From assembly GCA_963851265.1 (NCBI GenBank), contig CAWKNZ010000009.1, forward strand, positions 141,028 to 205,027: a stretch of 64,000 nucleotides of DNA. The letters run 5' to 3'. A program made the position numbers and the translations under genes. The notes beneath the pieces were generated by a model that had not been told where the DNA came from, did not search any database, and saw nothing but the letters and a program-made list of their open reading frames with translations. Numbering within the stretch: the first letter of the stretch is position 1; every line of letters starts with the position of its first letter. Source of the DNA: an uncultured Gemmatimonadales bacterium (GTDB taxonomy: Bacteria > Gemmatimonadota > Gemmatimonadetes > Gemmatimonadales > Gemmatimonadaceae). Positions 1 to 64,000 of the stretch are shown here, one piece after another.

Positions 1-230
1 TCGCGGTCGGGGCCCTCCAGGTAATCGGCGACCCCGTCCACGAGCAGGGGGACGTGGTTGAGGAGCGTGTCCGTCGGAAAGACCCGCTCCGGTGCGACCG
101 CCACGCGCGCGACGATTCGGTCGAGCCATCGGCGGACGAGCGTGTCGCGCTCGGCGCGCAGGCGTGAGGCCATCGCTCCGGCCAGGGCGACATCGGGCAG
201 GGGCGCGGCGGTACCAACGGACGTGGACAT
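1..230 (-). CDS. 5' part of a probable sensor protein (RsbRD-N-like helical N-terminus, as in cytoplasmic histidine kinases); runs off the left edge
   Basis: Not in the ORF track. Manual translation from ATG at 230 gives MSTSVGTAAPLPDVALAGAMASRLRAERDTLVRRWLERIVARVAVAPERVFPTDTLLNHVPLLVDGVADYLE, open to the window edge. Confidence 0.55.
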   Translation of the reverse strand, partial: MSTSVGTAAPLPDVALAGAMASRLRAERDTLVRRWLDRIVARVAVAPERVFPTDTLLNHVPLLVDGVADYLEGPDR

Positions 231-442
231 GACGGAGAAAGCTGGCCGCGTCGGCCCCCGCGCGACAGTCGCCTGGGGCCGGCAACTTCGGGCGCGGGCG
301 CGGCGCGGAGTGTTAGGCTCGTGACACCCCCCGACGCGGCCGCTCGTCGTCGGCACTCGTCGAAGGCGGGCGCGCCGTCGTAAGTTCCGGGCGGAAACCG
401 GGTGCGCGTGCGCGCGCGGGACGACCCCTGCAGGAGACTCTT

Positions 443-1357
443 GTGTTCAACCGACTGGTATGGGCCGCCGCGGCCGCGCTCGCCGCTGCATTCGGCGGGT
501 CGTGCGCGGGCCACGGTGGGACGTCCGCGGGGCCCGCGCGCGACCTCGCACACGCCCCCGCGCCCGTCGGCAGCCCCGCAGACCCGGTCGAGATTTACGC
601 GGTCCGTTACGGCACGCTGACGAACTTCCCGGTGGCGGCCCTCGTCGCCGGCGCAGACACGGCGCGGCGGATGGACATCGCGCTGATGGTGTGGCTGGTC
701 CGTGAGCCCGGTGCCGACGGGCATCCGCGCACCGTTCTGGTCGACGCCGGCTTCTACCGCGACGCGTTCGTCCGCCGCTGGCACCCCGCCGATTATCAAC
801 GCCCGTCGGCCGCCCTCGCGCCGCTCGGCGTGCGCCCGGAGGACGTGACCGATCTGATCATCTCGCACGTCCACTGGGACCACCTCGACGGCGCCGACCT
901 CTTCCCGAACGCGCGCGTGTGGATCCAGCGCGCGGAGTACGAGCACCACGTCGACGCGACCGGCCGGGTGCGAGACCGCGCGATCGACTCGACCGACGCG
1001 GCGATGCTCGCGCGGCTGCGGGCTGCCGGCCGGGTCAGGCTCTTGGACGGCGACAGCACTCAGGTGCTGCCGGGGATCGTGGCGTATACGGGCGGCCGGC
1101 ACACGTACGCGTCGCAATACGTGAGCGTCGCGACGCCGGAGGGCCCCGTCGTCCTCGCGTCGGACAACGCGTACCTGTACGAGAACCTCGACACGCATCG
1201 CCCGATCGCGCAGACGCTCGACACGGCTGCGAACCTCGCGGCGCAGGCGCGCATGGTCCGGCTCGCGGGCGATCCGCGCCGCATCGTGCCGGGCCACGAC
1301 CCGGCCGTCTTCGTACGCTTCCCGCTACCCGGCCACGGCATCGCACGTATCAGGTGA
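443..1357 (+). CDS. Metallo-beta-lactamase-fold hydrolase, N-acyl-homoserine lactonase-like family, with signal/lipoprotein-like N-terminus
   Basis: Motifs LVDAG, SHVHWDHLDG (HxHxDH), GRHT, LASD and PGHD; hydrophobic N-terminus ending GGSC. Confidence 0.85.
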   Translation: MFNRLVWAAAAALAAAFGGSCAGHGGTSAGPARDLAHAPAPVGSPADPVEIYAVRYGTLTNFPVAALVAGADTARRMDIALMVWLVREPGADGHPRTVLVDAGFYRDAFVRRWHPADYQRPSAALAPLGVRPEDVTDLIISHVHWDHLDGADLFPNARVWIQRAEYEHHVDATGRVRDRAIDSTDAAMLARLRAAGRVRLLDGDSTQVLPGIVAYTGGRHTYASQYVSVATPEGPVVLASDNAYLYENLDTHRPIAQTLDTAANLAAQARMVRLAGDPRRIVPGHDPAVFVRFPLPGHGIARIR

Positions 1358-1403
1358 CCGCGGGCGCGGGCCGGATACGACGTCGACGTCGAGGACCAGT
1401 CCA

Positions 1404-1802
1404 ATGCCGACCCGGATCGCCGGACGTGTGCAGGCCGGAAAGGGCGACGCGTCTCGCTGGCTCGCGCGCTTCAACGCGGAGTACAGCCGCAAGCTCGGGA
1501 TCGCCGTTTATCCCGGGTCGTTGAACGTCGCGCTGAGCCACGGCTTTGACTGGTCCTCCCCCGACCTGCAAGCGCACCTGCGCTGGTTCGGACGGGAGGA
1601 GTACGGCGGCGAGCGCGACATTCTGCTCCTGCCATGTTCGCTGGCGAACCTGCGCGGAGAGCGGGCGTTCCTCTGGTCCACGACGACGGCGGCGCGGGAC
1701 CGCCCCGATCCGTGGGTAGTGGAGATCGTCGCGGCGGTCGGGCTTCGCGCGACATACGGACTCCGCGACGGCGACGCGGTTGCCATCGATCTCCCCTCGT
1801 AG
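1404..1802 (+). CDS. CTP-dependent (archaeal-type, DUF120) riboflavin kinase-like protein
   Basis: GRVQAGKGDA...YSRKLGIAVYPGSLNV...VEIVAAVGLRATYGLRDGDAVAI follows the family pattern G-x-V-x-x-G-x-G...YPG[TS]LN...E...LR...L-x-DGD-x-V. Confidence 0.75.
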   Translation: MPTRIAGRVQAGKGDASRWLARFNAEYSRKLGIAVYPGSLNVALSHGFDWSSPDLQAHLRWFGREEYGGERDILLLPCSLANLRGERAFLWSTTTAARDRPDPWVVEIVAAVGLRATYGLRDGDAVAIDLPS

Positions 1803-2007
1803 CGACCCGCGCACGATGCGCCAACCGGCAGGATAGGCATCGACGCGGCCGCCACTCGGGTGCCGAGATGTACTTCTGCTCGTGAGATGGTCGTGAATTC
1901 GGGATCCCGGACGAACGGCTCCAGACCCGCGAGTGCGCGCCATCGTCGTATGTTGGACGCGCGCGGGATCGCCCCGCGCCGCGCGCCGGGCACCTCGGAG
2001 GACGTCG

Positions 2008-3075
2008 ATGACCAACGCGGACCCCACTCGGACCCGCATGCGTATGCCGTGGCGGACCACGCTCCCTGTCGCCGCCGCCGTCTTTCTCGGCCTCGGCGTC
2101 CTCTGGGGCCTCCGCGACATCGCGCGCCCGCTCGGCTTCCTCATCCTCGCGATCGCCGTCGCCGAAGCACTCGCGCCGCTCGTCGCCGCGCTCGAACGGT
2201 GGCGCGTGCCGCGCGGCGTCGCCATCAGCGTCGTCTACCTCGGCGTGCTCGTCGCCACCGTCGGCGTCGGCTGGCTCCTCGTCCCGACGATCATCGCGCA
2301 GACCGGCGAGTTCGTGAACCGCCTGCCCGCGCTCGCGTCCTTCGCACGCCGCCTCGCCGCCGAGGGACACGCAGCCATCGGCGCGCAACTCGACGCGCTC
2401 CTCGGCAACCTCGCGCGCCAGGTCGGCGGGTTCCTGCTCGCCGTACCGCTCCAGGCGTTCGACGCCCTGATCAACCTCATCCTGCTCGCGTTCCTGTCCG
2501 CGTACTGGCTGTTAGGCGAGCCGGCCCTCGTGCGCTTCGTGCTCACGCTCCTGCCCGAGCGCCGGCACGCCGCGGCGGCCGCGCTGTTCGACGCGATGGG
2601 CCGCGCCATGGGCGGCTACGTACGCGGCACCGCGATCAACTCCGTGCTCATCGGCGCCGCCGTCGGCGTGGGGCTCGCCCTCGCGGGCGTCCGCTACCCG
2701 GTCGTCCTCGGCACGCTCACCATGCTCCTCGAGCCGTTCCCCGTCGTCGGACCGTGGCTCGCGGCCGGCCCCGTCGCCCTCGTCGCGCTCCTCGACTCGC
2801 CCGGGAAGGCCCTGCTCGCCCTCGGGGTGTACGGCGTGCTGACGCAGGTCGGCGGTCAGGTCCTCACGCCCATCATCATGCGGCGCTCGACCGACATCCC
2901 GCAGACGCTCGTCATCTTCGCCATCCTCGCCGGCGCGGCGGTCGGCGGCCTCCTCGGGCTCGTCGTGTCGATCCCGCTCGTCGCCGCCCTGCGCGTGTTC
3001 GTGCTCCGCGTCGTCGTGCCCGTGGTGCGCCGGTGGACGGGGGCCGAGCCGGACGTTCCGTCAGCCGCGGCGTGA
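2008..3075 (+). CDS. AI-2E (PerM/UPF0118) family membrane transporter
   Basis: Several TM helices; PLVAALERWRVPR, MGGYVRG, PFPVVGP and GLLGLVVSIP motifs; GGAGG upstream of ATG 2008. Confidence 0.85.
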   Translation: MTNADPTRTRMRMPWRTTLPVAAAVFLGLGVLWGLRDIARPLGFLILAIAVAEALAPLVAALERWRVPRGVAISVVYLGVLVATVGVGWLLVPTIIAQTGEFVNRLPALASFARRLAAEGHAAIGAQLDALLGNLARQVGGFLLAVPLQAFDALINLILLAFLSAYWLLGEPALVRFVLTLLPERRHAAAAALFDAMGRAMGGYVRGTAINSVLIGAAVGVGLALAGVRYPVVLGTLTMLLEPFPVVGPWLAAGPVALVALLDSPGKALLALGVYGVLTQVGGQVLTPIIMRRSTDIPQTLVIFAILAGAAVGGLLGLVVSIPLVAALRVFVLRVVVPVVRRWTGAEPDVPSAAA

Positions 3076-3267
3076 GGCCGGCGGTGGACGTCTCGCGCGG
3101 CGTGTCGCGCCCCCGAACGACCTTGCGCGCTGCCCGGGCGCGCCCCACGTTGCCGCGCCGCATCGCGCCGGTACCGTGTGCCCCGCGCGACGACGCCGGC
3201 GACGACCCCCGGTGACGGCGGCCGACTGCGATCGGCGAGCCTGCTCCCCAATTCCATGGAGGTTGCC

Positions 3268-4515
3268 ATGTTCCGACTCTTGGGAGTCTCTGCGCTGTGT
3301 GTGGCGTGGGCCCCGATCGCGGCGGCCCAGGGACTCCGCAGCCAACTCGACAAGCTCCTCACGTTCGGGGCGTGGCCGGCGCCGCTCCAGGTGGGCGTCG
3401 TGGCGCCCGACGGTCGGTCCATCGTACCGAGCAACGCGTTCTCCCCGAGTGCCGTCGGCGCCAACGGCCAGCTCGCGTCCTTCCTCGTCGCCTGGATGAC
3501 CGCGGATGCGTCGAGCCCACCGCTCGCTTCCACCGGAGGCGGCCGCACGTTCCGCTTCGCAGGTGGAATCCCGGTGGAGGACCGACCCGCCCCCGGGCCG
3601 ATCTTCGGCGAGAGTGCCACCACCCTCGGCCGCGGGGCGCTGCTCGCCGGCGTCAACTACACCGGCGTCCAATTCTCGCGCGTGCGGGGCGTCCCGATGA
3701 ACGCGCTCGACCTCACGCTCACGCAGGGCCCGGCCGCCGGCGCGAACGCCGATGCGATCGATCTGCGCCTCTCCGTGGACTACGCGATGTCGGTGACCGC
3801 GCTGTTCGCGACCTGGGGCGTCCTCGACCGTGTGGACCTGGGGATCGTCGTCCCAGTCGTCCGGACCCGACTGACCGGGGCGAGCACCGCGCGCGTCGTC
3901 AGCGGATCCGGCGCACAGCCTTCGACCGTGCTCGGCGGTTCGCCCGAGGCGCCCCTCTACACGTCGCAGCAGAGCATCGCGGGCCGAGCGTCCGGCATCG
4001 GCGACGTCGCGCTGCGCGCGAAGGTCAACATCATCGACCGGCCGGCCGGCGGACTCGGGGTCGTGGGCGACGCGCGGCTACCGACGGGCGACGCGAACAA
4101 CTTGCTCGGCAGCGGCACGTTCTCGGCCCGACTTCTCGCCGTGTACTCCGGCCGGTTCGGACAGATCGTGCCTCACGCGGAGGCAGGCTACCTGTACTTC
4201 GCCGACCGTACCATCAATGACGCGTTCCTCGCGACGGTCGGGCTCGACGGAGACATGGCCCGTTGGGCCACGGTCTCTCTCAGCGTCATCGGCCAGCGCC
4301 ATGCCGGCAGTAGCGCGTACCAGCTCCCGGCGGCGACCAACCGGCAGCCGCTGACGAACATCCCCGACGTTCGCGACGACGCGCTCAGCGCGTCGCTCGG
4401 CGCGAAGGTCGGCGTCGGCGGCACGCGCGCGACCGCAAACGTCATCGCGCCGTTCACGCGCGGTGGCCCGCGCCCAGATCTCGCCTACACCTTTGGCGTC
4501 GAGCGGGTGTTCTGA
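3268..4515 (+). CDS. Exported probable outer-membrane beta-barrel (MetA-pathway/transporter-like)
   Basis: Signal peptide ending AAAQ; SGIGDVALRAK and RLPTGD...LLGSG motifs; C-terminal Phe; GGAGG before ATG 3268. Confidence 0.65.
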   Translation: MFRLLGVSALCVAWAPIAAAQGLRSQLDKLLTFGAWPAPLQVGVVAPDGRSIVPSNAFSPSAVGANGQLASFLVAWMTADASSPPLASTGGGRTFRFAGGIPVEDRPAPGPIFGESATTLGRGALLAGVNYTGVQFSRVRGVPMNALDLTLTQGPAAGANADAIDLRLSVDYAMSVTALFATWGVLDRVDLGIVVPVVRTRLTGASTARVVSGSGAQPSTVLGGSPEAPLYTSQQSIAGRASGIGDVALRAKVNIIDRPAGGLGVVGDARLPTGDANNLLGSGTFSARLLAVYSGRFGQIVPHAEAGYLYFADRTINDAFLATVGLDGDMARWATVSLSVIGQRHAGSSAYQLPAATNRQPLTNIPDVRDDALSASLGAKVGVGGTRATANVIAPFTRGGPRPDLAYTFGVERVF

Positions 4516-4555
4516 CGTGTGACACCGCGCGCCGTGCGGTCCGCCCGACGCACGC

Positions 4556-5611
4556 TCATTCGACCGTACGCAATCGCCACCCGGCCGCGGCGCGGGAGAG
4601 CGTGACGACGAAGTGCACCGCCACCCGCTCGGTCCGATGCGGCCGCAAGTTCTGGTACTCGTACGTGCCGTGGACGCGAGCCCGCGCCGTCGCACCCGAG
4701 CCCACGAGATCTCCCACCTCGAGTCGCGCGTGCAGATCGGACACCGAGCCGAAGAACGAGGCCCACGCGCGGCGTTGGTCCTCCGGCATGTCCGGGTACA
4801 CGCGCTGCAACGCGGCCAGGTCGCGCGCCTCGATCGCCTGTCCGTACTCGGTGATCGCGACCTGAACACCGGCCGCGCGTATCGCGGCCTCGGTGCTGGC
4901 GTTGCTACTCACCGTGCCCGCGGCACCGGGCCCGGCGTCGGAACCAGCGTCAGGGGGCGCGCCGATGCTTCCCGCGCGCGCGGACGCCGGACCCGCCGCG
5001 ATCACCTCCCCGGCCGCCGATCGCGTGGCCGGTGACGCCGGCGAGGCGACGAGATCGGGAGTCGATGAGCGCTTGGGGACCTGCGCCTCGCCATCCCGCG
5101 CAAGCGCGTCCGGCGCGGACGTAGCGAGGTCCACACGCGCCGAATCGTACGTAGTGACGCCGACGACGGACTCCAGGCCGAAGGCCTCACCCACACGTCG
5201 CGCCGAGACGCGCCCGGCGGACGGTAGCATCACCCCCCGCGCACCGACGTCGACCAGCGATGATGGAAGTCCCCGGTCGCTTGATGAAGCGCCGGGGGGC
5301 GCGAGCCCCTGCTGGAGCGCGTCGGCGAGCAGATCGCTCGGCGCGCCGAGCAACCGAAACAGGGCCGCGCGCGCTGCGACGTTGTTGGGGTCGGCGCGGA
5401 CGGCGGCTGCGAGCGAGCGGCGCGCCGCCGCGACGTCTTCGGCCGCCGGTGCGGCGAGTCGCGCGCTCCCCCAGCCGTCCCCGAGGTGCGCGCCGAGGCT
5501 GGCACGGGCCGCCGCCCGCGCCTCGCGTTCTGAATTGCACGCGCTCGCGCCCAGTGCGGCCACGAGCGTCGCGGTCATCACGATCGTTGCCCAGCCAGTC
5601 GGTTGTGGCAT
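4556..5611 (-). CDS. Hypothetical lipoprotein with low-complexity linker and C-terminal NTF2/SnoaL-like domain
   Basis: Lipobox-like LGASAC; C-terminus YGQAIEARDLAALQRVYP...VHFVVTLSRAAAGWRL. Start uncertain. Confidence 0.55.
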   Translation of the reverse strand: MPQPTGWATIVMTATLVAALGASACNSEREARAAARASLGAHLGDGWGSARLAAPAAEDVAAARRSLAAAVRADPNNVAARAALFRLLGAPSDLLADALQQGLAPPGASSSDRGLPSSLVDVGARGVMLPSAGRVSARRVGEAFGLESVVGVTTYDSARVDLATSAPDALARDGEAQVPKRSSTPDLVASPASPATRSAAGEVIAAGPASARAGSIGAPPDAGSDAGPGAAGTVSSNASTEAAIRAAGVQVAITEYGQAIEARDLAALQRVYPDMPEDQRRAWASFFGSVSDLHARLEVGDLVGSGATARARVHGTYEYQNLRPHRTERVAVHFVVTLSRAAAGWRLRTVE

Positions 5612-6353
5612 CGCCAGGAGACGCACGCGGAGGCCTCGCCCGGATCGCTGATCGCCTCGACGTCGCGGAGCGGCAAGCACGCACGTCACCGAATCGTGAG
5701 CGCGTCGGCCTCGGGGGTTTCGGCCAAGGTAGGTCCCGGCATCGGCATCCGCGAGCAGGAAGGCATCGCGCGGCGTCAGGACGGGATCGGAAGGACCCGA
5801 CGTCGGTGCAACGACGGTGGCGCGGGACGGCGGTGCCCGACCGAACGACGAGACGCGCGCGACCGGCAACCACGTCGCGATCCCGCTCGACCCGGGTCAT
5901 GTGCACCCGCGAGTCGCGTTGCGCCGGGGGTCGGTCCAGCGTCAACCGCGCGGTGCGACGCGGACCCCTGCGTCCTGACGCGCCGCCACACCGCGTTCAA
6001 GTCGGCACCCGCCGCGCCGAGACTCCGGAACGCGCGGACCCTTCGCACGGCCGCGCATCGTGCGCTGCCCGCGACGCCTGCGTGCGACCCCCTCGTTCGC
6101 TCCTCCGACGCGGTGGGGCCAGCATGCCACGTCCCGGCTGCACCGGGACGCGGTGTGCCGGCCCCGCAATTGGGGGGATCACCGCCATCCGCGCGAGCGC
6201 GATGAATCTCCGTCTGGTGCAGCACCACGATCCCACGCCGACCGCGCACGTCGCACCGCCCGCTCCGCGGTCGGCGGTTCTACCGACGTCGGCGCGCCGA
6301 GTGGACGCAACGCGGGCTCGCGCGTGACGCGGTCGACGGAGGGTGACCGCCCG

Positions 6354-8420
6354 ATGCCTCGCGCGGTCGGCTTCGTGGGGCGCGTTGCGCGACGCGGCCT
6401 CGCCCACGTGCGGCAGGGATTCGGGCAGCCCGCGATGGGACCGACGCGAGCCGAGCAGGCGTTCGAGGACCTACACCTGGCGCGCGAGGAAGCCGAGAGC
6501 ACGGCCGCTCGCCTCCGCACGGTCGCGGACGTGGCCGGCGGCGTCATCCGGGCCGACTCCTTGCCCGCCCTGCACGCGGTGCTCCGCGACGTCTGCGGTC
6601 AGCTGTTCACGTTCGACCGCTTCGCGGTGGTCGCGGGTGAGCCGGTCGGCCCACCCGGCACCCCCGTGCCATTGCGCGCCCTCGGGGACTCCGATCCGTC
6701 CCTGGCCGCTGTCGTCGTCGGCGGGATCACGGTCGCCGGGTGCGGGACCGCGCGGCCCGACTCGTTCTCGACGAGCGCGTCGTCGGTTCTTGCGGCATCG
6801 GACTGCTCGACCCTCGTCAGACCCGTGCTCGGCGACGACGCGGTGCTCGGCTATATCGCCCTGGGCGCCGACCGACCCGACGCCTTCCGAGTGAGCGACG
6901 GCGAGGTGCTCGAAGCGCTTGCCGCGCTGGCGGCCACCGCGATTCGCAACTTGGTGCTCGTCGGCGAGCTGCGGTACTCGCGCGAGGCGTACGCGCACCA
7001 GGCGCTGCACGATCCGCTGACCGGACTTCCCAACCGTGCCGGGCTGCACGAGCACCTCGCGCGGGTGCTGGGCGGCCCGCACCCGGAGCGCGTGAGCGTG
7101 CTCGTCCTCGACCTCGACGGCTTCAAGCGCGTCAACGATTCGTTAGGCCACCCGCAGGGCGACAGCCTGCTGGTGCAGGTCGCGGAGCGCCTGCTCGACG
7201 CCACGCGCGGCAGCGACACGGTCGCGCGACTCGGCGGCGACGAGTTTGCCGTGCTGCTCGAGAACACCCGTGCGCCGGACGACGCCGTCGCGGTCGCCGA
7301 GCGCGTCCTCGGGGCGCTCCGCGCGCCATTCGACCTCGGCGGCGCCGAGGCCATGGTCGGCACGAGCGTGGGTATCGCGTTCAGCGGCGCCGCCGAGGCG
7401 GACCTTCTGGGCGACGCGACGGCTCTGGGCGACGCCCTGCTGCGCGACGCGGACCTCGCCATGTACCGCGCGAAAGAATCGGGCAAGGGGCGATACGTAG
7501 TCTACGAGCCTCACATGCACGCGGAGGCGGTCAGTCGCCTCGAGCGCGAGGCCGATTTACGCGCGGCGATCGAGAAGCGCGAATTCCGCCTGTATTACCA
7601 GCCGATCGTAGCGCTCGAGACTGGGGCGGCGCTCGGCGTGGAAGCGCTGGTCCGCTGGGAGCACCCGCTTCGTGGCCTCGTCCCGCCTGCCGAGTTCATC
7701 CCGCTCGCCGAGGAGACCGGACTCATCGTGCCGCTCGGCCGTTGGGTCCTGGGCGAGGCGTGCCGCCAGGCGCGCGTGTGGGCCGACCACGCGTGGGGGA
7801 CCGACCTCACCGTGACCGTGAACGTGTCGGGCATCCAGCTCTACGACGCCGCGTTCGTCGAGGACGTCCGCCTGGCACTCGCGGCGAGCGGCGTCACGCC
7901 GCAGCGGCTCGTCCTCGAGCTGACCGAAACGGTCATGGTCGACCGACCCGGGCTCGCGCTCGAGCGGTTCAACGCACTCAAGGCGCTTGGCGTGCGGCTG
8001 GCCATCGACGACTTCGGCACGGGCTATTCGGCACTCAGCTATCTGCGCCAGTTTCCGTTCGACGTCCTCAAGATCGACAAGAGCTTCGTGGACGAGGTTG
8101 CCACCCGCGGGCAGGCCGCGACGCTCGCGGCGGCGATCGTCGCGCTCGGCAACGCATTCGCCCTGCGCACGGTGGCGGAGGGCGTCGAGTCGGCCGACCA
8201 GGCCACGGCACTCGGCGAGATCGGCTGCGCGATCGCGCAAGGGTACCATTTCAGCCGACCGCTCGCGGCGGAGGCGGTGACGGCCTGGCTCGCGGCCGAG
8301 CGGGTCGCCCCCGCGCCCGACCCACTCGGCGGGGTCACCGAAACGAGGTGGGCGCGGGAGCCCGCGGGCGGGCGGGCGGCGCCGCTGCGCACCGTGGCGA
8401 CGCGCGGCGAGCTGCCGTAA
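6354..8420 (+). CDS. GAF-GGDEF-EAL diguanylate cyclase/phosphodiesterase
   Basis: HDPLTGLPNR, DLDGFKRVNDSLGH, RLGGDEF, GVEALVRW, IDDFGTGYS, LKIDKSF and AEGVE are all intact; GAF-like region upstream. Start uncertain. Confidence 0.92.
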   Translation: MPRAVGFVGRVARRGLAHVRQGFGQPAMGPTRAEQAFEDLHLAREEAESTAARLRTVADVAGGVIRADSLPALHAVLRDVCGQLFTFDRFAVVAGEPVGPPGTPVPLRALGDSDPSLAAVVVGGITVAGCGTARPDSFSTSASSVLAASDCSTLVRPVLGDDAVLGYIALGADRPDAFRVSDGEVLEALAALAATAIRNLVLVGELRYSREAYAHQALHDPLTGLPNRAGLHEHLARVLGGPHPERVSVLVLDLDGFKRVNDSLGHPQGDSLLVQVAERLLDATRGSDTVARLGGDEFAVLLENTRAPDDAVAVAERVLGALRAPFDLGGAEAMVGTSVGIAFSGAAEADLLGDATALGDALLRDADLAMYRAKESGKGRYVVYEPHMHAEAVSRLEREADLRAAIEKREFRLYYQPIVALETGAALGVEALVRWEHPLRGLVPPAEFIPLAEETGLIVPLGRWVLGEACRQARVWADHAWGTDLTVTVNVSGIQLYDAAFVEDVRLALAASGVTPQRLVLELTETVMVDRPGLALERFNALKALGVRLAIDDFGTGYSALSYLRQFPFDVLKIDKSFVDEVATRGQAATLAAAIVALGNAFALRTVAEGVESADQATALGEIGCAIAQGYHFSRPLAAEAVTAWLAAERVAPAPDPLGGVTETRWAREPAGGRAAPLRTVATRGELP

Positions 8421-8463
8421 CCGCCGGCAGCCGAGGGCGTGTCGGCGGTCGCAGGCGGGTCGA

Positions 8464-9948
8464 CTACGCCGAGTCGGCGCGGCTGCGATCGCGCCCCGTG
8501 GGGAAGCGGCGGTCGAGCTCCCCCTTGCCGGTCCGCACCCACGCATCACGCGTCACGCGGACGATCCGCAACGGGCGCGCGGCGAGTGGGCCTAACAAAT
8601 CCGGGAGGTCGCCGGCCTCCGGCACCGGCTCCACCTCGCCGGCAGTCGACAGGGCCAGCACCAGCGTCCGCCCGTCGGGCGACGACAGCAGGACGTCGGT
8701 GAGCTGCGGCCAGCGCGCACGCACCGCGCGCTCGACGGAAGCGGCGGGCACGAACCGGCCGTTCTCCAGCTTGAAGCTGTCTGCCGTGCGCCCCTCGAAC
8801 GTGTAGGTGCCGTCGAACTCCCGCCTCGCGAGGTCGCCGGTGCGCACCCAGCGCCCGGGTGGCTCGACGCTGATCCCGAGACCTCCGGCCGCGTCGGCCT
8901 CCCACACGCCGAGGCAGGCGTTCGCGCCGCGAAACGCGAGCACGTCGTCGGCGTCGAGGCGGACCTCACAGCCGACTGGGTGACCGAGCGCGCCCGCGTG
9001 CCACGCTCCCGGATCACCCATCGTGATGCCCGGCGAGGCTTCGGTCTGACCGTACCCCACGCGCAGTCGCGTGCCGCGGAGCAGATCGGCGAGTGTCGAG
9101 TCGACCGGCGCCCCACCGATCACCCCGCCGCGCAGCCGGCCTAACAGCGCGCGGCCCTCGTCGCGTTCGGCGAGCAGGCGCAAGGTGTACGGCACGGCGT
9201 GCAGGTGCGTGATCGGATGCTCGGCCGCCACGGCCAGCATGGCCGCGGCGTCGCGCCCCCCCGAGGGGTCGCGCAACAGCTCGGCGCCGGCCAGCAGCGC
9301 GGGGAGCAACTCGAGCACCAGGCCGAACGCGTGATGCCACGGCAGCACCGAGAGGACCACGGCCCCATCCATGGCCAGCAGCGGGGTGTGGCTTGCCAAC
9401 ACCGCTCGCACGTTGGCGTCGGAGAGCGCCACGCGCCGCGGGGCCCCAGTCGTACCACTGGTCTCGAGGAGGAATCGCGCCTCGCGGGTCGGCCCCGAGC
9501 GTGCCGGGCGCGGGATCACGGCAACGTCGGGCGGCGTGCCCGCGCGCTCCGCGGCGACGATCGCGGCAGCCGCCGGGCGGCCTGGTGCGACCACGGCATA
9601 GCGCGCATCGACGAGGTCGAGCAGGGACGCGACGTCGGCGCTGGCCGGCGCGGGCACGAACGTCAGATCGTCCCAGAGGGCCGCGACGAGCAGCATCGCG
9701 AAGCCCGGGCCGGGCGGCAGTGCACACACGACGCGGTCGCCCGGGCCGACGCCGTGCGTCCGCCACCACGCCGTCCACCGGCGCGCACCGGCCCACAGCG
9801 AGGCGGCGGCCACGAGGTCGTCACGCGTCCACAGCAGCGGGAGCGGACGGCCGCGGAGCCGGCGGTAGAGCGCGTCGCGCCACGACGACTCCGGCGCGGC
9901 ACGCTCCGGCGCGAAATCCGTGACCGCAGCATCAGGTCGCACGTCCAT
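8464..9948 (-). CDS. pcl: AMP-forming acyl-CoA ligase, probably the p-coumaroyl-CoA ligase for PYP
   Basis: ETSGTTG P-loop, VLPWHHAFG, GYGQTEASP and RTGDL motifs; divergent from the pyp-tal operon, so substrate is inferred from context. Confidence 0.75.
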   Translation of the reverse strand: MDVRPDAAVTDFAPERAAPESSWRDALYRRLRGRPLPLLWTRDDLVAAASLWAGARRWTAWWRTHGVGPGDRVVCALPPGPGFAMLLVAALWDDLTFVPAPASADVASLLDLVDARYAVVAPGRPAAAAIVAAERAGTPPDVAVIPRPARSGPTREARFLLETSGTTGAPRRVALSDANVRAVLASHTPLLAMDGAVVLSVLPWHHAFGLVLELLPALLAGAELLRDPSGGRDAAAMLAVAAEHPITHLHAVPYTLRLLAERDEGRALLGRLRGGVIGGAPVDSTLADLLRGTRLRVGYGQTEASPGITMGDPGAWHAGALGHPVGCEVRLDADDVLAFRGANACLGVWEADAAGGLGISVEPPGRWVRTGDLARREFDGTYTFEGRTADSFKLENGRFVPAASVERAVRARWPQLTDVLLSSPDGRTLVLALSTAGEVEPVPEAGDLPDLLGPLAARPLRIVRVTRDAWVRTGKGELDRRFPTGRDRSRADSA

Positions 9949-10053
9949 GCCGCGAACGTTACAACCTTAGACCGGCCGGTCCGACAGTCCGAAGCGAAGG
10001 CGCGGCGACGGGCCGAATCGGCCGCGGTCCACCCCCCGCCCCTGTTCGTCGTG

Positions 10054-10389
10054 ATGTCATCCCTCGATGCCCCTCGGCCTGCACCCGCGAGCGCCGGCGC
10101 TCCCGACGCCCTGCACGAGATGGTCGCGAGCCTCGAGGCGCAACTCGTCTCGCTCTACGCAGAGCGCGAAGCCGAGGTCGCCGAGGCCGACACTCTGCGC
10201 GCCGCCGTCGCCAGCCTCGAAGAGCAGGCGCGCGCGTGGTACGCGAGCGTCGAGCGCCTCGGCGGTCGCACCGTCGACGAGGCCGCCGACGCGCTCGTGA
10301 GTTACGAGGCCCAGCTCGATGCGCTCTACGCCGCGGTCGACGCGACCCCCGGCGACGGCGGCAGCGCTCCCGCTTCGACGCCCGCCTGA
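10054..10389 (+). CDS. Hypothetical acidic helical protein with three S(L/Y)E(A/E)QxxxxYA repeats
   Basis: SLEAQLVSLYA, SLEEQARAWYA and SYEAQLDALYA; GC3-rich codons; directly upstream of pyp. Confidence 0.7.
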   Translation: MSSLDAPRPAPASAGAPDALHEMVASLEAQLVSLYAEREAEVAEADTLRAAVASLEEQARAWYASVERLGGRTVDEAADALVSYEAQLDALYAAVDATPGDGGSAPASTPA

Positions 10390-10432
10390 ACCGCACTGCG
10401 TTCACACCACCTCCACCATCCCGACTTCACCC

Positions 10433-10801
10433 ATGTCCTTCGTTCCTCAGGCCGTCATCGACGGCCTCGCCGAGTTCTCGCGCTCCCAGGCCGACGCCCA
10501 GCCGTTCGGTGTCGTCCGCGTCACCGACGAGGGCATCGTCACGCTCTACAACCGCTGGGAATCCGGCCTCGCGGGCGTCGCCATCGAGACCGCCGAGGGC
10601 CGCAACTTCTTCACGCAGATCGCGCCGTGCACCAACAACCGCCTCGTGTTCGGCCGGTTCAAGGACGGCGTGCAGAAGAAGCAGCTCGACTCGGAGTTCA
10701 ACTACACGTTCACGTACAAGATGAAGCCGACCAACGTCGCGCTTCGTCTCTTCCGGCACGAGCCTACGGCGACGAACTGGGTGTTCGTCGGGCTGCGCTG
10801 A
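10433..10801 (+). CDS. pyp: Photoactive yellow protein (PAS-fold blue-light receptor), 122 aa
   Basis: PFGVVRV, LYNRWES, GRNFFTQIAPCTN, YTFTYKMKPT and WVFV. Y39/E43/C66/F93/M97 correspond to Y42/E46/C69/F96/M100 of H. halophila PYP. Confidence 0.95.
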   Translation: MSFVPQAVIDGLAEFSRSQADAQPFGVVRVTDEGIVTLYNRWESGLAGVAIETAEGRNFFTQIAPCTNNRLVFGRFKDGVQKKQLDSEFNYTFTYKMKPTNVALRLFRHEPTATNWVFVGLR

Positions 10802-10823
10802 GCCGCCGCGGAAGAGCCCGGCC

Positions 10824-11279
10824 ATGATCGCCGAACACCTCAGCGTCGCCGCGAACGTCGACCGGCTCGAAGCGCTCCTCGAGACGACGTGCAACGGGGT
10901 GCCCGCCGGCCCGGCCCGTGAGGCGCTCCTCGCGTATGCGCGGCAGAAGCGGGATGGGATGGTGGCGCTCGCCGCCGCGCTCCACGCGGCGGACGACGAG
11001 CCCGAACTCGTCCGCCTGCTCGCCGCGGTGTGGTTGGAGCTGCGCTGCGAGTGGGAGCGGTACAACAACGTGTCGAACTATCAGCTCTTTCATTCGGGGC
11101 ACGACGCCGAGCCCCAGGTCATGGCGGCGGCCGCCACGATGTCGGGCATGCTCACGTGGATCGAGGAGGTCGTTCCCGGGCCGGCCGTCGAACTCATGAC
11201 CGTCGCGACGCTCGACATGCTCGACCGCATTCGCGCGGACGTGGTGGAGCGCGCGTTGACGGCCGGCACCGCGGCCTGA
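10824..11279 (+). CDS. Hypothetical all-helical protein in the pyp operon
   Basis: 151-aa ORF 22 bp after pyp, with typical codon usage and no recognisable motif. Confidence 0.7.
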   Translation: MIAEHLSVAANVDRLEALLETTCNGVPAGPAREALLAYARQKRDGMVALAAALHAADDEPELVRLLAAVWLELRCEWERYNNVSNYQLFHSGHDAEPQVMAAAATMSGMLTWIEEVVPGPAVELMTVATLDMLDRIRADVVERALTAGTAA

Positions 11280-11291
11280 CCAGGCGCCTTC

Positions 11292-12185
11292 GTGGTAGAC
11301 ACCGTCAGCTACACGCCGCGCTTTGCCTGGGCGATGGTGGCCGCACCGGCCGCCACGGGGAGCGCCGTCGTCGCAACCAACGGGCCCGTAACCGGCGGGC
11401 CCGCGCAGGCGGGGCCGCCGAACGGCGCGGCGCTCGCGGAACTCGCGGCCGGGCTCGAGCGGAGCCGCGAGCGCGTGGAGACGCTGACCAACAGCGCGAC
11501 CACGGTACTCTGCCTCACCTCGGTCGTGCACACGCAGCTCGCGGACGTGGGCGCGCGCGCGGCCGACGTGAGCGGCGCGGCCGCGCGCGTGGCCGAGCAG
11601 AGCCGCGCTACGGCCACCGCGGCCGCGGAGATTCGCGCCCTGGTCGATGACGCGCGCGCGGCGGTTGCGGCGCTGGCCGGTCACGCGCGCGACATCGAGC
11701 ACGTGAGCACGCGCTTGAACGTGCTCGCCGTCGAGGCGCGCTTCGTCGGACTCAACGCGGCCATCGAGGCGGCGCGCGCCGGCGACGCGGGCCGAACCTT
11801 CGCGGTGGTGGCCGACAAGGTCCGCGAACTCGCCGACGGGGCATCCGACGCCGCGACGCAGATCATCGGCCGCCTCGGGCGCATCCGCGACGACGCGCTG
11901 CAGTCCGCGGCCGTGATGGAGCGCGCCGGCGTGTCGGTCGGCGCGATCGACGCGTTCACCGCCGGCGTGGCCGACGCCGCGGCGGCGCAGGAGGCGGGCA
12001 CCGCCGAGATCACGAGCAGCCTAACGCAGGTGTCGGGCGCGGTCGACGAGATCGTCCGTGCGGTAGAGGACATCACCGAAGTCGGCATGGTGCTCGGAGA
12101 CGGGACCGCCGAGAATCTCGCGCTCGCCGGCGCACTCGGCGCCGGCGCGGCGGCTTCCGATCCCGCGCCAGCGAGCGACTCGTGA
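11292..12185 (+). CDS. Soluble methyl-accepting chemotaxis (MCP) signalling-domain protein
   Basis: Hairpin-tip motif LNAAIEAARAGDAGRTFAVVADKVRELA with heptad helices on both sides; no TM or sensor domain seen. Start may be 11292 or slightly downstream. Confidence 0.85.
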   Translation: MVDTVSYTPRFAWAMVAAPAATGSAVVATNGPVTGGPAQAGPPNGAALAELAAGLERSRERVETLTNSATTVLCLTSVVHTQLADVGARAADVSGAAARVAEQSRATATAAAEIRALVDDARAAVAALAGHARDIEHVSTRLNVLAVEARFVGLNAAIEAARAGDAGRTFAVVADKVRELADGASDAATQIIGRLGRIRDDALQSAAVMERAGVSVGAIDAFTAGVADAAAAQEAGTAEITSSLTQVSGAVDEIVRAVEDITEVGMVLGDGTAENLALAGALGAGAAASDPAPASDS

Positions 12186-13861
12186 CCGCATCGCTCCGCG
12201 ACGTCCCGCGGGCGATCGCGCCCGGTGGCGAGGGAGACGCGGGCACGACGACGGTGGACCTGGGCGGACACGTCACGCCGGCCGACATCTACGCCGTCGC
12301 CGTCCGCGGGGCGCCGCCGCGAATCGGGCCCGACGCGCGGGCTCGGATGGAGGCGTCGGCGGAATACCTGGCACGGTGCGTCGACGAGCGGCGGCTGGTG
12401 TACGGCGTCACGACCGGCTACGGCCCGCTCGCGCGGCACCATGTCGGGCCGGAGCACGCCGCGACGCTCCAGCAGAACCTCATCTATCACCTCGCTTCGG
12501 GCGTCGGCGCGCCGCTCTCGCCGGCGCACACGCGTGCGCTGATGGCGGCGCGCGTCGCGAGCCTGGCCCGCGGCTACTCCGGCGTTGGGCGCGCGACCGC
12601 CGACCTGCTGCTCGCGTGCCTCACGCGCGGCGTCACGCCCGTTGTCCCCGAGCGGGGCACGGTGGGGGCGAGTGGTGACCTGACGCCGCTCGCCCACGTG
12701 GCGCTCGTGCTCATCGGCGAGGGGCGGGCCGCGTACCGCGGCGGCGTCCTGCCGGGGGCCGACGCGCTTCGGCTGGCGGGGCTCGCGCCGGTGGCGCTCG
12801 GGCACAAGGAGGGGCTCGCGTTGGTGAACGGCACGTCGGCGATGACGGGGATCGCCGCCGTGAACGCCGAGCGTGCGCGCCGGCTCGCGGAGCTGGTCGC
12901 GCGCCTCGCGGTGCTGCACGCCGAGGTTCTGGGGGGGCACGTCGAAGCATGGGACGCGCGCTTCGGGCGCGCGCGGCCGCACCCCGGGCAACGCGCGGCG
13001 CACGCGCGACTGCTGCGACTCGCGCGCGGGAGCGGCCGCCTAACGCCGTCGGTGCAGCCGCCGCCGCGGCTCGACGCGCGGAGCGAGGCGACCGGACTGT
13101 TCAGCGCGCCCGAGCCGCCGCAGGACCCGTACACGATCCGGTGCGTTCCGCAGGAGCTCGGCGCCGCTCTCGACGTGCTCGCCTTCCACGCCGGCGTGGT
13201 GGGAACGGAGCTCAACAGCGCCACCGACAATCCGCTCGTCTTCGCCGACGGCGCGGACGACCCGGATGGCGCGGTGTTGCACGGCGGCAACTTCTACGGC
13301 CAGCACGTCGCGTTCGCGAGCGACGCGCTCGCGATGGCGGTGGTCAAGCTCGCGGCCTGGAGTGAGCGGGCGCTCGCGCGGCTCACCAATCCGGCCTACA
13401 ACAAGGGGTTGCCGGCGTTTCTGCACGGCGGAGCGCCGGGGCTGACGAGCGGTTTGATGGGAGCGCAGGTCACGGCGACGGCACTCGTCGCGGAGATGCG
13501 CACCGGTGCGGTCCCTGCGTCGATCCAGACGATCCCGACGAACAACGACAATCAGGACGTCGTCACGATGGGTACGATCGCCGCTCGCAAGGCGAGCGGG
13601 CTGCTCGACCTCGCGTGGCACGTGCTGGCGATCCACGCGATCGCCGCCGCGCAGGCGTCGGAGTGCCGGGCGCGCGAGGGCGGCGCGCGGGCGCCCGGCG
13701 ACGCGGGCTTCTCCTCCGCGAGTGCCGCGCTCTGGTCGGCGGTACGCGGCGCGGTCGCACCGCTCGACACGGACCGCCCCCTGTCCGACGACATCATGCG
13801 CCTCGCCGAGGCGCTGGAGCACGACGACGCGCTGCTCGGTGCGAGCCCACTCCTGACGTAG
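12182..13861 (+). CDS. tal: MIO-dependent aromatic amino acid ammonia-lyase, tyrosine ammonia-lyase type
   Basis: VYGVTTGYG, GTVGASGDL (MIO ASG), LVNGT, QDPYTIRC and HGGNF; specificity segment NLIYHLASG has the His-Leu pair typical of TAL; GTGA overlap with the MCP gene. Confidence 0.88.
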   Translation: MTASLRDVPRAIAPGGEGDAGTTTVDLGGHVTPADIYAVAVRGAPPRIGPDARARMEASAEYLARCVDERRLVYGVTTGYGPLARHHVGPEHAATLQQNLIYHLASGVGAPLSPAHTRALMAARVASLARGYSGVGRATADLLLACLTRGVTPVVPERGTVGASGDLTPLAHVALVLIGEGRAAYRGGVLPGADALRLAGLAPVALGHKEGLALVNGTSAMTGIAAVNAERARRLAELVARLAVLHAEVLGGHVEAWDARFGRARPHPGQRAAHARLLRLARGSGRLTPSVQPPPRLDARSEATGLFSAPEPPQDPYTIRCVPQELGAALDVLAFHAGVVGTELNSATDNPLVFADGADDPDGAVLHGGNFYGQHVAFASDALAMAVVKLAAWSERALARLTNPAYNKGLPAFLHGGAPGLTSGLMGAQVTATALVAEMRTGAVPASIQTIPTNNDNQDVVTMGTIAARKASGLLDLAWHVLAIHAIAAAQASECRAREGGARAPGDAGFSSASAALWSAVRGAVAPLDTDRPLSDDIMRLAEALEHDDALLGASPLLT

Positions 13862-13930
13862 ACCGGCGCCGGCGACGGTCGGCGCGTTCGGCGCTCGCGC
13901 CGTGCGCGATCTCCTCAATTCTTCCGCTGA

Positions 13931-15235
13931 GTGTCTCACCACCTCGACGTCCCGCGCCTTCCGAGCGCAGACCGCTGTCCGACCGCACCGATGCGTGCGG
14001 TGATGGACGACTCTCGCGCCCGCGACGACGCACGTCACGATCACTCGCCGACGTCGCGCCCGATCGCGCCCGTCGGTCCGCTCCGCATCGACGTGGCGAC
14101 CACGATCGGGCAGTTCGAACGTCTCGAGGGCGAGTGGTCGGCCCTGCTGGCGCGCGTACCGGGCGCGCTGCCGTTCGCTACGTACGACTGGGCGCGGGCG
14201 TGGTGGGAGCATCTGCGGCGCGACGGCCGCTGGACGCGCGACGCGCTCTGCGTGTTCGCCGTCCGGACTGCCGCGGGCGACCCGGTCGCGTTCGCGGCCT
14301 ACATGCGCACGGCCTACCGCGTGCTCGGCCTGCCCGTCGCCAGGATCGTGCAGCCGTTCGGGGCCGATCCGAACCTCACCGAAGTGCGCGGGATGCTCGT
14401 CGCGCCCGAGCACGAGGCCGCGGTAGTCGCGGCCATCGACGCCCACCTGCGCGGCGGGCGCGCATGCGACTGGGTGCGCTGGGGCGGACTCACGCGGGAC
14501 GGTGCGGCGCTCGCCACGCTCGCGTCACGCGATGGCGCGGTGGTGGACCGAGTGCTGCCGACCTTCGTGCTGGCGCTCCCCGACACGTGGGACGAGTTCC
14601 GCCGCACGCGCCCGCGCAACGTGCGCGAGTCTCTCCGGAAGTGCTACAAGCTTCTCGAGCGCGACGGCCATGCGTGGGAGTTCCGGGCCCTCGACACCGG
14701 CCCCGCGGTCGCGGCGGCGCTCGACGGATGGTTCGACCTGCACGGCCGCCGTGCGGCACTGACCGAGACGTCGGTCCGGCATCCGGATTACTTCGCCGTG
14801 CCCGGCGCGCGGGCGTTCGTGGCCGACGTCGTGGAGCGCATGGGGCGGCGCGGCGGCGTGCGCATGTTCCAGCTCCAAATCGGCGCCGACGTCGTCGCCA
14901 TGCGACTCGGCTTCGTCGTGGGCGACAGTCTGTACCTGTACTACTCGGGCTACGATCCCGCGTGGAAGGCCTACAGCGTGATGACCACGGTGGTCGCCGA
15001 GTCGATCCGGTACGCGATCGAGCACGGAATCCGCACCGTGAACCTGTCGAGCGGCGCCGACCAGTCCAAAGCGCGGTGGCGCCCGAGCGAGGTGGCCTAC
15101 GCCGACGCGGTCGCCATCCGCCCCGGCCGGCGCGCGCACCTCGCCCACCGCGCGTTCACCGCGTTGCGGGCGCGGACGGATCGCCGCGATGCCCCTCTTC
15201 CGCCTGCGGCGTCGGAGGCCGCGTCCGATGCCTGA
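13931..15235 (+). CDS. GNAT family protein, CelD/BcsL (Acetyltransf_6) type
   Basis: EWSALL...PFATYDWARAWW, LPDTWDEF, LYYSGYDP and SKARW motifs. Start may be 13991 or 14003. Confidence 0.82.
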   Translation: MSHHLDVPRLPSADRCPTAPMRAVMDDSRARDDARHDHSPTSRPIAPVGPLRIDVATTIGQFERLEGEWSALLARVPGALPFATYDWARAWWEHLRRDGRWTRDALCVFAVRTAAGDPVAFAAYMRTAYRVLGLPVARIVQPFGADPNLTEVRGMLVAPEHEAAVVAAIDAHLRGGRACDWVRWGGLTRDGAALATLASRDGAVVDRVLPTFVLALPDTWDEFRRTRPRNVRESLRKCYKLLERDGHAWEFRALDTGPAVAAALDGWFDLHGRRAALTETSVRHPDYFAVPGARAFVADVVERMGRRGGVRMFQLQIGADVVAMRLGFVVGDSLYLYYSGYDPAWKAYSVMTTVVAESIRYAIEHGIRTVNLSSGADQSKARWRPSEVAYADAVAIRPGRRAHLAHRAFTALRARTDRRDAPLPPAASEAASDA

Positions 15236-16094
15236 ACCGCTCGTGTCCATCGTGATCCCGACGTTCCGCCGCGAGATGATGCTCGTTGACGCGATCCGAT
15301 CGGTGCTCTCCCAGTCCGGCGTGCGCGTCGAGGTGATCGTGCTCGACGACAGCCCGGAGGGATCGGCGGCGGCTGCCGTCGCGGGCTGCGCCGACGCCCG
15401 GGTGCGCTACGTGCACCGGGCCGTACCGTCCGGGGGACGTCCGGCCGTCGTGCGGAACGACGGCCTCTCCCTCGCCGGCGGGAAGTACGTGCACTTTCTC
15501 GACGACGACGACGTGCTCGCCGAAGGCGCGCTCGCGGCCACCGTGGGCGCGCTCGAAGCCGCTCCGCACGCCGGGGTCGCGATCGGCCTCGTCGTTCCGT
15601 TCGGCGACGACCCCGTCGCCCTCGCGCGGGAACAGGCGTACTTCGGCGCGGCGACGCAGCGCCTGCGCGCGATCCGCGCGCGGCTCGCGCTCGTGGCGGA
15701 GATGCTGTTCCAGAAAACGCCGCTCGTGAACTCGTCGTGCACCATCCGACGGACGTGTGCGGTCGCGGTCGGGGGCTACACGCCGACCATCCCCATGAAC
15801 GAGGACGTGGATTTCTACCTGCGCGCGGTCCGACGCGGCGGCTTCGTGTTGGTGGACGTGCCGGTCGTCCACTATCGTGTCGGCCAGCCGTCGCTCATGC
15901 ACTCGCTGACCGACTTTTCGGTGCTGGCGGAGGCGTACGGGATGATCCACCAGCAGTACCGGCGCGAGCACGGCGCGATCGAGTTCACCCTGCTGCGCGC
16001 GTACGGCCTCGCGCTCCGGCTCGCGGGCCGCGTCCGCGCGCGCCGGCATGCGGCTGCGGGGCTGGTCCACGCCGCGCCGCGCGTCGCGGGCTGA
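15228..16094 (+). CDS. Glycosyltransferase family 2
   Basis: VSIVIPTF, VLDDS, RNDGL, FLDDDD and EDVDF; 8-nt overlap with the upstream GNAT gene. Confidence 0.88.
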   Translation: MPEPLVSIVIPTFRREMMLVDAIRSVLSQSGVRVEVIVLDDSPEGSAAAAVAGCADARVRYVHRAVPSGGRPAVVRNDGLSLAGGKYVHFLDDDDVLAEGALAATVGALEAAPHAGVAIGLVVPFGDDPVALAREQAYFGAATQRLRAIRARLALVAEMLFQKTPLVNSSCTIRRTCAVAVGGYTPTIPMNEDVDFYLRAVRRGGFVLVDVPVVHYRVGQPSLMHSLTDFSVLAEAYGMIHQQYRREHGAIEFTLLRAYGLALRLAGRVRARRHAAAGLVHAAPRVAG

Positions 16095-16150
16095 GCGGGT
16101 GATCGCGCGCGTGGCGGTGCTCCGCCGCGTGACGCGCAACCCGTCGCGCC

Positions 16151-16170
16151 GGGGCGTTAGGCGACGCCCC
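16151..16170. terminator. GC-rich hairpin between convergent genes
   Basis: GGGGCGT-TAGGCG-ACGCCCC, a 7-bp stem with no U-tract. Confidence 0.35.
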
Positions 16171-16203
16171 GACCGCGGGTACGATCGGACGGCCGCTCGC
16201 GGC

Positions 16204-17703
16204 TCACCGGTGCAGCGGGCTTCCGGCCTTCCACACCGGCGCGGCGTCCTGCCCCGCCACGCGCGCTACGAGCGCGTAGTAGAACCGGTTGAAGTCCGCC
16301 GCCGCCTTCCAGTCGATCCGCTGCTGGAGGTCGTCTTTCGGCGTGTGGTATCCCTCGCGGTACCACTGGCGGTAGATGCGCTCGCTCTCCGTCCCGGGGC
16401 GGTAGCCGAACACGAAGTTCGTCGCCGGAATCCCCGCCTGGAGGAACGGCCAGTGGTCGGAGCGCTGCAGGAGGCCCCGCTCGGGCTCGGGGTCGCGCTG
16501 CACGGCGATCCCGAGCGACTCCGCCACGGCGCGCGCGTCGTCTCCCAGACTCGTGTCGTCCAGGCCGTGCACGGTGAGAAGCTCCAGAGGGAAGAGCGGG
16601 CGGAGCTGGTCGAGGTTGATGTCTCCGGCGATCCGCGCGCGCGGTACGGGCGGGTGCGCGACGAACCACCGAGAGCCGAGGAGGCCCTTCTCCTCGCCCG
16701 TGACGATCGCGACGATCACGGGGCGTCGGAAGCCCTGCCCGTGGCGCCGCTCGAGGACGCGGACGATGAGGGCGACGTACGCCGCGTCGTCGAGCGTTCC
16801 GTTGTAGAGCGAGTCGCCGTCCACCGCCGTCCCATAGCCATAGCCGTCGAGGTGCGCGGTGAGGACGATCGCCTGGTCGGCCTTCGTCGGGTCGGTGCCC
16901 GGGAGCATGCCGACGACGTTAGGCGAGCGCAGCGTCCGCCGCGCCGTCGAGAACGTCGCGCGCAGGCGGTCGCGCAGGTCGAAGGCGGGCAGGGGTCGCC
17001 CGGCGCTCCCCGCGGCGACGAGGGAGTCGGCGTTCGGCCCGCTCCCCCCGAGCACCGTCCGAAGCGCTCCGGCGCGCAGCGAGAGGGTGACGAACCCGGG
17101 GTCGCGAGCCGGAGGTGTCGGCGTCCCGCCGGCCAGCGTGACGCTCCGCGCGTAGGCCGCCGGCCAGCGCGGCGGCTCCACGGTGAAGCCCGGGTCGGCG
17201 ATCGCGATCATCCCGGCCGCCCCCGCCTGCTGCAGCGCGGCCCGCCGCTGCTCGTCGTTAGGCAATCCGGGTCGCCGCGTGGCGTGGCAGATCACCAGCT
17301 TCCCGCGCACGTCGCCCAGCGCGTCGGCCCCGCAGTAGCCGCGGTAGGCGAGCGCGCCTTCGAGCGTCGCCGGTGCTGCCTGCGCGCGCAGGGTGACGTC
17401 GTACAGGAAGCGGAGGGACCGGCCGCCGACGTCGAGGTGCGCGCCGGTGACGGCCACCTCTTCCATCGGCACCGACTGGTACCACGACCCGTCGTCCCCG
17501 AGCGGCTTCACCCCCGCCGCAGCGAGCCACCGAGCGACGTGCCGCGCGGCGTGCTCGTGCCCGCGCGACCCGGTGTCGCGCCCCTCCATGGAGTCGGCGG
17601 AGAGGACCGTGGTCCGCTGCCACCACGCGCGCGTGTCGGCGTCGGTGGGGCCACCCGGAGGCGTCTGGAGGAGCGCGAGAACGGAGAGAACGACGGCGAG
17701 CAT
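16204..17703 (-). CDS. M28 family metallopeptidase with PA-like insert, exported
   Basis: LSADSMEGRDTGS, TAHLDG, NGTLDDA, TGEEKGLLGS, RSDHWPF and YHTPKD motifs. Confidence 0.9.
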   Translation of the reverse strand: MLAVVLSVLALLQTPPGGPTDADTRAWWQRTTVLSADSMEGRDTGSRGHEHAARHVARWLAAAGVKPLGDDGSWYQSVPMEEVAVTGAHLDVGGRSLRFLYDVTLRAQAAPATLEGALAYRGYCGADALGDVRGKLVICHATRRPGLPNDEQRRAALQQAGAAGMIAIADPGFTVEPPRWPAAYARSVTLAGGTPTPPARDPGFVTLSLRAGALRTVLGGSGPNADSLVAAGSAGRPLPAFDLRDRLRATFSTARRTLRSPNVVGMLPGTDPTKADQAIVLTAHLDGYGYGTAVDGDSLYNGTLDDAAYVALIVRVLERRHGQGFRRPVIVAIVTGEEKGLLGSRWFVAHPPVPRARIAGDINLDQLRPLFPLELLTVHGLDDTSLGDDARAVAESLGIAVQRDPEPERGLLQRSDHWPFLQAGIPATNFVFGYRPGTESERIYRQWYREGYHTPKDDLQQRIDWKAAADFNRFYYALVARVAGQDAAPVWKAGSPLHR

Positions 17704-18022
17704 GACGCGAAGACGGGGGAGCGGAGCGGGAGCACGAACGAGGGCGGTACACTGCCCCACGCACCCGCGCGCGGCAAGGGAGCGCGCAGGGCCGTGCACC
17801 AACGCCTGTCGGTCGTCCGGGCGACGGTGCCGCCGCACACGGTCGGGCCTGTGGCCACGAGAGTCGCCGCGTCGCGCGGGCGTGGAGGGTAGGCTGGCGC
17901 GCGCGCCGGTACGATCCCATCGTAGCGCGCCGGTCGCGGGACGTCGTCGTACCAGCGTCCGGGGCCGGGCGCGCCGCGCAGCAGCCTGCCGGCCGAGCCT
18001 CCACCCCGTGCAGGGTCCGTCC

Positions 18023-18997
18023 ATGCCATCGCTCCCGACCACCCCCCTCCGCCCGCACAGCCCGCCCCGTGTCCGGGCCGGCCGCGCCGCGCCCGCCACG
18101 ATCAGTCTCGCGGGCCTCCTCACCGTCAGCGTCTGCGCCGCCCGCGCGCAGGGCCAGGTGCCGGCCCCGCGCCGCTACACCGTCGTCCCGCTCGACGTCC
18201 CCGGCGCGGTCGTCACGGTGGCGCACGGCATCAACGCCGCCGGGCAGGTCGTCGGGACGTACAGCGACTCGGCGTACGGCGCGCACGGGTTCCTGTGGGG
18301 CGGCGCGGGCGCCGGCGCGGTCACCCGGCTCGACGCGCCGGGCGCGGTCGGGGCGACGGTGGCGCGCGGGATCACGGACGCCGGGCAGGTCGTCGGCTTC
18401 TACAAGGACGCGGCGCGCCATGCCCACGGCTTCCTGTATCGCGCAGGCGTGTTCACTCCGCTCGACGCCCCGGGCGCGGTGGACACGTACGCGGAAGGGA
18501 TCGACGCCGCGGGCGAGGTCGTCGGGTGGTACAACTTCTCCGACTCGACCAGCGCGTCGGGCGGTGTCCGCGCCTTCCGCTACGCCGGGGGGACGTTCAC
18601 GCCGCTCGACCTCCCCGGTGCGGGCCTCCTCGGGGCGACGGGACTCACCACCGGCGGGCAGATCGTCGGGTTCTACGGCGACTCGTCGCGCGAGCTCCAC
18701 GGCTTCCTTGAGGGCGCGGGCGCGTTCCGGGTGCTCGATGTGCCGGGTACTACCCACGGGACGTTCCCGGAGGGCGTCAACGCCGCCGGGCAGGTCGTCG
18801 GGACGTACACCGACACGTTGGGCCGCCACGGGTTCGTCTACGCCGAAGGCGCGTTCCTGCCGCTCGACGCCCCGGGCGCGCGGCTCGGGCCGCGCAGCGG
18901 GACGTCGGCGCACGGAGTCAACGCCGCCGGGCAGGTCGTCGGGGACTACTTCGACGGGGCGCACATGCACGGATTCGTCGCGACCCCGCGGCGGTGA
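18023..18997 (+). CDS. Secreted HAF-family extracellular repeat (beta-propeller-like) protein
   Basis: About six repeats of LD(V/A)PG...A-x-GINAAGQVVG-x-Y...HGF; signal peptide ending ARAQ. Confidence 0.8.
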   Translation: MPSLPTTPLRPHSPPRVRAGRAAPATISLAGLLTVSVCAARAQGQVPAPRRYTVVPLDVPGAVVTVAHGINAAGQVVGTYSDSAYGAHGFLWGGAGAGAVTRLDAPGAVGATVARGITDAGQVVGFYKDAARHAHGFLYRAGVFTPLDAPGAVDTYAEGIDAAGEVVGWYNFSDSTSASGGVRAFRYAGGTFTPLDLPGAGLLGATGLTTGGQIVGFYGDSSRELHGFLEGAGAFRVLDVPGTTHGTFPEGVNAAGQVVGTYTDTLGRHGFVYAEGAFLPLDAPGARLGPRSGTSAHGVNAAGQVVGDYFDGAHMHGFVATPRR

Positions 18998-19526
18998 CGT
19001 CGCGCCGGATCGGGACCGAGTGCCTGGCGAAGCACGCCGGCCTGCATGCGCCGCGGGTCGCCGCGGCCACACAGCCTCGTGATGGTCGTCGCCACAGGCC
19101 GCGGCCACGGCAGGCGCGCTGCCGTGCGCGCCGACACAGGTGCGACACGCCGCCGACCTCGCGACAACCGCCTGACGTTCGTGCGCGCCGCCGTGCCTGA
19201 CCTGGCCGAGCTGGCCCGGCTCGTCGAGCGGCTGGGCCGGCTGGCAGGCTGACGCCCGGGCGTGCGATCCGGCCCTACGCCGCGCACCTGCGAGTCGTTC
19301 CGACCCTGAGCGCCGGCAGTACCGGCGGGCACGCGGATGGCGTCCGCTCGGGGGCGTTACTCGGACGCGCCGCGCGGGTTGCCATGGCTCGCCATGCGCC
19401 TCACGCGAGCAAGCGCGAGATCTCGTTGCGGTCTCAAAACGGTCGCACTCCCGGGCTCGCCCCCCCGGGCTCACAGCCCGCGCTCGGGCGCTCCGACGGG
19501 ACCCGTCCGGTGTTCCGGGCGCGTAT

Positions 19527-19569
19527 ACGAACTTTACGGACTTGACGGGCTGACCGTGTGCGGCATCTT
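19527..19569 (+). promoter_or_regulatory. Probable promoter/operator of the RES toxin-antitoxin pair
   Basis: TTGACG (19542) - 16 nt - CATCTT (19564), 6 nt before the ATG. Three 9-bp direct repeats ACGAACTTT/ACGGACTTG/ACGGGCTGA overlap the -35. Confidence 0.5.
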
Positions 19570-19575
19570 TCACGC

Positions 19576-20292
19576 ATGCCCGCCCCTGCGAAGTCGAATC
19601 CCGCTGCTGGCCGTCCCACCACCCCGGCCGGCGCCTCGGCGCGGGGGCGCGCGTCCCGGACGCCGGACGCACCCCCGCGGACCCTGCTCCGGCTCTATCG
19701 GGATGCGGTTCGGCGGAGCCGGGCAGCCGGGCGGCCGGTGAGCGTGCGCTTCATCGTCGACCCGACTGGCGCGGCGGCGGTTGACCGGTCCTCCCGGGCC
19801 GACGAGGCGCCCCGGCCGGCGTCCCCGCCGACAGGACCGACCGCCGCGGTCGAGGCGTACCCGGTCGAACCAGCGGCCGAGCCGGACGCGGCGCTACGGA
19901 GCGCGCTCGACGCCGCGCGTGCGAGGGGGGAGCGGCGCGCCGCCGAGATCCTGGCCGGCGCCGACATGCTCAGCGCCGACCAGTTCGCGAAGCTGCTCGG
20001 GACGTCGCGCGTGACGGTGAACACGCGGCGGCAGCGCCGGGAGGTGCTCGCGCTCGACGGCGCGAAGCGCGGCTTCCGCTTCCCGGCGTGGCAGATCGAT
20101 CGCGAGGGCAAGCCGTTCGCGGCACTCCCGGCCCTTTATGACCGACTCGGCGGCAGCGCGTGGGCGGTCTACCGCTTCCTCGTGCAGCCGCACCCCGAGC
20201 TCGACGGGCTCACCGGGCGCGAGGCGCTCGCGCGGGGCCGGGCCGCGCAGGCCGTCGCGGCCGCGGAGAGCGTCGGGCGCGACTTCCGATAA
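19576..20292 (+). CDS. Putative antitoxin (HTH plus MbcA/Xre-C-like domain) for the RES toxin
   Basis: HTH LSADQFAKLLGTSRVTVN, FRFPAWQ and HPELDGLTGREAL; directly upstream of the RES gene. Confidence 0.7.
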   Translation: MPAPAKSNPAAGRPTTPAGASARGRASRTPDAPPRTLLRLYRDAVRRSRAAGRPVSVRFIVDPTGAAAVDRSSRADEAPRPASPPTGPTAAVEAYPVEPAAEPDAALRSALDAARARGERRAAEILAGADMLSADQFAKLLGTSRVTVNTRRQRREVLALDGAKRGFRFPAWQIDREGKPFAALPALYDRLGGSAWAVYRFLVQPHPELDGLTGREALARGRAAQAVAAAESVGRDFR

Positions 20293-20347
20293 GCACGGCG
20301 AGCCCGCGCGCCTGGGCCCTGGGTTGGTCGCCAGCGTGACGCCCTGA

Positions 20348-20956
20348 ATGGCGGGCCCGCGGCCCACCGCGGCGTTCGCCCGGGTGCCGCTCGAGATCGC
20401 GACGGGGCCGGTCGGGGTGCGGTTCGGCCGTATCTACCTCGACCGCTACCCCGACCCGCTCGGGTATGGCAAGGCGCCGAGCCGCTTCAGCGACCCGCGC
20501 CGGCGTGTCGCGGCGCATCGGTTCGGGGTGCTCTACCTGGGCGAGAGCCTGCACGTGTGCTTCGCGGAGGCCGTGCTGCGCGACCGGCGCGACGGCGCGG
20601 TCGGGGACCTCCCCGTCGAGGAGGCAGAACTGCGTGCGCGGCGCTACGCGACGCTTGCCGTGGCCGCCCCGCTGCGGCTGGTCGACCTGCGTGAGAGCTG
20701 CGCGCTCCGCATGGGCGTACCGACGGACGTGGCACGTGCCGCGCGGCAGTCGCTCGCGCGGGCGTGGTCGGCGGCGTTCTACGCGCACCCCGCGCAGCCC
20801 GACGGTGTGATCTACCCGTCGCGCCTGACGGGGCAGACGAACGTGGCGGTGTACGATCGCGCAGTCCCCAAACTCGCGGTCGCGCGGGTACAGCAGCTGC
20901 TCGGGGCCGCGGGCCTGGCGGACGTGCTCACCAACCTCAGAGTCGCGCTCGTCTGA
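20348..20956 (+). CDS. RES domain toxin (NAD+ phosphorylase family)
   Basis: SRFSDP, VLYLGE...FAE and GVIYPSR supply the R, E and S residues. Confidence 0.85.
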   Translation: MAGPRPTAAFARVPLEIATGPVGVRFGRIYLDRYPDPLGYGKAPSRFSDPRRRVAAHRFGVLYLGESLHVCFAEAVLRDRRDGAVGDLPVEEAELRARRYATLAVAAPLRLVDLRESCALRMGVPTDVARAARQSLARAWSAAFYAHPAQPDGVIYPSRLTGQTNVAVYDRAVPKLAVARVQQLLGAAGLADVLTNLRVALV

Positions 20957-20980
20957 CCCACCCCGCTGCGACCGGGTGCA

Positions 20981-23014
<2,034 letters not shown>

Positions 23015-23131
23015 GCGTGATCTCGGCGGGTGGGGAATCCACTCGGCGGCCGGCGGCCGCGGGGGCACGGCGGCTCGCCGCGTGCTCTGTACGTTGCTGT
23101 TCCGGCACGTGTACCGACAAGGATCGCCGGC

Positions 23132-23194
23132 CTTCTCGACTCCGTCCGCGGCGAGCACGGCGATCCGGATCCCGTCGAGTGGCTTCTCGAACAT
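23132..23194 (-). pseudogene. Remnant N-terminus of a PfpI/DJ-1 family protein
   Basis: MFEKPLDGIRIAVLAADGVEK matches the typical PfpI N-terminus, then similarity stops. Confidence 0.45.
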
Positions 23195-24013
23195 CGCGCT
23201 GGCCCTCCTGGCGCTCGCGCGCCGACGTGCTCGGCCCTTGCCGCTGCTCGCCCCCGCCGCCGGCGCGCCGACGGGGACCGAGCGTTCGCCGCGGGGCCGC
23301 ACGCAGTCTGCTCGCGGGGTCCGGGCGCGTCCATCAGAAGCGCGCGAACCCACACTTCCCGAACACCCGACACGGGCCCGGCGGTAGACGTGGCGGCGAC
23401 GATGGCCGCCGCCGCGCTCTCGGCCTTGCCAATGACCGCGGTGACCGAGGTGGCGCAGATTCATGCCAGTTCGCGGCGAACTCGTCGTCGGTCATCTCCT
23501 CGGCCGCTCTCCGCCCCCCTTTCGCGTACGGCTACTGGCCGACGCACCATCACCCCGCCCTCGCCCGTGGCGCTCAGGCCGCACACGGTGCAGGAAATCG
23601 TCCACGGGCGGGCCCACTCAGCCGTGGACCGGGCCAAGCGCCTCCTGCTGACGACCACAGCTTCGGGCCTCGTAGCCTCATGGAGCGGGAACGCACGTGG
23701 GCCGGCGCCCGCGCGTGGACACCCACGCGAGCTCGTCGTTTGCCGGGTGCTCAGCGCCCGTTTCGATCGCGGTATCGGTGCCTAACGGTGAGACGCCGCT
23801 CGGATCTCGAACGCTGATGCGATGTTAGTACGCATCTCGTCAGTGTTCGAGCCGTCGCACGACGGCCTGACCCCCCAGACCCGGCCGCGCCCCACCCCTC
23901 GTCGGCGCGCCGGCACCGCCGCGGAATGGGGCGTGCGAACGACCGTCCAGCGTGCACACCCGTCGGCCGACGGTCGTGCTCGTTCGGGCCCACGTTTCCG
24001 GAGCATCTTCGTC

Positions 24014-25018
24014 ATGGCATCGCCGCGCTACCGTCCCCCGCACGACTTCGGCCTCGGCGGAGTCGCGATCGGCAACGAGTTCGAGTTCGCGACCGACGAG
24101 CAGGCGGAGGCGACGCTCGCCGCCGCCTGGGACGCGGGGGTCCGCTACTTCGACGTCTCGCCCTGGTACGGGCTCGGGCTCGCGGAGCGGCGCTTCGGGC
24201 GCTTCCTCGCGCGCAAACCGCGCCACGAGTTCGTGATCTCGTCCAAGGTCGGCAAGCTCCTCCACGCGAGCCGCGGCAACCGGGCGAAGGAGTACTTCCC
24301 GTTCACCACCTCGCCCAACACGCCGTCGTTCGACTACTCGGCCGACGGCGTGCGGCGCTCGATCGAGGATAGCCTGCAGCGGCTCGGGCTCGACCGGCTC
24401 GACATCGTCTTCGTCCACGACCTGTCGCCAGACAACGCGTACCTGCCCGAGGACTGGAACGCGCTGTGGCCGGTCGCCGAGCGCGGCGCGTTCCCGACGT
24501 TGACGCGGCTGCGCGAGGAGGGGGTGATCGACGCGTGGGGGATGGGGGTGAACCGCCCGGAGCCGATCCTGCGATGCCTGGAGGTGGCCGACAGCGACGT
24601 GCACCTGCTCGCCAGCCAGTACTCGCTGGTGGACCACGCGAACGCCGTCGAGCAGGTGTTCCCCCGCGCGCGCGAGGCCGGGGTGAGCTTCGTCGTCGGC
24701 TCGGCGCTCAACGCCGGCTTCCTCGGAGGCGCGTCGCGCTACAACTACGGCGACGAGAACACGCTGATCGCGAACGATAAGCGCGAGCGACGCGCGGCCC
24801 TGTGGGCGACCGCCGCCCGGCACGGGGTCGACCTGGTCGCGGCGGCGCTCCAGTTCAGCAAGGCGCCCGACGTCGCCGCGGCGCTGATCGTCGGCGCGGC
24901 GCGCCCCGAGCACATCCTGGCGGACCACGCGGCGCTCCGGGCCAAGATTCCGCCGGCGTTCTGGGAAGAGCTGCGAGCGGCGGGAATCCTGCACCCCGAC
25001 GCCGCCGTGCCGGCGTAG
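24014..25018 (+). CDS. Aldo/keto reductase (D-threo-aldose dehydrogenase-like)
   Basis: GLGG, YFDVSPWYGLG, SSKVG, SLQRLGLDRLDIVFVHD and YNYG motifs. Confidence 0.9.
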   Translation: MASPRYRPPHDFGLGGVAIGNEFEFATDEQAEATLAAAWDAGVRYFDVSPWYGLGLAERRFGRFLARKPRHEFVISSKVGKLLHASRGNRAKEYFPFTTSPNTPSFDYSADGVRRSIEDSLQRLGLDRLDIVFVHDLSPDNAYLPEDWNALWPVAERGAFPTLTRLREEGVIDAWGMGVNRPEPILRCLEVADSDVHLLASQYSLVDHANAVEQVFPRAREAGVSFVVGSALNAGFLGGASRYNYGDENTLIANDKRERRAALWATAARHGVDLVAAALQFSKAPDVAAALIVGAARPEHILADHAALRAKIPPAFWEELRAAGILHPDAAVPA

Positions 25019-25431
25019 CCGCACCACCGGGCGCGCACGCCGCGACCCACGCGCCGCGACCCACGCGCCGCGTGCACCGCGCGAGTCGGGCGGTGAAGAG
25101 GAGCTCGGCGTGGGGCGTCGCAGGCCAGAACCCGGGCAGCGGCCGTTCCGCAAGTCGCACCCCCCGAGGACGGCCCGGGGACGCGCGCGTCCGCCCGGCG
25201 TGCTCCGTGTGTTAGGCGCTGCCCGCGAACAGGCTCAGCACCCGCCAATGCGGCCCGTGCTCGGAGCCGGCGGCGGGCCGACCCTGACGCGCACACCCGT
25301 CCCTCGCGCGAACGCCGGCGAAGTCGCGCCTGCTGCCGTGACGGGCACGGGCCAGTCCGCGCTTGCGAACCGCAACGCCGCCGGTATCGTGACGCGGTCG
25401 GCGTCATCGGGCCGACCGACGACTCACACGC

Positions 25432-27816
25432 GTGGAGGCTTCCGTGTTCCCCCTCGACCGCTCCCCATGGGCGCTGGTGCGCCGCGCGGTGCGCCTCGCC
25501 GCCGCCCTTGCGGGCCTGCTCGCGGCGGAACGGGTGGCCCGCGCGCAAGCGGGTGCCGCCGCGCCGCCGACCGATCCGACGCGCGTCACGCTCGATCGGC
25601 TCTTCGCCTCTCGCGACTTCGCGCCGCAGCCGTCGCACGGCCGGCGGTGGCTCGCCGACGGAGCCGGGTACACAAGTCTGGAGCCGGCGTCGGGCGCGGC
25701 TGCCGGCCGCGACCTCGTGCGCTACGATGCCGCGACGGGGCAGCGGACGGTGCTCGTGCCCGCGGCGCGGCTCGTGCCCCCCGGCGCGGCGACCCCGGTC
25801 GCCGTGGAGGACTACGCGTGGTCGGCCGAGGGCGCGCGGCTTCTGGTGTTCACCAACTCGCAGCGGGTCTGGCGGCAGAACACGCGCGGGGACTACTGGG
25901 TGGTCGACGTCGCGGGCGGGCCGATGCGGAAGCTCGGCGGTGACGCGGCACCCTCGACACTCATGTTCGCCAAGTTCTCGCCCGACGGCCGCCGCGTCGC
26001 GTACGTCCGCGACCACGACCTGTACGTCGAAACGTTAGGCGATGGTCGCATCGCCCGCCTCACGACCGACGGCTCGCGGACGACGATCAACGGCACCTTC
26101 GACTGGGTGTACGAGGAAGAGCTGAACCTCCGCGACGGCTTCCGCTGGAGCCCCGACGGGACGCGCCTCGCGTACTGGCAACTCGACGCGCGCGGGGTGC
26201 GCGACTACCTGCTGATCGACGACACCGACTCGCTCTACTCGGTCGCCACGCCCGTCCAGTATCCGAAGGCCGGGTCCACCAACTCGGCCGCGCGCGTGGG
26301 CGTGGTCGACGCGGCGGGTGGCGCGACCCGCTGGCTCGCGGTGCCGGGCGACCCGCGCAACAACTACATCGCGCGGCTCGAGTGGGCGGCGAACTCCGAC
26401 GAGCTGGTCCTGCAGCATCTCAACCGGCGCCAGAACACGAACGAGGTCATGCTCGGCGACGCGCGCACCGGGCAGGTGCGCACCGTGCTCACCGAGCGCG
26501 ACAGCGCGTGGGTCGACGTGGTCGACGACGTGCGGTGGCTCGACGGCGGACGGCGCTTCACCTGGGTCAGCGAGCGCGACGGGTGGCGACACCTCTACAC
26601 GGTCTCGCGCGACGGCGCGGCGACGCGGCTCGTGACGCCGGGCGCGATGGACCTCGACAATCCCGCGAGCGCGTTCGGCGAGCGGCTGGTCGTCGGCGTC
26701 GACAGCGCGGCCGGCACGTTCTACTTCACGGCGTCCCCGGCGAACGCGACGCAGCTGTACCTCTACACCGCGCGCCTCGACGGGCGCGGCGCGCCGCGGC
26801 GCGTGACGCCGGCCGACCAACCGGGCACGCACACCTACGTCATCGCGCCGAACGGACGGTGGGCGTTCCACACGACCTCGGCGTTCGGCACGCCGCCCGT
26901 GACGGAGCTCGTGCGCCTGCCGGGCCACGAAGTCGTGCGCACGCTCACGGACAACGCCGCGCTCCGAACCGCAGTGACCGCGCTCCAGCGCCGTCCGGTC
27001 GAGTTCTTCCGCGTGAGCCCCGAGCCGGGCGTCACGCTCGACGGCTGGATGATGACGCCGCCGGACTTCGATCCGGCCAAGCGCTACCCGGTGCTCTTCA
27101 CGGTCTACGGCGAACCCGCCGCGCAGACCGTGCTCGACGCCTGGGCGGGGGCGGGGTATCTCTGGCACCTCATGCTCACGCAGCAGGGCTACATCGTGGC
27201 GAGCGTCGACAACCGCGGGGCGCCGGCGCCGCGCGGCCGCGCGTTCCGCAAGGCGATCTACGGACAGATCGGCGTGCTGAACGCGCGGGACCAGGCCGGC
27301 GCCGTCGCGGCGCTGCTGCGCCAGCGCCCCTACCTCGATCCGACGCGCGTCGGCGTGTGGGGGTGGAGCGGCGGCGGGGCGTCGACGCTCAACCTCCTGT
27401 TCCGTTATCCCGCGGTGTACCGCATGGGGATGGCCGTGGCGCCGGTGAGCGATCCGCGCTACTACGACACGATCTACGAGGAGCGCTACATGGGGCTCCC
27501 GCAGGACGACTCGGCGCGGTACCGCCAAGCCGCGGCGGTGACGTTCGCGTCCGGGCTCCGCGGCGACCTGCTGCTCGTGCACGGTACGGGCGACGACAAC
27601 GTGCACTTCCAGAACAGCGAGGCGGTGATCAACGCGCTCGTGGCGGCGAACAAGCCGTTCACGATGATGGCGTACCCGAACCGGACGCACTGCATCTGCG
27701 AGGGGGACAACACGTCGCGCCACGTCTTCGAACTGCTGACGCGCTACCTGCACGAGCACCTGCCTGCGGGGGCGACCGTCGCCGCGGTCACCAGGCCTGC
27801 CGAGGGGGCGCGGTAG
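25432..27816 (+). CDS. S9B dipeptidyl peptidase IV-like serine peptidase
   Basis: DPPIV propeller (DWVYEEE, YPKAG); catalytic GWSGGG, HGTGDDNVH and RTH. Start may be 25468. Confidence 0.93.
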   Translation: MEASVFPLDRSPWALVRRAVRLAAALAGLLAAERVARAQAGAAAPPTDPTRVTLDRLFASRDFAPQPSHGRRWLADGAGYTSLEPASGAAAGRDLVRYDAATGQRTVLVPAARLVPPGAATPVAVEDYAWSAEGARLLVFTNSQRVWRQNTRGDYWVVDVAGGPMRKLGGDAAPSTLMFAKFSPDGRRVAYVRDHDLYVETLGDGRIARLTTDGSRTTINGTFDWVYEEELNLRDGFRWSPDGTRLAYWQLDARGVRDYLLIDDTDSLYSVATPVQYPKAGSTNSAARVGVVDAAGGATRWLAVPGDPRNNYIARLEWAANSDELVLQHLNRRQNTNEVMLGDARTGQVRTVLTERDSAWVDVVDDVRWLDGGRRFTWVSERDGWRHLYTVSRDGAATRLVTPGAMDLDNPASAFGERLVVGVDSAAGTFYFTASPANATQLYLYTARLDGRGAPRRVTPADQPGTHTYVIAPNGRWAFHTTSAFGTPPVTELVRLPGHEVVRTLTDNAALRTAVTALQRRPVEFFRVSPEPGVTLDGWMMTPPDFDPAKRYPVLFTVYGEPAAQTVLDAWAGAGYLWHLMLTQQGYIVASVDNRGAPAPRGRAFRKAIYGQIGVLNARDQAGAVAALLRQRPYLDPTRVGVWGWSGGGASTLNLLFRYPAVYRMGMAVAPVSDPRYYDTIYEERYMGLPQDDSARYRQAAAVTFASGLRGDLLLVHGTGDDNVHFQNSEAVINALVAANKPFTMMAYPNRTHCICEGDNTSRHVFELLTRYLHEHLPAGATVAAVTRPAEGAR

Positions 27817-28293
27817 CGCGCGGGGAGCGGCACCGGCATCGAACGGCAGGGGCACCCCGCCTGGCACCTGCCGCCAAACCGCGTCCCGGAACGACGCGTG
27901 CGGGCCCCCCAAGCCGACGTCGGCCGATACGGGCGAGTGGCGAACGCCGAATCGGACACCAGCATCGGGCCGATTCTGAGACGTTAGGCGGCAGCATACT
28001 AGAACGCGTCGCACGAGCCGTCGCACCAGCACGCGTCCCGAAATGCTCGGCGCGTGGGGCGGCGCGACGGCCGGCGCGGAAACGGCCAAGTTCTCGGTGT
28101 CTCAGCCGAGTTGTATCGAGCCGTGCGGGGACACCATTCGTCCAGCGTGATTGGCGGGCTATCCGCCCGGCGACCGATGAGAATTGGCGAGGGCGGCGGT
28201 CTGTCGGGTTGATTCACGGGCACGCCCCACGCGCCCCACGCGGCGCCCCGCGGCCGCGTGTCTCCGCGCCCACCCTTCCGGCTCCGTTCCCAC

Positions 28294-28713
28294 ATGCCGA
28301 GCACGCCGATCACCGTCGAGACCACCGTCGCCGCACCCGTGGACCGCGTCTGGCGCGCCTACACCACCCCCGAGGCGATCATCCGGTGGAACGCCGCGTC
28401 GGACGACTGGCACACCACCGCCGCCGCGGTCGACCTGCGCCCCGGCGGCGCGTTCTCGTCGCGCATGGAGGCGAAGGACGGGAGCGCGGGCTTCGACTTC
28501 GCGGGTACCTACACCGGCGTCGTTGAACACGAGCGGATTGCCTACACGTTCGGCGACCGGAACGCCGAGGTCGCGTTCCGCGCCACGCCGGGCGGGACCG
28601 TCGTGCGCGTGACGTTCGACGCCGAGGCGACGCACACGACGGATCAGCAGCGGCAGGGCTGGCAGGCGATCCTGGACAACTTCCGGCAGTACGTCGAGGG
28701 CGAGGGACGCTGA
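28294..28713 (+). CDS. SRPBCC/AHSA1 family protein
   Basis: WNAASDDWH, DLRPGG, RMEAKDGSAGFDF and QQRQGWQAILDNF motifs. Confidence 0.9.
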   Translation: MPSTPITVETTVAAPVDRVWRAYTTPEAIIRWNAASDDWHTTAAAVDLRPGGAFSSRMEAKDGSAGFDFAGTYTGVVEHERIAYTFGDRNAEVAFRATPGGTVVRVTFDAEATHTTDQQRQGWQAILDNFRQYVEGEGR

Positions 28714-29072
28714 GTTCCGCGACGAACCCGCGTCGGGCCATCACGGTCGGTTCTGCGCCCGAGACGCCCGAGGGCTCGGAACGCGTTACACGACCGGTCT
28801 CGCACCGCGATGGGTCAGGGTGCAAGATCGCCGTGCGTTGCCGAGCCGCGGGCGGTCGCATCGCCCGAACGCACGCGTTCAGGACGTCTCAGTCCAGCGT
28901 GACCCGAGCGCCGCGCCCCGCTGACTCACGAACCGCCGCCTCGCTGGCGCGTCCGCGCCGGCGCCGTAGGTTGCCCGGAGGGTCTCGGACGGCCTCTCGC
29001 CACCAGGCAGCGAACCCCCGCGCCGGTGCGAGGAGGGACAGATCCCACACCCCGCCACGCAGGAGCATGACC

Positions 29073-29660
29073 ATGGCTGACGCTCGACGTGCCACGATCG
29101 CCCTCGGCACCGTGGTGCTGGCGTTCTTCCTGAGTGCGACGCCAGCACCGGCACCCGCCCAAGCACCGACCCCGGCACCGGCACGCACGTCCTGGAGTTG
29201 GAGCTACTCCGGGAGCGGGATCAGCGCCGCGGGCTCACTGCTCACGTCCGACACGCCCGACGCGGCTGGTTATTTCCACATCGTGTCCATCACAGGCAGC
29301 CGGAACGGCGACGCCATCGTGGCGCTGTATCCGACGGGGCTCGCCATACCTGGCAATGAGCCGTACAGCGTGGACAACCTGATCCGCCGTGATGGGTCGG
29401 GCATGATCACCGTCCACGGCTTCGGCTATTCTCTCGCGTCGGGGGCCTACGTGAACCCCTACTTTGCCGACTTCCTGTCGCCTCCCGCCTACGCGGAGGT
29501 CTTTACGCAGGGCGGCACTCTCAGCGAAGTGCCCATCACCTTCACCGCAACGCCGGTCGCTGCGCCGTCCGCCGTGCCGGAGCCGTCTGCCGCGGCCTGC
29601 CTGCTGTCCGGCTTTGCGCTGGCCGGTGTCCGGCGTCTGGCTCGTCGCCGTGATGGCTGA
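29073..29660 (+). CDS. PEP-CTERM sorting-domain protein
   Basis: Signal peptide; C-terminal VPEPS + hydrophobic helix + RRLARRR; AGGAG 7 nt before ATG 29073. Confidence 0.85.
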   Translation: MADARRATIALGTVVLAFFLSATPAPAPAQAPTPAPARTSWSWSYSGSGISAAGSLLTSDTPDAAGYFHIVSITGSRNGDAIVALYPTGLAIPGNEPYSVDNLIRRDGSGMITVHGFGYSLASGAYVNPYFADFLSPPAYAEVFTQGGTLSEVPITFTATPVAAPSAVPEPSAAACLLSGFALAGVRRLARRRDG

Positions 29661-29983
29661 CGGTCGGCGACACCCCGGACGGGTGCCGATCGTTCGGTGA
29701 GCACCGGGGCTCGTCGTTTCCATCACCCGTGGAACACGGCAGGCGGTAGAGCCTGAAGGTGCATGACAGGTAGGCGGCGGGCACCGGCATGGCCCCGGTC
29801 ACTACGGTCGGTTCTGACACGTCAGCTTCGGCCCATCAGCTTGCGACGCCTGTCACCGGGCGCCACACGTCACGCCCGACCGCCTCGCAGGCGACGGACT
29901 CGCCCCGATGCTGGGCGCCGGGGCCGGCCGGCGGTCGGCGGCCACTCCTCCACGCACATGCTACCGCCCTACACGCCGCGCCG

Positions 29984-30367
29984 ATGACTACCGTGGCGGA
30001 CGTGCGCCGCGTCGCGACGGCCTTGCCCGACGTCGAGGTATCTGCCGATGCCCTCGTTTTCGCCGTGCGCCGCGGTACGAAGGCCCGGGGGTTCGCCTGG
30101 GCCTGGCGCGAGCGCGTCGCGCCGAAGCGGCCGCGGGTGCCCAACCCGGGCGTGTTCGCGGTGCGGGTGGCCAGCGTCGCGCAGCGCGACCTGATGATCG
30201 CGGCCGAGCCGGCGAAGTTCTTCACCGAGCCGCACTACGACGGGTTTCCGGCAGTGCTGGTCCGGCTCGATGCGGTGAGCGTGGCCGATCTCGAGGTGCT
30301 GCTCGCCGCGGCATGGCGGTGTCAGGCCGCGCCACCGGGGCGTAGCTCACGCGCGCATCGTCCGTAA
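29984..30367 (+). CDS. MmcQ/YjbR family protein
   Basis: DVRRVATALP, FFTEPHYDGFPAVLVRL and LLAAAW motifs. Confidence 0.8.
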   Translation: MTTVADVRRVATALPDVEVSADALVFAVRRGTKARGFAWAWRERVAPKRPRVPNPGVFAVRVASVAQRDLMIAAEPAKFFTEPHYDGFPAVLVRLDAVSVADLEVLLAAAWRCQAAPPGRSSRAHRP

Positions 30368-30571
30368 ACGCGGGTACCAATCGAGAGCCGCGCGACGGGA
30401 GAGCGGTCCGGTTCTGCGAGGGCATCTGCGATGTTTCACCGCAGCTGTTCTGACGCATGACAGCGGGCCGACCAGGCCCGCGTGTGATCGTGGACGCCGG
30501 TGGACAACGGCCGTTTCGCGCGTCCGGGTCGGTGGCCGGCGCGCGCCCATCGTCGGTGTTACGTTGGACGC

Positions 30572-31006
30572 GTGCGCCGGTCCGTCTGGTCCCGCCTGCT
30601 CGCTGGTTGGCTCGCCTGTTGGCTGCCGCTCGTCCTCGCCGACGGGGGGTGGCTGCACACGTGCCCGATGCACGACTTCGCCGTGCGCGACGGCAGCGGC
30701 GCCAGAGGCGCAGTCGCGGCGCACGCCGCGATGCCGCACATGCATGGGATGACGGCGGCGAACCACGCCGGACGCGACGACCCGCATGGCGCGTCGCACG
30801 GCGGATCGCGTGGTGCGCGGTGTTGTACCTGCGCCGCGGCCTGCTGCGCCCCGGTCGCCGCGTTGCCCGTGCACCCTCGGGCCGAAACGGTGCTGACAGC
30901 CGAGCGCGCGTTCGTGGCCCCGACCGGGCGCCCCGAGCACGAGTACGTCTCGGCGTGGGTGGATTTCGTCCTCCCGTTCGCGACCGCACCGCCGACGCGG
31001 GGCTGA
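30572..31006 (+). CDS. Cys/His-rich DUF2946/CruR-like leader protein ending in a RAPP-like motif
   Basis: Hydrophobic N-terminus, HTCPMH, His-rich linker, CCTCAAACC and C-terminal LPFATAPP; directly upstream of a TonB receptor; extended -10 TGnTACGTT 6 nt before the GTG. Confidence 0.65.
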   Translation: MRRSVWSRLLAGWLACWLPLVLADGGWLHTCPMHDFAVRDGSGARGAVAAHAAMPHMHGMTAANHAGRDDPHGASHGGSRGARCCTCAAACCAPVAALPVHPRAETVLTAERAFVAPTGRPEHEYVSAWVDFVLPFATAPPTRG

Positions 31007-31112
31007 CGTCGTTCCCGCGTCCGGCGGCCCCCCAGGGGGAGACCTTCCGCCCGGCGCGGTCCCGTCTCGCGCGCACCGCTCGGGGTGTCCCGACCGGGCG
31101 CGCGCATGCCCC

Positions 31113-33383
31113 GTGACCCCGGCCGAGCCGGGTCGCGCCCCGCCGACTGCCGTGCGCGTGTTCGCGCACCGCGCACGACGGGGAGCGCCGCGCTCGCCGG
31201 CGACCCTTGCCTCCATGATTCGACCAACATCGGCCCCCGCGACGCGCGGTGGTGCCGCGACACCGCCGTCACGCCCCTCCATGCCCGCGGCGACGCTGGC
31301 CGCGCTCGTGTCCGTAGCGCTCGCGTCTGTCTCTCTCGCGGCCCGTTCTGTCGCGGCGCAGCCGCCACGCGTTCCGCGCCCGGACTCGACGCGCGCCGAT
31401 TCGGGCCGCGCGCGCGGACGCGTCGCCCAACTGCGCGCCGTGACCGTCGTCGCGACGCCGGCCGAGCGGACGGCGCCGCTCTCCGCCACGCACGTCGACG
31501 CCGCGATCGTCAGCGTCACCCCGTCCGCGAGTCCGTACGACCTGTTGCGCCAGACCGCGGGGGTCGCCGTCCACGAGCAGGGGCAGGGCCCGGGGTTCGC
31601 CTCCGACGCTTCGGTCCGGGGCTTCAGCTCCGACCACGCGACCGACATCGCGCTCTGGGTCGATGGCGTGCCGGTCAACGAACCCGTGAACGGGCACTCC
31701 GAGGGCTACAACGACTGGAGCGTGCTCTTTCCGGGCGGCATCCAGGACATCGACGTGATCCGGGGCCCCACGAGCGCCCTGTTCGGCAACTTCGCGCTCT
31801 CGGGCATCGTGAACGTCCGCACGCTCGAGCGCATGACGGGCACCGAGGCCACGCTCACGGGCGGCGCGTTCGGGCGCGGCGAGGGCATGCTGCTGACCGG
31901 CTTCGACCACGGTGCGGCCGGCGGCGGCGTGCTCGGCGCCCGCTTCGCCCGCGAGGACGGCTTCCGGCCCAACGCCGGCTACGACATCGGCCAGGGCCAC
32001 ATGCGTCTCGTGCACGACCTCGCGCCCGGCGTGCGCATCGACGGCGGGGTGGAGCTCTACAGCAGCGGCTGGCGATCGCCCGGGTACCTGAGCGCCGACG
32101 AGTTCGCGGCCGGGCAGTACGGGATCGTCTCGAACCCGAGCGACGGCGGCTTCAAGCGGCGCGCGCAGGAGCGCGTGAGCCTGAGCGTCCTCGCCGGCAC
32201 GGCGCTCTGGCGCACGACGGCGTACGCGACGCAGAGCCGCTGGTCGCTCTTCCTGACCATCCCGCCCGCCGGCGGTCAGTTCGAGGGCACGGGCAGCCAG
32301 ACCGAGGAGGAGGATCGCCGCCACGGGTACGGCGCGACGAGTGCGCTGACCTGGAGCCTCCCGCGGGGGAGCGAGGTGAGCGTCGGCGCGGAGGGACGCT
32401 GGGACGAGTCGCGCTACGAGAACTACTACACGACGGCGCGGGCGCGCGACTCGGTGAACGCCCTGGTGACCGGCCGTCAGCTGCTGGGCGCGCTCTTCGT
32501 CCAGGGGCACACCGACGCCACCGACCGCCTGCGCTTCGACGTCGGGGCCCGCTACGACGCGTTCGACACGCGCTCGACGCCGGACGGGGACGCCGCCGGC
32601 GCCGGCGGCACCCTTCGGGCGACGCATGCCGTGCTGAGTCCCAAGCTGGGCGCATTGTACCGGCTGACTTCCGCCCTGGGCGTGTACGGCAACGTCTCGC
32701 GCGGGTTCCGCTCGTCGGACGGCATCATCCTCGACCCGACGCTCGCGCCGATCACGGCGTGGGCGTACGAGGGCGGGCTGAAGCTGACGCGCGGGGCCGC
32801 GTTCGCGCAGGCGGCGCTCTTCCGCATGGACGTGAGCAACGAGCAGACGCTCGACCCGCTCACGCTGCTCGCGACCAACGGCGGGCGGAGCCGGCGACAG
32901 GGGCTCGAAGTGAACTGGCGCGTCCCGGTGCTGCCGGCGCTCGGCGGGGCGGGCGCGACCGGCGTCGGCGTCACGCTCTCGGGCGACTGGACGTTCAACG
33001 ACGCGCGCTACCGGAGCACGGCGGTCACGGGCGACACGGGCGGCGTCCGGCTGCTCGACGGCCTCCGCGTCTACAACACGTCCAAGTACGTCGGGCTCGC
33101 GGCGCTGGACGTCGGGCCCGGGTCGGGCGCGTGGCGGGCGCGGGTGAGCGGCACGTTCAACGGGCCGTACTCGCCGTTCGACGAGCCGGGCGTCGTCACG
33201 GGCGCGTTCGCGCTGCTGCACGTGGGCGGCGCGGTGCGGGTGCCGGGGCTCGGGCGCGGGGCCGAGGTGAACGCCGGGGTGCGCAACGTGTTCGACCGCC
33301 GCTACCCGGAGCTGATCGCGGGCGGGGTGGTGTCCCCGGGGCAACCGCGCGCGTTCGAGGTGTCGGTACGCGTGCGGCCGTGA
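31113..33383 (+). CDS. TonB-dependent outer-membrane receptor
   Basis: Plug SVRGF...VDGVPVN...IDVIRGP-x-SALFG; barrel ending RNVFDRRY...PGQPRAF. True start probably 31215 or 31281. Confidence 0.9.
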   Translation: MTPAEPGRAPPTAVRVFAHRARRGAPRSPATLASMIRPTSAPATRGGAATPPSRPSMPAATLAALVSVALASVSLAARSVAAQPPRVPRPDSTRADSGRARGRVAQLRAVTVVATPAERTAPLSATHVDAAIVSVTPSASPYDLLRQTAGVAVHEQGQGPGFASDASVRGFSSDHATDIALWVDGVPVNEPVNGHSEGYNDWSVLFPGGIQDIDVIRGPTSALFGNFALSGIVNVRTLERMTGTEATLTGGAFGRGEGMLLTGFDHGAAGGGVLGARFAREDGFRPNAGYDIGQGHMRLVHDLAPGVRIDGGVELYSSGWRSPGYLSADEFAAGQYGIVSNPSDGGFKRRAQERVSLSVLAGTALWRTTAYATQSRWSLFLTIPPAGGQFEGTGSQTEEEDRRHGYGATSALTWSLPRGSEVSVGAEGRWDESRYENYYTTARARDSVNALVTGRQLLGALFVQGHTDATDRLRFDVGARYDAFDTRSTPDGDAAGAGGTLRATHAVLSPKLGALYRLTSALGVYGNVSRGFRSSDGIILDPTLAPITAWAYEGGLKLTRGAAFAQAALFRMDVSNEQTLDPLTLLATNGGRSRRQGLEVNWRVPVLPALGGAGATGVGVTLSGDWTFNDARYRSTAVTGDTGGVRLLDGLRVYNTSKYVGLAALDVGPGSGAWRARVSGTFNGPYSPFDEPGVVTGAFALLHVGGAVRVPGLGRGAEVNAGVRNVFDRRYPELIAGGVVSPGQPRAFEVSVRVRP

Positions 33384-33543
33384 GCGAATAGCGGCATCCG
33401 GCCGCACGGCGCGAGGCGGACCGCGGCAGTCGCGGCCGCCCCGCGCGCGGACCGCCGCCGTCCCGGGCGTCGGTCACCGCGCACCTTGCGCGTGGGCGTC
33501 GGTCACGCCGTCGGCGACGCGGCGGAGTCGGGCGCAGCAGGCG

Positions 33544-33571
33544 TTGACTCATCAAGAAACGCTGTTATATA
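33544..33571 (+). promoter_or_regulatory. Sigma70-like promoter of arsR with overlapping ATCAA-N6-(C/T)TGNT operator
   Basis: TTGACT (33544) and TG-n-TATATA (-10 at 33566); ATCAA-GAAACG-CTGTT at 33551-33566. Confidence 0.6.
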
Positions 33572-33579
33572 TCCGGTCC

Positions 33580-33945
33580 ATGACGACCGCCGTCGCTCAC
33601 GCCCTTGCGGCGGACCGCGCCCGGGCCGCCCGGCTCTTCCACGCGCTGTCGGACGCGACGCGGCTCGCCATCCTCGACCTGCTGCACGACGGCGAGCACT
33701 GCGTCTGCGACCTGCAGGACGCGCTGGACGCGGCGCAGTCGCGCCTATCGTTCCACCTCAAGGTGCTGCGCGACGCCGGCCTCGTGTCCGACCGGAAGGA
33801 GGGCCGCTGGTCGTACTACGCCATCGTGCCCGAGACGCTGGCGGAGGTGCACGACCTGGTCGTCGAACTCGACCCGAGCGCGCGGTCAGGGCGGGGCCGA
33901 ACGAGGCGGGCCGGGCTTCGGGTCGTCGGGAACTGCTGCGGCTGA
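33580..33945 (+). CDS. arsR: ArsR/SmtB family As(III)-responsive repressor
   Basis: FHALSDATRL, EHCVCDL, SRLSFHLKVL and C-terminal CC; first gene of the ars operon. Confidence 0.9.
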   Translation: MTTAVAHALAADRARAARLFHALSDATRLAILDLLHDGEHCVCDLQDALDAAQSRLSFHLKVLRDAGLVSDRKEGRWSYYAIVPETLAEVHDLVVELDPSARSGRGRTRRAGLRVVGNCCG

Positions 33946-34031
33946 CGGTAGGCGACTGCGCAACACGCGCCCGCCGGGCGTAGAACGCCGGGCGCCTCGC
34001 ACGGGCGGGCGCCTGCTCTCGTGGCAAACGC

Positions 34032-34047
34032 ATCAACATTTCTTGCT
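34032..34047 (+). promoter_or_regulatory. Second ArsR-type operator upstream of arsM
   Basis: ATCAA-CATTTC-TTGCT, same architecture as the 33551 site, just before the GAGGAGG RBS. Confidence 0.5.
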
Positions 34048-34062
34048 GAGGAGGAACAGCGC

Positions 34063-35022
34063 ATGTCGAACACCGACGGAGGCCCCACGGACCTGACCGC
34101 AGTCGTGCAGGAGAAGTACGGTGAGGCCGCGCGGCGCGTTCTCGAGGCCGGCACCGCAGCGTCGTGCTGTGGTCCCGTGAACTCCTGCTGCGGGGGCGCG
34201 GCGTTCAACGGCCAGGTGGACCCGATCACGGCCGACCTCTACGTGAACGGCGAGACCGACGTCCTTCCCTCGGCCGCGGTACTGGCGTCCCTCGGCTGTG
34301 GCAACCCGACCGCCCTCGCCGAACTGCGCGCGGGTGAGACGGTGCTCGACCTGGGCTCGGGCGGCGGCATCGACGTCATCCTCTCGGCCCGGCGCGTGGG
34401 CCCGACGGGCCGCGCGTTCGGCCTCGACATGACCGACGACATGCTCGCGCTGGCGCGGCGGAACGCCGAAGAGGCGGGCGTCGATAACGTCGACTTCCTC
34501 AAGGGGCAGATCGAGCGCGTCCCGCTGCCGGACAACTCGGTCGACGTCATCATCTCCAACTGCGTGATCAACCTCTCGGGCGACAAGCGCCGCGTGCTGG
34601 CCGAGGCGTTTCGCGTGCTCAAGCCGGGCGGGCGCTTCGCGGTGAGCGACGTCGTGGTGCGCGGTGAGGTGCCCGCGGCCGTGCGGCGGAGCATGGAGCT
34701 CTGGGTGGGCTGCGTCGCGGGCGCGCTCGAGGAGGCGGAGTTCAAGACCCTGCTCGCCGACGTGGGGTTCGAGGGCGCGGACGTCGAGCCCACGCGCGTC
34801 TACCGAAGCGAGGACGCCCGCGTGTTCCTCGAGGAGGCCGGCGTTCCCGTCGACGCGCACCTCGCCGAGATCGACGGGCGGTTCATGGCCGCCTTCGTCC
34901 GCGCGACGAAGCCGGTCACGCCGGCCAGCGCCGCCCGGGTCGCGCCCGGCCTCCGCACGCTCGCCGTGGCCGGCGCGACCCCGGCCACGACGTCGTGCTG
35001 TGGCCCGGACTGCTGCGCCTGA
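34063..35022 (+). CDS. arsM: Arsenite S-adenosylmethionine methyltransferase
   Basis: SLGCGNP, LDLGSGGGID, ISNCVINL and WVGCVAGA; Cys-pair-rich termini. Confidence 0.93.
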   Translation: MSNTDGGPTDLTAVVQEKYGEAARRVLEAGTAASCCGPVNSCCGGAAFNGQVDPITADLYVNGETDVLPSAAVLASLGCGNPTALAELRAGETVLDLGSGGGIDVILSARRVGPTGRAFGLDMTDDMLALARRNAEEAGVDNVDFLKGQIERVPLPDNSVDVIISNCVINLSGDKRRVLAEAFRVLKPGGRFAVSDVVVRGEVPAAVRRSMELWVGCVAGALEEAEFKTLLADVGFEGADVEPTRVYRSEDARVFLEEAGVPVDAHLAEIDGRFMAAFVRATKPVTPASAARVAPGLRTLAVAGATPATTSCCGPDCCA

Positions 35023-35061
35023 GTCGCCCCGATCCCTGTCCCCGTGCCGAGGACCGCACCG

Positions 35062-35583
35062 ATGACGACGCCCGCCACGAGCACGCCGACGCGCCTGCTC
35101 ACCCTTCGGACGGCGACGCCCGCCGACCTCCCGGCGGTGGAGGGACTCCTCACCGCGGCCGGGCTCCCGACCGCCGACCTCGCGGCCCTGTTCGCCGCGC
35201 ACGCGGACGACTTCCTCGTCGCGGACGACCCCGAGCAGTCGGGGGCGCTCCTCGGCGTGGCCGGGCTGGAGGTGTGTTGCGGCACGTCGCCGCATCCGAC
35301 CGCGCTCCTCCGGTCCGTGGCGGTGCGGGACGACTGGCGCGCGCACGGGATCGGGCGCGAGCTGGTGCGCCGCATCGTCTGCGTGGCCGAGGCGCGCGGG
35401 CTCCGCGCCCTGTACCTCCTCACCATGACGGCCGAGCACTACTTCCCGCAGTTCGGCTTCCGGCCGGTCGGGCGGGACACCGTGCCGCCCGATATCGCGG
35501 CCACGCTCGAGTTCCGGAGTGCGTGTCCGGCCTCGGCCACCGCGATGGCAAAGCGGCTCGCCGGCGCGGTCCCGAGCGCGTGA
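35062..35583 (+). CDS. arsN2: Arsenic-resistance GNAT acetyltransferase, ArsN2 type
   Basis: GLPTADL, ALLRSVAV, LYLLTMTAEHYF and EFRSACPASA motifs; lies in the ars operon. Confidence 0.8.
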   Translation: MTTPATSTPTRLLTLRTATPADLPAVEGLLTAAGLPTADLAALFAAHADDFLVADDPEQSGALLGVAGLEVCCGTSPHPTALLRSVAVRDDWRAHGIGRELVRRIVCVAEARGLRALYLLTMTAEHYFPQFGFRPVGRDTVPPDIAATLEFRSACPASATAMAKRLAGAVPSA

Positions 35584-36125
35584 CGGCGGCGCCGGTCCCC
35601 GGGTCTCCCCCGCGCGTCCGCCCGGCAACCGCCGCCGACCTCGCGGACGCCGCCGCGATCTACAACGCGGGCATCCGCGGGCGCGGCGCCACGTTCGAGA
35701 CGGTCGAGCGCACGCCAGCCGACCTCGCATCCTGGCTTGCCGGCCCGCACCCGTTCCTGGCGGCCGTGGACGACGGGGGGGACCACGCGCGCGCCGACGC
35801 GCCGGTGCTCGGGTGGGCGCGCGCCTCCGCGTACCGGCCACGCGCGTGCTACGCGGGGATCGCCGAGTTCTCGGTCTACGTTGCGGCGCACGCGCGGGGG
35901 CGGCGCGTCGGCGACGCGCTGATGGCTGCCTTCGTGCCCGCCTGTTCCGCCGCGGGCTTCTGGAAGCTCGTCTCGCGCGTGTTCCCCGAGAACGCGGCGT
36001 CGTGCGCGCTGTGCGCCCGCCACGGCTTCCGCGAGGTCGGGACGTACGAGCGCCACGCGCAACTCGACGGCGTCTGGCGCGACGTGATCATCGTCGAACG
36101 ACTCCTCCCCGAACACCTGACGTGA
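35580..36125 (+). CDS. arsN1: Arsinothricin/phosphinothricin-type N-acetyltransferase, ArsN1 type
   Basis: IYNAGI...ATFET, YRPRACYAGIAEFSVYV, KLVSRVFPEN and HAQLDGVWRDV; GTGA coupling to arsN2. Confidence 0.82.
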   Translation: MTAAPVPGSPPRVRPATAADLADAAAIYNAGIRGRGATFETVERTPADLASWLAGPHPFLAAVDDGGDHARADAPVLGWARASAYRPRACYAGIAEFSVYVAAHARGRRVGDALMAAFVPACSAAGFWKLVSRVFPENAASCALCARHGFREVGTYERHAQLDGVWRDVIIVERLLPEHLT

Positions 36126-36478
36126 CCGACCGTGCGACCACCACCGACGGCGGGGCATTCCGGTCGACGACTTCCCGTCTGACGCCTCCCGGCCGGACGC
36201 CCTCCGCGTGCTCGTGCTCTGCACCGGGAACTCGGCGCGCAGCCAGATCGGCGAGGCCCTGCTCGCGACGAGGGGCGCAGCCCGGGTGGCCGCCGACTTC
36301 GTCGCCCCGGTCGGGCGGCGGCTGGACGGCGCACTGGCTGTACTGGGCCGCGCCGGTCGTGGGGATGGTCGCCGCGATGCGAGGCTACGAGCACCTGCGG
36401 GGCGCGTGCCCGCCGGCCGTCGTGCCGCCGGGCGTGTCGGTCGGCGTCGAGGGCCCGTTCGCGCCGGACCGCTCGTAG
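36122..36478 (+). pseudogene. Deletion chimera of an arsC (LMW-PTP type) 5' end and an aquaporin/MIP 3' end
   Basis: LRVLVLCTGNSARSQIGEALL (ArsC P-loop) is followed about 50 nt later, in another frame, by GGWTAHWLYWAAPVVGMVAA...YEHLR (last MIP helix). Confidence 0.7.
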
Positions 36479-36813
36479 CGATCTCGCCCACGGCGGGGTC
36501 GGTTGCGGGATGCGCGACTCCCGTTTCGCGAGCCGCGGGTTTGTTCGAGACCGCGCGGCACGCGCGGCTGCGAGGTCGGGAAGGCGGGTGATAAGTGTGC
36601 TACTTCTCGGGTTTGCCCCCGTACCGGCATTCCACCAGTTCCCCTATCCGCGCCCAACGTCTGACGGTTTCCCCTGTTGGTCGCCGCGTCTTCCTGGTCG
36701 GCGGCGCGACGATGCCCAGCAGATCCATTGGAAAGGTCACGGGCGGCTACACAGGAAAGGGCGACGCGGGCCTCCACTGCAGTGGCCCACCGGGTGCGCG
36801 ACGGTGGGGCAGA

Positions 36814-37100
36814 CGCACCGCTCGGGGTTCCGTTAAGGGGGTCCGGAAGGCCTGGCGCACAATCAGCGGCTCTGCCCCACGCCCCGGGCCCGCGTGCAGG
36901 ATCACCTCGATCTGGTACAGGCCGATCACGGTCTCGGCGAGCGCATTAATCGTAGGCGTCGCCCTGCGAGCCGACCGACGGCGCCACGCCCGCCTCGGCC
37001 AGCCGCTCGGTGTAGGGCAGGGAAGAGGTATTGCGCGCTGCGGTCGGAATGACAGACGAGCCCCGCGTCGATCTCGCGGTCGTACAGGGCCTGCTCCTTC
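36814..37100 (-). mobile_element. Degenerate IS3-family transposase (OrfB, rve) remnant
   Basis: Frame-broken EQALYDREIDAGLVCHSDRSAQYL and NALAETVIGLYQIEVI...GP; IR-like end near 36814-36833. Confidence 0.75.
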
Positions 37101-37182
37101 TGACCCGGCAGCACGCCGCCGGCCCGCGCGTGTAGCGGTTCGGCTCTTTGCCAAACGCTGACGCCGCGAAACGCCGACGCGC

Positions 37183-37275
37183 TGAACCACCCGGGCATCC
37201 GGTGCAGAACGCGGGCTGTTTTGTGACTCGCCGAACGACGACCGTACCCGCACCGCGCGTGAGCGCGCGTGCGCG
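37183..37275 (+). mobile_element. Possible IS3-family left-end/orfA remnant
   Basis: TGAACCACCCGGG (IS3-like IR start) followed by degenerate VTRRTT..YP..RERA(V)R-like coding. Confidence 0.3.
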
Positions 37276-37311
37276 CGCGTGCGCGGCGCGGCGAAACGTC
37301 GGACGCCGCCG

Positions 37312-37863
37312 CTACGCGCGGCCCGCCGCGGCGTCGAAGGCGAGGACGTGCCAGTGGCCGCGAGCTCCCGGGTCGCCGGGCCGGCCCACGGCGACGGGAC
37401 CGCCGGCAGCCTCGTCGCTGACGACGCGCTCCCAGAACGCGAGCGCCCCCGGGTTGGCTGCGCCAACCCGGACCGTCCACCGCCCCGGGCGCCGGCGCCA
37501 GAGCAGGGCGGCAGCGCGGCGGCCCACGCCTGCACCGCGGAAGCGGCGCAACACGAAGAACTCCGCGACGTCGAACACCTCGGGATCGTCGACCGCGGGC
37601 GAGCCGCGCGTTGCGAGCACGAACCCCGCCGTCCGCCCATCGGCCCGGATCAGGTAGGCGAAGCGGCGGTCGGGCTCGGTCCAGTAGCGCGTCAGGTGCG
37701 GGTAGCCGAAGCGCCCGTCGGGGCCGAGCGGAATGTCGGGGAACGCGGCGCTCAGGTCGTGGATGTAGAGCTCAAGCAGGTTAGCGAGTAGCGTGGCGTC
37801 CTCGGGCGTGGCTTCGTCGAGCGCGACCGCCGCGACCTTCGCGCCTTCGGGGGCGGGCGTCAC
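37312..37863 (-). CDS. GNAT family N-acetyltransferase
   Basis: LLELYIHDLS, DGRFGY, DVAEFFVLRRFRGAGVG and ALAFW motifs. Start uncertain. Confidence 0.8.
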   Translation of the reverse strand: MTPAPEGAKVAAVALDEATPEDATLLANLLELYIHDLSAAFPDIPLGPDGRFGYPHLTRYWTEPDRRFAYLIRADGRTAGFVLATRGSPAVDDPEVFDVAEFFVLRRFRGAGVGRRAAALLWRRRPGRWTVRVGAANPGALAFWERVVSDEAAGGPVAVGRPGDPGARGHWHVLAFDAAAGRA

Positions 37864-38148
37864 GGCCGGCCATCCGCCTGTCCCGCTGGGCGGCAGTCGT
37901 CCTCCGGAGGGCGCGTCGGTGTCTCCGAGCGGGTCGCGGATGCGACCACCCGCCGCTGCGTGGAGCCCGCGAGCGCGCCCGGGCGCGGCACGTCGGCGGT
38001 CGTCGCCCGGCGAGTGGGGATCGGCATGCCGGGAGTCTGCGCCGCGTCCGCGCGGCCGTCCACCCCGTGCCACATGGTCGGTTTTGAGATGGCCGAGCGG
38101 TCCCCCGGCGCGGGAAGCGGCGCGACGCGTCGGGCCGCCCGCGCATCA

Positions 38149-38835
38149 TCACGCGCGGTGATTCTGCTGCTCGCGGTCCGCCTCGGACGGGGTCTCACGC
38201 GCGTACGAGCCGGTCCGCACGTCACCGTCACGCTCGTACGTCGCCGCGAGCACGCCGCTCTGCCCCACGACGGAGCGGGTCAGCCGGAACGCCGCCGGCC
38301 GGGTGCCCTCGCCGAACAGCCGCTTTCCGGTACCGAGCGCCACCGGGTAGATCAGTAGTCGAAGCTCGTCGACCAGGTCGGCCGCGAGTAGCGTTTGGAG
38401 CAAGTCGGCCGAGCCCTGCGTCAACAGGTCCGGCCCGTCGCCCTGCTTCAGCTGGCGCACCGCGACCGCCGCGTCGCGGCCGAGCCACCGGCTGTTCTGC
38501 CAGGCGAAGTGCGACCGGGATCGGGAGGCGACGTACTTCGTGGCCTGGTTGAAGGAGTTCGCGATCTCCGCCGCGCCGGCCGCGAGGCTGCTCGAGTCAG
38601 GGGCGACGTCGAAGAACGGCCAGTAGCCGGCGAAGATGTCGTAGGTCTTGCGGCCGAGCAGCAGGTCGTAGGGTCGGCCGAAGTTCTCTGCCGTCCCACG
38701 GCCGAAGGCGGGGTCCGAGTATGCGGCGGTCCACCCGCCGAATCGGAATCCGCCGGTCGGGTCCTCCTCGGGCGCCCCCGGAGCCTGCATGATGCCGTCT
38801 ACGGTCAGGAAGGCGGCAGTTACCAGCTTTCGCAT
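38149..38835 (-). CDS. Dihydrofolate reductase-like (RibD C-terminal) family protein
   Basis: FLTVDGIMQAPG, LLLGRKTYDIF, QGSADL and DELRLLIYPVALGTGKRLF; AGGAG RBS. Confidence 0.9.
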   Translation of the reverse strand: MRKLVTAAFLTVDGIMQAPGAPEEDPTGGFRFGGWTAAYSDPAFGRGTAENFGRPYDLLLGRKTYDIFAGYWPFFDVAPDSSSLAAGAAEIANSFNQATKYVASRSRSHFAWQNSRWLGRDAAVAVRQLKQGDGPDLLTQGSADLLQTLLAADLVDELRLLIYPVALGTGKRLFGEGTRPAAFRLTRSVVGQSGVLAATYERDGDVRTGSYARETPSEADREQQNHRA

Positions 38836-39467
38836 CACCGTCTCCTGGGGGTGTGGTGAGTGCGCGGCGTGCGCACCCACGCTCAGACGGCGACCGACCG
38901 GGAAAATCATCGGTGTGACCTCGACCCGTCGCTCGGACACCGGCGCAGGAGGACCCGCGCCGCTTCGCGCCGCGACGCTCCCGTGCCACGATCGGAAGCG
39001 TGAATGAGTGGGTCGGATATGCGATACGGCCGCGTCTCACCTGGGTGCCCCGCCGCAAGGACGCGGTGGTGTCGCGAGACCCGGCCTCATAATCAGCGAC
39101 TCAAATCGCTGCCCCGTCACGAGTTCGGAGACGGTCGAGCACCATGCGGCAGCGGCCTTTGCGCGCTCCGGTGCTGAGAGTTGGCGCGGCTGGCCCGAGT
39201 GGGCGCGTGCAAGCGGATGCGATGACACGAAGCCAGTCCGGTGCGAGCCGAACGTACGCCCATGTTCGCGCGAGTGCCGACAACACGCGCGTGATACGCG
39301 CACGGAGGCCCGTTTTCGGAGGGCCGGCCCGATGCAGATCTATTTCCTACGTAAGCAACACCTACAAAGAGAAGTACGCCTGATACCGCGGCTTGCGACC
39401 CCCAGCCTGCTCCCTGGTCGTGCGCACGATGTCGCGGGCGTCGGCGCCGGCGATCGCGACGTACACG

Positions 39468-39917
39468 TTAGGCGGTGGGCCAGGGCGGGTCGAAGGCGAA
39501 GCCGGGCACCAGGGCGGCGAGGCGGACGAAGTCGCGCGCGTTGCGCGTGACCAGTCGGATGCCGTGGGCCCGACACGCGAGCGCGAGGTGCACGTCGTTG
39601 ACGAGCGACTTGCTCATGTCCGCGACCGTCGGGCCGTGCGCGTTCGCGAACCGGCGCATCACGTCCCCCGCCTCGCCCCACTCCGGGTACCCCGACGCGA
39701 ACACCCGACCGCGACGCAGGAACGGACCGAGCACCTCGCGTTCGAGCCGGCGCTGCTCGGGCGGCCGGACGCCGGCCCGGAGTTCCTGGGCCACGACGCC
39801 GGACAGATACAGCCACGGCGCGAACGCCTCGCTGAACCCGGCCAGCGCGGCGCGGTGGGCGGGGTCGCGGGCCGCGTCGACGTAGAGGTTCGTGTCCAGG
39901 GTGTACCGGGCGGGCAC
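39468..39917 (-). CDS. PIN-domain (VapC-like) toxin
   Basis: LDTNLY, VAQEL, NDVHLA and LVTRNARDF give the acidic PIN motifs. Confidence 0.85.
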   Translation of the reverse strand: MPARYTLDTNLYVDAARDPAHRAALAGFSEAFAPWLYLSGVVAQELRAGVRPPEQRRLEREVLGPFLRRGRVFASGYPEWGEAGDVMRRFANAHGPTVADMSKSLVNDVHLALACRAHGIRLVTRNARDFVRLAALVPGFAFDPPWPTA

Positions 39918-39930
39918 GGGACGCGCCGCG

Positions 39931-40230
39931 TTAGGCGTCCCGATCGAACGCGTCGAAGGTCATCCCGGCGAGCGCCTCGGCGCCCGTCCTGAGCTCGCGG
40001 CCGAACAGGACGTAGTCCAGCGCCGCGTCGAGGGTGGCCGTGTCATTCGGCGTGCCGAGCACGCGACGCGCGGCGGCCAACCGCGCGGGGTCGAGGCGGA
40101 ACGCGCGGGGCCCGGCCTTCTTGCCCGGGGCCACGGGCCGTCCGGCCGCGGGCGCGCGGGTCGACGTCCCCGCGCCTGACGTGGCGGCGCGCGGCGGCCG
40201 CGCCGCGGGGTGAGATTCGGATTTCGCCAC
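39931..40230 (-). CDS. VapB-like antitoxin
   Basis: FRLDPARLAAARRVLGTPNDTATLDAAL (RHH-like); AGGAG RBS; 13 bp upstream of the PIN gene. Confidence 0.7.
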   Translation of the reverse strand: MAKSESHPAARPPRAATSGAGTSTRAPAAGRPVAPGKKAGPRAFRLDPARLAAARRVLGTPNDTATLDAALDYVLFGRELRTGAEALAGMTFDAFDRDA

Positions 40231-40244
40231 GGCAGGTCGACTCC

Positions 40245-40279
40245 TGTGTATATGCGTAAACTTTGGACGAATATACACA
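40245..40279. promoter_or_regulatory. Palindromic operator upstream of the vapBC-like pair
   Basis: TGTGTATATGCGT-N9-ACGAATATACACA, 13-bp arms with one mismatch, AT-rich in a GC-rich background. Confidence 0.7.
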
Positions 40280-40375
40280 AATGGAGGGCTCGAGGCGCGT
40301 GCGCGCCCACGTGCTATCGCCGACCGTGCCCGGCCCGGGGCCGCATGTGCCAGCCGCCGATCCGGCGCGCACGCC

Positions 40376-41272
40376 CTACGGTCGCCGCGTGCCCTTCGCG
40401 AACACCTTGTCATCGTCGCCCCGCCACTCGAAGGTCATCGGGCGGCCCTTGTCGCGCATGAACTCGATGGTCACGTCCGGGCGGAGCACCTCCGAGATCA
40501 CCCCCGCCGTGTCATACACGGCGGGCACGAACCAGTCCGGCGCCACGCGGATCATCGCGAAGTGCCCCAAATACCCGTTCCAGAGCCCGACCCGCCCCTT
40601 GAGCGTGCCGTTCTCGTAGTCGAGGACGAGCGGGGACGTCTTCGTCACCCGGCCGGTCGCATCGACCTCCATGAAGTCGTACCGCCCGAGATACGCCTGC
40701 GCGTCGGCGAGCGGCATCGTAGTGCTCAGCGAGGGCGCCACGCCGACGTTGAGCGCCACGGTCGTCCGGTCCCAGTTGAAGGCCAGCGTGCCGCCATCCA
40801 CACGCAGGGCGGGGATCGACCAGGTCAGGACCTCGGTGAAAGGGGCCTCGTGCGTATGCACCGCGAAGCGGATCTGCGCCGGCGTCGAATCCGGCGGCAT
40901 GTTGTGGAACTGCCGCCACTTCGGGTCGAGCACCAGGGTCCAGTCCCCAGACGCGCGCACCACGAACCACACGGAGTACTTGCCCTTGGGCACGGCGTGG
41001 CCGTCGAGCGTGATCGCCCGGTCCGTCTCGAGGGTCGTCGCGTAATTGGCGCCCGGCGTCCACACCTCGCCCCAGTGCACCGCTGGGGTGCCGAATAGAG
41101 GGTGCCGGCCCCGCACGCGAGGTCTCGAGTACTGCACGGTGATCGTCGTGCCATCGATCACCTGAGCCATCGTCCCGAGCTCGCTCGCTTTGACCTGGGC
41201 CGTGGCGGGCCTCGCGCGGCCCACCATCCCCGTTGCGACGACGAGCAAGCCTCGCGCGACGTGCCACCGCAT
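40376..41272 (-). CDS. DUF2911 domain exported protein
   Basis: ITVQYSRPRVRGR, VWTPGANYAT and VPKGKYS motifs; signal peptide. Confidence 0.8.
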   Translation of the reverse strand: MRWHVARGLLVVATGMVGRARPATAQVKASELGTMAQVIDGTTITVQYSRPRVRGRHPLFGTPAVHWGEVWTPGANYATTLETDRAITLDGHAVPKGKYSVWFVVRASGDWTLVLDPKWRQFHNMPPDSTPAQIRFAVHTHEAPFTEVLTWSIPALRVDGGTLAFNWDRTTVALNVGVAPSLSTTMPLADAQAYLGRYDFMEVDATGRVTKTSPLVLDYENGTLKGRVGLWNGYLGHFAMIRVAPDWFVPAVYDTAGVISEVLRPDVTIEFMRDKGRPMTFEWRGDDDKVFAKGTRRP

Positions 41273-41302
41273 GGATGCCCCCGCGTGATGTCCGGTCACC
41301 GG

Positions 41303-41749
41303 TCAGCCGAACTTCGCGTCCACCGCCGCGCGAATCGCGTCGAGCGACTTGCCGGCCTTGTGCAGTCGCACGGCGAGCCGGCCCTGTCCCTGGCAAATCG
41401 GGCAGTCCCGTGCCATCGCCTCCCTGCCTTCGTAGCACGACAGGAGCGAGTAGAAGCCCTCCATGTGCGCACATCCGCAGTTGCAGCGGATCCCATCGAT
41501 CACCTCGGGGATCGCGCGCACGGCATCGAACAGCTCCACGAGTTGCGGGGCGCCCGCGAGTTGCTCCGTCGTGAGCACGTTCGCGCCCGTGATGCCGGCC
41601 CGCGGGGTCGGATGTGGCCCCGGTACCCAGGCGCGCACCTCGGGGCGCACACGCGCGGCACGCGCGCTCCGACCCGGGACGAGGACTCCCGCCAGGGCGG
41701 TGACACCCGCGGCCAGCAACGTCCGCCGTGAGACTTCGTGGCGCATCAT
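41303..41749 (-). CDS. PCYCGC-motif family protein with twin-arginine signal
   Basis: SRRTLL Tat motif; RCNCGC, LLSCY and CPIC; AGGAG RBS. Confidence 0.75.
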   Translation of the reverse strand: MMRHEVSRRTLLAAGVTALAGVLVPGRSARAARVRPEVRAWVPGPHPTPRAGITGANVLTTEQLAGAPQLVELFDAVRAIPEVIDGIRCNCGCAHMEGFYSLLSCYEGREAMARDCPICQGQGRLAVRLHKAGKSLDAIRAAVDAKFG

Positions 41750-42220
41750 GGTCTCCTGGTTTCCGACACCAGCACGCGTCCCGCGACGCGGCTCCGGAGT
41801 GTAGCCCGCCGCACACGGCCGACTCAACCCTCCCGTTCGTCGGCCATCGTCGCCAGACCCGCGACAACAGGCGCGGCCGTGCGTCTCCTGGGCTCGGCCG
41901 TCCGTCGCGTCTGCCCCCTACGATGATCGCCTTCGCGTCCTGGGGTTGATCGGTCGGCGCGCGGGCGGCCCCGCCGCCGGCGGTCGCCGTCGCACGCCCC
42001 ACGGAGACCGCCGCATGGCGACCACGCTCGCCGCTCTCCCATTCCCGCGTCCGACTGCAGTCCGGCCGACCGCGACCGCGACGCCGCCCTGCGCGACCGG
42101 GCGGAGGGGCTCGGCCGGGACGGGGTACGGCGTCACCGTGCCGCCGCCGAAGTCGTCGAAGGTGGCGCCGCTCGCGCCGACGTCGACGAGGCCGATGTAG
42201 CCGCCGCGCACCACCCAACA

Positions 42221-42540
42221 GTGCCCCCACGGGACCGAGGCCAGCGGCTCGGGTCGTCCGGCGGTGGCTCGACCACCGGCCGCCACCTCGCCGGCACTTT
42301 GTGCAACAACCTGTTGCACATCTGCCGGCACTTCGGGGAACGCGCGCCGTAAATCGTCGGCGAGACGATTCACCACCTCGGCACCCCAGCCCTGCGCCCT
42401 GTCGGCGGGCGGCGATCTCGCGCCCGAGCTCGAAGTAGAGCGCGACCAGCCCGCGGTTGACCGCGACGGCCGTGCGGAACTGCGCGACGCGCACCCGCTC
42501 CAGCACGTCGGCGGGAAACGCGGCGTAGCCGGCGGGCACC
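42221..42540 (-). pseudogene. Frameshifted N-terminal fragment of a DUF1016/YhcG protein
   Basis: GYAAFPADVLERVRVAQFRTAVAVNRGLVALYFELG, then in another frame GWGAEVVNRLADDLRRAFPE...EPLASVPWGH; parallels 56361-57521. Confidence 0.75.
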
Positions 42541-42717
42541 TGGTCGCGCGTCGCGGTCGGAACGGTATCGGAGGTGAGCGTCCCGATCGCCGAGCCGGGC
42601 GTCGCGCCTGCCGCCGGCGGGGCGGCGGTCGGCGCAGGCGAGGAGGAGCGGGGCCGCTTGGGAGGCATACTCGAACGTGAGGCGCCGGGCGGGCACCCCG
42701 CCTCCCAGAACGCCGAC

Positions 42718-42867
42718 GCCATCGGAATCCATGTGCAGCCGGTACCCCTGGGGCCGGTCCCAGGAGCTGTGATCGCGCTCGAACACCTGGACATCGACGT
42801 CCGCGCGGCGGAGCGCCTGGGCCAAACGGAGACTACCCAAGCCTGCGCCGGACACCCGCACCCGCAA
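42718..42867 (-). pseudogene. N-terminal fragment of an FAD-dependent monooxygenase
   Basis: LRVRVSGAGLGSLRLAQALRRADVDVQVFERD...QGYRLHM; only the Rossmann start remains. Confidence 0.65.
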
Positions 42868-43102
42868 TCCTGCCGACGAGCCTACTGTGAGACGGCCCTC
42901 TCCCGTGAAAAAAGGGACGCACTGGAGGCCGGTCCCGTACGTGGGAGGGGGCGTGTACGAGCGCGAAGCGGCGCCACCCGGACTACCCACCGGGCTGTGA
43001 CTTTCGCACGTCTCCCGGGACGCTATCGCGTTCGAGGCTTGCACGTCGACGCCGCGCGTGTCGGGTCCCCGGCACGGCGGGACGGCGATCGTCCGCACGT
43101 GG

Positions 43103-44021
43103 TCACCCCACCTGGTCGCGTGCCGCGCCCGGCCATGCGTCGCTCGGGTCGCCGGGCGGCAACACGCCGCGCCGGAACCGCTCCGGGGCGAACCCCGTCA
43201 GCCGGCGCATGTGCCGCGCGAGGTGGCCGGCGTGCGCGAACCCGCTCGCCGCGGCGACCGCGGCGACACTCGTGTGCGGCGACGCCAGCAGCGTGATCGC
43301 GCGCTCGACGCGGCGGCGCACCACGTACGCGTGGGGCGGCAGGCCGGTCGCCCGCGCGAACTCGCGCGCGAAGTGGTACGGGCTCAGCCCCGCCTCGGCC
43401 GCGAGCGCCGCGAGCGGGAGCGGGCCGGCGAGGTCGGCCGCGATCCGGTCCAGCACGCGGCGGAGGCGCGGCCTGGCGATGCCGCCTCGCGATGGCCGCA
43501 CCGGCGGCTCGGCGCTCGGGCAATCACGGGCCGCGTGGTGCTGCACGAGATGGTCGGCGAGCTGCGTGGCGGCCGCGTCCGCGGCATCACCATCGGGGGC
43601 TGCCGCGATGGCGTAGATGCGGCGCGCCAGGATCGGATCGTCCACGTCGACCCCCGGCCGGAGCTCCACGTGGGCGCCGTCCCCGCCCTCAGCGACGACG
43701 GCCGCGCCGCACGATGGCCCACGGCAGCCGCACCGTGAGCACCCGGCACGCCCCGAGAATGCGGAACTGGAAGCGACACCCGGGCGGCATCACGGTCACC
43801 GTGCCGACCCGCGGCACGTCCCGGATCGCCCGCCCGTCGACCCGCGCCTCGACCTGGTGGGCGTCGCTCAGGTTGAGCACGAGGCCGACCTCGTCGCGGC
43901 CGTCGACCACGAGCGACGTCTCGCGGTGGCGCACCCGCCGCACGAGGTCGCGCGGGCCCGGCGTCACCCGCGCGCCGGCCCCGAAGTCCGCCTCGAAGAT
44001 CCCCGGGAACATGCGCGACAT
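43103..44021 (-). pseudogene. AraC family regulator split by one frameshift near 43710
   Basis: The N-domain (43689-44021) and the HTH domain (LSPYHFAREF...VAAASGFAHAGHL, 43103-43669) are in different frames; a sequencing error is possible. Confidence 0.7.
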
Positions 44022-44112
44022 CGTCGGAGGGTGCGGCGTGAACCCGCGGGCGCGTGCGTCCGGCCCGGCTGCGAGTCGCGTGCCCACGAGGTCGCCATCC
44101 GCCACGGCGCGC

Positions 44113-45177
44113 CTACCGCGCGACCGGGACCGCGAACGCGCTCGCGAACGGGTCCCCGACCGCGACCGGCGCCATCCCGAGGTCGGCGAACCCGTGCGCG
44201 CGCTGCTCCTCGGCGAGGGCGGGCGGCGTCCAGCCCGGCGGCGGCAGCTCGCGCCGGTCCGCCGGGGCCCCGCTCATCGTGAGCATCCGCTCGAAGCCCG
44301 CCGGCGTGTAGAGGTTCAGGAACCGCGCGGTCGCACTCGTCACCTGGAAGCCGTGCACCGTGCCGCGCGGGACGAACACGGTGTCGCCCGCGCGCGCCGT
44401 CTCGCGCCGGTCGCCGAGCAGGAACTCGGCCTCTCCGGCGAGCACGTAGAACACCTCGTCCATCGCCGCGTGGAGGTGCGGCGGCGCCGCGGGCCCGTGC
44501 GGCATCACCTCGTCGAACAGGCAGTAGCTCCCGTTCGTCGCGCGCCCGTCGGCCAGCACGGTCCACAGCCCGCCCACGGACCAGTAGGCCGGGGCCGTGG
44601 TCGCGTGGCTGCTGAAGGGGGGCACGACCGCGTCCGGCGTGGGGACGGTGGCCATGTTGTCCGCGCGCGGCGGGTCGACGCCCGGCAGGCCGAGGATCGG
44701 GATCTGGCCGTAGTCGCGCGAGAGTTGCTCGACGAGGCGGCGCGGCGGCATCGGCACGTCGGGCGGCGGCAGCTCATTCCGTTCGGCCGGGTACCCGAAG
44801 CCCATGACGAGCAGCTCGAAGCCGGCGGGCAGGTAGAAGTTGAGCAGCTGCGTGTCGGGCGCGTCGACGACGAACGAGTGCTGCGCCCAGCGCGGGACCG
44901 CGACGAAGGTGCCCGCCCCCGCCGAGATCGTCTGGCCGGCCGCGTGGAACGTGCAGTGGCCCGAGACCACGTAGAGGCCCTCGTCCATCGGGTGGGCGTG
45001 CGTGCAGGGGCCGCCGCCGTTGGGGGTCACGAGCTGGTCGAGGAGGCAGAACGTGTTGTCGGTCTGGATGCCCGAGGCCATCACGCGCCACAGGTTGCCC
45101 AACTGCCAGAAGCCGGGCGCGCTCTCGGGGGTCGCGACGTAGGCGCGGGCCGTGCTGGCGGCGGAAGCGGTGTGCAT
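44113..45177 (-). CDS. Bicupin, quercetin 2,3-dioxygenase-like
   Basis: Two cupin motifs, THAHPMDE...QHSF and PHLHAAMDE...VHGF, each followed by PAGFE. Confidence 0.8.
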   Translation of the reverse strand: MHTASAASTARAYVATPESAPGFWQLGNLWRVMASGIQTDNTFCLLDQLVTPNGGGPCTHAHPMDEGLYVVSGHCTFHAAGQTISAGAGTFVAVPRWAQHSFVVDAPDTQLLNFYLPAGFELLVMGFGYPAERNELPPPDVPMPPRRLVEQLSRDYGQIPILGLPGVDPPRADNMATVPTPDAVVPPFSSHATTAPAYWSVGGLWTVLADGRATNGSYCLFDEVMPHGPAAPPHLHAAMDEVFYVLAGEAEFLLGDRRETARAGDTVFVPRGTVHGFQVTSATARFLNLYTPAGFERMLTMSGAPADRRELPPPGWTPPALAEEQRAHGFADLGMAPVAVGDPFASAFAVPVAR

Positions 45178-45351
45178 CGGGGGGCCTCTCGGGGCGAGGC
45201 CGCGCCGGGGAACGGGCGTGTTCCCGCGGAGCGGTCATGTCCCGGCGTGCAGGTTCCGGACGGCGGCGGGCCGCCGCGCGCACGTTCTTGCTGCCGCGTG
45301 TGGAGGACGGCCCGTGGCGAAGGGCCGCCGCACCCCGGCCGGAGCACGCGC

Positions 45352-45643
45352 TCACGCCGCGCCGGGCGGGAGCAACTCGGTGCGGTAGAGTGGGGCGATC
45401 GCGGCGGCCCTGGCCAAGAAGGCCGCCTGCTGCGCTGGACTGAGTGGGGGCGGCGCCGTCGTGCGGCCGGCGACGGCCACGCCGATCTGCTGGAAGAACT
45501 CCTCCTGCCCCGCGGGCGCGCAGCAGCAGCGCAGCCGCACGGGCGCCGGCGACCCGTTCTGAAACTGGTGCGGTGCGTCGGCCGGGATCATGCACCAGCC
45601 GACGCGTCGTGAACCAGCGCCGCGCGCCCGCACAGTGAAGCGC
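45352..45643 (-). pseudogene. C-terminal half of a cupin protein
   Basis: IPADAPHQFQN...APAGQEEFF...YRTELL; cupin motif 1 is absent. Confidence 0.6.
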
Positions 45644-45754
45644 AATGCTGCCCGCGTTCGGCCCGGTGGGGGCGCCGGCGACCGGCACATCGCGCGGTCC
45701 GCGCGTCGACCGTGCGGGCGCGGACCGACCCGGACCGACCCGGACCGGCCGGCG

Positions 45755-46558
45755 TCAGTTGCCCGCGGCCGCGCGGCTGCCGGGCACGTGGCCTCCCGCG
45801 AGTCGGTCGAGCCACTCGCCGAGCAGGTGCTGCTCGCCGACGGTCAGCGCGTCGGGCGTTTCGGTCAGGACGGCGCGTAACGCGACGGCGCGCGCCGCCA
45901 CCCGTGCCGGGCCGGGTACCGGGTCGCGCGTGCGTTGCGGGGCGCCGCCGACGTCGGGCGCGACGGTGACCGCGGCGAGCACCGCCTCGCGCATCGCGTC
46001 CGCGAGCCGCGGGTCGCGCGCCCCGGGCGCGGCGGCTACGAGGGCGAGCGTGACCCCGTTGCCCGCCGCCGCAACGAGACGGGTGGCGTGGGCGACGTCG
46101 ACCCGCAGACGCCCAGCCACGGCCACCTGTGCGACCAGCGCGTGTAAGTGCGCTTCTCCCTCCCGCGCCGCGTCGGCGAGCGCACCGCCGGCCGGGTCGC
46201 CGTAAATCAGCGCGTACACCGCGGGGTGAGCGAGGCCGAACGCGACGTGCAGGTCCCACCCGCGGCGCAGGTCCTCGACGGGATCGCCGGACGGGGTGCG
46301 GGCGGCCTTCTGGCGCACGTACGCGGCCAGTGTCTCGCGCGCGGCCGTGTCGAGCAGCCCGCGCATGTCGCCGAACAGGCGGTAGATCGCGGGGGGCTGC
46401 ACGCCGGCGGCGGCGGCGACCGCGCGCGTGGTCGCGGCGTCGCGTCCGCCCGCGTCGAGCAGCCGGGCCGCGGCCGCCACGATGCGCGCGCGCGCCGCGT
46501 CGGTCTGATCCGCGGGATCGACCGGGGCGGCGTCGAGGATCGCGGTTGGCTCGTGCAT
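45755..46558 (-). CDS. TetR/AcrR family regulator
   Basis: TTRAVAAAAGVQPPAIYRLFGD HTH. Confidence 0.9.
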   Translation of the reverse strand: MHEPTAILDAAPVDPADQTDAARARIVAAAARLLDAGGRDAATTRAVAAAAGVQPPAIYRLFGDMRGLLDTAARETLAAYVRQKAARTPSGDPVEDLRRGWDLHVAFGLAHPAVYALIYGDPAGGALADAAREGEAHLHALVAQVAVAGRLRVDVAHATRLVAAAGNGVTLALVAAAPGARDPRLADAMREAVLAAVTVAPDVGGAPQRTRDPVPGPARVAARAVALRAVLTETPDALTVGEQHLLGEWLDRLAGGHVPGSRAAAGN

Positions 46559-46603
46559 GCCGGAGAACTAGCACGACGCACATTCCGCCGATAGTCGAGT
46601 CTT

Positions 46604-46637
46604 GCTATCGATGGTAGCGTCTGATACCATCGGTACC
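46604..46637. promoter_or_regulatory. Paired imperfect palindromes, probable TetR operators
   Basis: GCTATCGATGGTAGC (46604) and GATACCATCGGTACC (46623) in the divergent intergenic region. Confidence 0.6.
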
Positions 46638-46681
46638 AAGAAAAGAGTATCAGCGAAACGACAATCGGACCCGAGGTATCA

Positions 46682-47581
46682 GTGATCGTAGTCACCGGGG
46701 CGACCGGCCCGCTGGGCCGCGGCGTCGTCCAGCATCTCCTGCAGCGCGTCCCCGCCGACCAGGTCGGCGTCAGCGTCCGCGATCCGGCGAACGCGGCCGA
46801 CCTCGCAGCGCGTGGCGTTCGCGTCCACCGCGGCGACTTCGCCGAGCCGGACGGCCTGGCGAAGGCGTTCGAGGGCGCGACGCAGGCGCTGATCGTGTCC
46901 ATCGACCAGCTCGGCGAGCTGGCGCGTCAGCGCCACCGCGCCGCGATCGCGGCGGCGCGTGCGGCTGGCGCGCGGCGCGTGCTCTACACGAGCCACATGG
47001 GCGCGCGGGCGGACTCGCCGTTCGCCCCAGGCGCCGATCACGCGGCGGCCGAAGAGGCGCTCGCCGAGGGAGGCCGGTCGTTCACAGCGCTCCGCCACGG
47101 CTTCTACGCGGAGAGTGCGCTCCACCTGATCGGCCCCGGGCTCGTGGCCGGCGAGATCCGAGCGCCGGAGGACGGCCCGGTGAGCTGGACCACGCGCGCC
47201 GACCTGGCCGAGGCGGACGCAATCCTGCTCGCCGACGAGGGGCGGCTGGACGGCATCACGCCCCCGCTCACCGCGCTCGAGGCGTTCACCATGGCCGACG
47301 TGGCCCGGGTCGCGTCCGAGCTGACCGGGCGCGAGATCCGCCGGGTCACGCTGTCCGACAGCGCGTGGCGCGACGCCACCGTGGCGCAGGGCGTGCCGGC
47401 CCCCGTGGCCGACCTGCTGCTCGGGATGTATCAGGCCGCGCGGCGCGGCGACTTCGCCGCTGTCGACCCGACCCTCGAACGGCTGCTCGGGCGTCGCCCG
47501 GCGAGCCTGCGCGACGCCCTCGCGGCGCACCTCCGGCGCGGGTCCGCACCGCACACCGACGCCGGTCACGCCGCCGCGTGA
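46682..47581 (+). CDS. NmrA/atypical SDR NAD(P)H-binding oxidoreductase
   Basis: VTGATGPLG, RGDF, YTSH and LRHGFY motifs. Confidence 0.88.
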   Translation: MIVVTGATGPLGRGVVQHLLQRVPADQVGVSVRDPANAADLAARGVRVHRGDFAEPDGLAKAFEGATQALIVSIDQLGELARQRHRAAIAAARAAGARRVLYTSHMGARADSPFAPGADHAAAEEALAEGGRSFTALRHGFYAESALHLIGPGLVAGEIRAPEDGPVSWTTRADLAEADAILLADEGRLDGITPPLTALEAFTMADVARVASELTGREIRRVTLSDSAWRDATVAQGVPAPVADLLLGMYQAARRGDFAAVDPTLERLLGRRPASLRDALAAHLRRGSAPHTDAGHAAA

Positions 47582-47609
47582 CCCTCCCCCTCACCACCGG
47601 ACGATTCCC

Positions 47610-48305
47610 ATGACTATCACGTTCATCACCGGCGCCAACAAGGGCCTCGGCTACGAGACGGCGCGCCGCCTCGTCGCGCTCGGCCACACCGTGCTCGTCG
47701 GTGCGCGCGACCCCGCGCGCGGCCGTGCCGCGGCCGATCGGCTCGGCGCGCGGTTCGTGCCGATCGACGTCGCGGACGACGCGTCGGTCGCCCGCGCGGC
47801 GGAGGACGTGCTGGCGCACGAGGGCCGCGTCGACGTGCTGATCAACAACGCCGGCATCGTCGGCGTGCACGGCCCCGCCGACGCACTCACCGGCCCGGAC
47901 GCCGTGGAGATCTTCAACACGAACGTGGCGGGCATCGTGCGCGTCACGCACGCGTTCCTGCCGCTGCTCCGGCGCGCCGACCACCCGGCGATCGTCAACG
48001 TGAGCAGCGGCATGGGCTCGTTCGATCGCACGCACGACCCGGAGCGTGTCGAGTCGGGGCCCGTCGCCCCGCTCTACACGGCCTCGAAGGCCGCGGTCAC
48101 GATGCTCACCACGCAGTACGCGCGGGCGCTGCCCGGCATCCGCGTGAACGCGGCCGACCCCGGCTACACGGCCACCGACTTCAACGGCCACAGCGGGCCG
48201 CAGTCCGTCGCGGAGGGCACGGACGCGATCGTCGCGCTCGCGACCGAGGGCCCCGGCGCCGGCACGGGCCGGTTTCTCGACCGCCTCGGACCAGTCGGCT
48301 GGTAG
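47610..48305 (+). CDS. Classical SDR (carbonyl reductase-like)
   Basis: TGANKGLG, NNAG, YTASK (YxxxK) and DPGYTATD motifs. Confidence 0.92.
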   Translation: MTITFITGANKGLGYETARRLVALGHTVLVGARDPARGRAAADRLGARFVPIDVADDASVARAAEDVLAHEGRVDVLINNAGIVGVHGPADALTGPDAVEIFNTNVAGIVRVTHAFLPLLRRADHPAIVNVSSGMGSFDRTHDPERVESGPVAPLYTASKAAVTMLTTQYARALPGIRVNAADPGYTATDFNGHSGPQSVAEGTDAIVALATEGPGAGTGRFLDRLGPVGW

Positions 48306-48427
48306 TCGCGCGCCATCGCCGCGGGCCACCGCCCGCCGCGGTGGAGTCGGATCCAGCATCCCGGGGCGCCCATGCCCGCCCGGACCGGGGTGCCGCCGAC
48401 CGCGCCGGCCGTGTCACGACGCGCCGG

Positions 48428-49342
48428 TCAGGACGGCTTCATCGCGAGAATGTCGGCCACCGGGACGGGCAATCGCGCGAGCGGCGCCGCCGCGACCATG
48501 GCGTCCACGAGCGCGCGGCACTCAGCGTGTCCCGTCGCCAGCACCGTGCGGAATGACCGGACCCGCGACATGCCCCAGAGCAGGGCCGCCACGGCCCACA
48601 TCGGACTGCCGTCGATGCGCCGCTTGGCACGCGGGTAGACGCGATCCCCGAGCCCCCGGATCAGGGCGAAGCTCGCGTGGATCCCGCGCGCCAGCACGAC
48701 CGCCTCGCCCCACGAGGCCCCGCCGCCGCGCCGCTCGCCGGCGATCGACACACTCTCGAATGCCACACACAGGGGCACGTGGCAGCGCAGCCAGAGCGGC
48801 ATCTCGCGCTCAAGCCGCGCCGGCAAGCCCGCGGCGTCGAACACGTCGACCCAGCGCTGGTCACTCATAAGCGTCCGTTGGCCGGCCGCGCCGATGGTCG
48901 CCGTGAGCCGGCCGGCGTCGTCCAGGGTGGCCTGCACGAACGGCATCCCGAAGGCGCAGCGCTCGACACCGACCGCGTTGCCGAAGCGCTCCGGATCGAA
49001 GGTGTTGCACATGAACTGGATGCACCGGGCCGCGCTGCGCTGCAACGTCGGCAGGAGCGCGTCCACCTGGTGGGCCAGGAGCGTGACGATGATCAGATCG
49101 TACGGCGTGTGTTCGTCAAGCAGGTCCGACACCCGGACGTCGGCCCGTCCGCGCGTCGCGTCGAGGATCGCCCCCTCCTGTTCCAGCTGCTGCAGCCGGA
49201 CGGAGCCCGGCCGCGCGATGACCGTGATCTCGTGACCGCCGACGCGGGCCAGTTGCGAGGCGAAGGTACTGCCGATCTTCCCCGCGCCGAGCACCGCGAT
49301 CCGCAGCGGTGGCGTCGAAGCGCGCACGACGGTTCCGGACAT
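48428..49342 (-). CDS. Ketopantoate reductase (ApbA/PanE)-like oxidoreductase
   Basis: IAVLGAGKIGS, YDLIIVT and MPLWLRCH motifs. Confidence 0.75.
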   Translation of the reverse strand: MSGTVVRASTPPLRIAVLGAGKIGSTFASQLARVGGHEITVIARPGSVRLQQLEQEGAILDATRGRADVRVSDLLDEHTPYDLIIVTLLAHQVDALLPTLQRSAARCIQFMCNTFDPERFGNAVGVERCAFGMPFVQATLDDAGRLTATIGAAGQRTLMSDQRWVDVFDAAGLPARLEREMPLWLRCHVPLCVAFESVSIAGERRGGGASWGEAVVLARGIHASFALIRGLGDRVYPRAKRRIDGSPMWAVAALLWGMSRVRSFRTVLATGHAECRALVDAMVAAAPLARLPVPVADILAMKPS

Positions 49343-49384
49343 GGAGGACCTCACCTGCAGGGGATGGACGCTCGCGTCCGCCTC

Positions 49385-49456
49385 GATGACACGGCGTGTC
49401 GTCATGGTAGCCGGTGATGACACGGAATGCCAACACCGAATGCCACCCCGTATACT
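49385..49456. promoter_or_regulatory. Tandem TetR operators and -10 box
   Basis: GATGACACGGCGTGTCGTC (49385), GATGACACGGAATGCCAAC (49416) and a partial third copy; TATACT at 49451, 6 nt before the tetR ATG. Confidence 0.6.
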
Positions 49457-49462
49457 TCCCGC

Positions 49463-50125
49463 ATGAGCCGATGGCCCGCAGGCGCACGCGACCGGCTGGA
49501 GCGGGCCGCCCTCGCGCTGTTTCGCGAGCAGGGGTTCGCCGAGACCACCGTCCCGGAGATCGCCGCCCGCGCCGGGCTCACGACCCGCACCTTCTTCCGG
49601 CACTTCGCCGACAAGCGCGAGGTGCTCTTCGTCGGCGAGGCGGAGCTACCGGCGCTGGCGGCGCGGCTCGTGGCCGACGCCCCGGCCGCGCTCGGGCCGA
49701 TGGCGGTGGTCGCCCACGGGCTCGACGTCGTGGCTACGAGGGTGGGGGCGGGCCGCGTCGAGGACCTCCGGGTGCGCCGCGCCGTCGTCGCCGCGGACGA
49801 GGGGCTGCGCGAACGCGAGCTCCGCAAGTTCGCCGCGCTGGCCGACGCGGCCGGCCGGGCGTTCCGGGACCGCGGCGTCGACGCGCTGACCGCCACGCTC
49901 GCGGCGGAGCTGGGGGTCATGGCCTTCCGCGTCGCCGTGACCCGGTGGCTCGACGGCGGTGGGGCGGAGGGGCTGCCCGAGCTCGTCGCCGACACCCTGG
50001 CCGCCCTCCGGGCCGTCGCCGCCGATGGGTCGGCGCACCAGCCCGGTAGCGCCACTGCCGCGCCACGACCGCGAACGGCCCCGCGGCCCGGTCGCGGCGC
50101 CCCTGGAGCCGGCGGACGCTCCTAA
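49463..50125 (+). CDS. TetR family regulator
   Basis: MSRW...TTVPEIAARAGLTTRTFFRHFADKREVLF. Confidence 0.9.
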   Translation: MSRWPAGARDRLERAALALFREQGFAETTVPEIAARAGLTTRTFFRHFADKREVLFVGEAELPALAARLVADAPAALGPMAVVAHGLDVVATRVGAGRVEDLRVRRAVVAADEGLRERELRKFAALADAAGRAFRDRGVDALTATLAAELGVMAFRVAVTRWLDGGGAEGLPELVADTLAALRAVAADGSAHQPGSATAAPRPRTAPRPGRGAPGAGGRS

Positions 50126-50940
50126 CGCTCGGCCCACGACGGCGCGTCCCCCGGAACGGACCAGACCCCCTCGGCGGATCCGGTCGGCCGGGGGCACGCC
50201 GCGGTTGGATACGGGGCGGTCCCAACGCCAGCGCTCGGGGGCGTCTCGCACCGACCGCATGCGCGTGCCGGACCCCGCAGGCGGCGCGACCCGGGCCGCA
50301 CGGGCGCGCACCGCCCACACCGGCCAGCGAGGGTCGTTTTCCGGAATGTTGGAGTTACGTCCGGAAAACGTCGTGGGAGCCTAACGTGAGACCGGCGTCC
50401 CGTCTCCTTACCGTACGACTCCTGCGCGTCTCCGTTGAAGAGTGGGCGTCCTGGCCCGGCGGACGCGTGGTCGGCATCGCGGCACGTCGTGATGGGCCGG
50501 CCGGGCGTGTTAAGTTCGTGGCCTAACACGCCCGACCGGCCTACCACGCGTCCCCACCCCACCGCATGCCCCCGCCCCGCGCGGGCGGTGACAGCATCGC
50601 GCGCCATCTGCTGCGCAACGCGTAGCCCCACTACCCCGCGGTGCTTGGAGGAATCCGCGCCGCCCGTACGGCGGCGCCGGCCGCTCGGACGCCACGCCCG
50701 GGCTCAACCCTGGCTACCCGCACCTGAACCGCTGCATCCGCGTCGCCGACTTGGACGCGCTCGCCGGCGGCGGACCGAGGTACGACAATTTGTCCCATCG
50801 TGGAACTTCCTCGCGGTGGACGTGTACGGCAACGTCACACGCGCTGCGGAGGTACACCAGGCGGGCGCGTGGGGCGGCTGTGCCGCTCCCCACGAGGTTC
50901 CCGGCGCTTCTGGCGACGCCAGCCGCCACAGGTACGCCGC

Positions 50941-51228
50941 ATGTCGTCTGCCCCTCGTCCGTCCGCGCCCGTCTGGGCGGCCCCGCACCCGACCGCGCCC
51001 ATCGCGGCGGTGCTCCGCCTTGCCCTCGCGACCGATCGCGGCGCCGACGCCGGGTCGAGCCACGGTCGCGAGTCCGGCGACCCGGAGGCGGTGCTCACGC
51101 GCGCCGCGCGTCGGAAGGCCCGGATCCGCGTACGCCGGCTCGTGGCAGGAACCGCGCGGTCGACGATCGACGACCCGCGCGACCTCGACCGGTGGGAGGA
51201 CGAGGGCGGCCCACCGCGCGGCGTGTAG
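50941..51228 (+). CDS. Small hypothetical protein ending in LDRWEDEGG
   Basis: ATG-start ORF with a distinctive acidic C-terminal motif; weak support. Confidence 0.3.
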   Translation: MSSAPRPSAPVWAAPHPTAPIAAVLRLALATDRGADAGSSHGRESGDPEAVLTRAARRKARIRVRRLVAGTARSTIDDPRDLDRWEDEGGPPRGV

Positions 51229-51765
51229 GCGCGTCGGGATGCATAGAGGCACGGGTCCCGCTCGCATCTGCGTGGCAGCACGCGTTCGACGGTCCAGGGA
51301 CCGCCGAGCTTCGGAATCGCTGATTGCGCGCCGCGGCGCGCTTGCCCTCATGCTGGTCGGCATCGCCGTCGTCCTCGCCGGAGTTGAGCAGCACCGGAGC
51401 GGCGCATTCAGCGCGTTCGTCCTGATCGTCGTCGTCGTGCTGATCGGCCTCCGCCGGCTGCGGCGCGTCGCGCCGGCGTTCCCCGGCTGACGCCCGCCGG
51501 CTTGCCCGGGGAGCGATCGCCGACTTGAGGCTCGCGCGGTGCGTGGGCTGCAGACGCCGTGCGTCGGGACCAGACAGCAGGTGCAGGGCCCCACCGAGCG
51601 CGGATGGCGGGGTGAACGGGCGCCGGCCCGTGCCGCGGCACCTCCGCGGCGATCGGGCCGGTGTAACCTGGACGACGCCGACTTGGACGGCGCCCGGCGT
51701 GTGGACGCGTGTTGGGATGCGTGTTCGGGACGTGGGCGCGGTGCGAGGCGGCAGAGGAATGCACC

Positions 51766-51939
51766 ATGCTGGACGTGAGAGAGCAGCAGAAGGGTGGCTT
51801 CCGCGCGTTCGCCGCGCGCGACGCCGAGCGTCGGGCCGCCGCCGAGGCGGCGCGTGTGGAGGCGTCCGTGATTGTGCCGGTCGAGGCTCCGGCCGGCGTC
51901 ACGGCCGCCCTCCTAGCCCCACGGGACCGCACGCCATGA
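51766..51939 (+). CDS. Small hypothetical protein
   Basis: GAGGA RBS; ATGA overlap with the next ORF. Confidence 0.4.
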   Translation: MLDVREQQKGGFRAFAARDAERRAAAEAARVEASVIVPVEAPAGVTAALLAPRDRTP

Positions 51940-52217
51940 CGACCGCGACGACCACGGACGACCGCCGACTCGGCGTGCTCGGACCGCTGTACGCCCGTTT
52001 CGACGCGATCGCCACCGGGCACGACCGCCACGGTAGCAGCCAGGCGGCCCACCGCGCCATCCTCGACCGGCTCGCCGCGAACGGGCGTGCGGCCGAGGCG
52101 GACGGGTGGACGGCGTGCGCGCTCGAGCGCGACGGCGGGTCGGGGCGGCTCCGGCTCATCGGCGTCGCGCCCCATTCGACGCGGCGCGTCGTAGTCCCCG
52201 ACGCCGGCAGCGCCTAA
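51936..52217 (+). CDS. Small hypothetical protein
   Basis: 93 aa, GC3-rich, translationally coupled to the previous ORF. Confidence 0.45.
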   Translation: MTTATTTDDRRLGVLGPLYARFDAIATGHDRHGSSQAAHRAILDRLAANGRAAEADGWTACALERDGGSGRLRLIGVAPHSTRRVVVPDAGSA

Positions 52218-52570
52218 CGTACAGGCGCCGCGTCTTCCGGCGTCGCGCCTACGAGCGCCGGGCCTACGAGCGCCGGGCCTACGAGCGCCGGGCCTACGAG
52301 CGCCGGGCCTACGGGCGCCGGGCCTACGGGCGCCGCGCTCACGGGCGCCGCGCCGGTCCACCGGCGCACGACCGGCGCGAGCACGCGCCGCGTGAAGACG
52401 AGGAGCGCCGCGACGAGCGGGATCGACACGACGAGGCCGAGCAGCCCGCCGACCGCGGCGCCCGCGAGGATCGCGACGATGACGAGCGTCTGCGGGATGT
52501 CCGTCGCGCGGCGCATGATGATCGGCGTGAGGACCTGCCCGCCGACGGTCGCGACCAGGTAAACCGTCAA
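52214..52570 (-). pseudogene. 3' fragment paralogous to the AI-2E transporter at 2008-3075
   Basis: VGGQVLTPIIMRRATDIPQTLVI...VVRRWTG is nearly identical to the C-terminus of that gene. Confidence 0.85.
52248..52352. repeat. 15-bp tandem repeat, 7 units (CCTACG[A/G]GCGCCGGG consensus)
   Basis: Read directly; encodes (P/L)VGPA repeats on the minus strand. Confidence 0.95.
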
Positions 52571-52668
52571 ACGCGCCTGCGGGCGCGAGCGCGCGACGCA
52601 ATAGGTTCAACGCGTCCCGATCGCGCGACGCGGCCGCGTCGCGCGGCTCACCTGATCCCAACTCCGCG

Positions 52669-52887
52669 ATGCCCGACAGCACGTTCCTCCAAGAGGTCGA
52701 AAGCCTGTTCGCGTCGTTCCGGGTCCACCTCGGTCAGACGGAGTACACCGAGAACGTGATCGGCGCCGATTACGTCCGGCTCTCGAACGGCAACATCACG
52801 CACCTGATCCCCGTCGACTCGATCCACTCGGTGCGGATCACGAACACGGTCGCGACGATCCTCCTGCGCGAAGCCAAGCGGGAGTAA
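52669..52887 (+). CDS. Small hypothetical beta-rich protein, 72 aa
   Basis: Complex amino-acid composition with high GC3, unlike the shadow ORFs. Confidence 0.6.
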   Translation: MPDSTFLQEVESLFASFRVHLGQTEYTENVIGADYVRLSNGNITHLIPVDSIHSVRITNTVATILLREAKRE

Positions 52888-52895
52888 CCTCACGC

Positions 52896-54187
52896 GTGAC
52901 CTCACGCGTGAGGTCGCGCGCGGCACGCCCGGGGCCGACCGACGCGCCCGACGGGGTGGCGCGCGGGCCGGTGGGTGGCAGTCGCGTGCGCGGCATCGGG
53001 CGGAGCGTCGCGGGGTTCATGCGCACGCTCGGGCCGGGCCTGATCTCCGGCGCGGTGGACGACGACCCGTCGGGGATCTCGACCTACTCGCAGGCGGGCG
53101 CCGCGTTCGGCGACGCCACGCTCTGGGGCGCGGTCGTGAGCTTCCCGCTCATGGCGGCCGTACAACTCATGTGCGCCCGCATCGGCTTCGTCGCGCGACG
53201 GGGGCTCGCGAGCGTGCTGCGCGAGCATTACCCGCGCTCGGTCCTCTGGGCCGCGTGCGCCCTGCTCCTCGTCGCCAACACGCTCAACATCACGGCGGAC
53301 CTCGGCGGCATGGCCGCGGGCGCGCGCCTGCTCACGGGCTGGCCCGCGGCGGTGTTCGTTCCCCTGTTCGCGGTCGCCATCGTCGCGCTGCTCGTGTTCG
53401 CGTCGTACGTACGGGTGGCGCGCGTGTTCTAGTGGCTCACGCTCGTCCTTCTCGCGTACGTGCTCACCGCGGTCCTGGCGCACCCCGGCTGACGGGCCGT
53501 GCTGCGCGGCACGGTGGTGCCGCACGTGGGCCGGTCGTCCGACTTCCTGCTTACCATCGTCGCCGTTCTCGGGACGACGATCTCGCCGTACCTGTTCTTC
53601 TGGCAGGCGTCGCAGGAGGCGGAGGAGGTCGCGGCGCGCGATCGGACGCGGGCGCACGGCACCCGCGTGCGGCGGCTCGACGTCCTACTCGGCACGTTCG
53701 CGTCGAACCTGATCATGTACGTCATCATCCTCACCGCGGGCGCAACGCTCCACGCGGCGGGGCTGACCGACGTCCACACGGCGGAGCAGGCCGCCACCGC
53801 GCTCCGCCCGCTCGCGGGACCGGCCGCGTCGCTCCCGTTCACGCTCGGGCTCGTCGGCACGGGGATGCTCGGCGTGCCGGTGCTCGCCGGGTCGGGCGCG
53901 TACGCCCTCGCGGAAGCCGCCGCGTGGCGGTGCGGGATGGACGAGACACCCAACACGGCGCCCCAGTTCTACGGCATCATCGCGCTCAGCATGGTCGTCG
54001 GGACCGCGCTTACCTTCGCCCGGGTCGACGCGATGCGGCTGCTCTTCTGGTCAGCCGTCGTGAACGGCGTGCTCGCGCCGCCATGCGCGACGACGCGAAC
54101 GGGTGGTGGCTCAACGCGCTCGGCGGGTAGGCCGCGCTGGCGATGGGCGCTGCAGCGGTGGCCCTGCTCGTGTCGGTCCTCCGCTGA
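52896..54187 (+). pseudogene. Nramp-family divalent metal transporter pseudogene
   Basis: DDDPSGISTYSQAGA and GTTISPYLFFWQ motifs; in-frame stops at 53430 and 53490; deletion/frameshift near 54082; further stop at 54128. Confidence 0.88.
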
Positions 54188-54980
54188 GGGGCGCGCGCAT
54201 ACGCGCGCGCGGTCGATGCGGGCCTCGCCCGCGGCGGCGTCCGCGCCACGCGGCTGCTTGAGCGCGGTTGCGTTGTCCACACCGGCGCCCCCGGTTGGTG
54301 GCCCCCGTCGGACAGCGCCCGCCCGCGGCCACCCGCTCGGCGAGCCCCTCGGGGGCAGCGCGCGCGCACACGGCCTCGACACCCCGTGTGTGCGCCGTGC
54401 GTTGGCAGGACACCTGCCCGTCCAGCGGCGCCATGACACACGACGCGCGATCCCCAGAGTCGGGCGACGCGGCCCTGCCCGCTCCCCTGGGCCACGCCGA
54501 CGTACGGGCCATCGCCGAACGGCTCGTGCAGGAACATCGCACGCCGACGGCTCTACCGCCGCCGACTCCGTCTCCGTCGCGAGCGGCCTCGCGCGCGCTA
54601 CCGCGCGGAACCGCCGGCGGTTCCTCGATACGGAACTCGCCATCGGCCACACGATGCTAAACGCGGCCGCGGTGACGGGGATGCCGGCGGTGCGGGCCAG
54701 GCGGGTCGCGCGCGCGCGCGGAAGCGGCGCACGACGAGATCGCCTGCCAGCTCGCACCCGATGCGCACCCCGCGCTTCCGACGGTCGATCAGACCGCGTT
54801 GGCAGAGGGTCTCGTCCGGCTCAAGGGGCGACTGGACGGGGCGGGCTGAGCACCGAGCGGCGATCGATCGCGACCGGACGCCACGCTATTCGCTACGCGA
54901 TTCGGCTCACCGGCCACGACCGCGGTGTTTCCACACCGTTGCGATGCGCACCCGCCCGTCCACAGCGATTCGAGCGGCGC

Positions 54981-55086
54981 GACGGGCCGCCACACGACGA
55001 ACGCCGAGCCGACACCGACGGTCCGCTCGACGCTGAGCTCCCGGCCCACGCGCCGGGCCAGGCCGCGGCTGATCATCAGCCCCCCC
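54981..55086 (-). pseudogene. Remnant of a histidine-kinase HATPase C-terminus
   Basis: GGLMISRGLARRVGRELSVERTVGVGSAFVVW resembles the G2-box end GLAISR-x-LAR-x-MGG-x-L-x-VES-x-x-G-x-GS-x-F. Confidence 0.5.
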
Positions 55087-55153
55087 CGCGCGTGCCTGAG
55101 ACGGCCGGGGCTCGGCAACGCACAATTCGGCAACGCGACTGCAACGACCGCGG

Positions 55154-55777
55154 CTAGGTCGCGCCGCGCCGGGTCGTATCCGTTGCGGCCGCGGGCGCGG
55201 TGTGCCGTACCGTGAGCGCGTGCAATCGGCGGACGCCGCGCGCCGGGCGGCCGTCGGTCGGCACGACGAGCCGCAACGGGCCCTCCGCGGGCCCGAGCGG
55301 CCGCCCGTCCCGCCGGTCGGCGAGCAGCACCGCGCGGCCGCCGAGGTCGGGGGCGAGTTCGCCGAGCGCGAACGCGACGCGGTACCCGTCGGCGGCCTCG
55401 ACGATCAGGACGTCGCCCAGCGCGGCGCCCCGGAGCGAGTCGACGCGCACGCCGGCGGCGCCCAGGGCGTCTTGCAGCCTGACGCCGGCGAACACGGCCG
55501 CGCGCCCGTGCTCGGTCACGCGGACCTTGTGTCGCGACAGGGCCGCGAGGGCGGCCGCGTCGAGCACGGCCGAGTCGCCGTCCGCGCGACGGACGACGAC
55601 GGACCCTGCGGCCGTCTGGGGGAGCGCCGCCGGGGCCTGCGCTGCGGCCTGCGCCGCGGCCGGGGTGGTGCGCACCAGCGCGAGCGCCAGCGCGCAGGGC
55701 GCGAGCGCGCGCCACGCGGGGCGGTGGGGATGCGGGCCGGATCGCGGGCCGGATCGCGGGCCGGAGCAGAAGGGCAT
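55154..55777 (-). CDS. Exported molybdopterin-dependent oxidoreductase-like (Oxidored_molyb-fold) protein
   Basis: FAGVRLQDAL, EAADGY, LLADRRDGRPL and GPLRLVVP motifs; signal peptide. Start uncertain. Confidence 0.7.
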   Translation of the reverse strand: MPFCSGPRSGPRSGPHPHRPAWRALAPCALALALVRTTPAAAQAAAQAPAALPQTAAGSVVVRRADGDSAVLDAAALAALSRHKVRVTEHGRAAVFAGVRLQDALGAAGVRVDSLRGAALGDVLIVEAADGYRVAFALGELAPDLGGRAVLLADRRDGRPLGPAEGPLRLVVPTDGRPARGVRRLHALTVRHTAPAAATDTTRRGAT

Positions 55778-56360
55778 GCCTGAAGATACCGAATCGCCTC
55801 GGGTCCATCTGCGGCCACGCGCGGGGCGCGAAGACGCGTGCGCGATTGCCGCCGCGGACAGCACGACAGACGCCGTGACGTACACCGCCGCTTGCCGCAC
55901 CGACGCGGGGCTAGGCCCGGCGGCGACACTCATCACCGTTTACCGAATAACGCGATGTGGTATCACTTTACACGGCTGATAATCGGCCGGGTGATCCGTA
56001 GGCGGCGACGCGTGTAGCGCTGTCGTCACGTTCGCAGAACGATCCGGAATGCGTGTACCGGCTTCGGAACAGCGCGGTTTCCAAAGTCGTGTCACACCTG
56101 GCGTGCCCTGGTCAGATCCGCACGTTGGAATCCCTACACTCCGTCCATGGTGTACGCGACGCAGTTCGAGTGGGACACAGCGCCGCAGGCCGACATCGCC
56201 GGACTCACGCGATCGGTTCTCCTGAGAACCTGGGGCGGTTCAGAGACGGGCAGCCGGGATGCGGCCGGTGAGCCCGGCTACTTTGCGGGAGTCCGCCGGC
56301 TCGCAATTGTGCAAGGAGCGCTTGCACAATTGCGAGCCCGACTCGCCCCTGCGCCCGCTC

Positions 56361-57521
56361 GTGCCACCCGCTCTCCCCTCCGGCTACCCCGCCGTCCTCG
56401 CCGAACTCACTGCGAAGGTCCGCGCCGCCCAGGTGCGGGCGGCGGTCGCGGTCAACGCGGCGCTCGTGGGGCTCTATTGGGAGATCGGTCGCACCGTGCT
56501 CCACGCGCAAGCGGCGGAGGGCTGGGGCACCAAGGTGGTGGACCGGCTCGCCGCCGATCTCCGGCGTGCGTTTCCCGAGGTCCGTGGGTTCTCGCCGCGT
56601 AACCTGCGCTACATGCGCGCGCTCGCCGAGGCGTGGCCGACGGGTGTCGCGGAACCTCCACTCGCGAGCGTCTCGTGGTACCAGCACGTCGCGCTGCTCG
56701 ACAAGATCGCCACGCCCGACGAGCGCCGCTGGTACGCGGCGCAGGCCGTCGAGCACGGGTGGTCGCGCAACGTACTCGCGCATCACATCGACACCGACCT
56801 GCGCGGTCGGCAGGGCAAGGCCCTCACGAACTTCTCGCGCACGCTGCCCGCGCCGCAGTCGGATCTCGCGCAGGAGATCACGAAGAGCCACTACGTGTTC
56901 GACTTCCTGGAGCTCTCCGCCCGGGCGGACGAGCGGGCGCTGGAGCGCGGACTGATCGCGCGCTTCCGCGACTTCTTCCGTGAACTGGGCCGCGGATTCG
57001 CGTTCCTCGGTAGCCAATACCCGCTCGAGGTCGACGGCCGGGAGTACCGGGTCGACCTGCTGTTCTACCACGTTCGGCTGCACTGCTACGTGGTCGTCGA
57101 ATTGAAGGTGGGCGAGTTCGAGCCCGCGGACGCAGGGCAGCTCGGGTTCTACGTCACGGCCGTCGACCGACAGATGCGCGACCCGGCGCGGGACGAGCCG
57201 ACACTTGGTCTGCTGCTATGCCGAAGCCGGAGCGAGTTAATCGTGGAGTACACGCTTCAGGGCGTGCACAAGCCGTTAGGGATCACCACGTACGACCACC
57301 TGACGGCGCTGCGGCCCGGGCTGCCCCAGGCGCTCCCGTCGCCGGAAGAGCTGCAGCGCGAGTTCGCCGACGCGGAACGCGCGACCGAGCGCGAGGGACG
57401 CGGACGCGCGTCGAGGACGGACGCCGAGTCGACGCACGCCGAGTCGACGCACGCCGAGTCGACGCACGCCGAGTCGACGGACGCCGAGTCGACGCACGCC
57501 GATGCGCCCGTCGTTGACTAA
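56361..57521 (+). CDS. DUF1016/YhcG PD-(D/E)XK nuclease-like protein
   Basis: LYWEIG, GWGTKVVDRL, GFSPRNL, ELGRGFAF, VDLLFYH and VVVELK motifs. Confidence 0.92.
   Translation: MPPALPSGYPAVLAELTAKVRAAQVRAAVAVNAALVGLYWEIGRTVLHAQAAEGWGTKVVDRLAADLRRAFPEVRGFSPRNLRYMRALAEAWPTGVAEPPLASVSWYQHVALLDKIATPDERRWYAAQAVEHGWSRNVLAHHIDTDLRGRQGKALTNFSRTLPAPQSDLAQEITKSHYVFDFLELSARADERALERGLIARFRDFFRELGRGFAFLGSQYPLEVDGREYRVDLLFYHVRLHCYVVVELKVGEFEPADAGQLGFYVTAVDRQMRDPARDEPTLGLLLCRSRSELIVEYTLQGVHKPLGITTYDHLTALRPGLPQALPSPEELQREFADAERATEREGRGRASRTDAESTHAESTHAESTHAESTDAESTHADAPVVD
57421..57502 (+). repeat. 15-bp tandem repeat, about 5.5 units (ACGCCGAGTCGACG[C/G])
   Basis: Read directly; encodes (H/D)AEST repeats at the C-terminus of the DUF1016 protein. 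Confidence 0.95.
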
Positions 57522-57557
57522 CACACCATCCCGGTCCGAGAGCTCAGGAGCGCTCGC

Positions 57558-58271
57558 ATGACGCGACCCTCGTCGCAGGCCGCAGCGAAACGCGCTTCTA
57601 CGACTGGAGCGAAGCTCGCGGGGGCGCAGCCACCACACCCGCCACCACCGGGGCGGGGACACGATCTCGTGCTGCACGTGGCTCTGCGGGACGTCGCGCC
57701 GCTGATCTGGCGCCGGCTCCGCGTGCCGGATCGCCTCACGCTGCACCAGCTCCACCGCGTTCTACAGCTGGCGTTCGGGTGGCTGGACTACCATTTGTAC
57801 GAGTTCGCGCCGGAGACGGCGGGCCGCCGTGGTCGGGGCGCGCCGGTGCGCTACACCGTCCCGGACCCCGAGTGGGACGACCCCGACGACTCCGCCGAGG
57901 CGCGCGATAGCCAGCACGTCACGCTCCGAGCGCTCGCGCTCCGGCGCGGAGCGCGGCTGAGCTACCGGTACGATTTCGGCGACGATTGGGTGCACGACCT
58001 CACGGTCGAGCGCGTGGTCGCCTCGCCGGCTCCCGACGAGGCGCTCCCGATGATTCTCGACGGTGCCCGCGCCGGGCCGCCGGAGGACGTGGGGGGCGTG
58101 CTCGGCTACGCGCGGCTGCTTGAGGTGCTCGCGGACTCGAAGGACCCCGAGTACGCGGAGACGAAGGCGTGGGCGGGCCTGTGGGGCGGGGCGGCGTACG
58201 ACCCCGAGCGCTTCGATCCGTGGCTCGCGAACCGCACGCTCATGCTCGTCGCCGCGTGGGGTGCCCTGTGA
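57558..58271 (+). CDS. Plasmid pRiA4b ORF-3 family protein
   Basis: IWRRLRVP, HLYEF, YRYDFGDDWVH and GARAGPPEDVGG motifs; AGGAG RBS. Confidence 0.9.
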   Translation: MTRPSSQAAAKRASTTGAKLAGAQPPHPPPPGRGHDLVLHVALRDVAPLIWRRLRVPDRLTLHQLHRVLQLAFGWLDYHLYEFAPETAGRRGRGAPVRYTVPDPEWDDPDDSAEARDSQHVTLRALALRRGARLSYRYDFGDDWVHDLTVERVVASPAPDEALPMILDGARAGPPEDVGGVLGYARLLEVLADSKDPEYAETKAWAGLWGGAAYDPERFDPWLANRTLMLVAAWGAL

Positions 58272-58472
58272 GCGTGGTAGTGCCCTCGCCACAGTGGGCG
58301 TCGTGCGGCGAGCGATTCCGAATCCCGAAACGCGTCCCGCAATGCGGTCGCCGCCGTCGGTCGCGGATCCGGTAAACCCTGAGTTTAGGCGTCCCACATG
58401 GAGCGTTTCCGGCCATCCGCGTCCGGAAACGCGCCGCGCGGCTGGTGAGAGCGCATCAGACCCGTGACGTGA

Positions 58473-59087
58473 TCATCGCGCCCGATCACCGGACCCGCGT
58501 GAGCGTCGGACGTCGGCATCGGCCTTCATCCAACGCGCGAGCCCGGCGGCGTGGGCCAGCGCGCCCATGCTTCCGAAGTGCCGGTACACCGTCGGGTGCG
58601 ATGGGAGGTACGGCGTCCCGGCGAACTCCTTCTGCACGGGCATCCGCCCGCCATGCGTCCGGGCAAATCGCTGCACCGCCGCGATGATCGTGTGCGCGGT
58701 CCATCCCCGCGTGCGCCGCGGTCGTCCGGCCTGACACTGCCGCCAGAGGCGCCGAATCCCCGGGAGACGCCCCGATCCTTCGAGACACTGCCACGCGGTG
58801 CGGGATCGTCCCGTCTTCTGGGCGAACTCGGTCGCACCCCGGCACGTGCGCGCCAGCGCGAGCACTGCCTGTGGGTCTCGATGAATCGACGACCCGCGCA
58901 CGCGTGGCCGGTCGATCCACGCAGGAAGGGGGTGCCCCTCACGCCGCAGGCGAACGACGCGTTGCCGGATCCGCTCGCGGGACACGCCCAACTGATCGGC
59001 CACTTCCGCAAAGGACGATGCGCGATGCAGGCGATGCAACAGCTCGAGATCGCGCGCCGAGGCGTGCGTCGGGGCCCGTGTCAACAC
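58473..59087 (-). CDS. HTH protein with a homing-endonuclease-associated repeat
   Basis: N-terminal FAEVADQLGVSRERIRQ (sigma-4-like HTH); C-terminal WTAHTIIAAVQRF...LPSHPTVYRHFGS...AAGL. Confidence 0.65.
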   Translation of the reverse strand: MLTRAPTHASARDLELLHRLHRASSFAEVADQLGVSRERIRQRVVRLRREGHPLPAWIDRPRVRGSSIHRDPQAVLALARTCRGATEFAQKTGRSRTAWQCLEGSGRLPGIRRLWRQCQAGRPRRTRGWTAHTIIAAVQRFARTHGGRMPVQKEFAGTPYLPSHPTVYRHFGSMGALAHAAGLARWMKADADVRRSRGSGDRAR

Positions 59088-59404
59088 CGGGCGCAGCGGT
59101 TGAGCGTGAGGCAGGCGTGCATTGCGGTGGTGACCACCCGTCGATCGAACGCCGCGAGCGGGGCGACGCGGGGGACCGACGGAGCGGACGTGTGGCGTGT
59201 CGTCCCGTAGGATTCCTGCGATGTCGCGCGCACCAGGGGCGTGGTACGCCGAACACGCCTAACGTGGGGCTTCTGACTGAGGGCGAGGGGAATCATCCTC
59301 ATCGTGGACACGCGTCGCTGCTCGGGCGTTGTCGCAGATTGTGGCCGGGCGGCGAGACGGCGCTCCGTTCTCGATGTGCCACCCCCCGCCCGGCCACGAT
59401 CTGC

Positions 59405-61141
59405 TCAATACCCGGGATTCTGCTGGTATAACCCCTGCGTGAAGTTGATCTGGTTCTGCGGGATCGGCAGGTACTCGTCACGGCCCGCCGTAAAGTGACT
59501 GCCCTGCAGGTAGTCGTGCCGTGTCTGCTCGACGGCGAGGTACGCGTTGACCTCCTGGGCCGCGATCCCCCAGCGCACGAGGTCGAAGAAACGCCGGCCC
59601 TCCATCGCGAACTCGAGCCGCCGCTCGAAGCGGAGCGCCTGCCGCGCGTAGTCCTGCGTCCAGCCGGCACCGGAGTAGGGCTGGATCTTGTAGCTCGAGA
59701 TCGGCGCGCCGCTCGCGTATTTCAACTTACCGGTGCTCGCCGCCGCGCGCGTGCGGATCTGGTTGATAAGCGGAAGCGCCTCGGCCGGACGCCCGAGTTC
59801 GATGAGCGCCTCCGCGCGCATGAGGAGCACGTCCGCGTACCGGATCACCTCGATGTCCTTCGAACTCGCGAAGAACGGTCCGACCTTCACCACGCACCCG
59901 CAGGACGGGTCCTGCAGCTCCTTCATGGACGAGTGGGCGCCGTACACCTGCGGCGTCCGCGTCCAGCTCGAATCGAAGATGAAGGTCGGGTCGGCCTTGA
60001 ACGGGTGCCCGACGATGCCCACCGTGTAATCGAGCCGTGGATCGACAGTGTTGGTCTGGAAGCTCGCAGAGTCGACGAGGCTCGTCTGATTGTACGTGGT
60101 GAACTGCGGGAGGCCGTTCGCGTCCGTCTTGAACGCGTTGATGAGGTTCTGGCTCGGGATGTGGAACCAGCAGCAGCCGTACGCCTTCGTCATCGTGTAG
60201 TTGAGACCGTTCCCCATGTCGACGCGGCCGTTCGGCGTGCCGTCCGACTGCGACATGATGATCTTGAAGATCGCCTCGCTGTTCTTCTCGGTCGCGAACT
60301 GGAAGCTGTCGCCGAAGTTCGCGGTGAGCGCGTACGGGCCCGTCATCACGTCGCCCGTCAGTGTGAGGACGTCCTGCAGCTTGCTCTGGTCGATGCTTGT
60401 CACCTGATGCGCGTCGTTCTGGACGTACGCGCGGAACAGCTGCACCTTCGCGAGGTAGGCCTCGGCGGCGAACTTGTTGGCGCGGCCCTCGTCACCGCCG
60501 AGATTGGGGCCCTGGTTGTTCGGGAGGTTGGCCGCCGCGAAGCGGAAATCGGCCGCGATGTTGCTCCAGAGCGAGTCGTTGCTGAGGGCGACGTTCGAGA
60601 CTTTCGGGTACTGGTTGACGTCGAGGTTCTCGTCGATCCAGGGGACGCGGTTGAACAGCTCCTTGAGGATGAAGTAGAAATGCCCGCGCACGAAGCGCAT
60701 CTCCGCCTGGCGCGTCACCTTGTCCGGCATGGTCGTCGTGCTGACGGCGTCCAGCCGCCGCAGGGCGTCGTTCGCCCGCCCGATGCCGACATAGAGCTGG
60801 TAGAACATCTGATCGAACGGCCCGAGCGTCGGCTGGACGAGGGTGAAGTGCTCGAGGTCGTTGTATTCGTTGACGTCGCCCGTCCCGCCGCCGCCCTTGT
60901 AGGCGTCGCCCGACCGCAGGTCGCCGTACGGCCACGGGCTTGAGTACGGGTAAATCCAGTAGTCGTTACCGAGCCCGGCGTACGCCGCGGTGACCATGCC
61001 CTCGATGTTGGTCGACGTGTTCAGGTCCGTGCTGCTGACCACGCCCGCGGGGTTCTTCTTGAGGAAGTCATTACACCCGGCGAGCGGGAGGACAGCGGCG
61101 CCCAACGCCGCTGTCGCGAGTAAGAACCGTATCGTCTTCAT
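59405..61141 (-). CDS. RagB/SusD family nutrient-binding lipoprotein
   Basis: Lipobox LAGC; AEMRFVRG, IRYADVLLMRAEA and ERRLEFAMEG-x-RFFDLVRWG; C-terminal QNPGY. Confidence 0.93.
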   Translation of the reverse strand: MKTIRFLLATAALGAAVLPLAGCNDFLKKNPAGVVSSTDLNTSTNIEGMVTAAYAGLGNDYWIYPYSSPWPYGDLRSGDAYKGGGGTGDVNEYNDLEHFTLVQPTLGPFDQMFYQLYVGIGRANDALRRLDAVSTTTMPDKVTRQAEMRFVRGHFYFILKELFNRVPWIDENLDVNQYPKVSNVALSNDSLWSNIAADFRFAAANLPNNQGPNLGGDEGRANKFAAEAYLAKVQLFRAYVQNDAHQVTSIDQSKLQDVLTLTGDVMTGPYALTANFGDSFQFATEKNSEAIFKIIMSQSDGTPNGRVDMGNGLNYTMTKAYGCCWFHIPSQNLINAFKTDANGLPQFTTYNQTSLVDSASFQTNTVDPRLDYTVGIVGHPFKADPTFIFDSSWTRTPQVYGAHSSMKELQDPSCGCVVKVGPFFASSKDIEVIRYADVLLMRAEALIELGRPAEALPLINQIRTRAAASTGKLKYASGAPISSYKIQPYSGAGWTQDYARQALRFERRLEFAMEGRRFFDLVRWGIAAQEVNAYLAVEQTRHDYLQGSHFTAGRDEYLPIPQNQINFTQGLYQQNPGY

Positions 61142-61197
61142 GTCGTATCAGTCCGGAGGTGGTGTTCGACGGGGAGCGTGAGGACGCGGGTGCGTGC

Positions 61198-64000
61198 TCA
61201 GTACGACAGGTCGAGGCCGACCGTGAACGTGCGCGGGAGCGGGTAGTTGGCGAAGCCGATCTCGGGGTCGGGCAGGGTCGTGTTGCCCTTGACCGTGAAC
61301 AGGTTGCCGCCACGCACGTACGCCCGCGCGCCGGCCAGCAGACTCAGGCCGCGTGGGAGCCCGCCCTGCGGCAGCGTGTAGCCGACGACCACCTCGCGCA
61401 GCTTCAGGTACGACCCGTTCTCGACGAAGTAGGTCGACGTCCGCGCCTCGTCGTTGCCGTTGGACAGCGTGAGCGCCGGGATCGTGCTGGCCGGGTTCTG
61501 CGGCGTCCACGCGTCGAGCACGCGCGTGCCGAAGTTCGCGCCCGTGAAGATCGACGTGAAGTCGGTCTGCGTCTTGATCCCGTTGTAGACCTTCGCGGCG
61601 GCGCCCTGGAGCAGCACGTTCAGCGTGAAGCGCCGGTAGGTCACCGTCGGGTTGATCCCGTACGTGAATTTCGGATCGGTCGTGCCGAGCCACGTCTGGT
61701 CGAGGCTGTTGACCACGCCGTCCCCGTTCAGGTCCTTGTACCGGAGCCGGCCGATCCCCTTGCCGGGCTGCCCCGCGGCCGCGTCCACCTCGGCCTGGTT
61801 CTGGAAGATCCCCTGCACCACATAGCCGAAGATCTCGTTCGGCGAATGGCCGAGGATCGTCTGGAATCCGTTCCCCGGGTAGGAGCCGACGACCGCCGCC
61901 GGCAGGCTGGTGATCTTCGGCTTGAACGTCCCGATGTTCACGCCGAGCCCCCACGTCAGCGCGCCCGCGCTGCGGTCGTACCGGGCCGACGCCTCGGCGC
62001 CGCGCACCTTGATGGTCGCGCCGTTCTGCGTCTCGTTGCCGCCTTGGCCGATCACTGCGGCGTAGGACGGGGTGATCAAGATGTTGCTGGTCGTGCGCGC
62101 GAAGGCGTCCACCGACCCGTTCACGTGCCCGCCGAAGAGACTGTAGTCGGCACCGTAATTGTTCTCGCGCGTCCCCTCCCAGCGCAGGTTGGCGTTGCCG
62201 GTCTGCGTCCGATAGAAGCCAGACGGGAGCGTCCCCGTGTTCTGCCCGTGGATGTCGTACGCGGTGCTCGACCGGCCGGACCCGTCACTGTTCTCGACGC
62301 CGTAGCCCGGGACGTACAGCGAGTACTGCGCGTTGTTCGGGATCGCCTGGTTGCCGGTTTCGCCGTAGCCGTAGCGCAGCTTCAGGTCCGAGACGAAGCT
62401 GTGTGTCGGAAAGAACGGCTCCTTGCTCACGCGCCAGCCGAGCGTCGCCGACGGGAAGAGCCCGTACCGGTTGTTCGCCCCGAAGCGCGACGAGCCGTCG
62501 TCGCGCAGCGTGACCGTGGCGAGGTAGCGATCGAGGTAATCGTAGTCGGCTTTGCCGAAGACCGACGCGAGCGCGTACCCGCCGTTGTCGCCGGCAACGG
62601 TCTGCAGCCCGGTCCCGGCGTTCTGCGTGAAGTAGTCCCGCGTCTCGATCGCGTAGCCTTGGTGGTTCGCGTTGACGTTCGCGTAGCTGCTGTTGACCGC
62701 CTCGAATCCCGCGAGCAGTCGGACGTTGTGCACCCCGAACTGGTGGTTGTAGTTGAGCGTGCTGTTGAACGTCCAGTCGGTCGCGTTCTCCGTGAACTGG
62801 TTCAGCGAGGCGATCGTCCGGCTGAGGAACCCCGCCTGATACGTGCGGAAGATCGCGGTGTTGTCGGTGTTGCGGTGGTCGATGCCGAACCGCGCGTTCG
62901 CCTGCAGGTCGGGCGTGATGTTGTACTGCGCGAAAACGTTGCCCAGGCCCTGCAGGTTGTTGTTCCGGTTGAACGAGTTGAGGTCCAGCAGCATGACCGG
63001 ATTGTCGCGGTCGTCGAACCCGGCGCCCGTCGGGCCTCCCCAGCCGCCGGTGGTCGTGTGGACCGGGAGGATCGGCTGCACGAGCAACGAGAGCGCAAGG
63101 GGGTTGCCGCCTGCCCCGCTCGGCAGAGGGATCGCCGAGCCGTAGAGCACCGACATGTTCTCGCCGACCGTTAGGCGGTTCTTGAAGAAGTTGTACGACG
63201 AGTTGATGCGCCCGTTGAACCGTTTGAGGTTGGTCCCCTTCACGATGCCCTCGTTGTCGTAGTAGCCGAGGGAGAGGAGCGCCGCGCCGCGCTCGTTCGA
63301 CGTGTTGGCTTGCAGCGTGTGCTCCTGGATGACGCCCGTCCGCGTCACCTGGTTCCACCAGTCGGTGTTCGACGCGAGCATCGTCGTGTCACCGCCGACG
63401 TATTGCGGCACGATGACCTTGTTGAGCGTGACGGCACCGTTGCCGTTCCGCGTGTAGTCATACGTGTAGATCGGCAGGTTCTTCGGGTCGCTCCCGTCGT
63501 TGATTGCGGCCTGGAAGAGCGCGGCCCCGCGCTGCTCGGTGTTGAGCACCGACAGCTTCGACTGGTAGCCCGAGGTCGTCACGTGACTCCCGACCGAGAC
63601 CTGCGTTCGCCGGTTCGCGCCAGACTTCGTCGTGATGACGATGACGCCGTTGGACGCGCGCGAGCCGTAAATCGAGGCGCTGGCCGCGTCCTTGAGCACC
63701 TGCAACGTCTCGATGTCCTCGGGCTTGAGCTGCTGGGCAGCCGAGCTCTGGCTCGGGATGCCGTCGATGACGTAGAGCGGGTCCTGATTGCCGAGCGTGC
63801 TGAACCCGCGGATCCGCACCTGGCCGAGGGTCGCCGGGGTCGCCGTTCTCGTTGATCGTGACGCCGGCGACGCGGCCCTGCAGCGCCTTGATCGGACTGT
63901 TCTGGACCGCGGCCTGCGCCTGGATCTCGTTCGGGTTTACCTCAGCGATCGCACCCGTCAGCTTCTCTGGTCGGGACCGACTGGTAACCGAGGACCGCCA
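61198..64000 (-). CDS. SusC/RagA TonB-linked outer-membrane transporter; 5' end beyond the window, with apparent frameshifts in the last 170 bp
   Basis: IRG...[31 protein letters not shown] and DGSSRFG; upstream LGYQS, KLTGAI and ALQGRVAGV lie in shifted frames. Confidence 0.92.

Follow-up and report, generated by a model that had tools for sequence, protein, structure and literature searches.

GTTAGGC, a hyper-abundant word selected at the DNA level in a Gemmatimonadales genome, as a possible uptake or self-recognition tag

Introduction

Why should a G+C-rich genome write the same short word over and over, on both strands and at the price of rare codons? The question is raised by the window, i.e., the whole stretch of 64,000 nucleotides from an uncultured Gemmatimonadales bacterium that was analyzed here. 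An initial annotation had picked out the octamer YGTTAGGC in it, and had proposed an uptake sequence, a nucleoid or partition protein site, or a HIP1-like methylation-linked motif. To our knowledge, hyper-abundant genomic words occur in very few bacterial groups, namely USS, DUS, HIP1, and Chi, and every one of these has opened a piece of DNA biology.

Abundance in the window and in the genome

The window contains 21 copies of GTTAGGC, 12 on the plus strand and 9 on the minus strand, exactly where the initial annotation had placed them (Table 1). A pyrimidine precedes the word at 21 of 21 sites, as had been claimed (C at position -1 in 15, T in six). The earlier rough expectation was about three copies; dinucleotide-preserving shuffles of the window yielded a mean of 2.56 copies and a largest count of seven, with 0 of 100 shuffles reaching 21, and the expectation for the 8-mer YGTTAGGC is 1.35. 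Eleven of the 21 sites lie within crude gene calls (five as sense xxG-TTA-GGC and six in antisense, three each as CCT-AAC and CTA-ACG), against 0.77 expected when codons are modeled, and two more supply stop codons, at 39467 (GCC-TAA) and 52212 (TAG). All of the frames previously named (TTA-GGC, CTA-ACG, CCT-AAC, and GCC-TAA stops) are present among the window sites.

Table 1. Sites of the word in the window, with flanking positions included
Sequence	Position	Strand	Context
TGTTAGGCT	311..319	+	antisense in gene, reads CCT-AAC (Pro-Asn)
TGTTAGGCG	2510..2518	+	AI-2E transporter gene, sense CTG-TTA-GGC (Leu-Leu-Gly)
CGTTAGGCC	7141..7149	+	GGDEF-EAL gene, sense TCG-TTA-GGC; orthologue in relative G001 lacks the word at that position
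TGTTAGGCC	8589..8597	-	AMP-binding enzyme gene, sense TTG-TTA-GGC
TGTTAGGCC	9138..9146	-	AMP-binding enzyme gene, sense CTG-TTA-GGC
CGTTAGGCT	12018..12026	-	MCP-signal gene, antisense, reads AGC-CTA-ACG (Ser-Leu-Thr)
CGTTAGGCG	13037..13045	-	aromatic amino acid lyase gene, antisense, reads CGC-CTA-ACG
CGTTAGGCG	16155..16163	+	within G+C-rich inverted repeat (GGGGCGT...ACGCCCC), convergent genes on either side; terminator-like position
CGTTAGGCG	16917..16925	+	M28 peptidase gene, antisense, reads TCG-CCT-AAC (Pro-Asn)
CGTTAGGCA	17256..17264	+	M28 peptidase gene, antisense, reads TTG-CCT-AAC
CGTTAGGCA	23779..23787	-	not within crude gene calls
TGTTAGGCG	25210..25218	+	not within crude gene calls
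CGTTAGGCG	26033..26041	+	DPP IV / S9 peptidase gene, sense ACG-TTA-GGC
CGTTAGGCG	27982..27990	+	not within crude gene calls
CGTTAGGCG	39466..39474	+	complement GCC-TAA is stop codon of minus-strand gene 39468-39917
CGTTAGGCG	39929..39937	+	not within crude gene calls
CGTTAGGCT	50378..50386	-	not within crude gene calls
TGTTAGGCC	50520..50528	-	not within crude gene calls
CGTTAGGCG	52211..52219	-	TAG is stop codon of minus-strand gene 52214-52570
CGTTAGGCG	59256..59264	-	not within crude gene calls; window end of lower GC
CGTTAGGCG	63169..63177	+	TonB-dependent receptor gene, antisense, reads CGC-CTA-ACG

It had been left to the rest of the genome to tell whether the counts fall within Markov expectation or the enrichment ends with the window; neither proved to be so. 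The whole genome (4.6 Mb, 73% GC) carries GTTAGGC 1762 times, about one site per 2.6 kb, where Markov models of order 1-3 predict 96-160 copies; at 14-18 times expectation, it is the top-ranked over-represented 7-mer. Here, we used these low orders together with a codon-aware model; z-scores from Markov models of maximal order mask the signal, since the shorter words within GTTAGGC are themselves enriched. In the codon-aware model, the amino-acid sequences were held fixed and codons were drawn from genome usage, and 1090 in-gene sites were observed against 61.6 expected (17.7x).

Selection at the DNA level

With the protein sequence fixed, all four stop-free frames, covering both gene strands, are enriched (28x, 23x, 8.6x, and 7x), which agrees with the earlier view that selection acts on DNA rather than on peptide or RNA. 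Compatible contexts are filled by the word as often in antisense (190 of 1300 for X-Pro-Asn) as in sense (794 of 8870 for X-Leu-Gly). Furthermore, the preferred flanks do not differ between frames, with Y at -1 and T avoided at +7, where the genome-wide composition is G 54%, A 22%, C 19%, and T 5%. The word is also sharply bounded: one-mismatch variants stand at 0.4-3.7x expectation against 24x for CGTTAGGC, without a halo of near-variants. Its density is about equal in sequence with codon periodicity (0.36 per kb) and without (0.43 per kb). GTTAGGC is a tag selected at the DNA level. Since it stands thousands of times, against codon habit, in the genes of this soil bacterium and of scattered relatives, some protein probably reads it, most likely for recognizing DNA of its own kind.

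Orientation, spacing, and replicons

Genome-wide, 885 sites lie on the plus strand and 877 on the minus strand. The strand split in the window had been taken to argue against polar sites of the Chi or KOPS type, and our analysis likewise showed no polarity relative to replication once gene strand is taken into account. In about 1 Mb of contig C2, the stretch covered by the leading/lagging comparison, a raw bias toward the leading strand is seen, and it is gone after control for gene strand and peptide context: the word occupies 119 of 670 compatible contexts (17.8%) on the leading strand and 43 of 290 (14.8%) on the lagging strand, which is not significant (z ~1.1). Leu-Gly is much more frequent than Pro-Asn, and for that reason the word tends to be oriented with its genes.

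Sites seldom lie close together, with 46 gaps below 200 bp against 130 expected under an exponential model; a deficit of close spacing has likewise been reported for USS. Among pairs within 50 bp, inverted ones are rarer (six inverted, 13 direct). Five terminator-like hairpins formed by inverted pairs lie at gene ends. The word is spread over every replicon. Its density is 0.33-0.55 sites per kb on the 12 contigs of the genome. On the two named megaplasmids of Gemmatirosa kalamazoonensis, a 150-kb sample contains 115 sites (~0.77 per kb), and a 21-kb element (G304:C4) has 19 sites in 20 kb of partly repeated sequence, at host density or above.

Distribution among relatives and conservation

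Across related genomes, a check that the initial annotation had called for, enrichment proved to be confined to scattered genera of one Gemmatimonadota order. Among 41 relatives, 13 exceed twice the reversed-word control and 28 do not; in a set of 301 genomes from the phylum, 12 do. The distribution is patchy even inside one genus, in which G240 has 3896 copies, G297 has 4141, and G293 has 66. At 29 aligned G240 sites, the word is exact in G297 at 25 (78.7% identity), where neutrality would leave about 19%, and the flanks differ. Their congener G293 lacks these sites, and none of its eight alignable positions holds a decayed remnant, which points to gain rather than loss of the word. Judged from these alignments, the word is conserved between species beyond neutral expectation. 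Inside this bacterium's own genus, conservation (4/11, 4/9, 4/9, and 1/4) is little above the neutral 25%.

Aligned orthologues differ at the sites by synonymous substitutions and show no gaps, and the idea that TTAGGC is the 6-bp scar of a cassette insertion was rejected on this ground. In a 400-kb sample of the motif-poor G006, no word exceeds about 5x expectation or a z of 12, while an equal-sized sample of this genome reaches z 40-49; as far as this one genome goes, there is no alternative hyper-abundant word and therefore no sign of dialects of the DUS kind. Candidate readers were compared with the enrichment across the 41 relatives, and none of those searched for (IntI, a Type IIG-like methylase, ComP_DUS, RecC, an AddB-like protein, ComEC, Vsr, PilM, and a FimT-like pilin) tracks it.

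What the word may be for

Of the three functions first proposed, an uptake sequence fits best, and we tentatively read YGTTAGGCR as a tag for uptake or self-recognition, comparable to USS, DUS, or HIP1, at a probability of about 0.35. A selective or drive process would have spread this double-strand tag across every replicon, and uptake is the process that we infer. The tag would have arisen chiefly where Leu-Gly was recoded as TTA-GGC, with further copies in Pro-Asn, x-Leu-Thr, and Val-Arg contexts, in stop codons, and in hairpins between genes. A component of the transformation machinery, at the surface or in the periplasm, would bind DNA carrying the word in preference to other DNA, and homologous recombination of the DNA so favored would in turn raise and sustain the number of copies.

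The machinery itself is present. ComEC was found in this genome and in 40 of the 41 relatives, PilM in 40, and a FimT-like minor pilin in 37, and 30 of 30 aligned copies of the pilin end in SR[LT]GRxR. In FimT, a GRxR motif at the C terminus is the signature of DNA binding (PMC8897410); the FimT-like pilin of this genome ends in GRVR, with a Pfam GspH match of 17.1 bits, below the cut-off of 21. The machinery occurs in motif-poor and motif-rich genomes alike and therefore does not account for enrichment in 13 relatives and not in 28. No column of the FimT-like pilin alignment separates the two groups. ComP_DUS (PF16732), a receptor of the Neisseriaceae type, was not found in this genome, and its weak matches in seven of the 41 relatives are unrelated to enrichment. 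Our literature search found no paper joining Gemmatimonad and "uptake sequence."

Like USS of Pasteurellaceae and DUS of Neisseriaceae, GTTAGGC is a short exact word with thousands of copies per genome, about one per 1-3 kb, equal in both orientations, placed inside genes in tolerant frames, more evenly spaced than chance, and with occasional inverted pairs in putative terminator-like hairpins, in genomes with type IV pilus and ComEC. Unlike them, it has a core of only 7-9 bp, is enriched in some members of a family or even of a genus and not in others, and comes without dialects or a ComP-type receptor in our searches. USS and DUS are also relatively enriched between genes, whereas this word is not preferentially intergenic.

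A self-tag for a cytoplasmic helicase-nuclease or defence system, by which resident DNA would be spared or repaired in the manner of Chi without RecBCD, is unlikely but has several observations in its favor. Such a system could be mobile, and lineages acquiring it would have accumulated the tag every few kilobases. The patchy spread within one genus, with G293 free of remnants beside G240 and G297, fits this scheme, as do the strong maintenance of sites, the tag density of the small element, the deficit of close pairs, and the raw Chi-like bias on C2. The word resembles Chi in being an asymmetric, over-represented, sharply defined word of similar density (Chi words have 5-8 nt), and its enrichment is far stronger than that of Chi. 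However, the bias does not outlast the controls, and the word has no orientation bias beyond that of genes. Nor do the known Chi readers fit: across the 41 relatives, RecC was found in one, and the AddB-like gene of this genome in nine, only three of them among the 13 above twice control, with none found in G001, G003, G004, G008, or G012. In the motif-rich genomes, the searches for these two kinds of enzyme found no RecBCD and only sporadic AddAB. No candidate for a system of this sort was found, and a tag-dependent nuclease would harm an untagged genome on its arrival.

The word has the same sequence as the core at which the integrons of this order recombine, and agrees with the core-site consensus, GTTRRRY. 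As the R' box of attC sites, it might be read genome-wide by IntI or a related protein of the tyrosine-recombinase type, for cassette capture or in a co-opted role, which we hold to be decidedly unlikely. In the cassette array of this genome itself (C10, about 186-215 kb), the attC sites are folded, with GCCTAAC as R'' and CGTTAGGCG as R'. In the motif-poor G027 and G025, the word recurs at a cassette-like spacing of ~500-700 bp; in these 44 array occurrences, -1 is C in 41 and +7 is G in 24, A in 11, C in seven, and T in two, close to the genome-wide composition here. (The flanks were taken from the sequence around each word; a strict regular-expression finder gave only two sites in the relatives' arrays.) The genome-wide sites thus share with the attC of this order the 7-mer, Y at -1, and a purine-rich, T-poor +7, but they do not follow attC further out, where +8 is G in 34, +9 is C in 40, and -3 is T in 35 of the 44 array occurrences. 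They stand alone, with neither an R'' partner nor L boxes nor a hairpin, and pairs of inverse core and core are few outside cassette arrays. IntI (TIGR02249, E<=1e-30) was found in 10 of the 13 relatives that exceed twice the control, and likewise in 20 of the remaining 28; it is therefore not associated with enrichment, and the intI of this genome is split by a serine-recombinase insert. Moreover, the sites arise by synonymous substitutions, not by 6-bp insertions, and IntI inserts cassettes into genomes at sites needing only GWT (bioRxiv 10.1101/2022.09.11.507474).

A binding site for an abundant chromosome-structuring protein, as Xu et al. read HIP1, is improbable here. Site conservation beyond neutral expectation, which PMC5861425 uses to argue for selection on HIP1 and a nucleoid role, and the deficit of close pairs would suit it. 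The only statistically outlying gap between sites, a motif-free zone of 45,086 bp (C1:182876-227962), spans mnmG-parA-parB-mnmE. However, in 5 of 5 other motif-rich genomes examined the parAB zone carries the word, and the zone was therefore dropped as a general property, which leaves the nucleoid or partition proposal of the initial annotation without support. Word density is the same on megaplasmids and the 21-kb element as on the chromosome, and no candidate structuring protein was found.

The uptake and integron readings could also be joined, at quite long odds, in an uptake or recombination component aimed at the attC R' box of the order's integrons. With two copies of the word on each cassette, free cassettes would be preferentially taken up or captured as DNA, and in lineages gaining this specificity the same bias would have written thousands of copies of the box genome-wide. 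If true, such a reader would tie natural transformation to integron cassette traffic via a shared 9-bp code.

Methylation or repair, with a methyltransferase that modifies the word and a mismatch endonuclease that reinstates it (Elhai's model for HIP1, or very-short-patch repair), is highly improbable. HIP1 (GCGATCGC, cyanobacteria) is likewise a hyper-abundant octamer of coding DNA, written in several frames. Its sites are conserved between species beyond neutral expectation (PMC5861425), its function, long obscure, is now proposed to be an aid to transformation (PMC5861425, PMC13756078), as an uptake sequence (PMC13756078), and alternative HIPs track matching methyltransferases (PMC4390886). 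Unlike GTTAGGC, which differs from its reverse complement and is restricted to scattered genera within a single order, HIP1 is palindromic, methylated by cognate methylases, and nearly phylum-wide. The published SMRT methylome of the motif-rich G. kalamazoonensis KBS708 lists only RGATCY, ATGCAC, and CCAGN7TCA, with no motif for the word although its megaplasmids are motif-rich; SMRT cannot exclude m5C, and the reading is largely refuted for m6A and m4C. This genome has an intact Type IIG-like methylase gene (C7:582086-585511), but such a gene occurs in 40 of the 41 relatives, enriched or not. C5, N4/N6, and Dam-type methylases were not found here (PF01555, PF00145, and PF02086 without match; PF02384 in frameshifted pieces only). 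Vsr was not found here either, the four relatives of 41 that have it are not motif-rich, and none of the one-mismatch precursors of the word is depleted. The methylation-linked reading of the initial annotation is weakened by this methylome and these absences.

Finally, next to no weight is left for a translational or RNA-level signal with rare TTA codons as a regulatory device: GGC follows 803 of 1127 TTA codons and the word is rarer in lower-GC stretches, which may hold highly expressed genes, but the reading is refuted by antisense frames enriched 7-8.6x, with a word share as high as in sense, and by the frequency of the word outside genes.

Implications

GTTAGGC is a clean new case of a hyper-abundant word, in a poorly studied soil phylum. 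It is asymmetric and apparently unmethylated, and has been gained quickly and then held by selection. Direct testing is possible because the cultured, fully sequenced G. kalamazoonensis KBS708 has the word on its megaplasmids. Discovery of the reader would reveal a specificity of uptake or a system of self-recognition that is new, or else an unexpected connection of integrons with the rest of the genome, and the tag may be needed for making DNA transformable in these hard-to-manipulate bacteria.

Abundance of GTTAGGC in the window and in the genome

The over-representation of GTTAGGC (hereafter the word) is real and strong. The initial annotation had claimed 21 copies in the 64-kb window, which were recovered in full, 12 on the forward and 9 on the reverse strand, with every coordinate in exact agreement. 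Its rough figure of about 3 chance sites is matched by dinucleotide-preserving shuffles, which gave 2.56 copies (maximum 7) and reached 21 in 0 of 100, and the pyrimidine it placed at position −1 (the base 5′ of the word) is C or T in 21/21 sites, with 1.35 copies expected for the 8-mer. Across the source genome, G000 (a 4.60-Mb assembly of 12 contigs, C1–C12, at 73% GC), 1762 copies were found (885 forward, 877 reverse), whereas Markov models of orders 1, 2 and 3 predict 160, 96 and 126. Under such models the word tops the 7-mers and CGTTAGGC (n = 1396) the 8-mers, and 1762 of the 1925 copies of TTAGG fall within the word. The base at −1 is C at 1396 sites, T at 243, G at 69 and A at 54; the base at +7, immediately 3′, is G at 953, A at 390, C at 336 and T at 83; and 1244 of the 1762 sites have the form YGTTAGGCR. 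One-mismatch variants of the 8-mer show no enrichment in G000 (0.4–3.7x), with the sole exception of T at −1 (11x). Density is 0.33–0.55 sites/kb on 12/12 contigs. It climbs with local GC, from 0.26/kb at 68% to 0.50–0.68/kb at 76–78%; composition alone would give the opposite trend, and the observed one fits avoidance in more constrained genes. Gaps below 200 bp number 46 vs 130 under an exponential distribution. Within the window, GC content falls to 0.66–0.70 between 56000 and 64000.

Constraint on double-stranded DNA

Genes in G000 were called crudely, as ORFs with the GC1/GC2/GC3 pattern typical of high-GC genomes, which yielded 2742 genes over ~75% of the DNA and undercounts the real ones. 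These genes hold 1089–1090 sites, and the initial annotation's observation that different frames are used holds for two sense frames (xxG-TTA-GGC, 794; GTT-AGG-C, 40) and two antisense frames (xxG-CCT-AAC, 189–190; xGC-CTA-ACx, 66). GGC is the next codon after 803 of 1127 TTA codons. The apparent sense bias arises because peptide contexts differ in supply: the word is carried by 8.95% of X-Leu-Gly contexts (794/8870), 14.6% of X-Pro-Asn (190/1300), 4.1% of [CSRG]-Leu-Thr (66/1624) and 1.2% of Val-Arg-x contexts (40/3299), the last of which need two rare codons.

When protein sequences were held fixed and codons were drawn per genome usage, 61.6 in-gene copies were expected and 1090 observed, with per-frame enrichments of 28x, 23x, 8.6x and 7x; in the genes of the window, 11 were observed vs 0.77 expected. 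Flank preferences are alike in all frames and outside genes, and the effect of the preceding codon tracks the base rather than the amino acid, the word being present with 14–19% of NCG, 4–8% of NTG, 2–4% of NAG and ~1% of NGG. Density is 0.36/kb in codon-periodic and 0.43/kb in non-periodic DNA. Enrichment in 4/4 frames, frame-independent flanks and a like density without codon periodicity thus place the constraint on double-stranded DNA, and the DNA-level selection proposed earlier stands.

Distribution and turnover of sites

The word is enriched in other genomes of the order, as a check across related genomes revealed: 13 of 41 relatives exceed twice the reversed-word control (motif-rich: G000–G004, G008, G012, G017, G018, G023, G036, G038, G040), and the 5.1 Mb of G012 hold 6360 copies. 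Phylum-wide, 12 of 301 genomes exceed this threshold (G000, G121, G131, G165, G193, G240, G292, G297, G298, G304, G173, G211), all from two families of the same order, and none of those from families f4–f12 is enriched. The tallies take in unpublished genomes (G011 among the 41; G085, G124 and G203 among the 301), all motif-poor, and no claim depends on any of them alone. No substitute hyper-abundant word was found in 400 kb of the motif-poor G006. In Gemmatirosa kalamazoonensis KBS708, a 150-kb sample of the two megaplasmids contains 115 sites, and the word once more leads the 7-mers and the 8-mers. A small replicon of G304 carries the word as well (see table), and ~15 kb appears duplicated within that contig. 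No published report of a GTTAGGC motif in Gemmatimonadota was found in the literature searched, supplementary files aside.

Two genomes of one genus, G240 and G297, are 78.7% identical across 37.5 kb, and 25 of 29 alignable G240 sites are common to both, with differing flanks, against a neutral expectation of ~0.787^7 = 19%; four more G240 sites are unalignable, and 10 aligned sites are specific to G297. Their congener G293 (72% identity to G240) has 66 copies genome-wide, and its 22 kb around parB contain none. At eight alignable site positions it differs from the word by 1–4 mismatches, mostly 3–4, a pattern pointing to sites gained quickly on the G240/G297 branch and maintained since. Within the genus of G000 (~82% identity in alignable DNA), 4/11, 4/9, 4/9 and 1/4 sites are conserved, each pair being counted both ways, where ~25% is expected neutrally; two window genes contain three sites that have no counterpart at those positions in G001. 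Where the word is lost or absent, synonymous Leu-Gly codons stand in its place (e.g., GTTGGGC, GCTGGGC, GCTCGGC), and site differences between aligned orthologues are substitutions, with no indels.

Candidate readings of the word

As a DNA-level tag, the word bears comparison with USS, DUS and HIP1, and uptake or self-recognition is the best-supported, still tentative, reading of its function (probability about 35%).

A Chi-like self-tag for a putative nuclease is a doubtful alternative. RecC occurs in 1/41 relatives, and an AddAB-like operon (contig C3 of G000) occurs in 9/41 and was not found in most motif-rich genomes. The initial annotation had argued against a polar site, and the orientation of the word follows gene strand. 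GC skew is weak in G000; on C2, cumulative skew and gene strand peak together near 1.35 Mb, at an apparent terminus. In the 1 Mb flanking this peak, the word is carried by 119/670 compatible contexts in the leading vs 43/290 in the lagging orientation (z ~1.1), thus the word adds no polarity to that of the genes.

Reading by an integron-type protein is unlikely, although GTTAGGC is the integron core in G000's own cassette array, whose well-folded attC hairpins have R″ GCCTAAC and R′ CGTTAGGCG. The array also contains rve-type transposase genes, in which a conserved Ala-Leu-Gly is spelled GCG-TTA-GGC. The intI gene of G000 is split, model positions 2–265 and 260–313 lying 2 kb apart, and the insert carries, on the opposite strand, the gene for a large serine recombinase. 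The motif-poor G027 and G025 have few copies, in same-strand arrays spaced ~500–700 bp that look like large sedentary chromosomal integrons. Among 44 such copies, C is at −1 in 41, and the +7 bases (G 24, A 11, C 7, T 2) are very near the 54/22/19/5% of G000; the genome-wide sites do not share the flanks of attC further out (+8 G, +9 C, −3 T). Arrays L074–L077 (G027:C95, G027:C80, G025:C3) have ~62% GC and near-identical sequence just upstream of each copy. IntI occurs in 30/41 relatives, in 10/13 motif-rich vs 20/28 others; according to a preprint, the genomic insertions it mediates require GWT only (10.1101/2022.09.11.507474). The identity of word and integron core is striking but yielded no mechanism.

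Less probable again is a nucleoid protein site. A single motif-free stretch of G000, on C1, is a statistical outlier, perhaps replaced recently by DNA of a motif-poor donor. A motif-free par region was rejected as a general trait, the same region carrying sites in G001, G004, G304, G240 and G297.

Modification or repair drive is very unlikely. SMRT sequencing picks up m6A and m4C readily but is poor at detecting m5C. The SMRT methylome of KBS708 comprises three m6A motifs, RGATCY, ATGCAC and CCAGN7TCA (PMC3974934; kinetics deposited as GEO GSE55390), and the lack of GTTAGGC among them goes against the methylation-linked, HIP1-like motif once suggested. Vsr occurs in 4/41 relatives, 0 of them motif-rich. 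No PF01555, PF00145 or PF02086 genes were found in G000, and PF02384 is confined to frameshifted fragments at the ends of two contigs. One intact Type IIG-like restriction-methylase is present in G000; the gene occurs in 40/41 relatives with identity that tracks phylogeny, an uncommon pattern among restriction systems. Within the family, many of the copies from motif-poor genomes contain an in-frame stop or are split near residue 507–546; G000, G001, G004, G008 and G012 have intact copies. G011 and G014 (intact yet motif-poor) and G017 (with a stop yet motif-rich) depart from this. Finally, a translational signal is hardly tenable, as antisense frames are also enriched and density is similar outside codon-periodic DNA.

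Locations of features (contigs are those of G000 unless stated)
Feature	Location	Remarks
Window	C9:141028-205027	GC 65–75%
YhcG-type PDDEXK nuclease gene	window 56259-57521	
SusD / TonB-dependent receptor pair	window 59405-63819	
dnaA	C1:11460-12997	within 15-kb word-free gap
Motif-free stretch	C1:182876-227962	45,086 bp; normal GC, 0.738; ~17 sites expected; mnmG, parA, parB, mnmE and ordinary genes
Split intI	C6:3005-6044	
FimT-like minor pilin	C7:452372-452776	C-terminus SRLGRVR
Type IIG-like restriction-methylase	C7:582086-585511	1141 aa
HsdM-like (PF02384) genes	C7:771474-772495 and C9:923-1858	near contig ends; pieces in differing frames
Cassette array	C10 ~186000-215025	
Small replicon (L070)	G304:C4:1-20000	20,952 bp; 19 word copies in 20 kb

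As regards uptake, the order looks equipped with the machinery of transformation. ComEC and PilM each occur in 40/41 relatives. A FimT-like minor pilin has homologues in 37/41, with the C-terminal SR[LT]GRxR kept in 30/30 aligned copies; passages of PMC8897410 tie a C-terminal GRxR motif to DNA binding by FimT. No column of the pilin alignment splits motif-rich from motif-poor genomes, and ComP_DUS was not found in G000. Conservation of the FimT-like pilin across the order, alongside pilM and comEC, suggests that these bacteria can generally take up DNA, in a phylum with no reported case of it.

Follow-up and report, generated by a model that had tools for sequence, protein, structure and literature searches.

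The six-gene locus described here lies in a window of 64,000 nucleotides (the whole stretch of DNA that was analyzed) from an uncultured Gemmatimonadales bacterium. It probably represents a module that feeds blue-light input into a chemosensory (Che-type) pathway, a reading to which we assign a probability of about 0.6. The common denominator of such loci would be photoactive yellow protein (PYP), a helical domain and a component of chemosensory arrays. The six genes and one neighbor are the following:

6060..8420, plus strand: GAF-GGDEF-EAL protein, neighbor (EAL E 3.5e-74, GGDEF E 1.5e-38, weak GAF)
8464..9948, minus strand: adenylate-forming ligase, 494 aa (PF00501, E 4e-32), divergent from the operon
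10054..10389, plus strand: repeat protein, 111 aa, with three S-[LY]-E-[AE]-Q-x4-Y motifs
10433..10801, plus strand: PYP, 122 aa (TIGR02373, E 4e-28)
10824..11279, plus strand: 151-aa protein of a helical family without annotation, candidate direct PYP partner and transducer
11292..12185, plus strand: short soluble methyl-accepting chemotaxis protein (MCP), 297 aa (MCPsignal, PF00015)
12182..13861, plus strand: tyrosine ammonia-lyase (TAL, MIO enzyme), 559 aa (PF00221, E 2e-158)

All six open reading frames are present as described in the initial annotation, and its intergenic gaps of 43, 22 and 12 bp as well as the 4-bp GTGA overlap between the MCP stop and the TAL start were confirmed. The genes look coding, since their third-position GC content (GC3) amounts to 0.85-0.93 in a genome with 74% GC. 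The earlier designation of the operon as self-contained holds for the chromophore supply and not for signaling, because no CheA, CheW or CheY gene is found inside the cluster and the respective genes lie in other parts of the genome. The same gene order recurs in a genome from a different family within this order (G121, locus L038), which harbors the ligase and the series of repeat protein, pyp, 151-aa homolog, an HDOD gene, MCP and TAL. Part of it, namely repeat protein, pyp, 151-aa homolog and MCP, is retained in the Planctomycetota MAGs L075 and L086, which speaks against a chance arrangement. The genes are conserved together. A genome of the same genus (G001) has kept the ligase, pyp and the 151-aa gene at the locus, and MCP, TAL and repeat protein are all absent from it.

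The 151-aa protein gave no match in Pfam and NCBIfam searches. Its AF2 model is all-helical with six helices (pLDDT 97), and Foldseek retrieved no PDB match at E<=1e-3. A search of 1.84 billion proteins provided 84 representatives of the family at E<=1e-3; its motif is W-L-E-L-R-x-E-W-x-R-x-N and W77 is invariant. When 185,579 species genomes were scanned at the DNA level on the basis of motifs, 47 stretches (45 distinct) were obtained, and 40 encode a family member. In 32 of the latter, from four phyla, the next reading frame upstream on the same strand encodes PYP (Gemmatimonadota 17/21, Spirochaetota 6/8, Myxococcota 6/7, Planctomycetota 3/3, Bdellovibrionota 0/1), and on metagenome contigs the family gene directly follows pyp in 41 of 51 family loci, tallies that overstate independence because the counted sequences are related. 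The stop-to-stop spacing ranges from 423 to 613 nt in 27 genome loci and from 1206 to 1573 nt in the five loci with long fusions. No PYP was seen at eight of the 40 genome loci and ten of the 51 metagenome loci; contig ends account for some of them, and L045, L063, L083, L109 and L129 have upstream room. In L083, a photolyase/cryptochrome-like gene is located upstream of the family member.

The PYP of the locus reaches 98 bits against TIGR02373, which is under the cut-off of 143 bits, and it matches Ppr-PYP in the PDB (1mzu, E 2e-22). An alignment to the PYP of Halorhodospira halophila and Ppr documents the retention of Tyr42, Glu46, Cys69 (Cys66 in the protein itself), Phe96, Tyr98 and Met100 and the substitutions Thr50 to Ala and Arg52 to Val. 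The low profile score and the Ala/Val at positions 50/52 count against the reading. In the phylogenetic tree, this PYP and 33 others encoded next to the 151-aa family (34 in total) are separated from ten non-adjacent paralogs of the same lineage by a split with a support of 100/100. It appears to represent a subfamily that co-occurs with the 151-aa protein and that would correspond to clade B of Xing et al.

Domain fusions connect the family with chemosensory arrays. Among 41 longer members scanned against Pfam, nine contain a CheW-like domain, eight of which pass the cut-off, and one carries MCPsignal. The latter (P0026), which is also 55% identical to the MCP of the locus, is the sole MCP fusion and stems from one metagenome contig of 2,328 bp; there is no second case among the 51 metagenome loci. 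Related genomes have, in place of the MCP, a CheA-like P3-P4-P5 protein with an N-terminal copy of the 151-aa helical domain, and this arrangement rather than an MCP is found in most Gemmatimonadales loci. The profile of 26 such fusion proteins (~490 aa) matches P3-P5 of Escherichia coli CheA with an E value of 7.8e-21, and the AF2 model of the fusion (pLDDT 84.5) matches CheA in Foldseek (6s1k_A, E 1.6e-17). Altogether, 25 of the 32 loci with pyp and the family contain an MCP, the CheA-like protein or a long family fusion.

The proposal of a chemoreceptor without sensor was borne out, as MCPsignal (residues 104-261, 65 bits) is the only domain found in the 297-aa MCP, in which no sensor, TM or HAMP domain was detected. 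Homologs of 253-322 aa form a family that conserves the hairpin tip of the MCP (LNAAIEAARAG...FAVVADKVRELA); the family profile matches Thermotoga maritima TM1143 (2ch7, E 1e-24) as well as Tm14, a soluble receptor (3g67, E 4.6e-22). The MCP ranks second-weakest among the ten MCPsignal matches of the genome, which also contains matches to two CheA, CheW, three strong CheR and two flagellins; one of the two CheA loci adjoins flagellin genes. An MCP is encoded behind the 151-aa gene in G000, G121/L084, L048, L075 and L086, i.e., in two phyla, and within ~2.5 kb upstream of pyp in three of six Leptospiraceae loci. Judged by gene content, the MCP is a variable and not a universal element of the locus. 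It is dispensable for the pair of PYP and 151-aa protein, as exemplified by G001, and its overlap with TAL ties it into the operon.

Complex modeling of PYP and the 151-aa protein, as suggested in the initial annotation, resulted in a median score of 0.66 (runs 0.60, 0.74, 0.66), compared with 0.00 for the best of three controls. Among 157 solved complexes, 116 attain the mark applied, and among 215 mismatched pairs 2 do so, a calibration that is only rough because the alignments were custom-made. The runs share at least 97% of their contacts with a partner pLDDT of at least 85. In this model, which was computed without chromophore, the invariant Trp is set against the chromophore face of PYP, and the predicted interface extends over Cys66 and the opening of the chromophore pocket. 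Conservation of the PYP interface among the 34 adjacent PYPs is 0.96 versus 0.73 (0 of 10,000 random sets as high) and may also reflect photochemistry, because the same residues line the chromophore pocket; 11 of its 16 positions differ from the paralog consensus. The partner interface includes W77, N81, N85, Y86, S107 and G92, six of the 19 most conserved positions after Met1. It is not significantly more conserved than the remainder of the protein (0.48 versus 0.41; 799 of 10,000 random sets as high), and the highly conserved residues E72, R74, E76, R79 and E114 fall outside. Synteny and the complex model together make the 151-aa helical protein a candidate direct binding partner of PYP.

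The putative enzymes for the chromophore are encoded at both ends of the locus. The best PDB match of the lyase is Rhodobacter sphaeroides TAL (2o6y, E 1.5e-121). Its selectivity stretch (..IYHLASGVG..) has the tyrosine-specific His-Leu switch of TAL (..VHHLASGVG..; H89F mutant 2o78: ..VHFLASGVG..), the Ala-Ser-Gly MIO triad is present, and orthologs with 62-66% identity occur in corresponding pyp clusters. In G001 (97% completeness), a genome-wide search with the TAL query found no aromatic lyase. The PDB matches of the ligase are only distant, namely adenylation domains of NRPS (E 9e-14). Its orthologs adjoin pyp in G001, G121, G144 and G298 (47-67% identity), and matches at E<1e-30 are found in 16 of 40 loci with the 151-aa family. 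The genomic context makes it a candidate p-coumarate-CoA ligase (pCL).

Based on family knowledge, TAL would supply p-coumarate, which the divergent ligase would activate for attachment to Cys66 of PYP. The 151-aa protein would bind PYP on the side where the chromophore cysteine and the Tyr98/Met100 loop are located, the part that changes on illumination. Domain fusions and operon membership suggest that it may hand the state of PYP to the sensor-less soluble MCP encoded 12 bp downstream. The MCP could enter CheA/CheW arrays encoded elsewhere in the genome, so that light would bias motility or another Che-controlled output. Co-conservation, the tie to a PYP subfamily, the fusions with array proteins and the controlled complex model fit the original idea of a Che-like pathway that receives its input from PYP via a small partner. 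This idea is partly supported, as comparative evidence across phyla and the model favor the 151-aa protein in this role; it has to be restricted with respect to the MCP, which is not universal, and the repeat protein, which is connected by synteny.

A c-di-GMP output has reportedly been proposed for the PYP of Idiomarina, and PYP, with or without the 151-aa protein, might accordingly modulate the GAF-GGDEF-EAL enzyme next to the locus, the MCP being a lineage-specific passenger. The GGDEF, EAL and DDFGTG motifs of this enzyme are intact, and in each of the two genomes of the genus, its gene shows synteny with ligase, pyp and 151-aa gene (69% identity in G001). Moreover, another PYP paralog of the genome adjoins a homologous GGDEF-EAL gene (49% identity), a PYP paralog and GGDEF-EAL share one open frame of 765 aa in G004, and GGDEF/EAL, present in 29 of 113 predicted operons, is the commonest signaling neighbor of pyp in the survey by Dohmen et al. 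(2025, PMC12826048). However, the gene lies outside the operon past the divergently transcribed ligase, no GGDEF-EAL match was found at 40 family loci of other taxa (only in two chance loci without the family), and the known fusions of the 151-aa domain involve MCP and CheA-like proteins, whereas the Pfam scan found GGDEF or EAL in none of the 41 long members. We therefore regard this scenario as unlikely; the neighbor is probably not part of the module and possibly a second output.

The location of the modeled interface over Cys66 and the pocket mouth would also suit a maturation or chromophore-loading factor, a role that the 151-aa protein, possibly together with the repeat protein, could fulfill instead of transduction, e.g., by holding apo-PYP open for thioester formation. 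The 151-aa gene clusters with TAL and ligase, and some Gemmatimonadales have a second family copy between these two genes (L051, L052, L053, L067). This explanation is quite improbable, given that, for the PYPs of other species, TAL and pCL suffice to obtain the holoprotein in E. coli (PMC12826048), that the CheA-like and MCP fusions are hard to square with it, and that G001 retains the 151-aa gene although the search found no TAL there. The absence of the MCP from the G001 locus and its replacement by other genes in most relatives could finally mean that its adjacency to PYP is meaningless. The MCP would then be an orphan soluble receptor for something else, e.g., via its ends or partners encoded elsewhere, and the 151-aa protein would act on another target. 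This is very doubtful in view of the recurrence of the MCP behind the 151-aa gene in two phyla and near pyp in half of the six Leptospiraceae loci, of close homologs of both proteins on equal-sized contigs (3,335 and 2,234 bp) in protein tables, and of the stop-start overlap that places the MCP within the operon.

The motifs of the repeat protein, which is predicted to be helical, are at residues 26, 54 and 83. The public gene call starts at 10120, resulting in 89 instead of 111 aa, and GC3 is 0.85. Homologs span 76-170 aa, and none has a Pfam domain. They are located directly upstream of pyp in 19 of the 32 loci with pyp and the 151-aa family (Gemmatimonadota, Planctomycetota, Myxococcota) and in none of the six Leptospiraceae loci. 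Its envisaged function as signal go-between was not substantiated, this synteny being the only link to signaling, and the protein may rather be a conserved accessory.

The adjacency of PYP and a sensor-less chemoreceptor is already in print, and it has been proposed that clade-B PYP acts on the receptor in trans (Xing, Gumerov and Zhulin 2022, PMC9664959). As in the current study, the clade-B loci harbor a stand-alone PYP with Tyr42, Glu46 and Cys69 that is under the TIGR02373 cut-off, beside TAL and such a receptor, and the order of the Gemmatimonas phototrophica pyp locus (Data Set S3) agrees with that of the Gemmatimonas-like genomes investigated here. The receptors discussed therein (Leptospira) are membrane-bound, whereas the MCP reported here is soluble. 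In the neighborhood table of PMC9664959, the entry "None" stands for the genes of the 151-aa family, of the CheA-like fusion and of the repeat protein; "CheW" does not occur in its main text, and the passages considered here neither identify nor discuss these partner genes. The CetA/CetB system of Campylobacter jejuni energy taxis likewise consists of a PAS sensor and a separate, co-encoded chemoreceptor working as one receptor (PMC9664959). However, CetB binds FAD and CetA is membrane-anchored, in contrast to PYP and a soluble MCP, and the current locus encodes a third protein of a new family, modeled as PYP binder, between sensor and receptor.

For stand-alone PYPs, the sole partner demonstrated by experiment in the literature that we consulted is PBP of Rhodobacter capsulatus (RCAP_rcc01067), a protein of ~140-150 residues that is encoded beside pyp and binds light-activated Rc-PYP (Kim et al., 10.1101/2021.06.01.446672). 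By its description, with N-terminal helices and beta-sheets (Jpred), it is distinct from the all-helical 151-aa protein, and Rc-PYP is a UV-A sensor of clade A, unlike the PYP reported here. The 151-aa family, which follows pyp in several phyla, is a strong candidate for the long-sought signaling partner of PYP. MCP-PYP fusions are known from 12 cases, e.g., Nitrincola alkalilacustris, with PYP at the C-terminus of the MCP (PMC12826048) rather than in separate genes with a partner between them; Table 2 of the same study, based on 113 predicted pyp operons, contains no MCP. The PYP-family photoreceptor Ppr of Rhodocista centenaria has been reported to be connected to Che proteins (PMC2993699), but it is a PYP-bacteriophytochrome-kinase fusion, in contrast to a PYP that stands alone and has a helical partner. 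The pyp-pcl-tal operon of H. halophila also combines PYP with the two enzymes for synthesis and activation of its chromophore (PMC12826048). It comprises three genes without a signaling partner, whereas the locus presented here has a divergent ligase and interleaves the MCP and two proteins without annotation.

The PYP cluster of the window comprises six genes, and a further gene is located just upstream of it, past the ligase:

6060-8420: GAF-GGDEF-EAL gene (Pfam)
8464-9948, minus strand: AMP-binding ligase (PF00501, Pfam)
10054-10389, plus strand: repeat protein, no family match (Pfam, NCBIfam)
10433-10801, plus strand: PYP (TIGR02373, E 4e-28, 98 bits)
10824-11279, plus strand: 151-aa protein, no family match (Pfam, NCBIfam)
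11292-12185, plus strand: MCP, with MCPsignal as the sole Pfam domain
12182-13861, plus strand: aromatic amino-acid lyase (Pfam)

Coordinates, strands and spacing of the six ORFs in the initial annotation were all reproduced, including three gaps (43, 22 and 12 bp) and an overlap of 4 bp (GTGA). Their third-position GC ranges from 0.85 to 0.93 in a window with a GC content of about 74%, and the host genome (4.6 Mb, 12 contigs) is 94% complete. A scan of positions 8000-15500 yielded no promoter-like and one terminator-like site, a result that is not above shuffled sequences and uninformative in this GC-rich lineage. No RNA datasets covering 9900-13900 are listed, and only one soil DNA run contained a small fraction of the words of this stretch. 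Tandem DNA repeats were not found in the gene of the repeat protein, whose repetition exists at the protein level only. Inspection by eye of the 30 nt upstream of nine genes revealed no obvious Shine-Dalgarno-like purine run.

The window PYP matches the PYP domain of Ppr (1mzu; E 2e-22) and the PYP of H. halophila (E 1e-19). The chromophore-binding Cys69 is present (APCTNN opposite APCTDS in H. halophila PYP and APCTNI in Ppr), and this cysteine is invariant in all 16 aligned PYPs of the lineage. Tyr42 and Glu46, the hydrogen-bond partners of the chromophore phenolate in PYP, are present as well (YNRWES opposite YNAAES of the H. halophila chain 1gsv). The alignment also documents the conservation of Phe96, Tyr98 and Met100 and the replacement of Thr50 by Ala and of Arg52 by Val, which, judged from the sequence, may shift the tuning of the photoreceptor. 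The lyase is nearest to the TAL of R. sphaeroides (2o6y; E 1.5e-121) and exhibits the Ala-Ser-Gly triad (MIO), with GTVGASGDLTPLAH opposite the MIO site of 2o6y. It also harbors the His-Leu selectivity switch, reading Y-H-L-A-S-G versus H-H-L-A-S-G in 2o6y and H-F-L-A-S-G in 2o78, the H89F mutant entry by which the switch position (His89 of R. sphaeroides TAL) was fixed. A second lyase elsewhere in the host genome is just 45-47% identical. The ligase has the adenylate-forming fold (PF00501) and is syntenic with pyp in the related genomes G001, G121, G144 and G298, and it is a candidate p-coumarate-CoA ligase (pCL); every NCBIfam equivalog score is far under its cut-off, and the closest PDB matches are NRPS adenylation domains.

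With its 98 bits, the window PYP does not reach the curated TIGR02373 cut-off of 143.05 bits. TIGR02373 matches occur in 14 of 61 related genomes, none of whose PYPs reaches this value. The clade-B PYP of G. phototrophica is likewise given as '< cutoff' in the part of Xing et al. (PMC9664959) consulted here, and the cut-off appears to have been set for clade A. The strong matches represent three PYP types, and the 151-aa gene accompanies the window type only. In a phylogenetic tree confined to these two groups, the 34 PYPs adjoining the 151-aa family are split from 10 non-adjacent paralogs of the same lineage with a support of 100/100.

Two further PYP paralogs are present in the host genome. 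One (contig C3:181322-181660; locus L014, 8290-10415) is followed, after about 400 bp, by a GGDEF-EAL gene whose product is 49% identical to the GGDEF-EAL protein of the window; in genome G004 (C1:1875967; L018) a single open frame of 765 aa spans a PYP paralog and GGDEF-EAL and would represent a fusion of the two. The other, third type (APCTKVQQFYG; C7:481380-481703; L013, 8330-8764) is kept in G001, G003, G004, G014, G022 and G024, and tblastn detects none of the six window proteins in its vicinity. For some of its copies the open frame is long (451-536 aa), possibly as mere GC-rich read-through.

The gene downstream of pyp belongs to a hitherto unnamed helical family. An exhaustive HMMER search over 1.84 billion representative proteins retrieved 84 proteins with E<=1e-3, of which 26 have E<=1e-10; two giant eukaryote-like entries among the 84 (P0053, P0091) are probably unrelated. 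The family occurs in several forms, namely as stand-alone protein of about 150 aa, as two or three tandem copies, and as N-terminal domain of longer proteins. Its signature is D-E-x-E-L-x3-A-x2-W-L-E-L-R-x-E-W-x-R-x-N-x3-N-Y with an invariant Trp (W77 in the window protein). AlphaFold2 predicts six helices for the 151-aa protein (45 sequences; pLDDT 97). A Foldseek comparison of this model with the PDB gave no match at E<=1e-3, the ESM Atlas provided no usable match, and Pfam at E<=0.5 found no recurrent family across 45 members (best DUF3422, in 3 of 45). A wide VIA-align comparison returned Hrd1 and HscB at best (Z 8.9) and the ligand-binding domain of McpS with Z 7.5, a range that is usual for helical bundles, and no relationship was drawn from it.

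The genomic distribution of the family was determined with a degenerate DNA pattern back-translated from the family motif, which was scanned against one genome per species (185,579 species); six-frame ORFs of the pattern regions were then searched with hidden Markov models from our own alignments. A pattern from another family alignment had returned 28 stretches in genome contigs, none of them confirmed, and the degenerate motif pattern was used instead. The latter recovered 47 stretches that represent 45 distinct contig regions, 40 of which encode a family member and five of which are chance DNA matches. In 32 of the 40 family regions, the nearest upstream ORF of that strand encodes a PYP.

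Family regions with pyp directly upstream, by phylum as given in the record titles
Gemmatimonadota: 17 of 21
Spirochaetota (Leptospiraceae): 6 of 8
Myxococcota: 6 of 7
Planctomycetota: 3 of 3
Bdellovibrionota: 0 of 1 (contig ends at the gene)

Among the family loci without pyp, L071 and L073 are cut by contig ends, L047 is located on a contig of 1.9 kb only, and L051 and L052 are second copies beside the ligase; in L045, L063 and L083 no PYP is found upstream despite sufficient room. In L083 (2224-3729), from a metagenome-assembled Leptospira sp., a photolyase/cryptochrome-like gene (FAD_binding_7, E 7e-42) precedes the family member in place of pyp; the family may pair with another blue-light receptor. 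A metagenome scan identified 56 loci, 51 of which belong to the family, with pyp directly upstream in 41 of the 51; this set includes one locus pair on the same contig and overlaps in lineage with the genome set, and the two are not independent. The family was detected in five of 401 sampled genomes of the phylum.

The repeat protein is encoded directly upstream of pyp in 19 of the 32 loci with pyp and a family member, 25 of the 32 additionally harbor an MCP, a protein of the CheA-like kind or a long fusion of the family, and among all 40 family loci TAL is present in 23 and HDOD in 15. G121, which belongs to another family of the same order, harbors the ligase on the minus strand, followed by a repeat protein (170 aa), pyp, the 151-aa homolog, HDOD, a 236-aa MCP and TAL, and the Gemmatimonas-like genomes G174 and G298 (65% GC) share a repeat protein (183 aa), pyp, the 151-aa homolog, HDOD, a 506-aa protein, TAL and the ligase on the minus strand. 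A HAMP-MCP is located upstream of pyp in three of six Leptospiraceae loci. The synteny of pyp, partner homologs and MCP, which the initial annotation had named as a check, is borne out for the pyp-partner pair in the 32 of 40 regions, and the window order of repeat protein, pyp, family member and MCP recurs in the planctomycetal loci L075 and L086. Extra stand-alone family copies by the ligase, apart from the one that follows pyp, were observed in the Gemmatimonadales loci L051, L052, L053 (3765-4244) and L067 (3738-4289). In most Gemmatimonadales clusters an HDOD protein is encoded between the 151-aa gene and the gene for the CheA-like protein or MCP (e.g., L037, 9714-10997; L038, 10316-11341); it is missing from the window operon. 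At the end of the pyp cluster of G298, a response-regulator-PP2C (SpoIIE) phosphatase lies directly beside the ligase (L037, 15408-16607, minus strand) and is a possible output element.

A survey of 41 longer family members with Pfam documents fusions with chemosensory modules. P0026 (454 aa), a protein 55% identical to the window MCP, carries a C-terminal MCPsignal domain, the only such case among the 41, and no further MCP fusions were found among the 51 metagenome family loci. A CheW-like C-terminal domain is present in nine of the 41 longer members, eight of them over the cut-off. The fusions of about 490 aa are CheA-like, as their 26-sequence profile matches residues 276-647 (P3-P5) of E. 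coli CheA (8c5v_A) with an E-value of 7.8e-21, and Foldseek aligns the AlphaFold2 model of such a protein (pLDDT 84.5) with the CheA chain of a core signalling unit (6s1k_A; E 1.6e-17). Accordingly, they have the P3-P4-P5 core in common with CheA, whereas the P1 Hpt domain with its phospho-accepting His is absent and the ATP lid is incomplete, with a P4 gap of about 43 residues in the alignment. Their N-terminus is a domain of the 151-aa type with the invariants E, E, W, R, N, Y, E and P; it is not an Hpt domain, because it contains no invariant His. An Hpt/P1 identity of the 151-aa domain itself, considered since the domain replaces P1-P2 in the CheA-like proteins, was rejected for the lack of a conserved His.

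The window MCP scores 65.2 bits against a Pfam threshold of 34.6 for MCPsignal, and the hairpin tip LNAAIEAARAG..FAVVA.KVRELA is invariant or almost so in 14 homologs. Pfam, the sole method applied for transmembrane segments, found no sensor, TM or HAMP module, and residues 1-47 are of low complexity and poorly conserved. This MCP belongs to a small set of soluble receptors of 253-322 aa with a variable, low-complexity N-terminus. Searched as a profile, this set matches TM1143 (E 1e-24) and Tm14, a soluble receptor (E 4.6e-22). A Pfam screen of the first 35 kb of the window detected no CheA, CheW, CheR or flagellin. Elsewhere in the host genome, CheA is encoded at two loci, one on contig C3 and one on C2, and CheW and three strong CheR matches are present as well; two flagellin matches adjoin the che locus on C3. 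MCPsignal matches number ten in the whole genome.

Complex modelling, suggested by the initial annotation, was performed for PYP (16-row alignment) and the 151-aa protein (45 rows). The three runs scored 0.60, 0.74 and 0.66 (median 0.66), compared with 0.00 for the best of three controls, and they agree in at least 97% of contacts with a partner pLDDT of at least 85. In calibration, the pass mark admitted 116 of the 157 complexes with a solved structure and 2 of the 215 mismatched pairs; this applies only approximately to our own alignments. Since no comparable solved complex is known to us, memorisation by the predictor is unlikely to explain the pass. On the PYP side, the predicted interface comprises T61, C66 (the chromophore cysteine), N68, N69, L71, F89-T92, T94-P99 and N101; it rings the pocket mouth and takes in the equivalents of Tyr98 and Met100. 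Its conservation among the 34 adjacent PYPs is 0.96 versus 0.73 for the remaining positions (0 of 10,000 random sets as high), although the model lacks the chromophore and pocket residues are also conserved for photochemistry, and 11 of 16 positions differ from the paralog consensus. The partner side includes W77, N81, N85, Y86, G92 and S107 and as a whole shows no significant excess in conservation over the remaining positions (0.48 versus 0.41; 799 of 10,000 random sets as high). The top-conserved partner residues E72, R74, E76, R79 and E114 are located outside the modelled interface and could make a second contact.

The gene identities, their conservation, the fusions and the controlled structural prediction are the observations from which we infer a signalling route, including its binding events, light dependence, co-transcription and physiological output. 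TAL and the ligase would provide the chromophore, and the light-responsive face of PYP would bind the helical protein. The latter would pass the signal to a component of the chemosensory array, i.e., the soluble MCP in the window and, in relatives, a CheA-like scaffold bearing the same helical domain, with output via CheA, CheW and CheY encoded elsewhere. In its general form, this reading regards the 151-aa family as a direct transducer of clade-B PYPs and as an unrecognised array input domain. It would dock on the chromophore face via the invariant W-x3-N / S motif and relay the light signal in one of two ways: as an unfused adaptor for a soluble MCP, or, in CheA-like proteins reduced to the kinase core, as an N-terminal domain in place of P1-P2. 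We assign it a probability of roughly 0.45, slightly below even odds.

Three less probable rival explanations compete with this transducer reading. PYP could act on c-di-GMP via the neighbouring GGDEF-EAL enzyme. The equivalent locus of G001, a genome of the same genus, consists of GGDEF-EAL (69% identity), ligase (67%), pyp (71%) and the 151-aa homolog (39%), followed by an unrelated gene. It is devoid of repeat protein, MCP and TAL, and an aromatic lyase was not found anywhere in G001 with the window query. The 151-aa protein could alternatively have a role in maturation, to which its proximity to chromophore genes would be congenial and for which the fusions with MCPsignal, CheW-like and CheA-like modules would have to be explained separately. 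Finally, the adjacency of the MCP might be without meaning; the varied setting of the MCP among the loci is compatible with this, and the recurrent order in Planctomycetota speaks against it.

PYP is a textbook model photoreceptor. Its signalling partner is called unknown or unidentified in the consulted parts of recent papers (PMC12826048, PMC13250908), and the transducer reading, if true, would for the first time connect a stand-alone PYP to the control of motility by a molecular route. According to the consulted part of Xing, Gumerov and Zhulin 2022 (PMC9664959), clade-B PYPs often adjoin chemoreceptors without sensor domains, and an analogy to CetA/CetB is drawn. The proposal of the initial annotation that PYP signals to the MCP, perhaps via small proteins, is hence partly anticipated in print, and it gains partial support from the helical partner, its fusions and the modelled interface. 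The layout, which the initial annotation did not know as characterised, is already contained in the G. phototrophica row of the same paper; three genes are given there as 'None', and these correspond to the 151-aa family, the CheA-like fusion and the repeat protein. What is new is the family of helical partners, together with its fusions and the modelled interface. The consulted part of Dohmen et al. 2025 (PMC12826048) reports 12 MCP-PYP fusions, its Table 2 contains no MCP among 113 predicted pyp operons, and its main text, beyond which supplements may list more, has no occurrence of 'CheW', 'HDOD' or 'unknown function'. A full-text literature search, whose reach excludes most subscription journals, came upon no account of either the 151-aa family or the CheA-like fusion.

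The window resembles CetA/CetB in that pyp (a PAS sensor) and a sensor-less MCP are encoded in the same direction within a cluster and are separated by a single gene. CetA/CetB is based on direct contact between PAS protein and a membrane-anchored receptor; in the window MCP no membrane module was detected by Pfam, and the PYP contact that was modelled is the one with the 151-aa protein. The one experimentally shown neighbouring PYP partner known to us, PBP of R. capsulatus, is described as alpha+beta in the consulted part of Kim et al. (bioRxiv 10.1101/2021.06.01.446672) and differs, by this description only, from the all-helical model of the 151-aa protein. The locus and its relatives offer a concrete, testable candidate for a PYP partner, a small helical protein that trails one PYP subfamily in at least four phyla. 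The same cluster appears to be present in cultured species of Gemmatimonas, which makes pull-downs, structures and knockouts feasible. In the CheA-like relatives the helical domain takes the place of P1-P2 and the ATP lid is shortened, which would represent a new wiring from sensor to array.

Two observations concern the region downstream of the pyp cluster. A 184-aa ORF without Pfam match is followed by a RES-domain protein (19738-20956; PF08808, E 7e-18), an arrangement typical of Xre-RES toxin-antitoxin systems. About 7 kb downstream of the cluster, the minus strand encodes a hybrid histidine kinase (20981-23302) in which Pfam recognises two PAS domains, HisKA, HATPase and a receiver domain.
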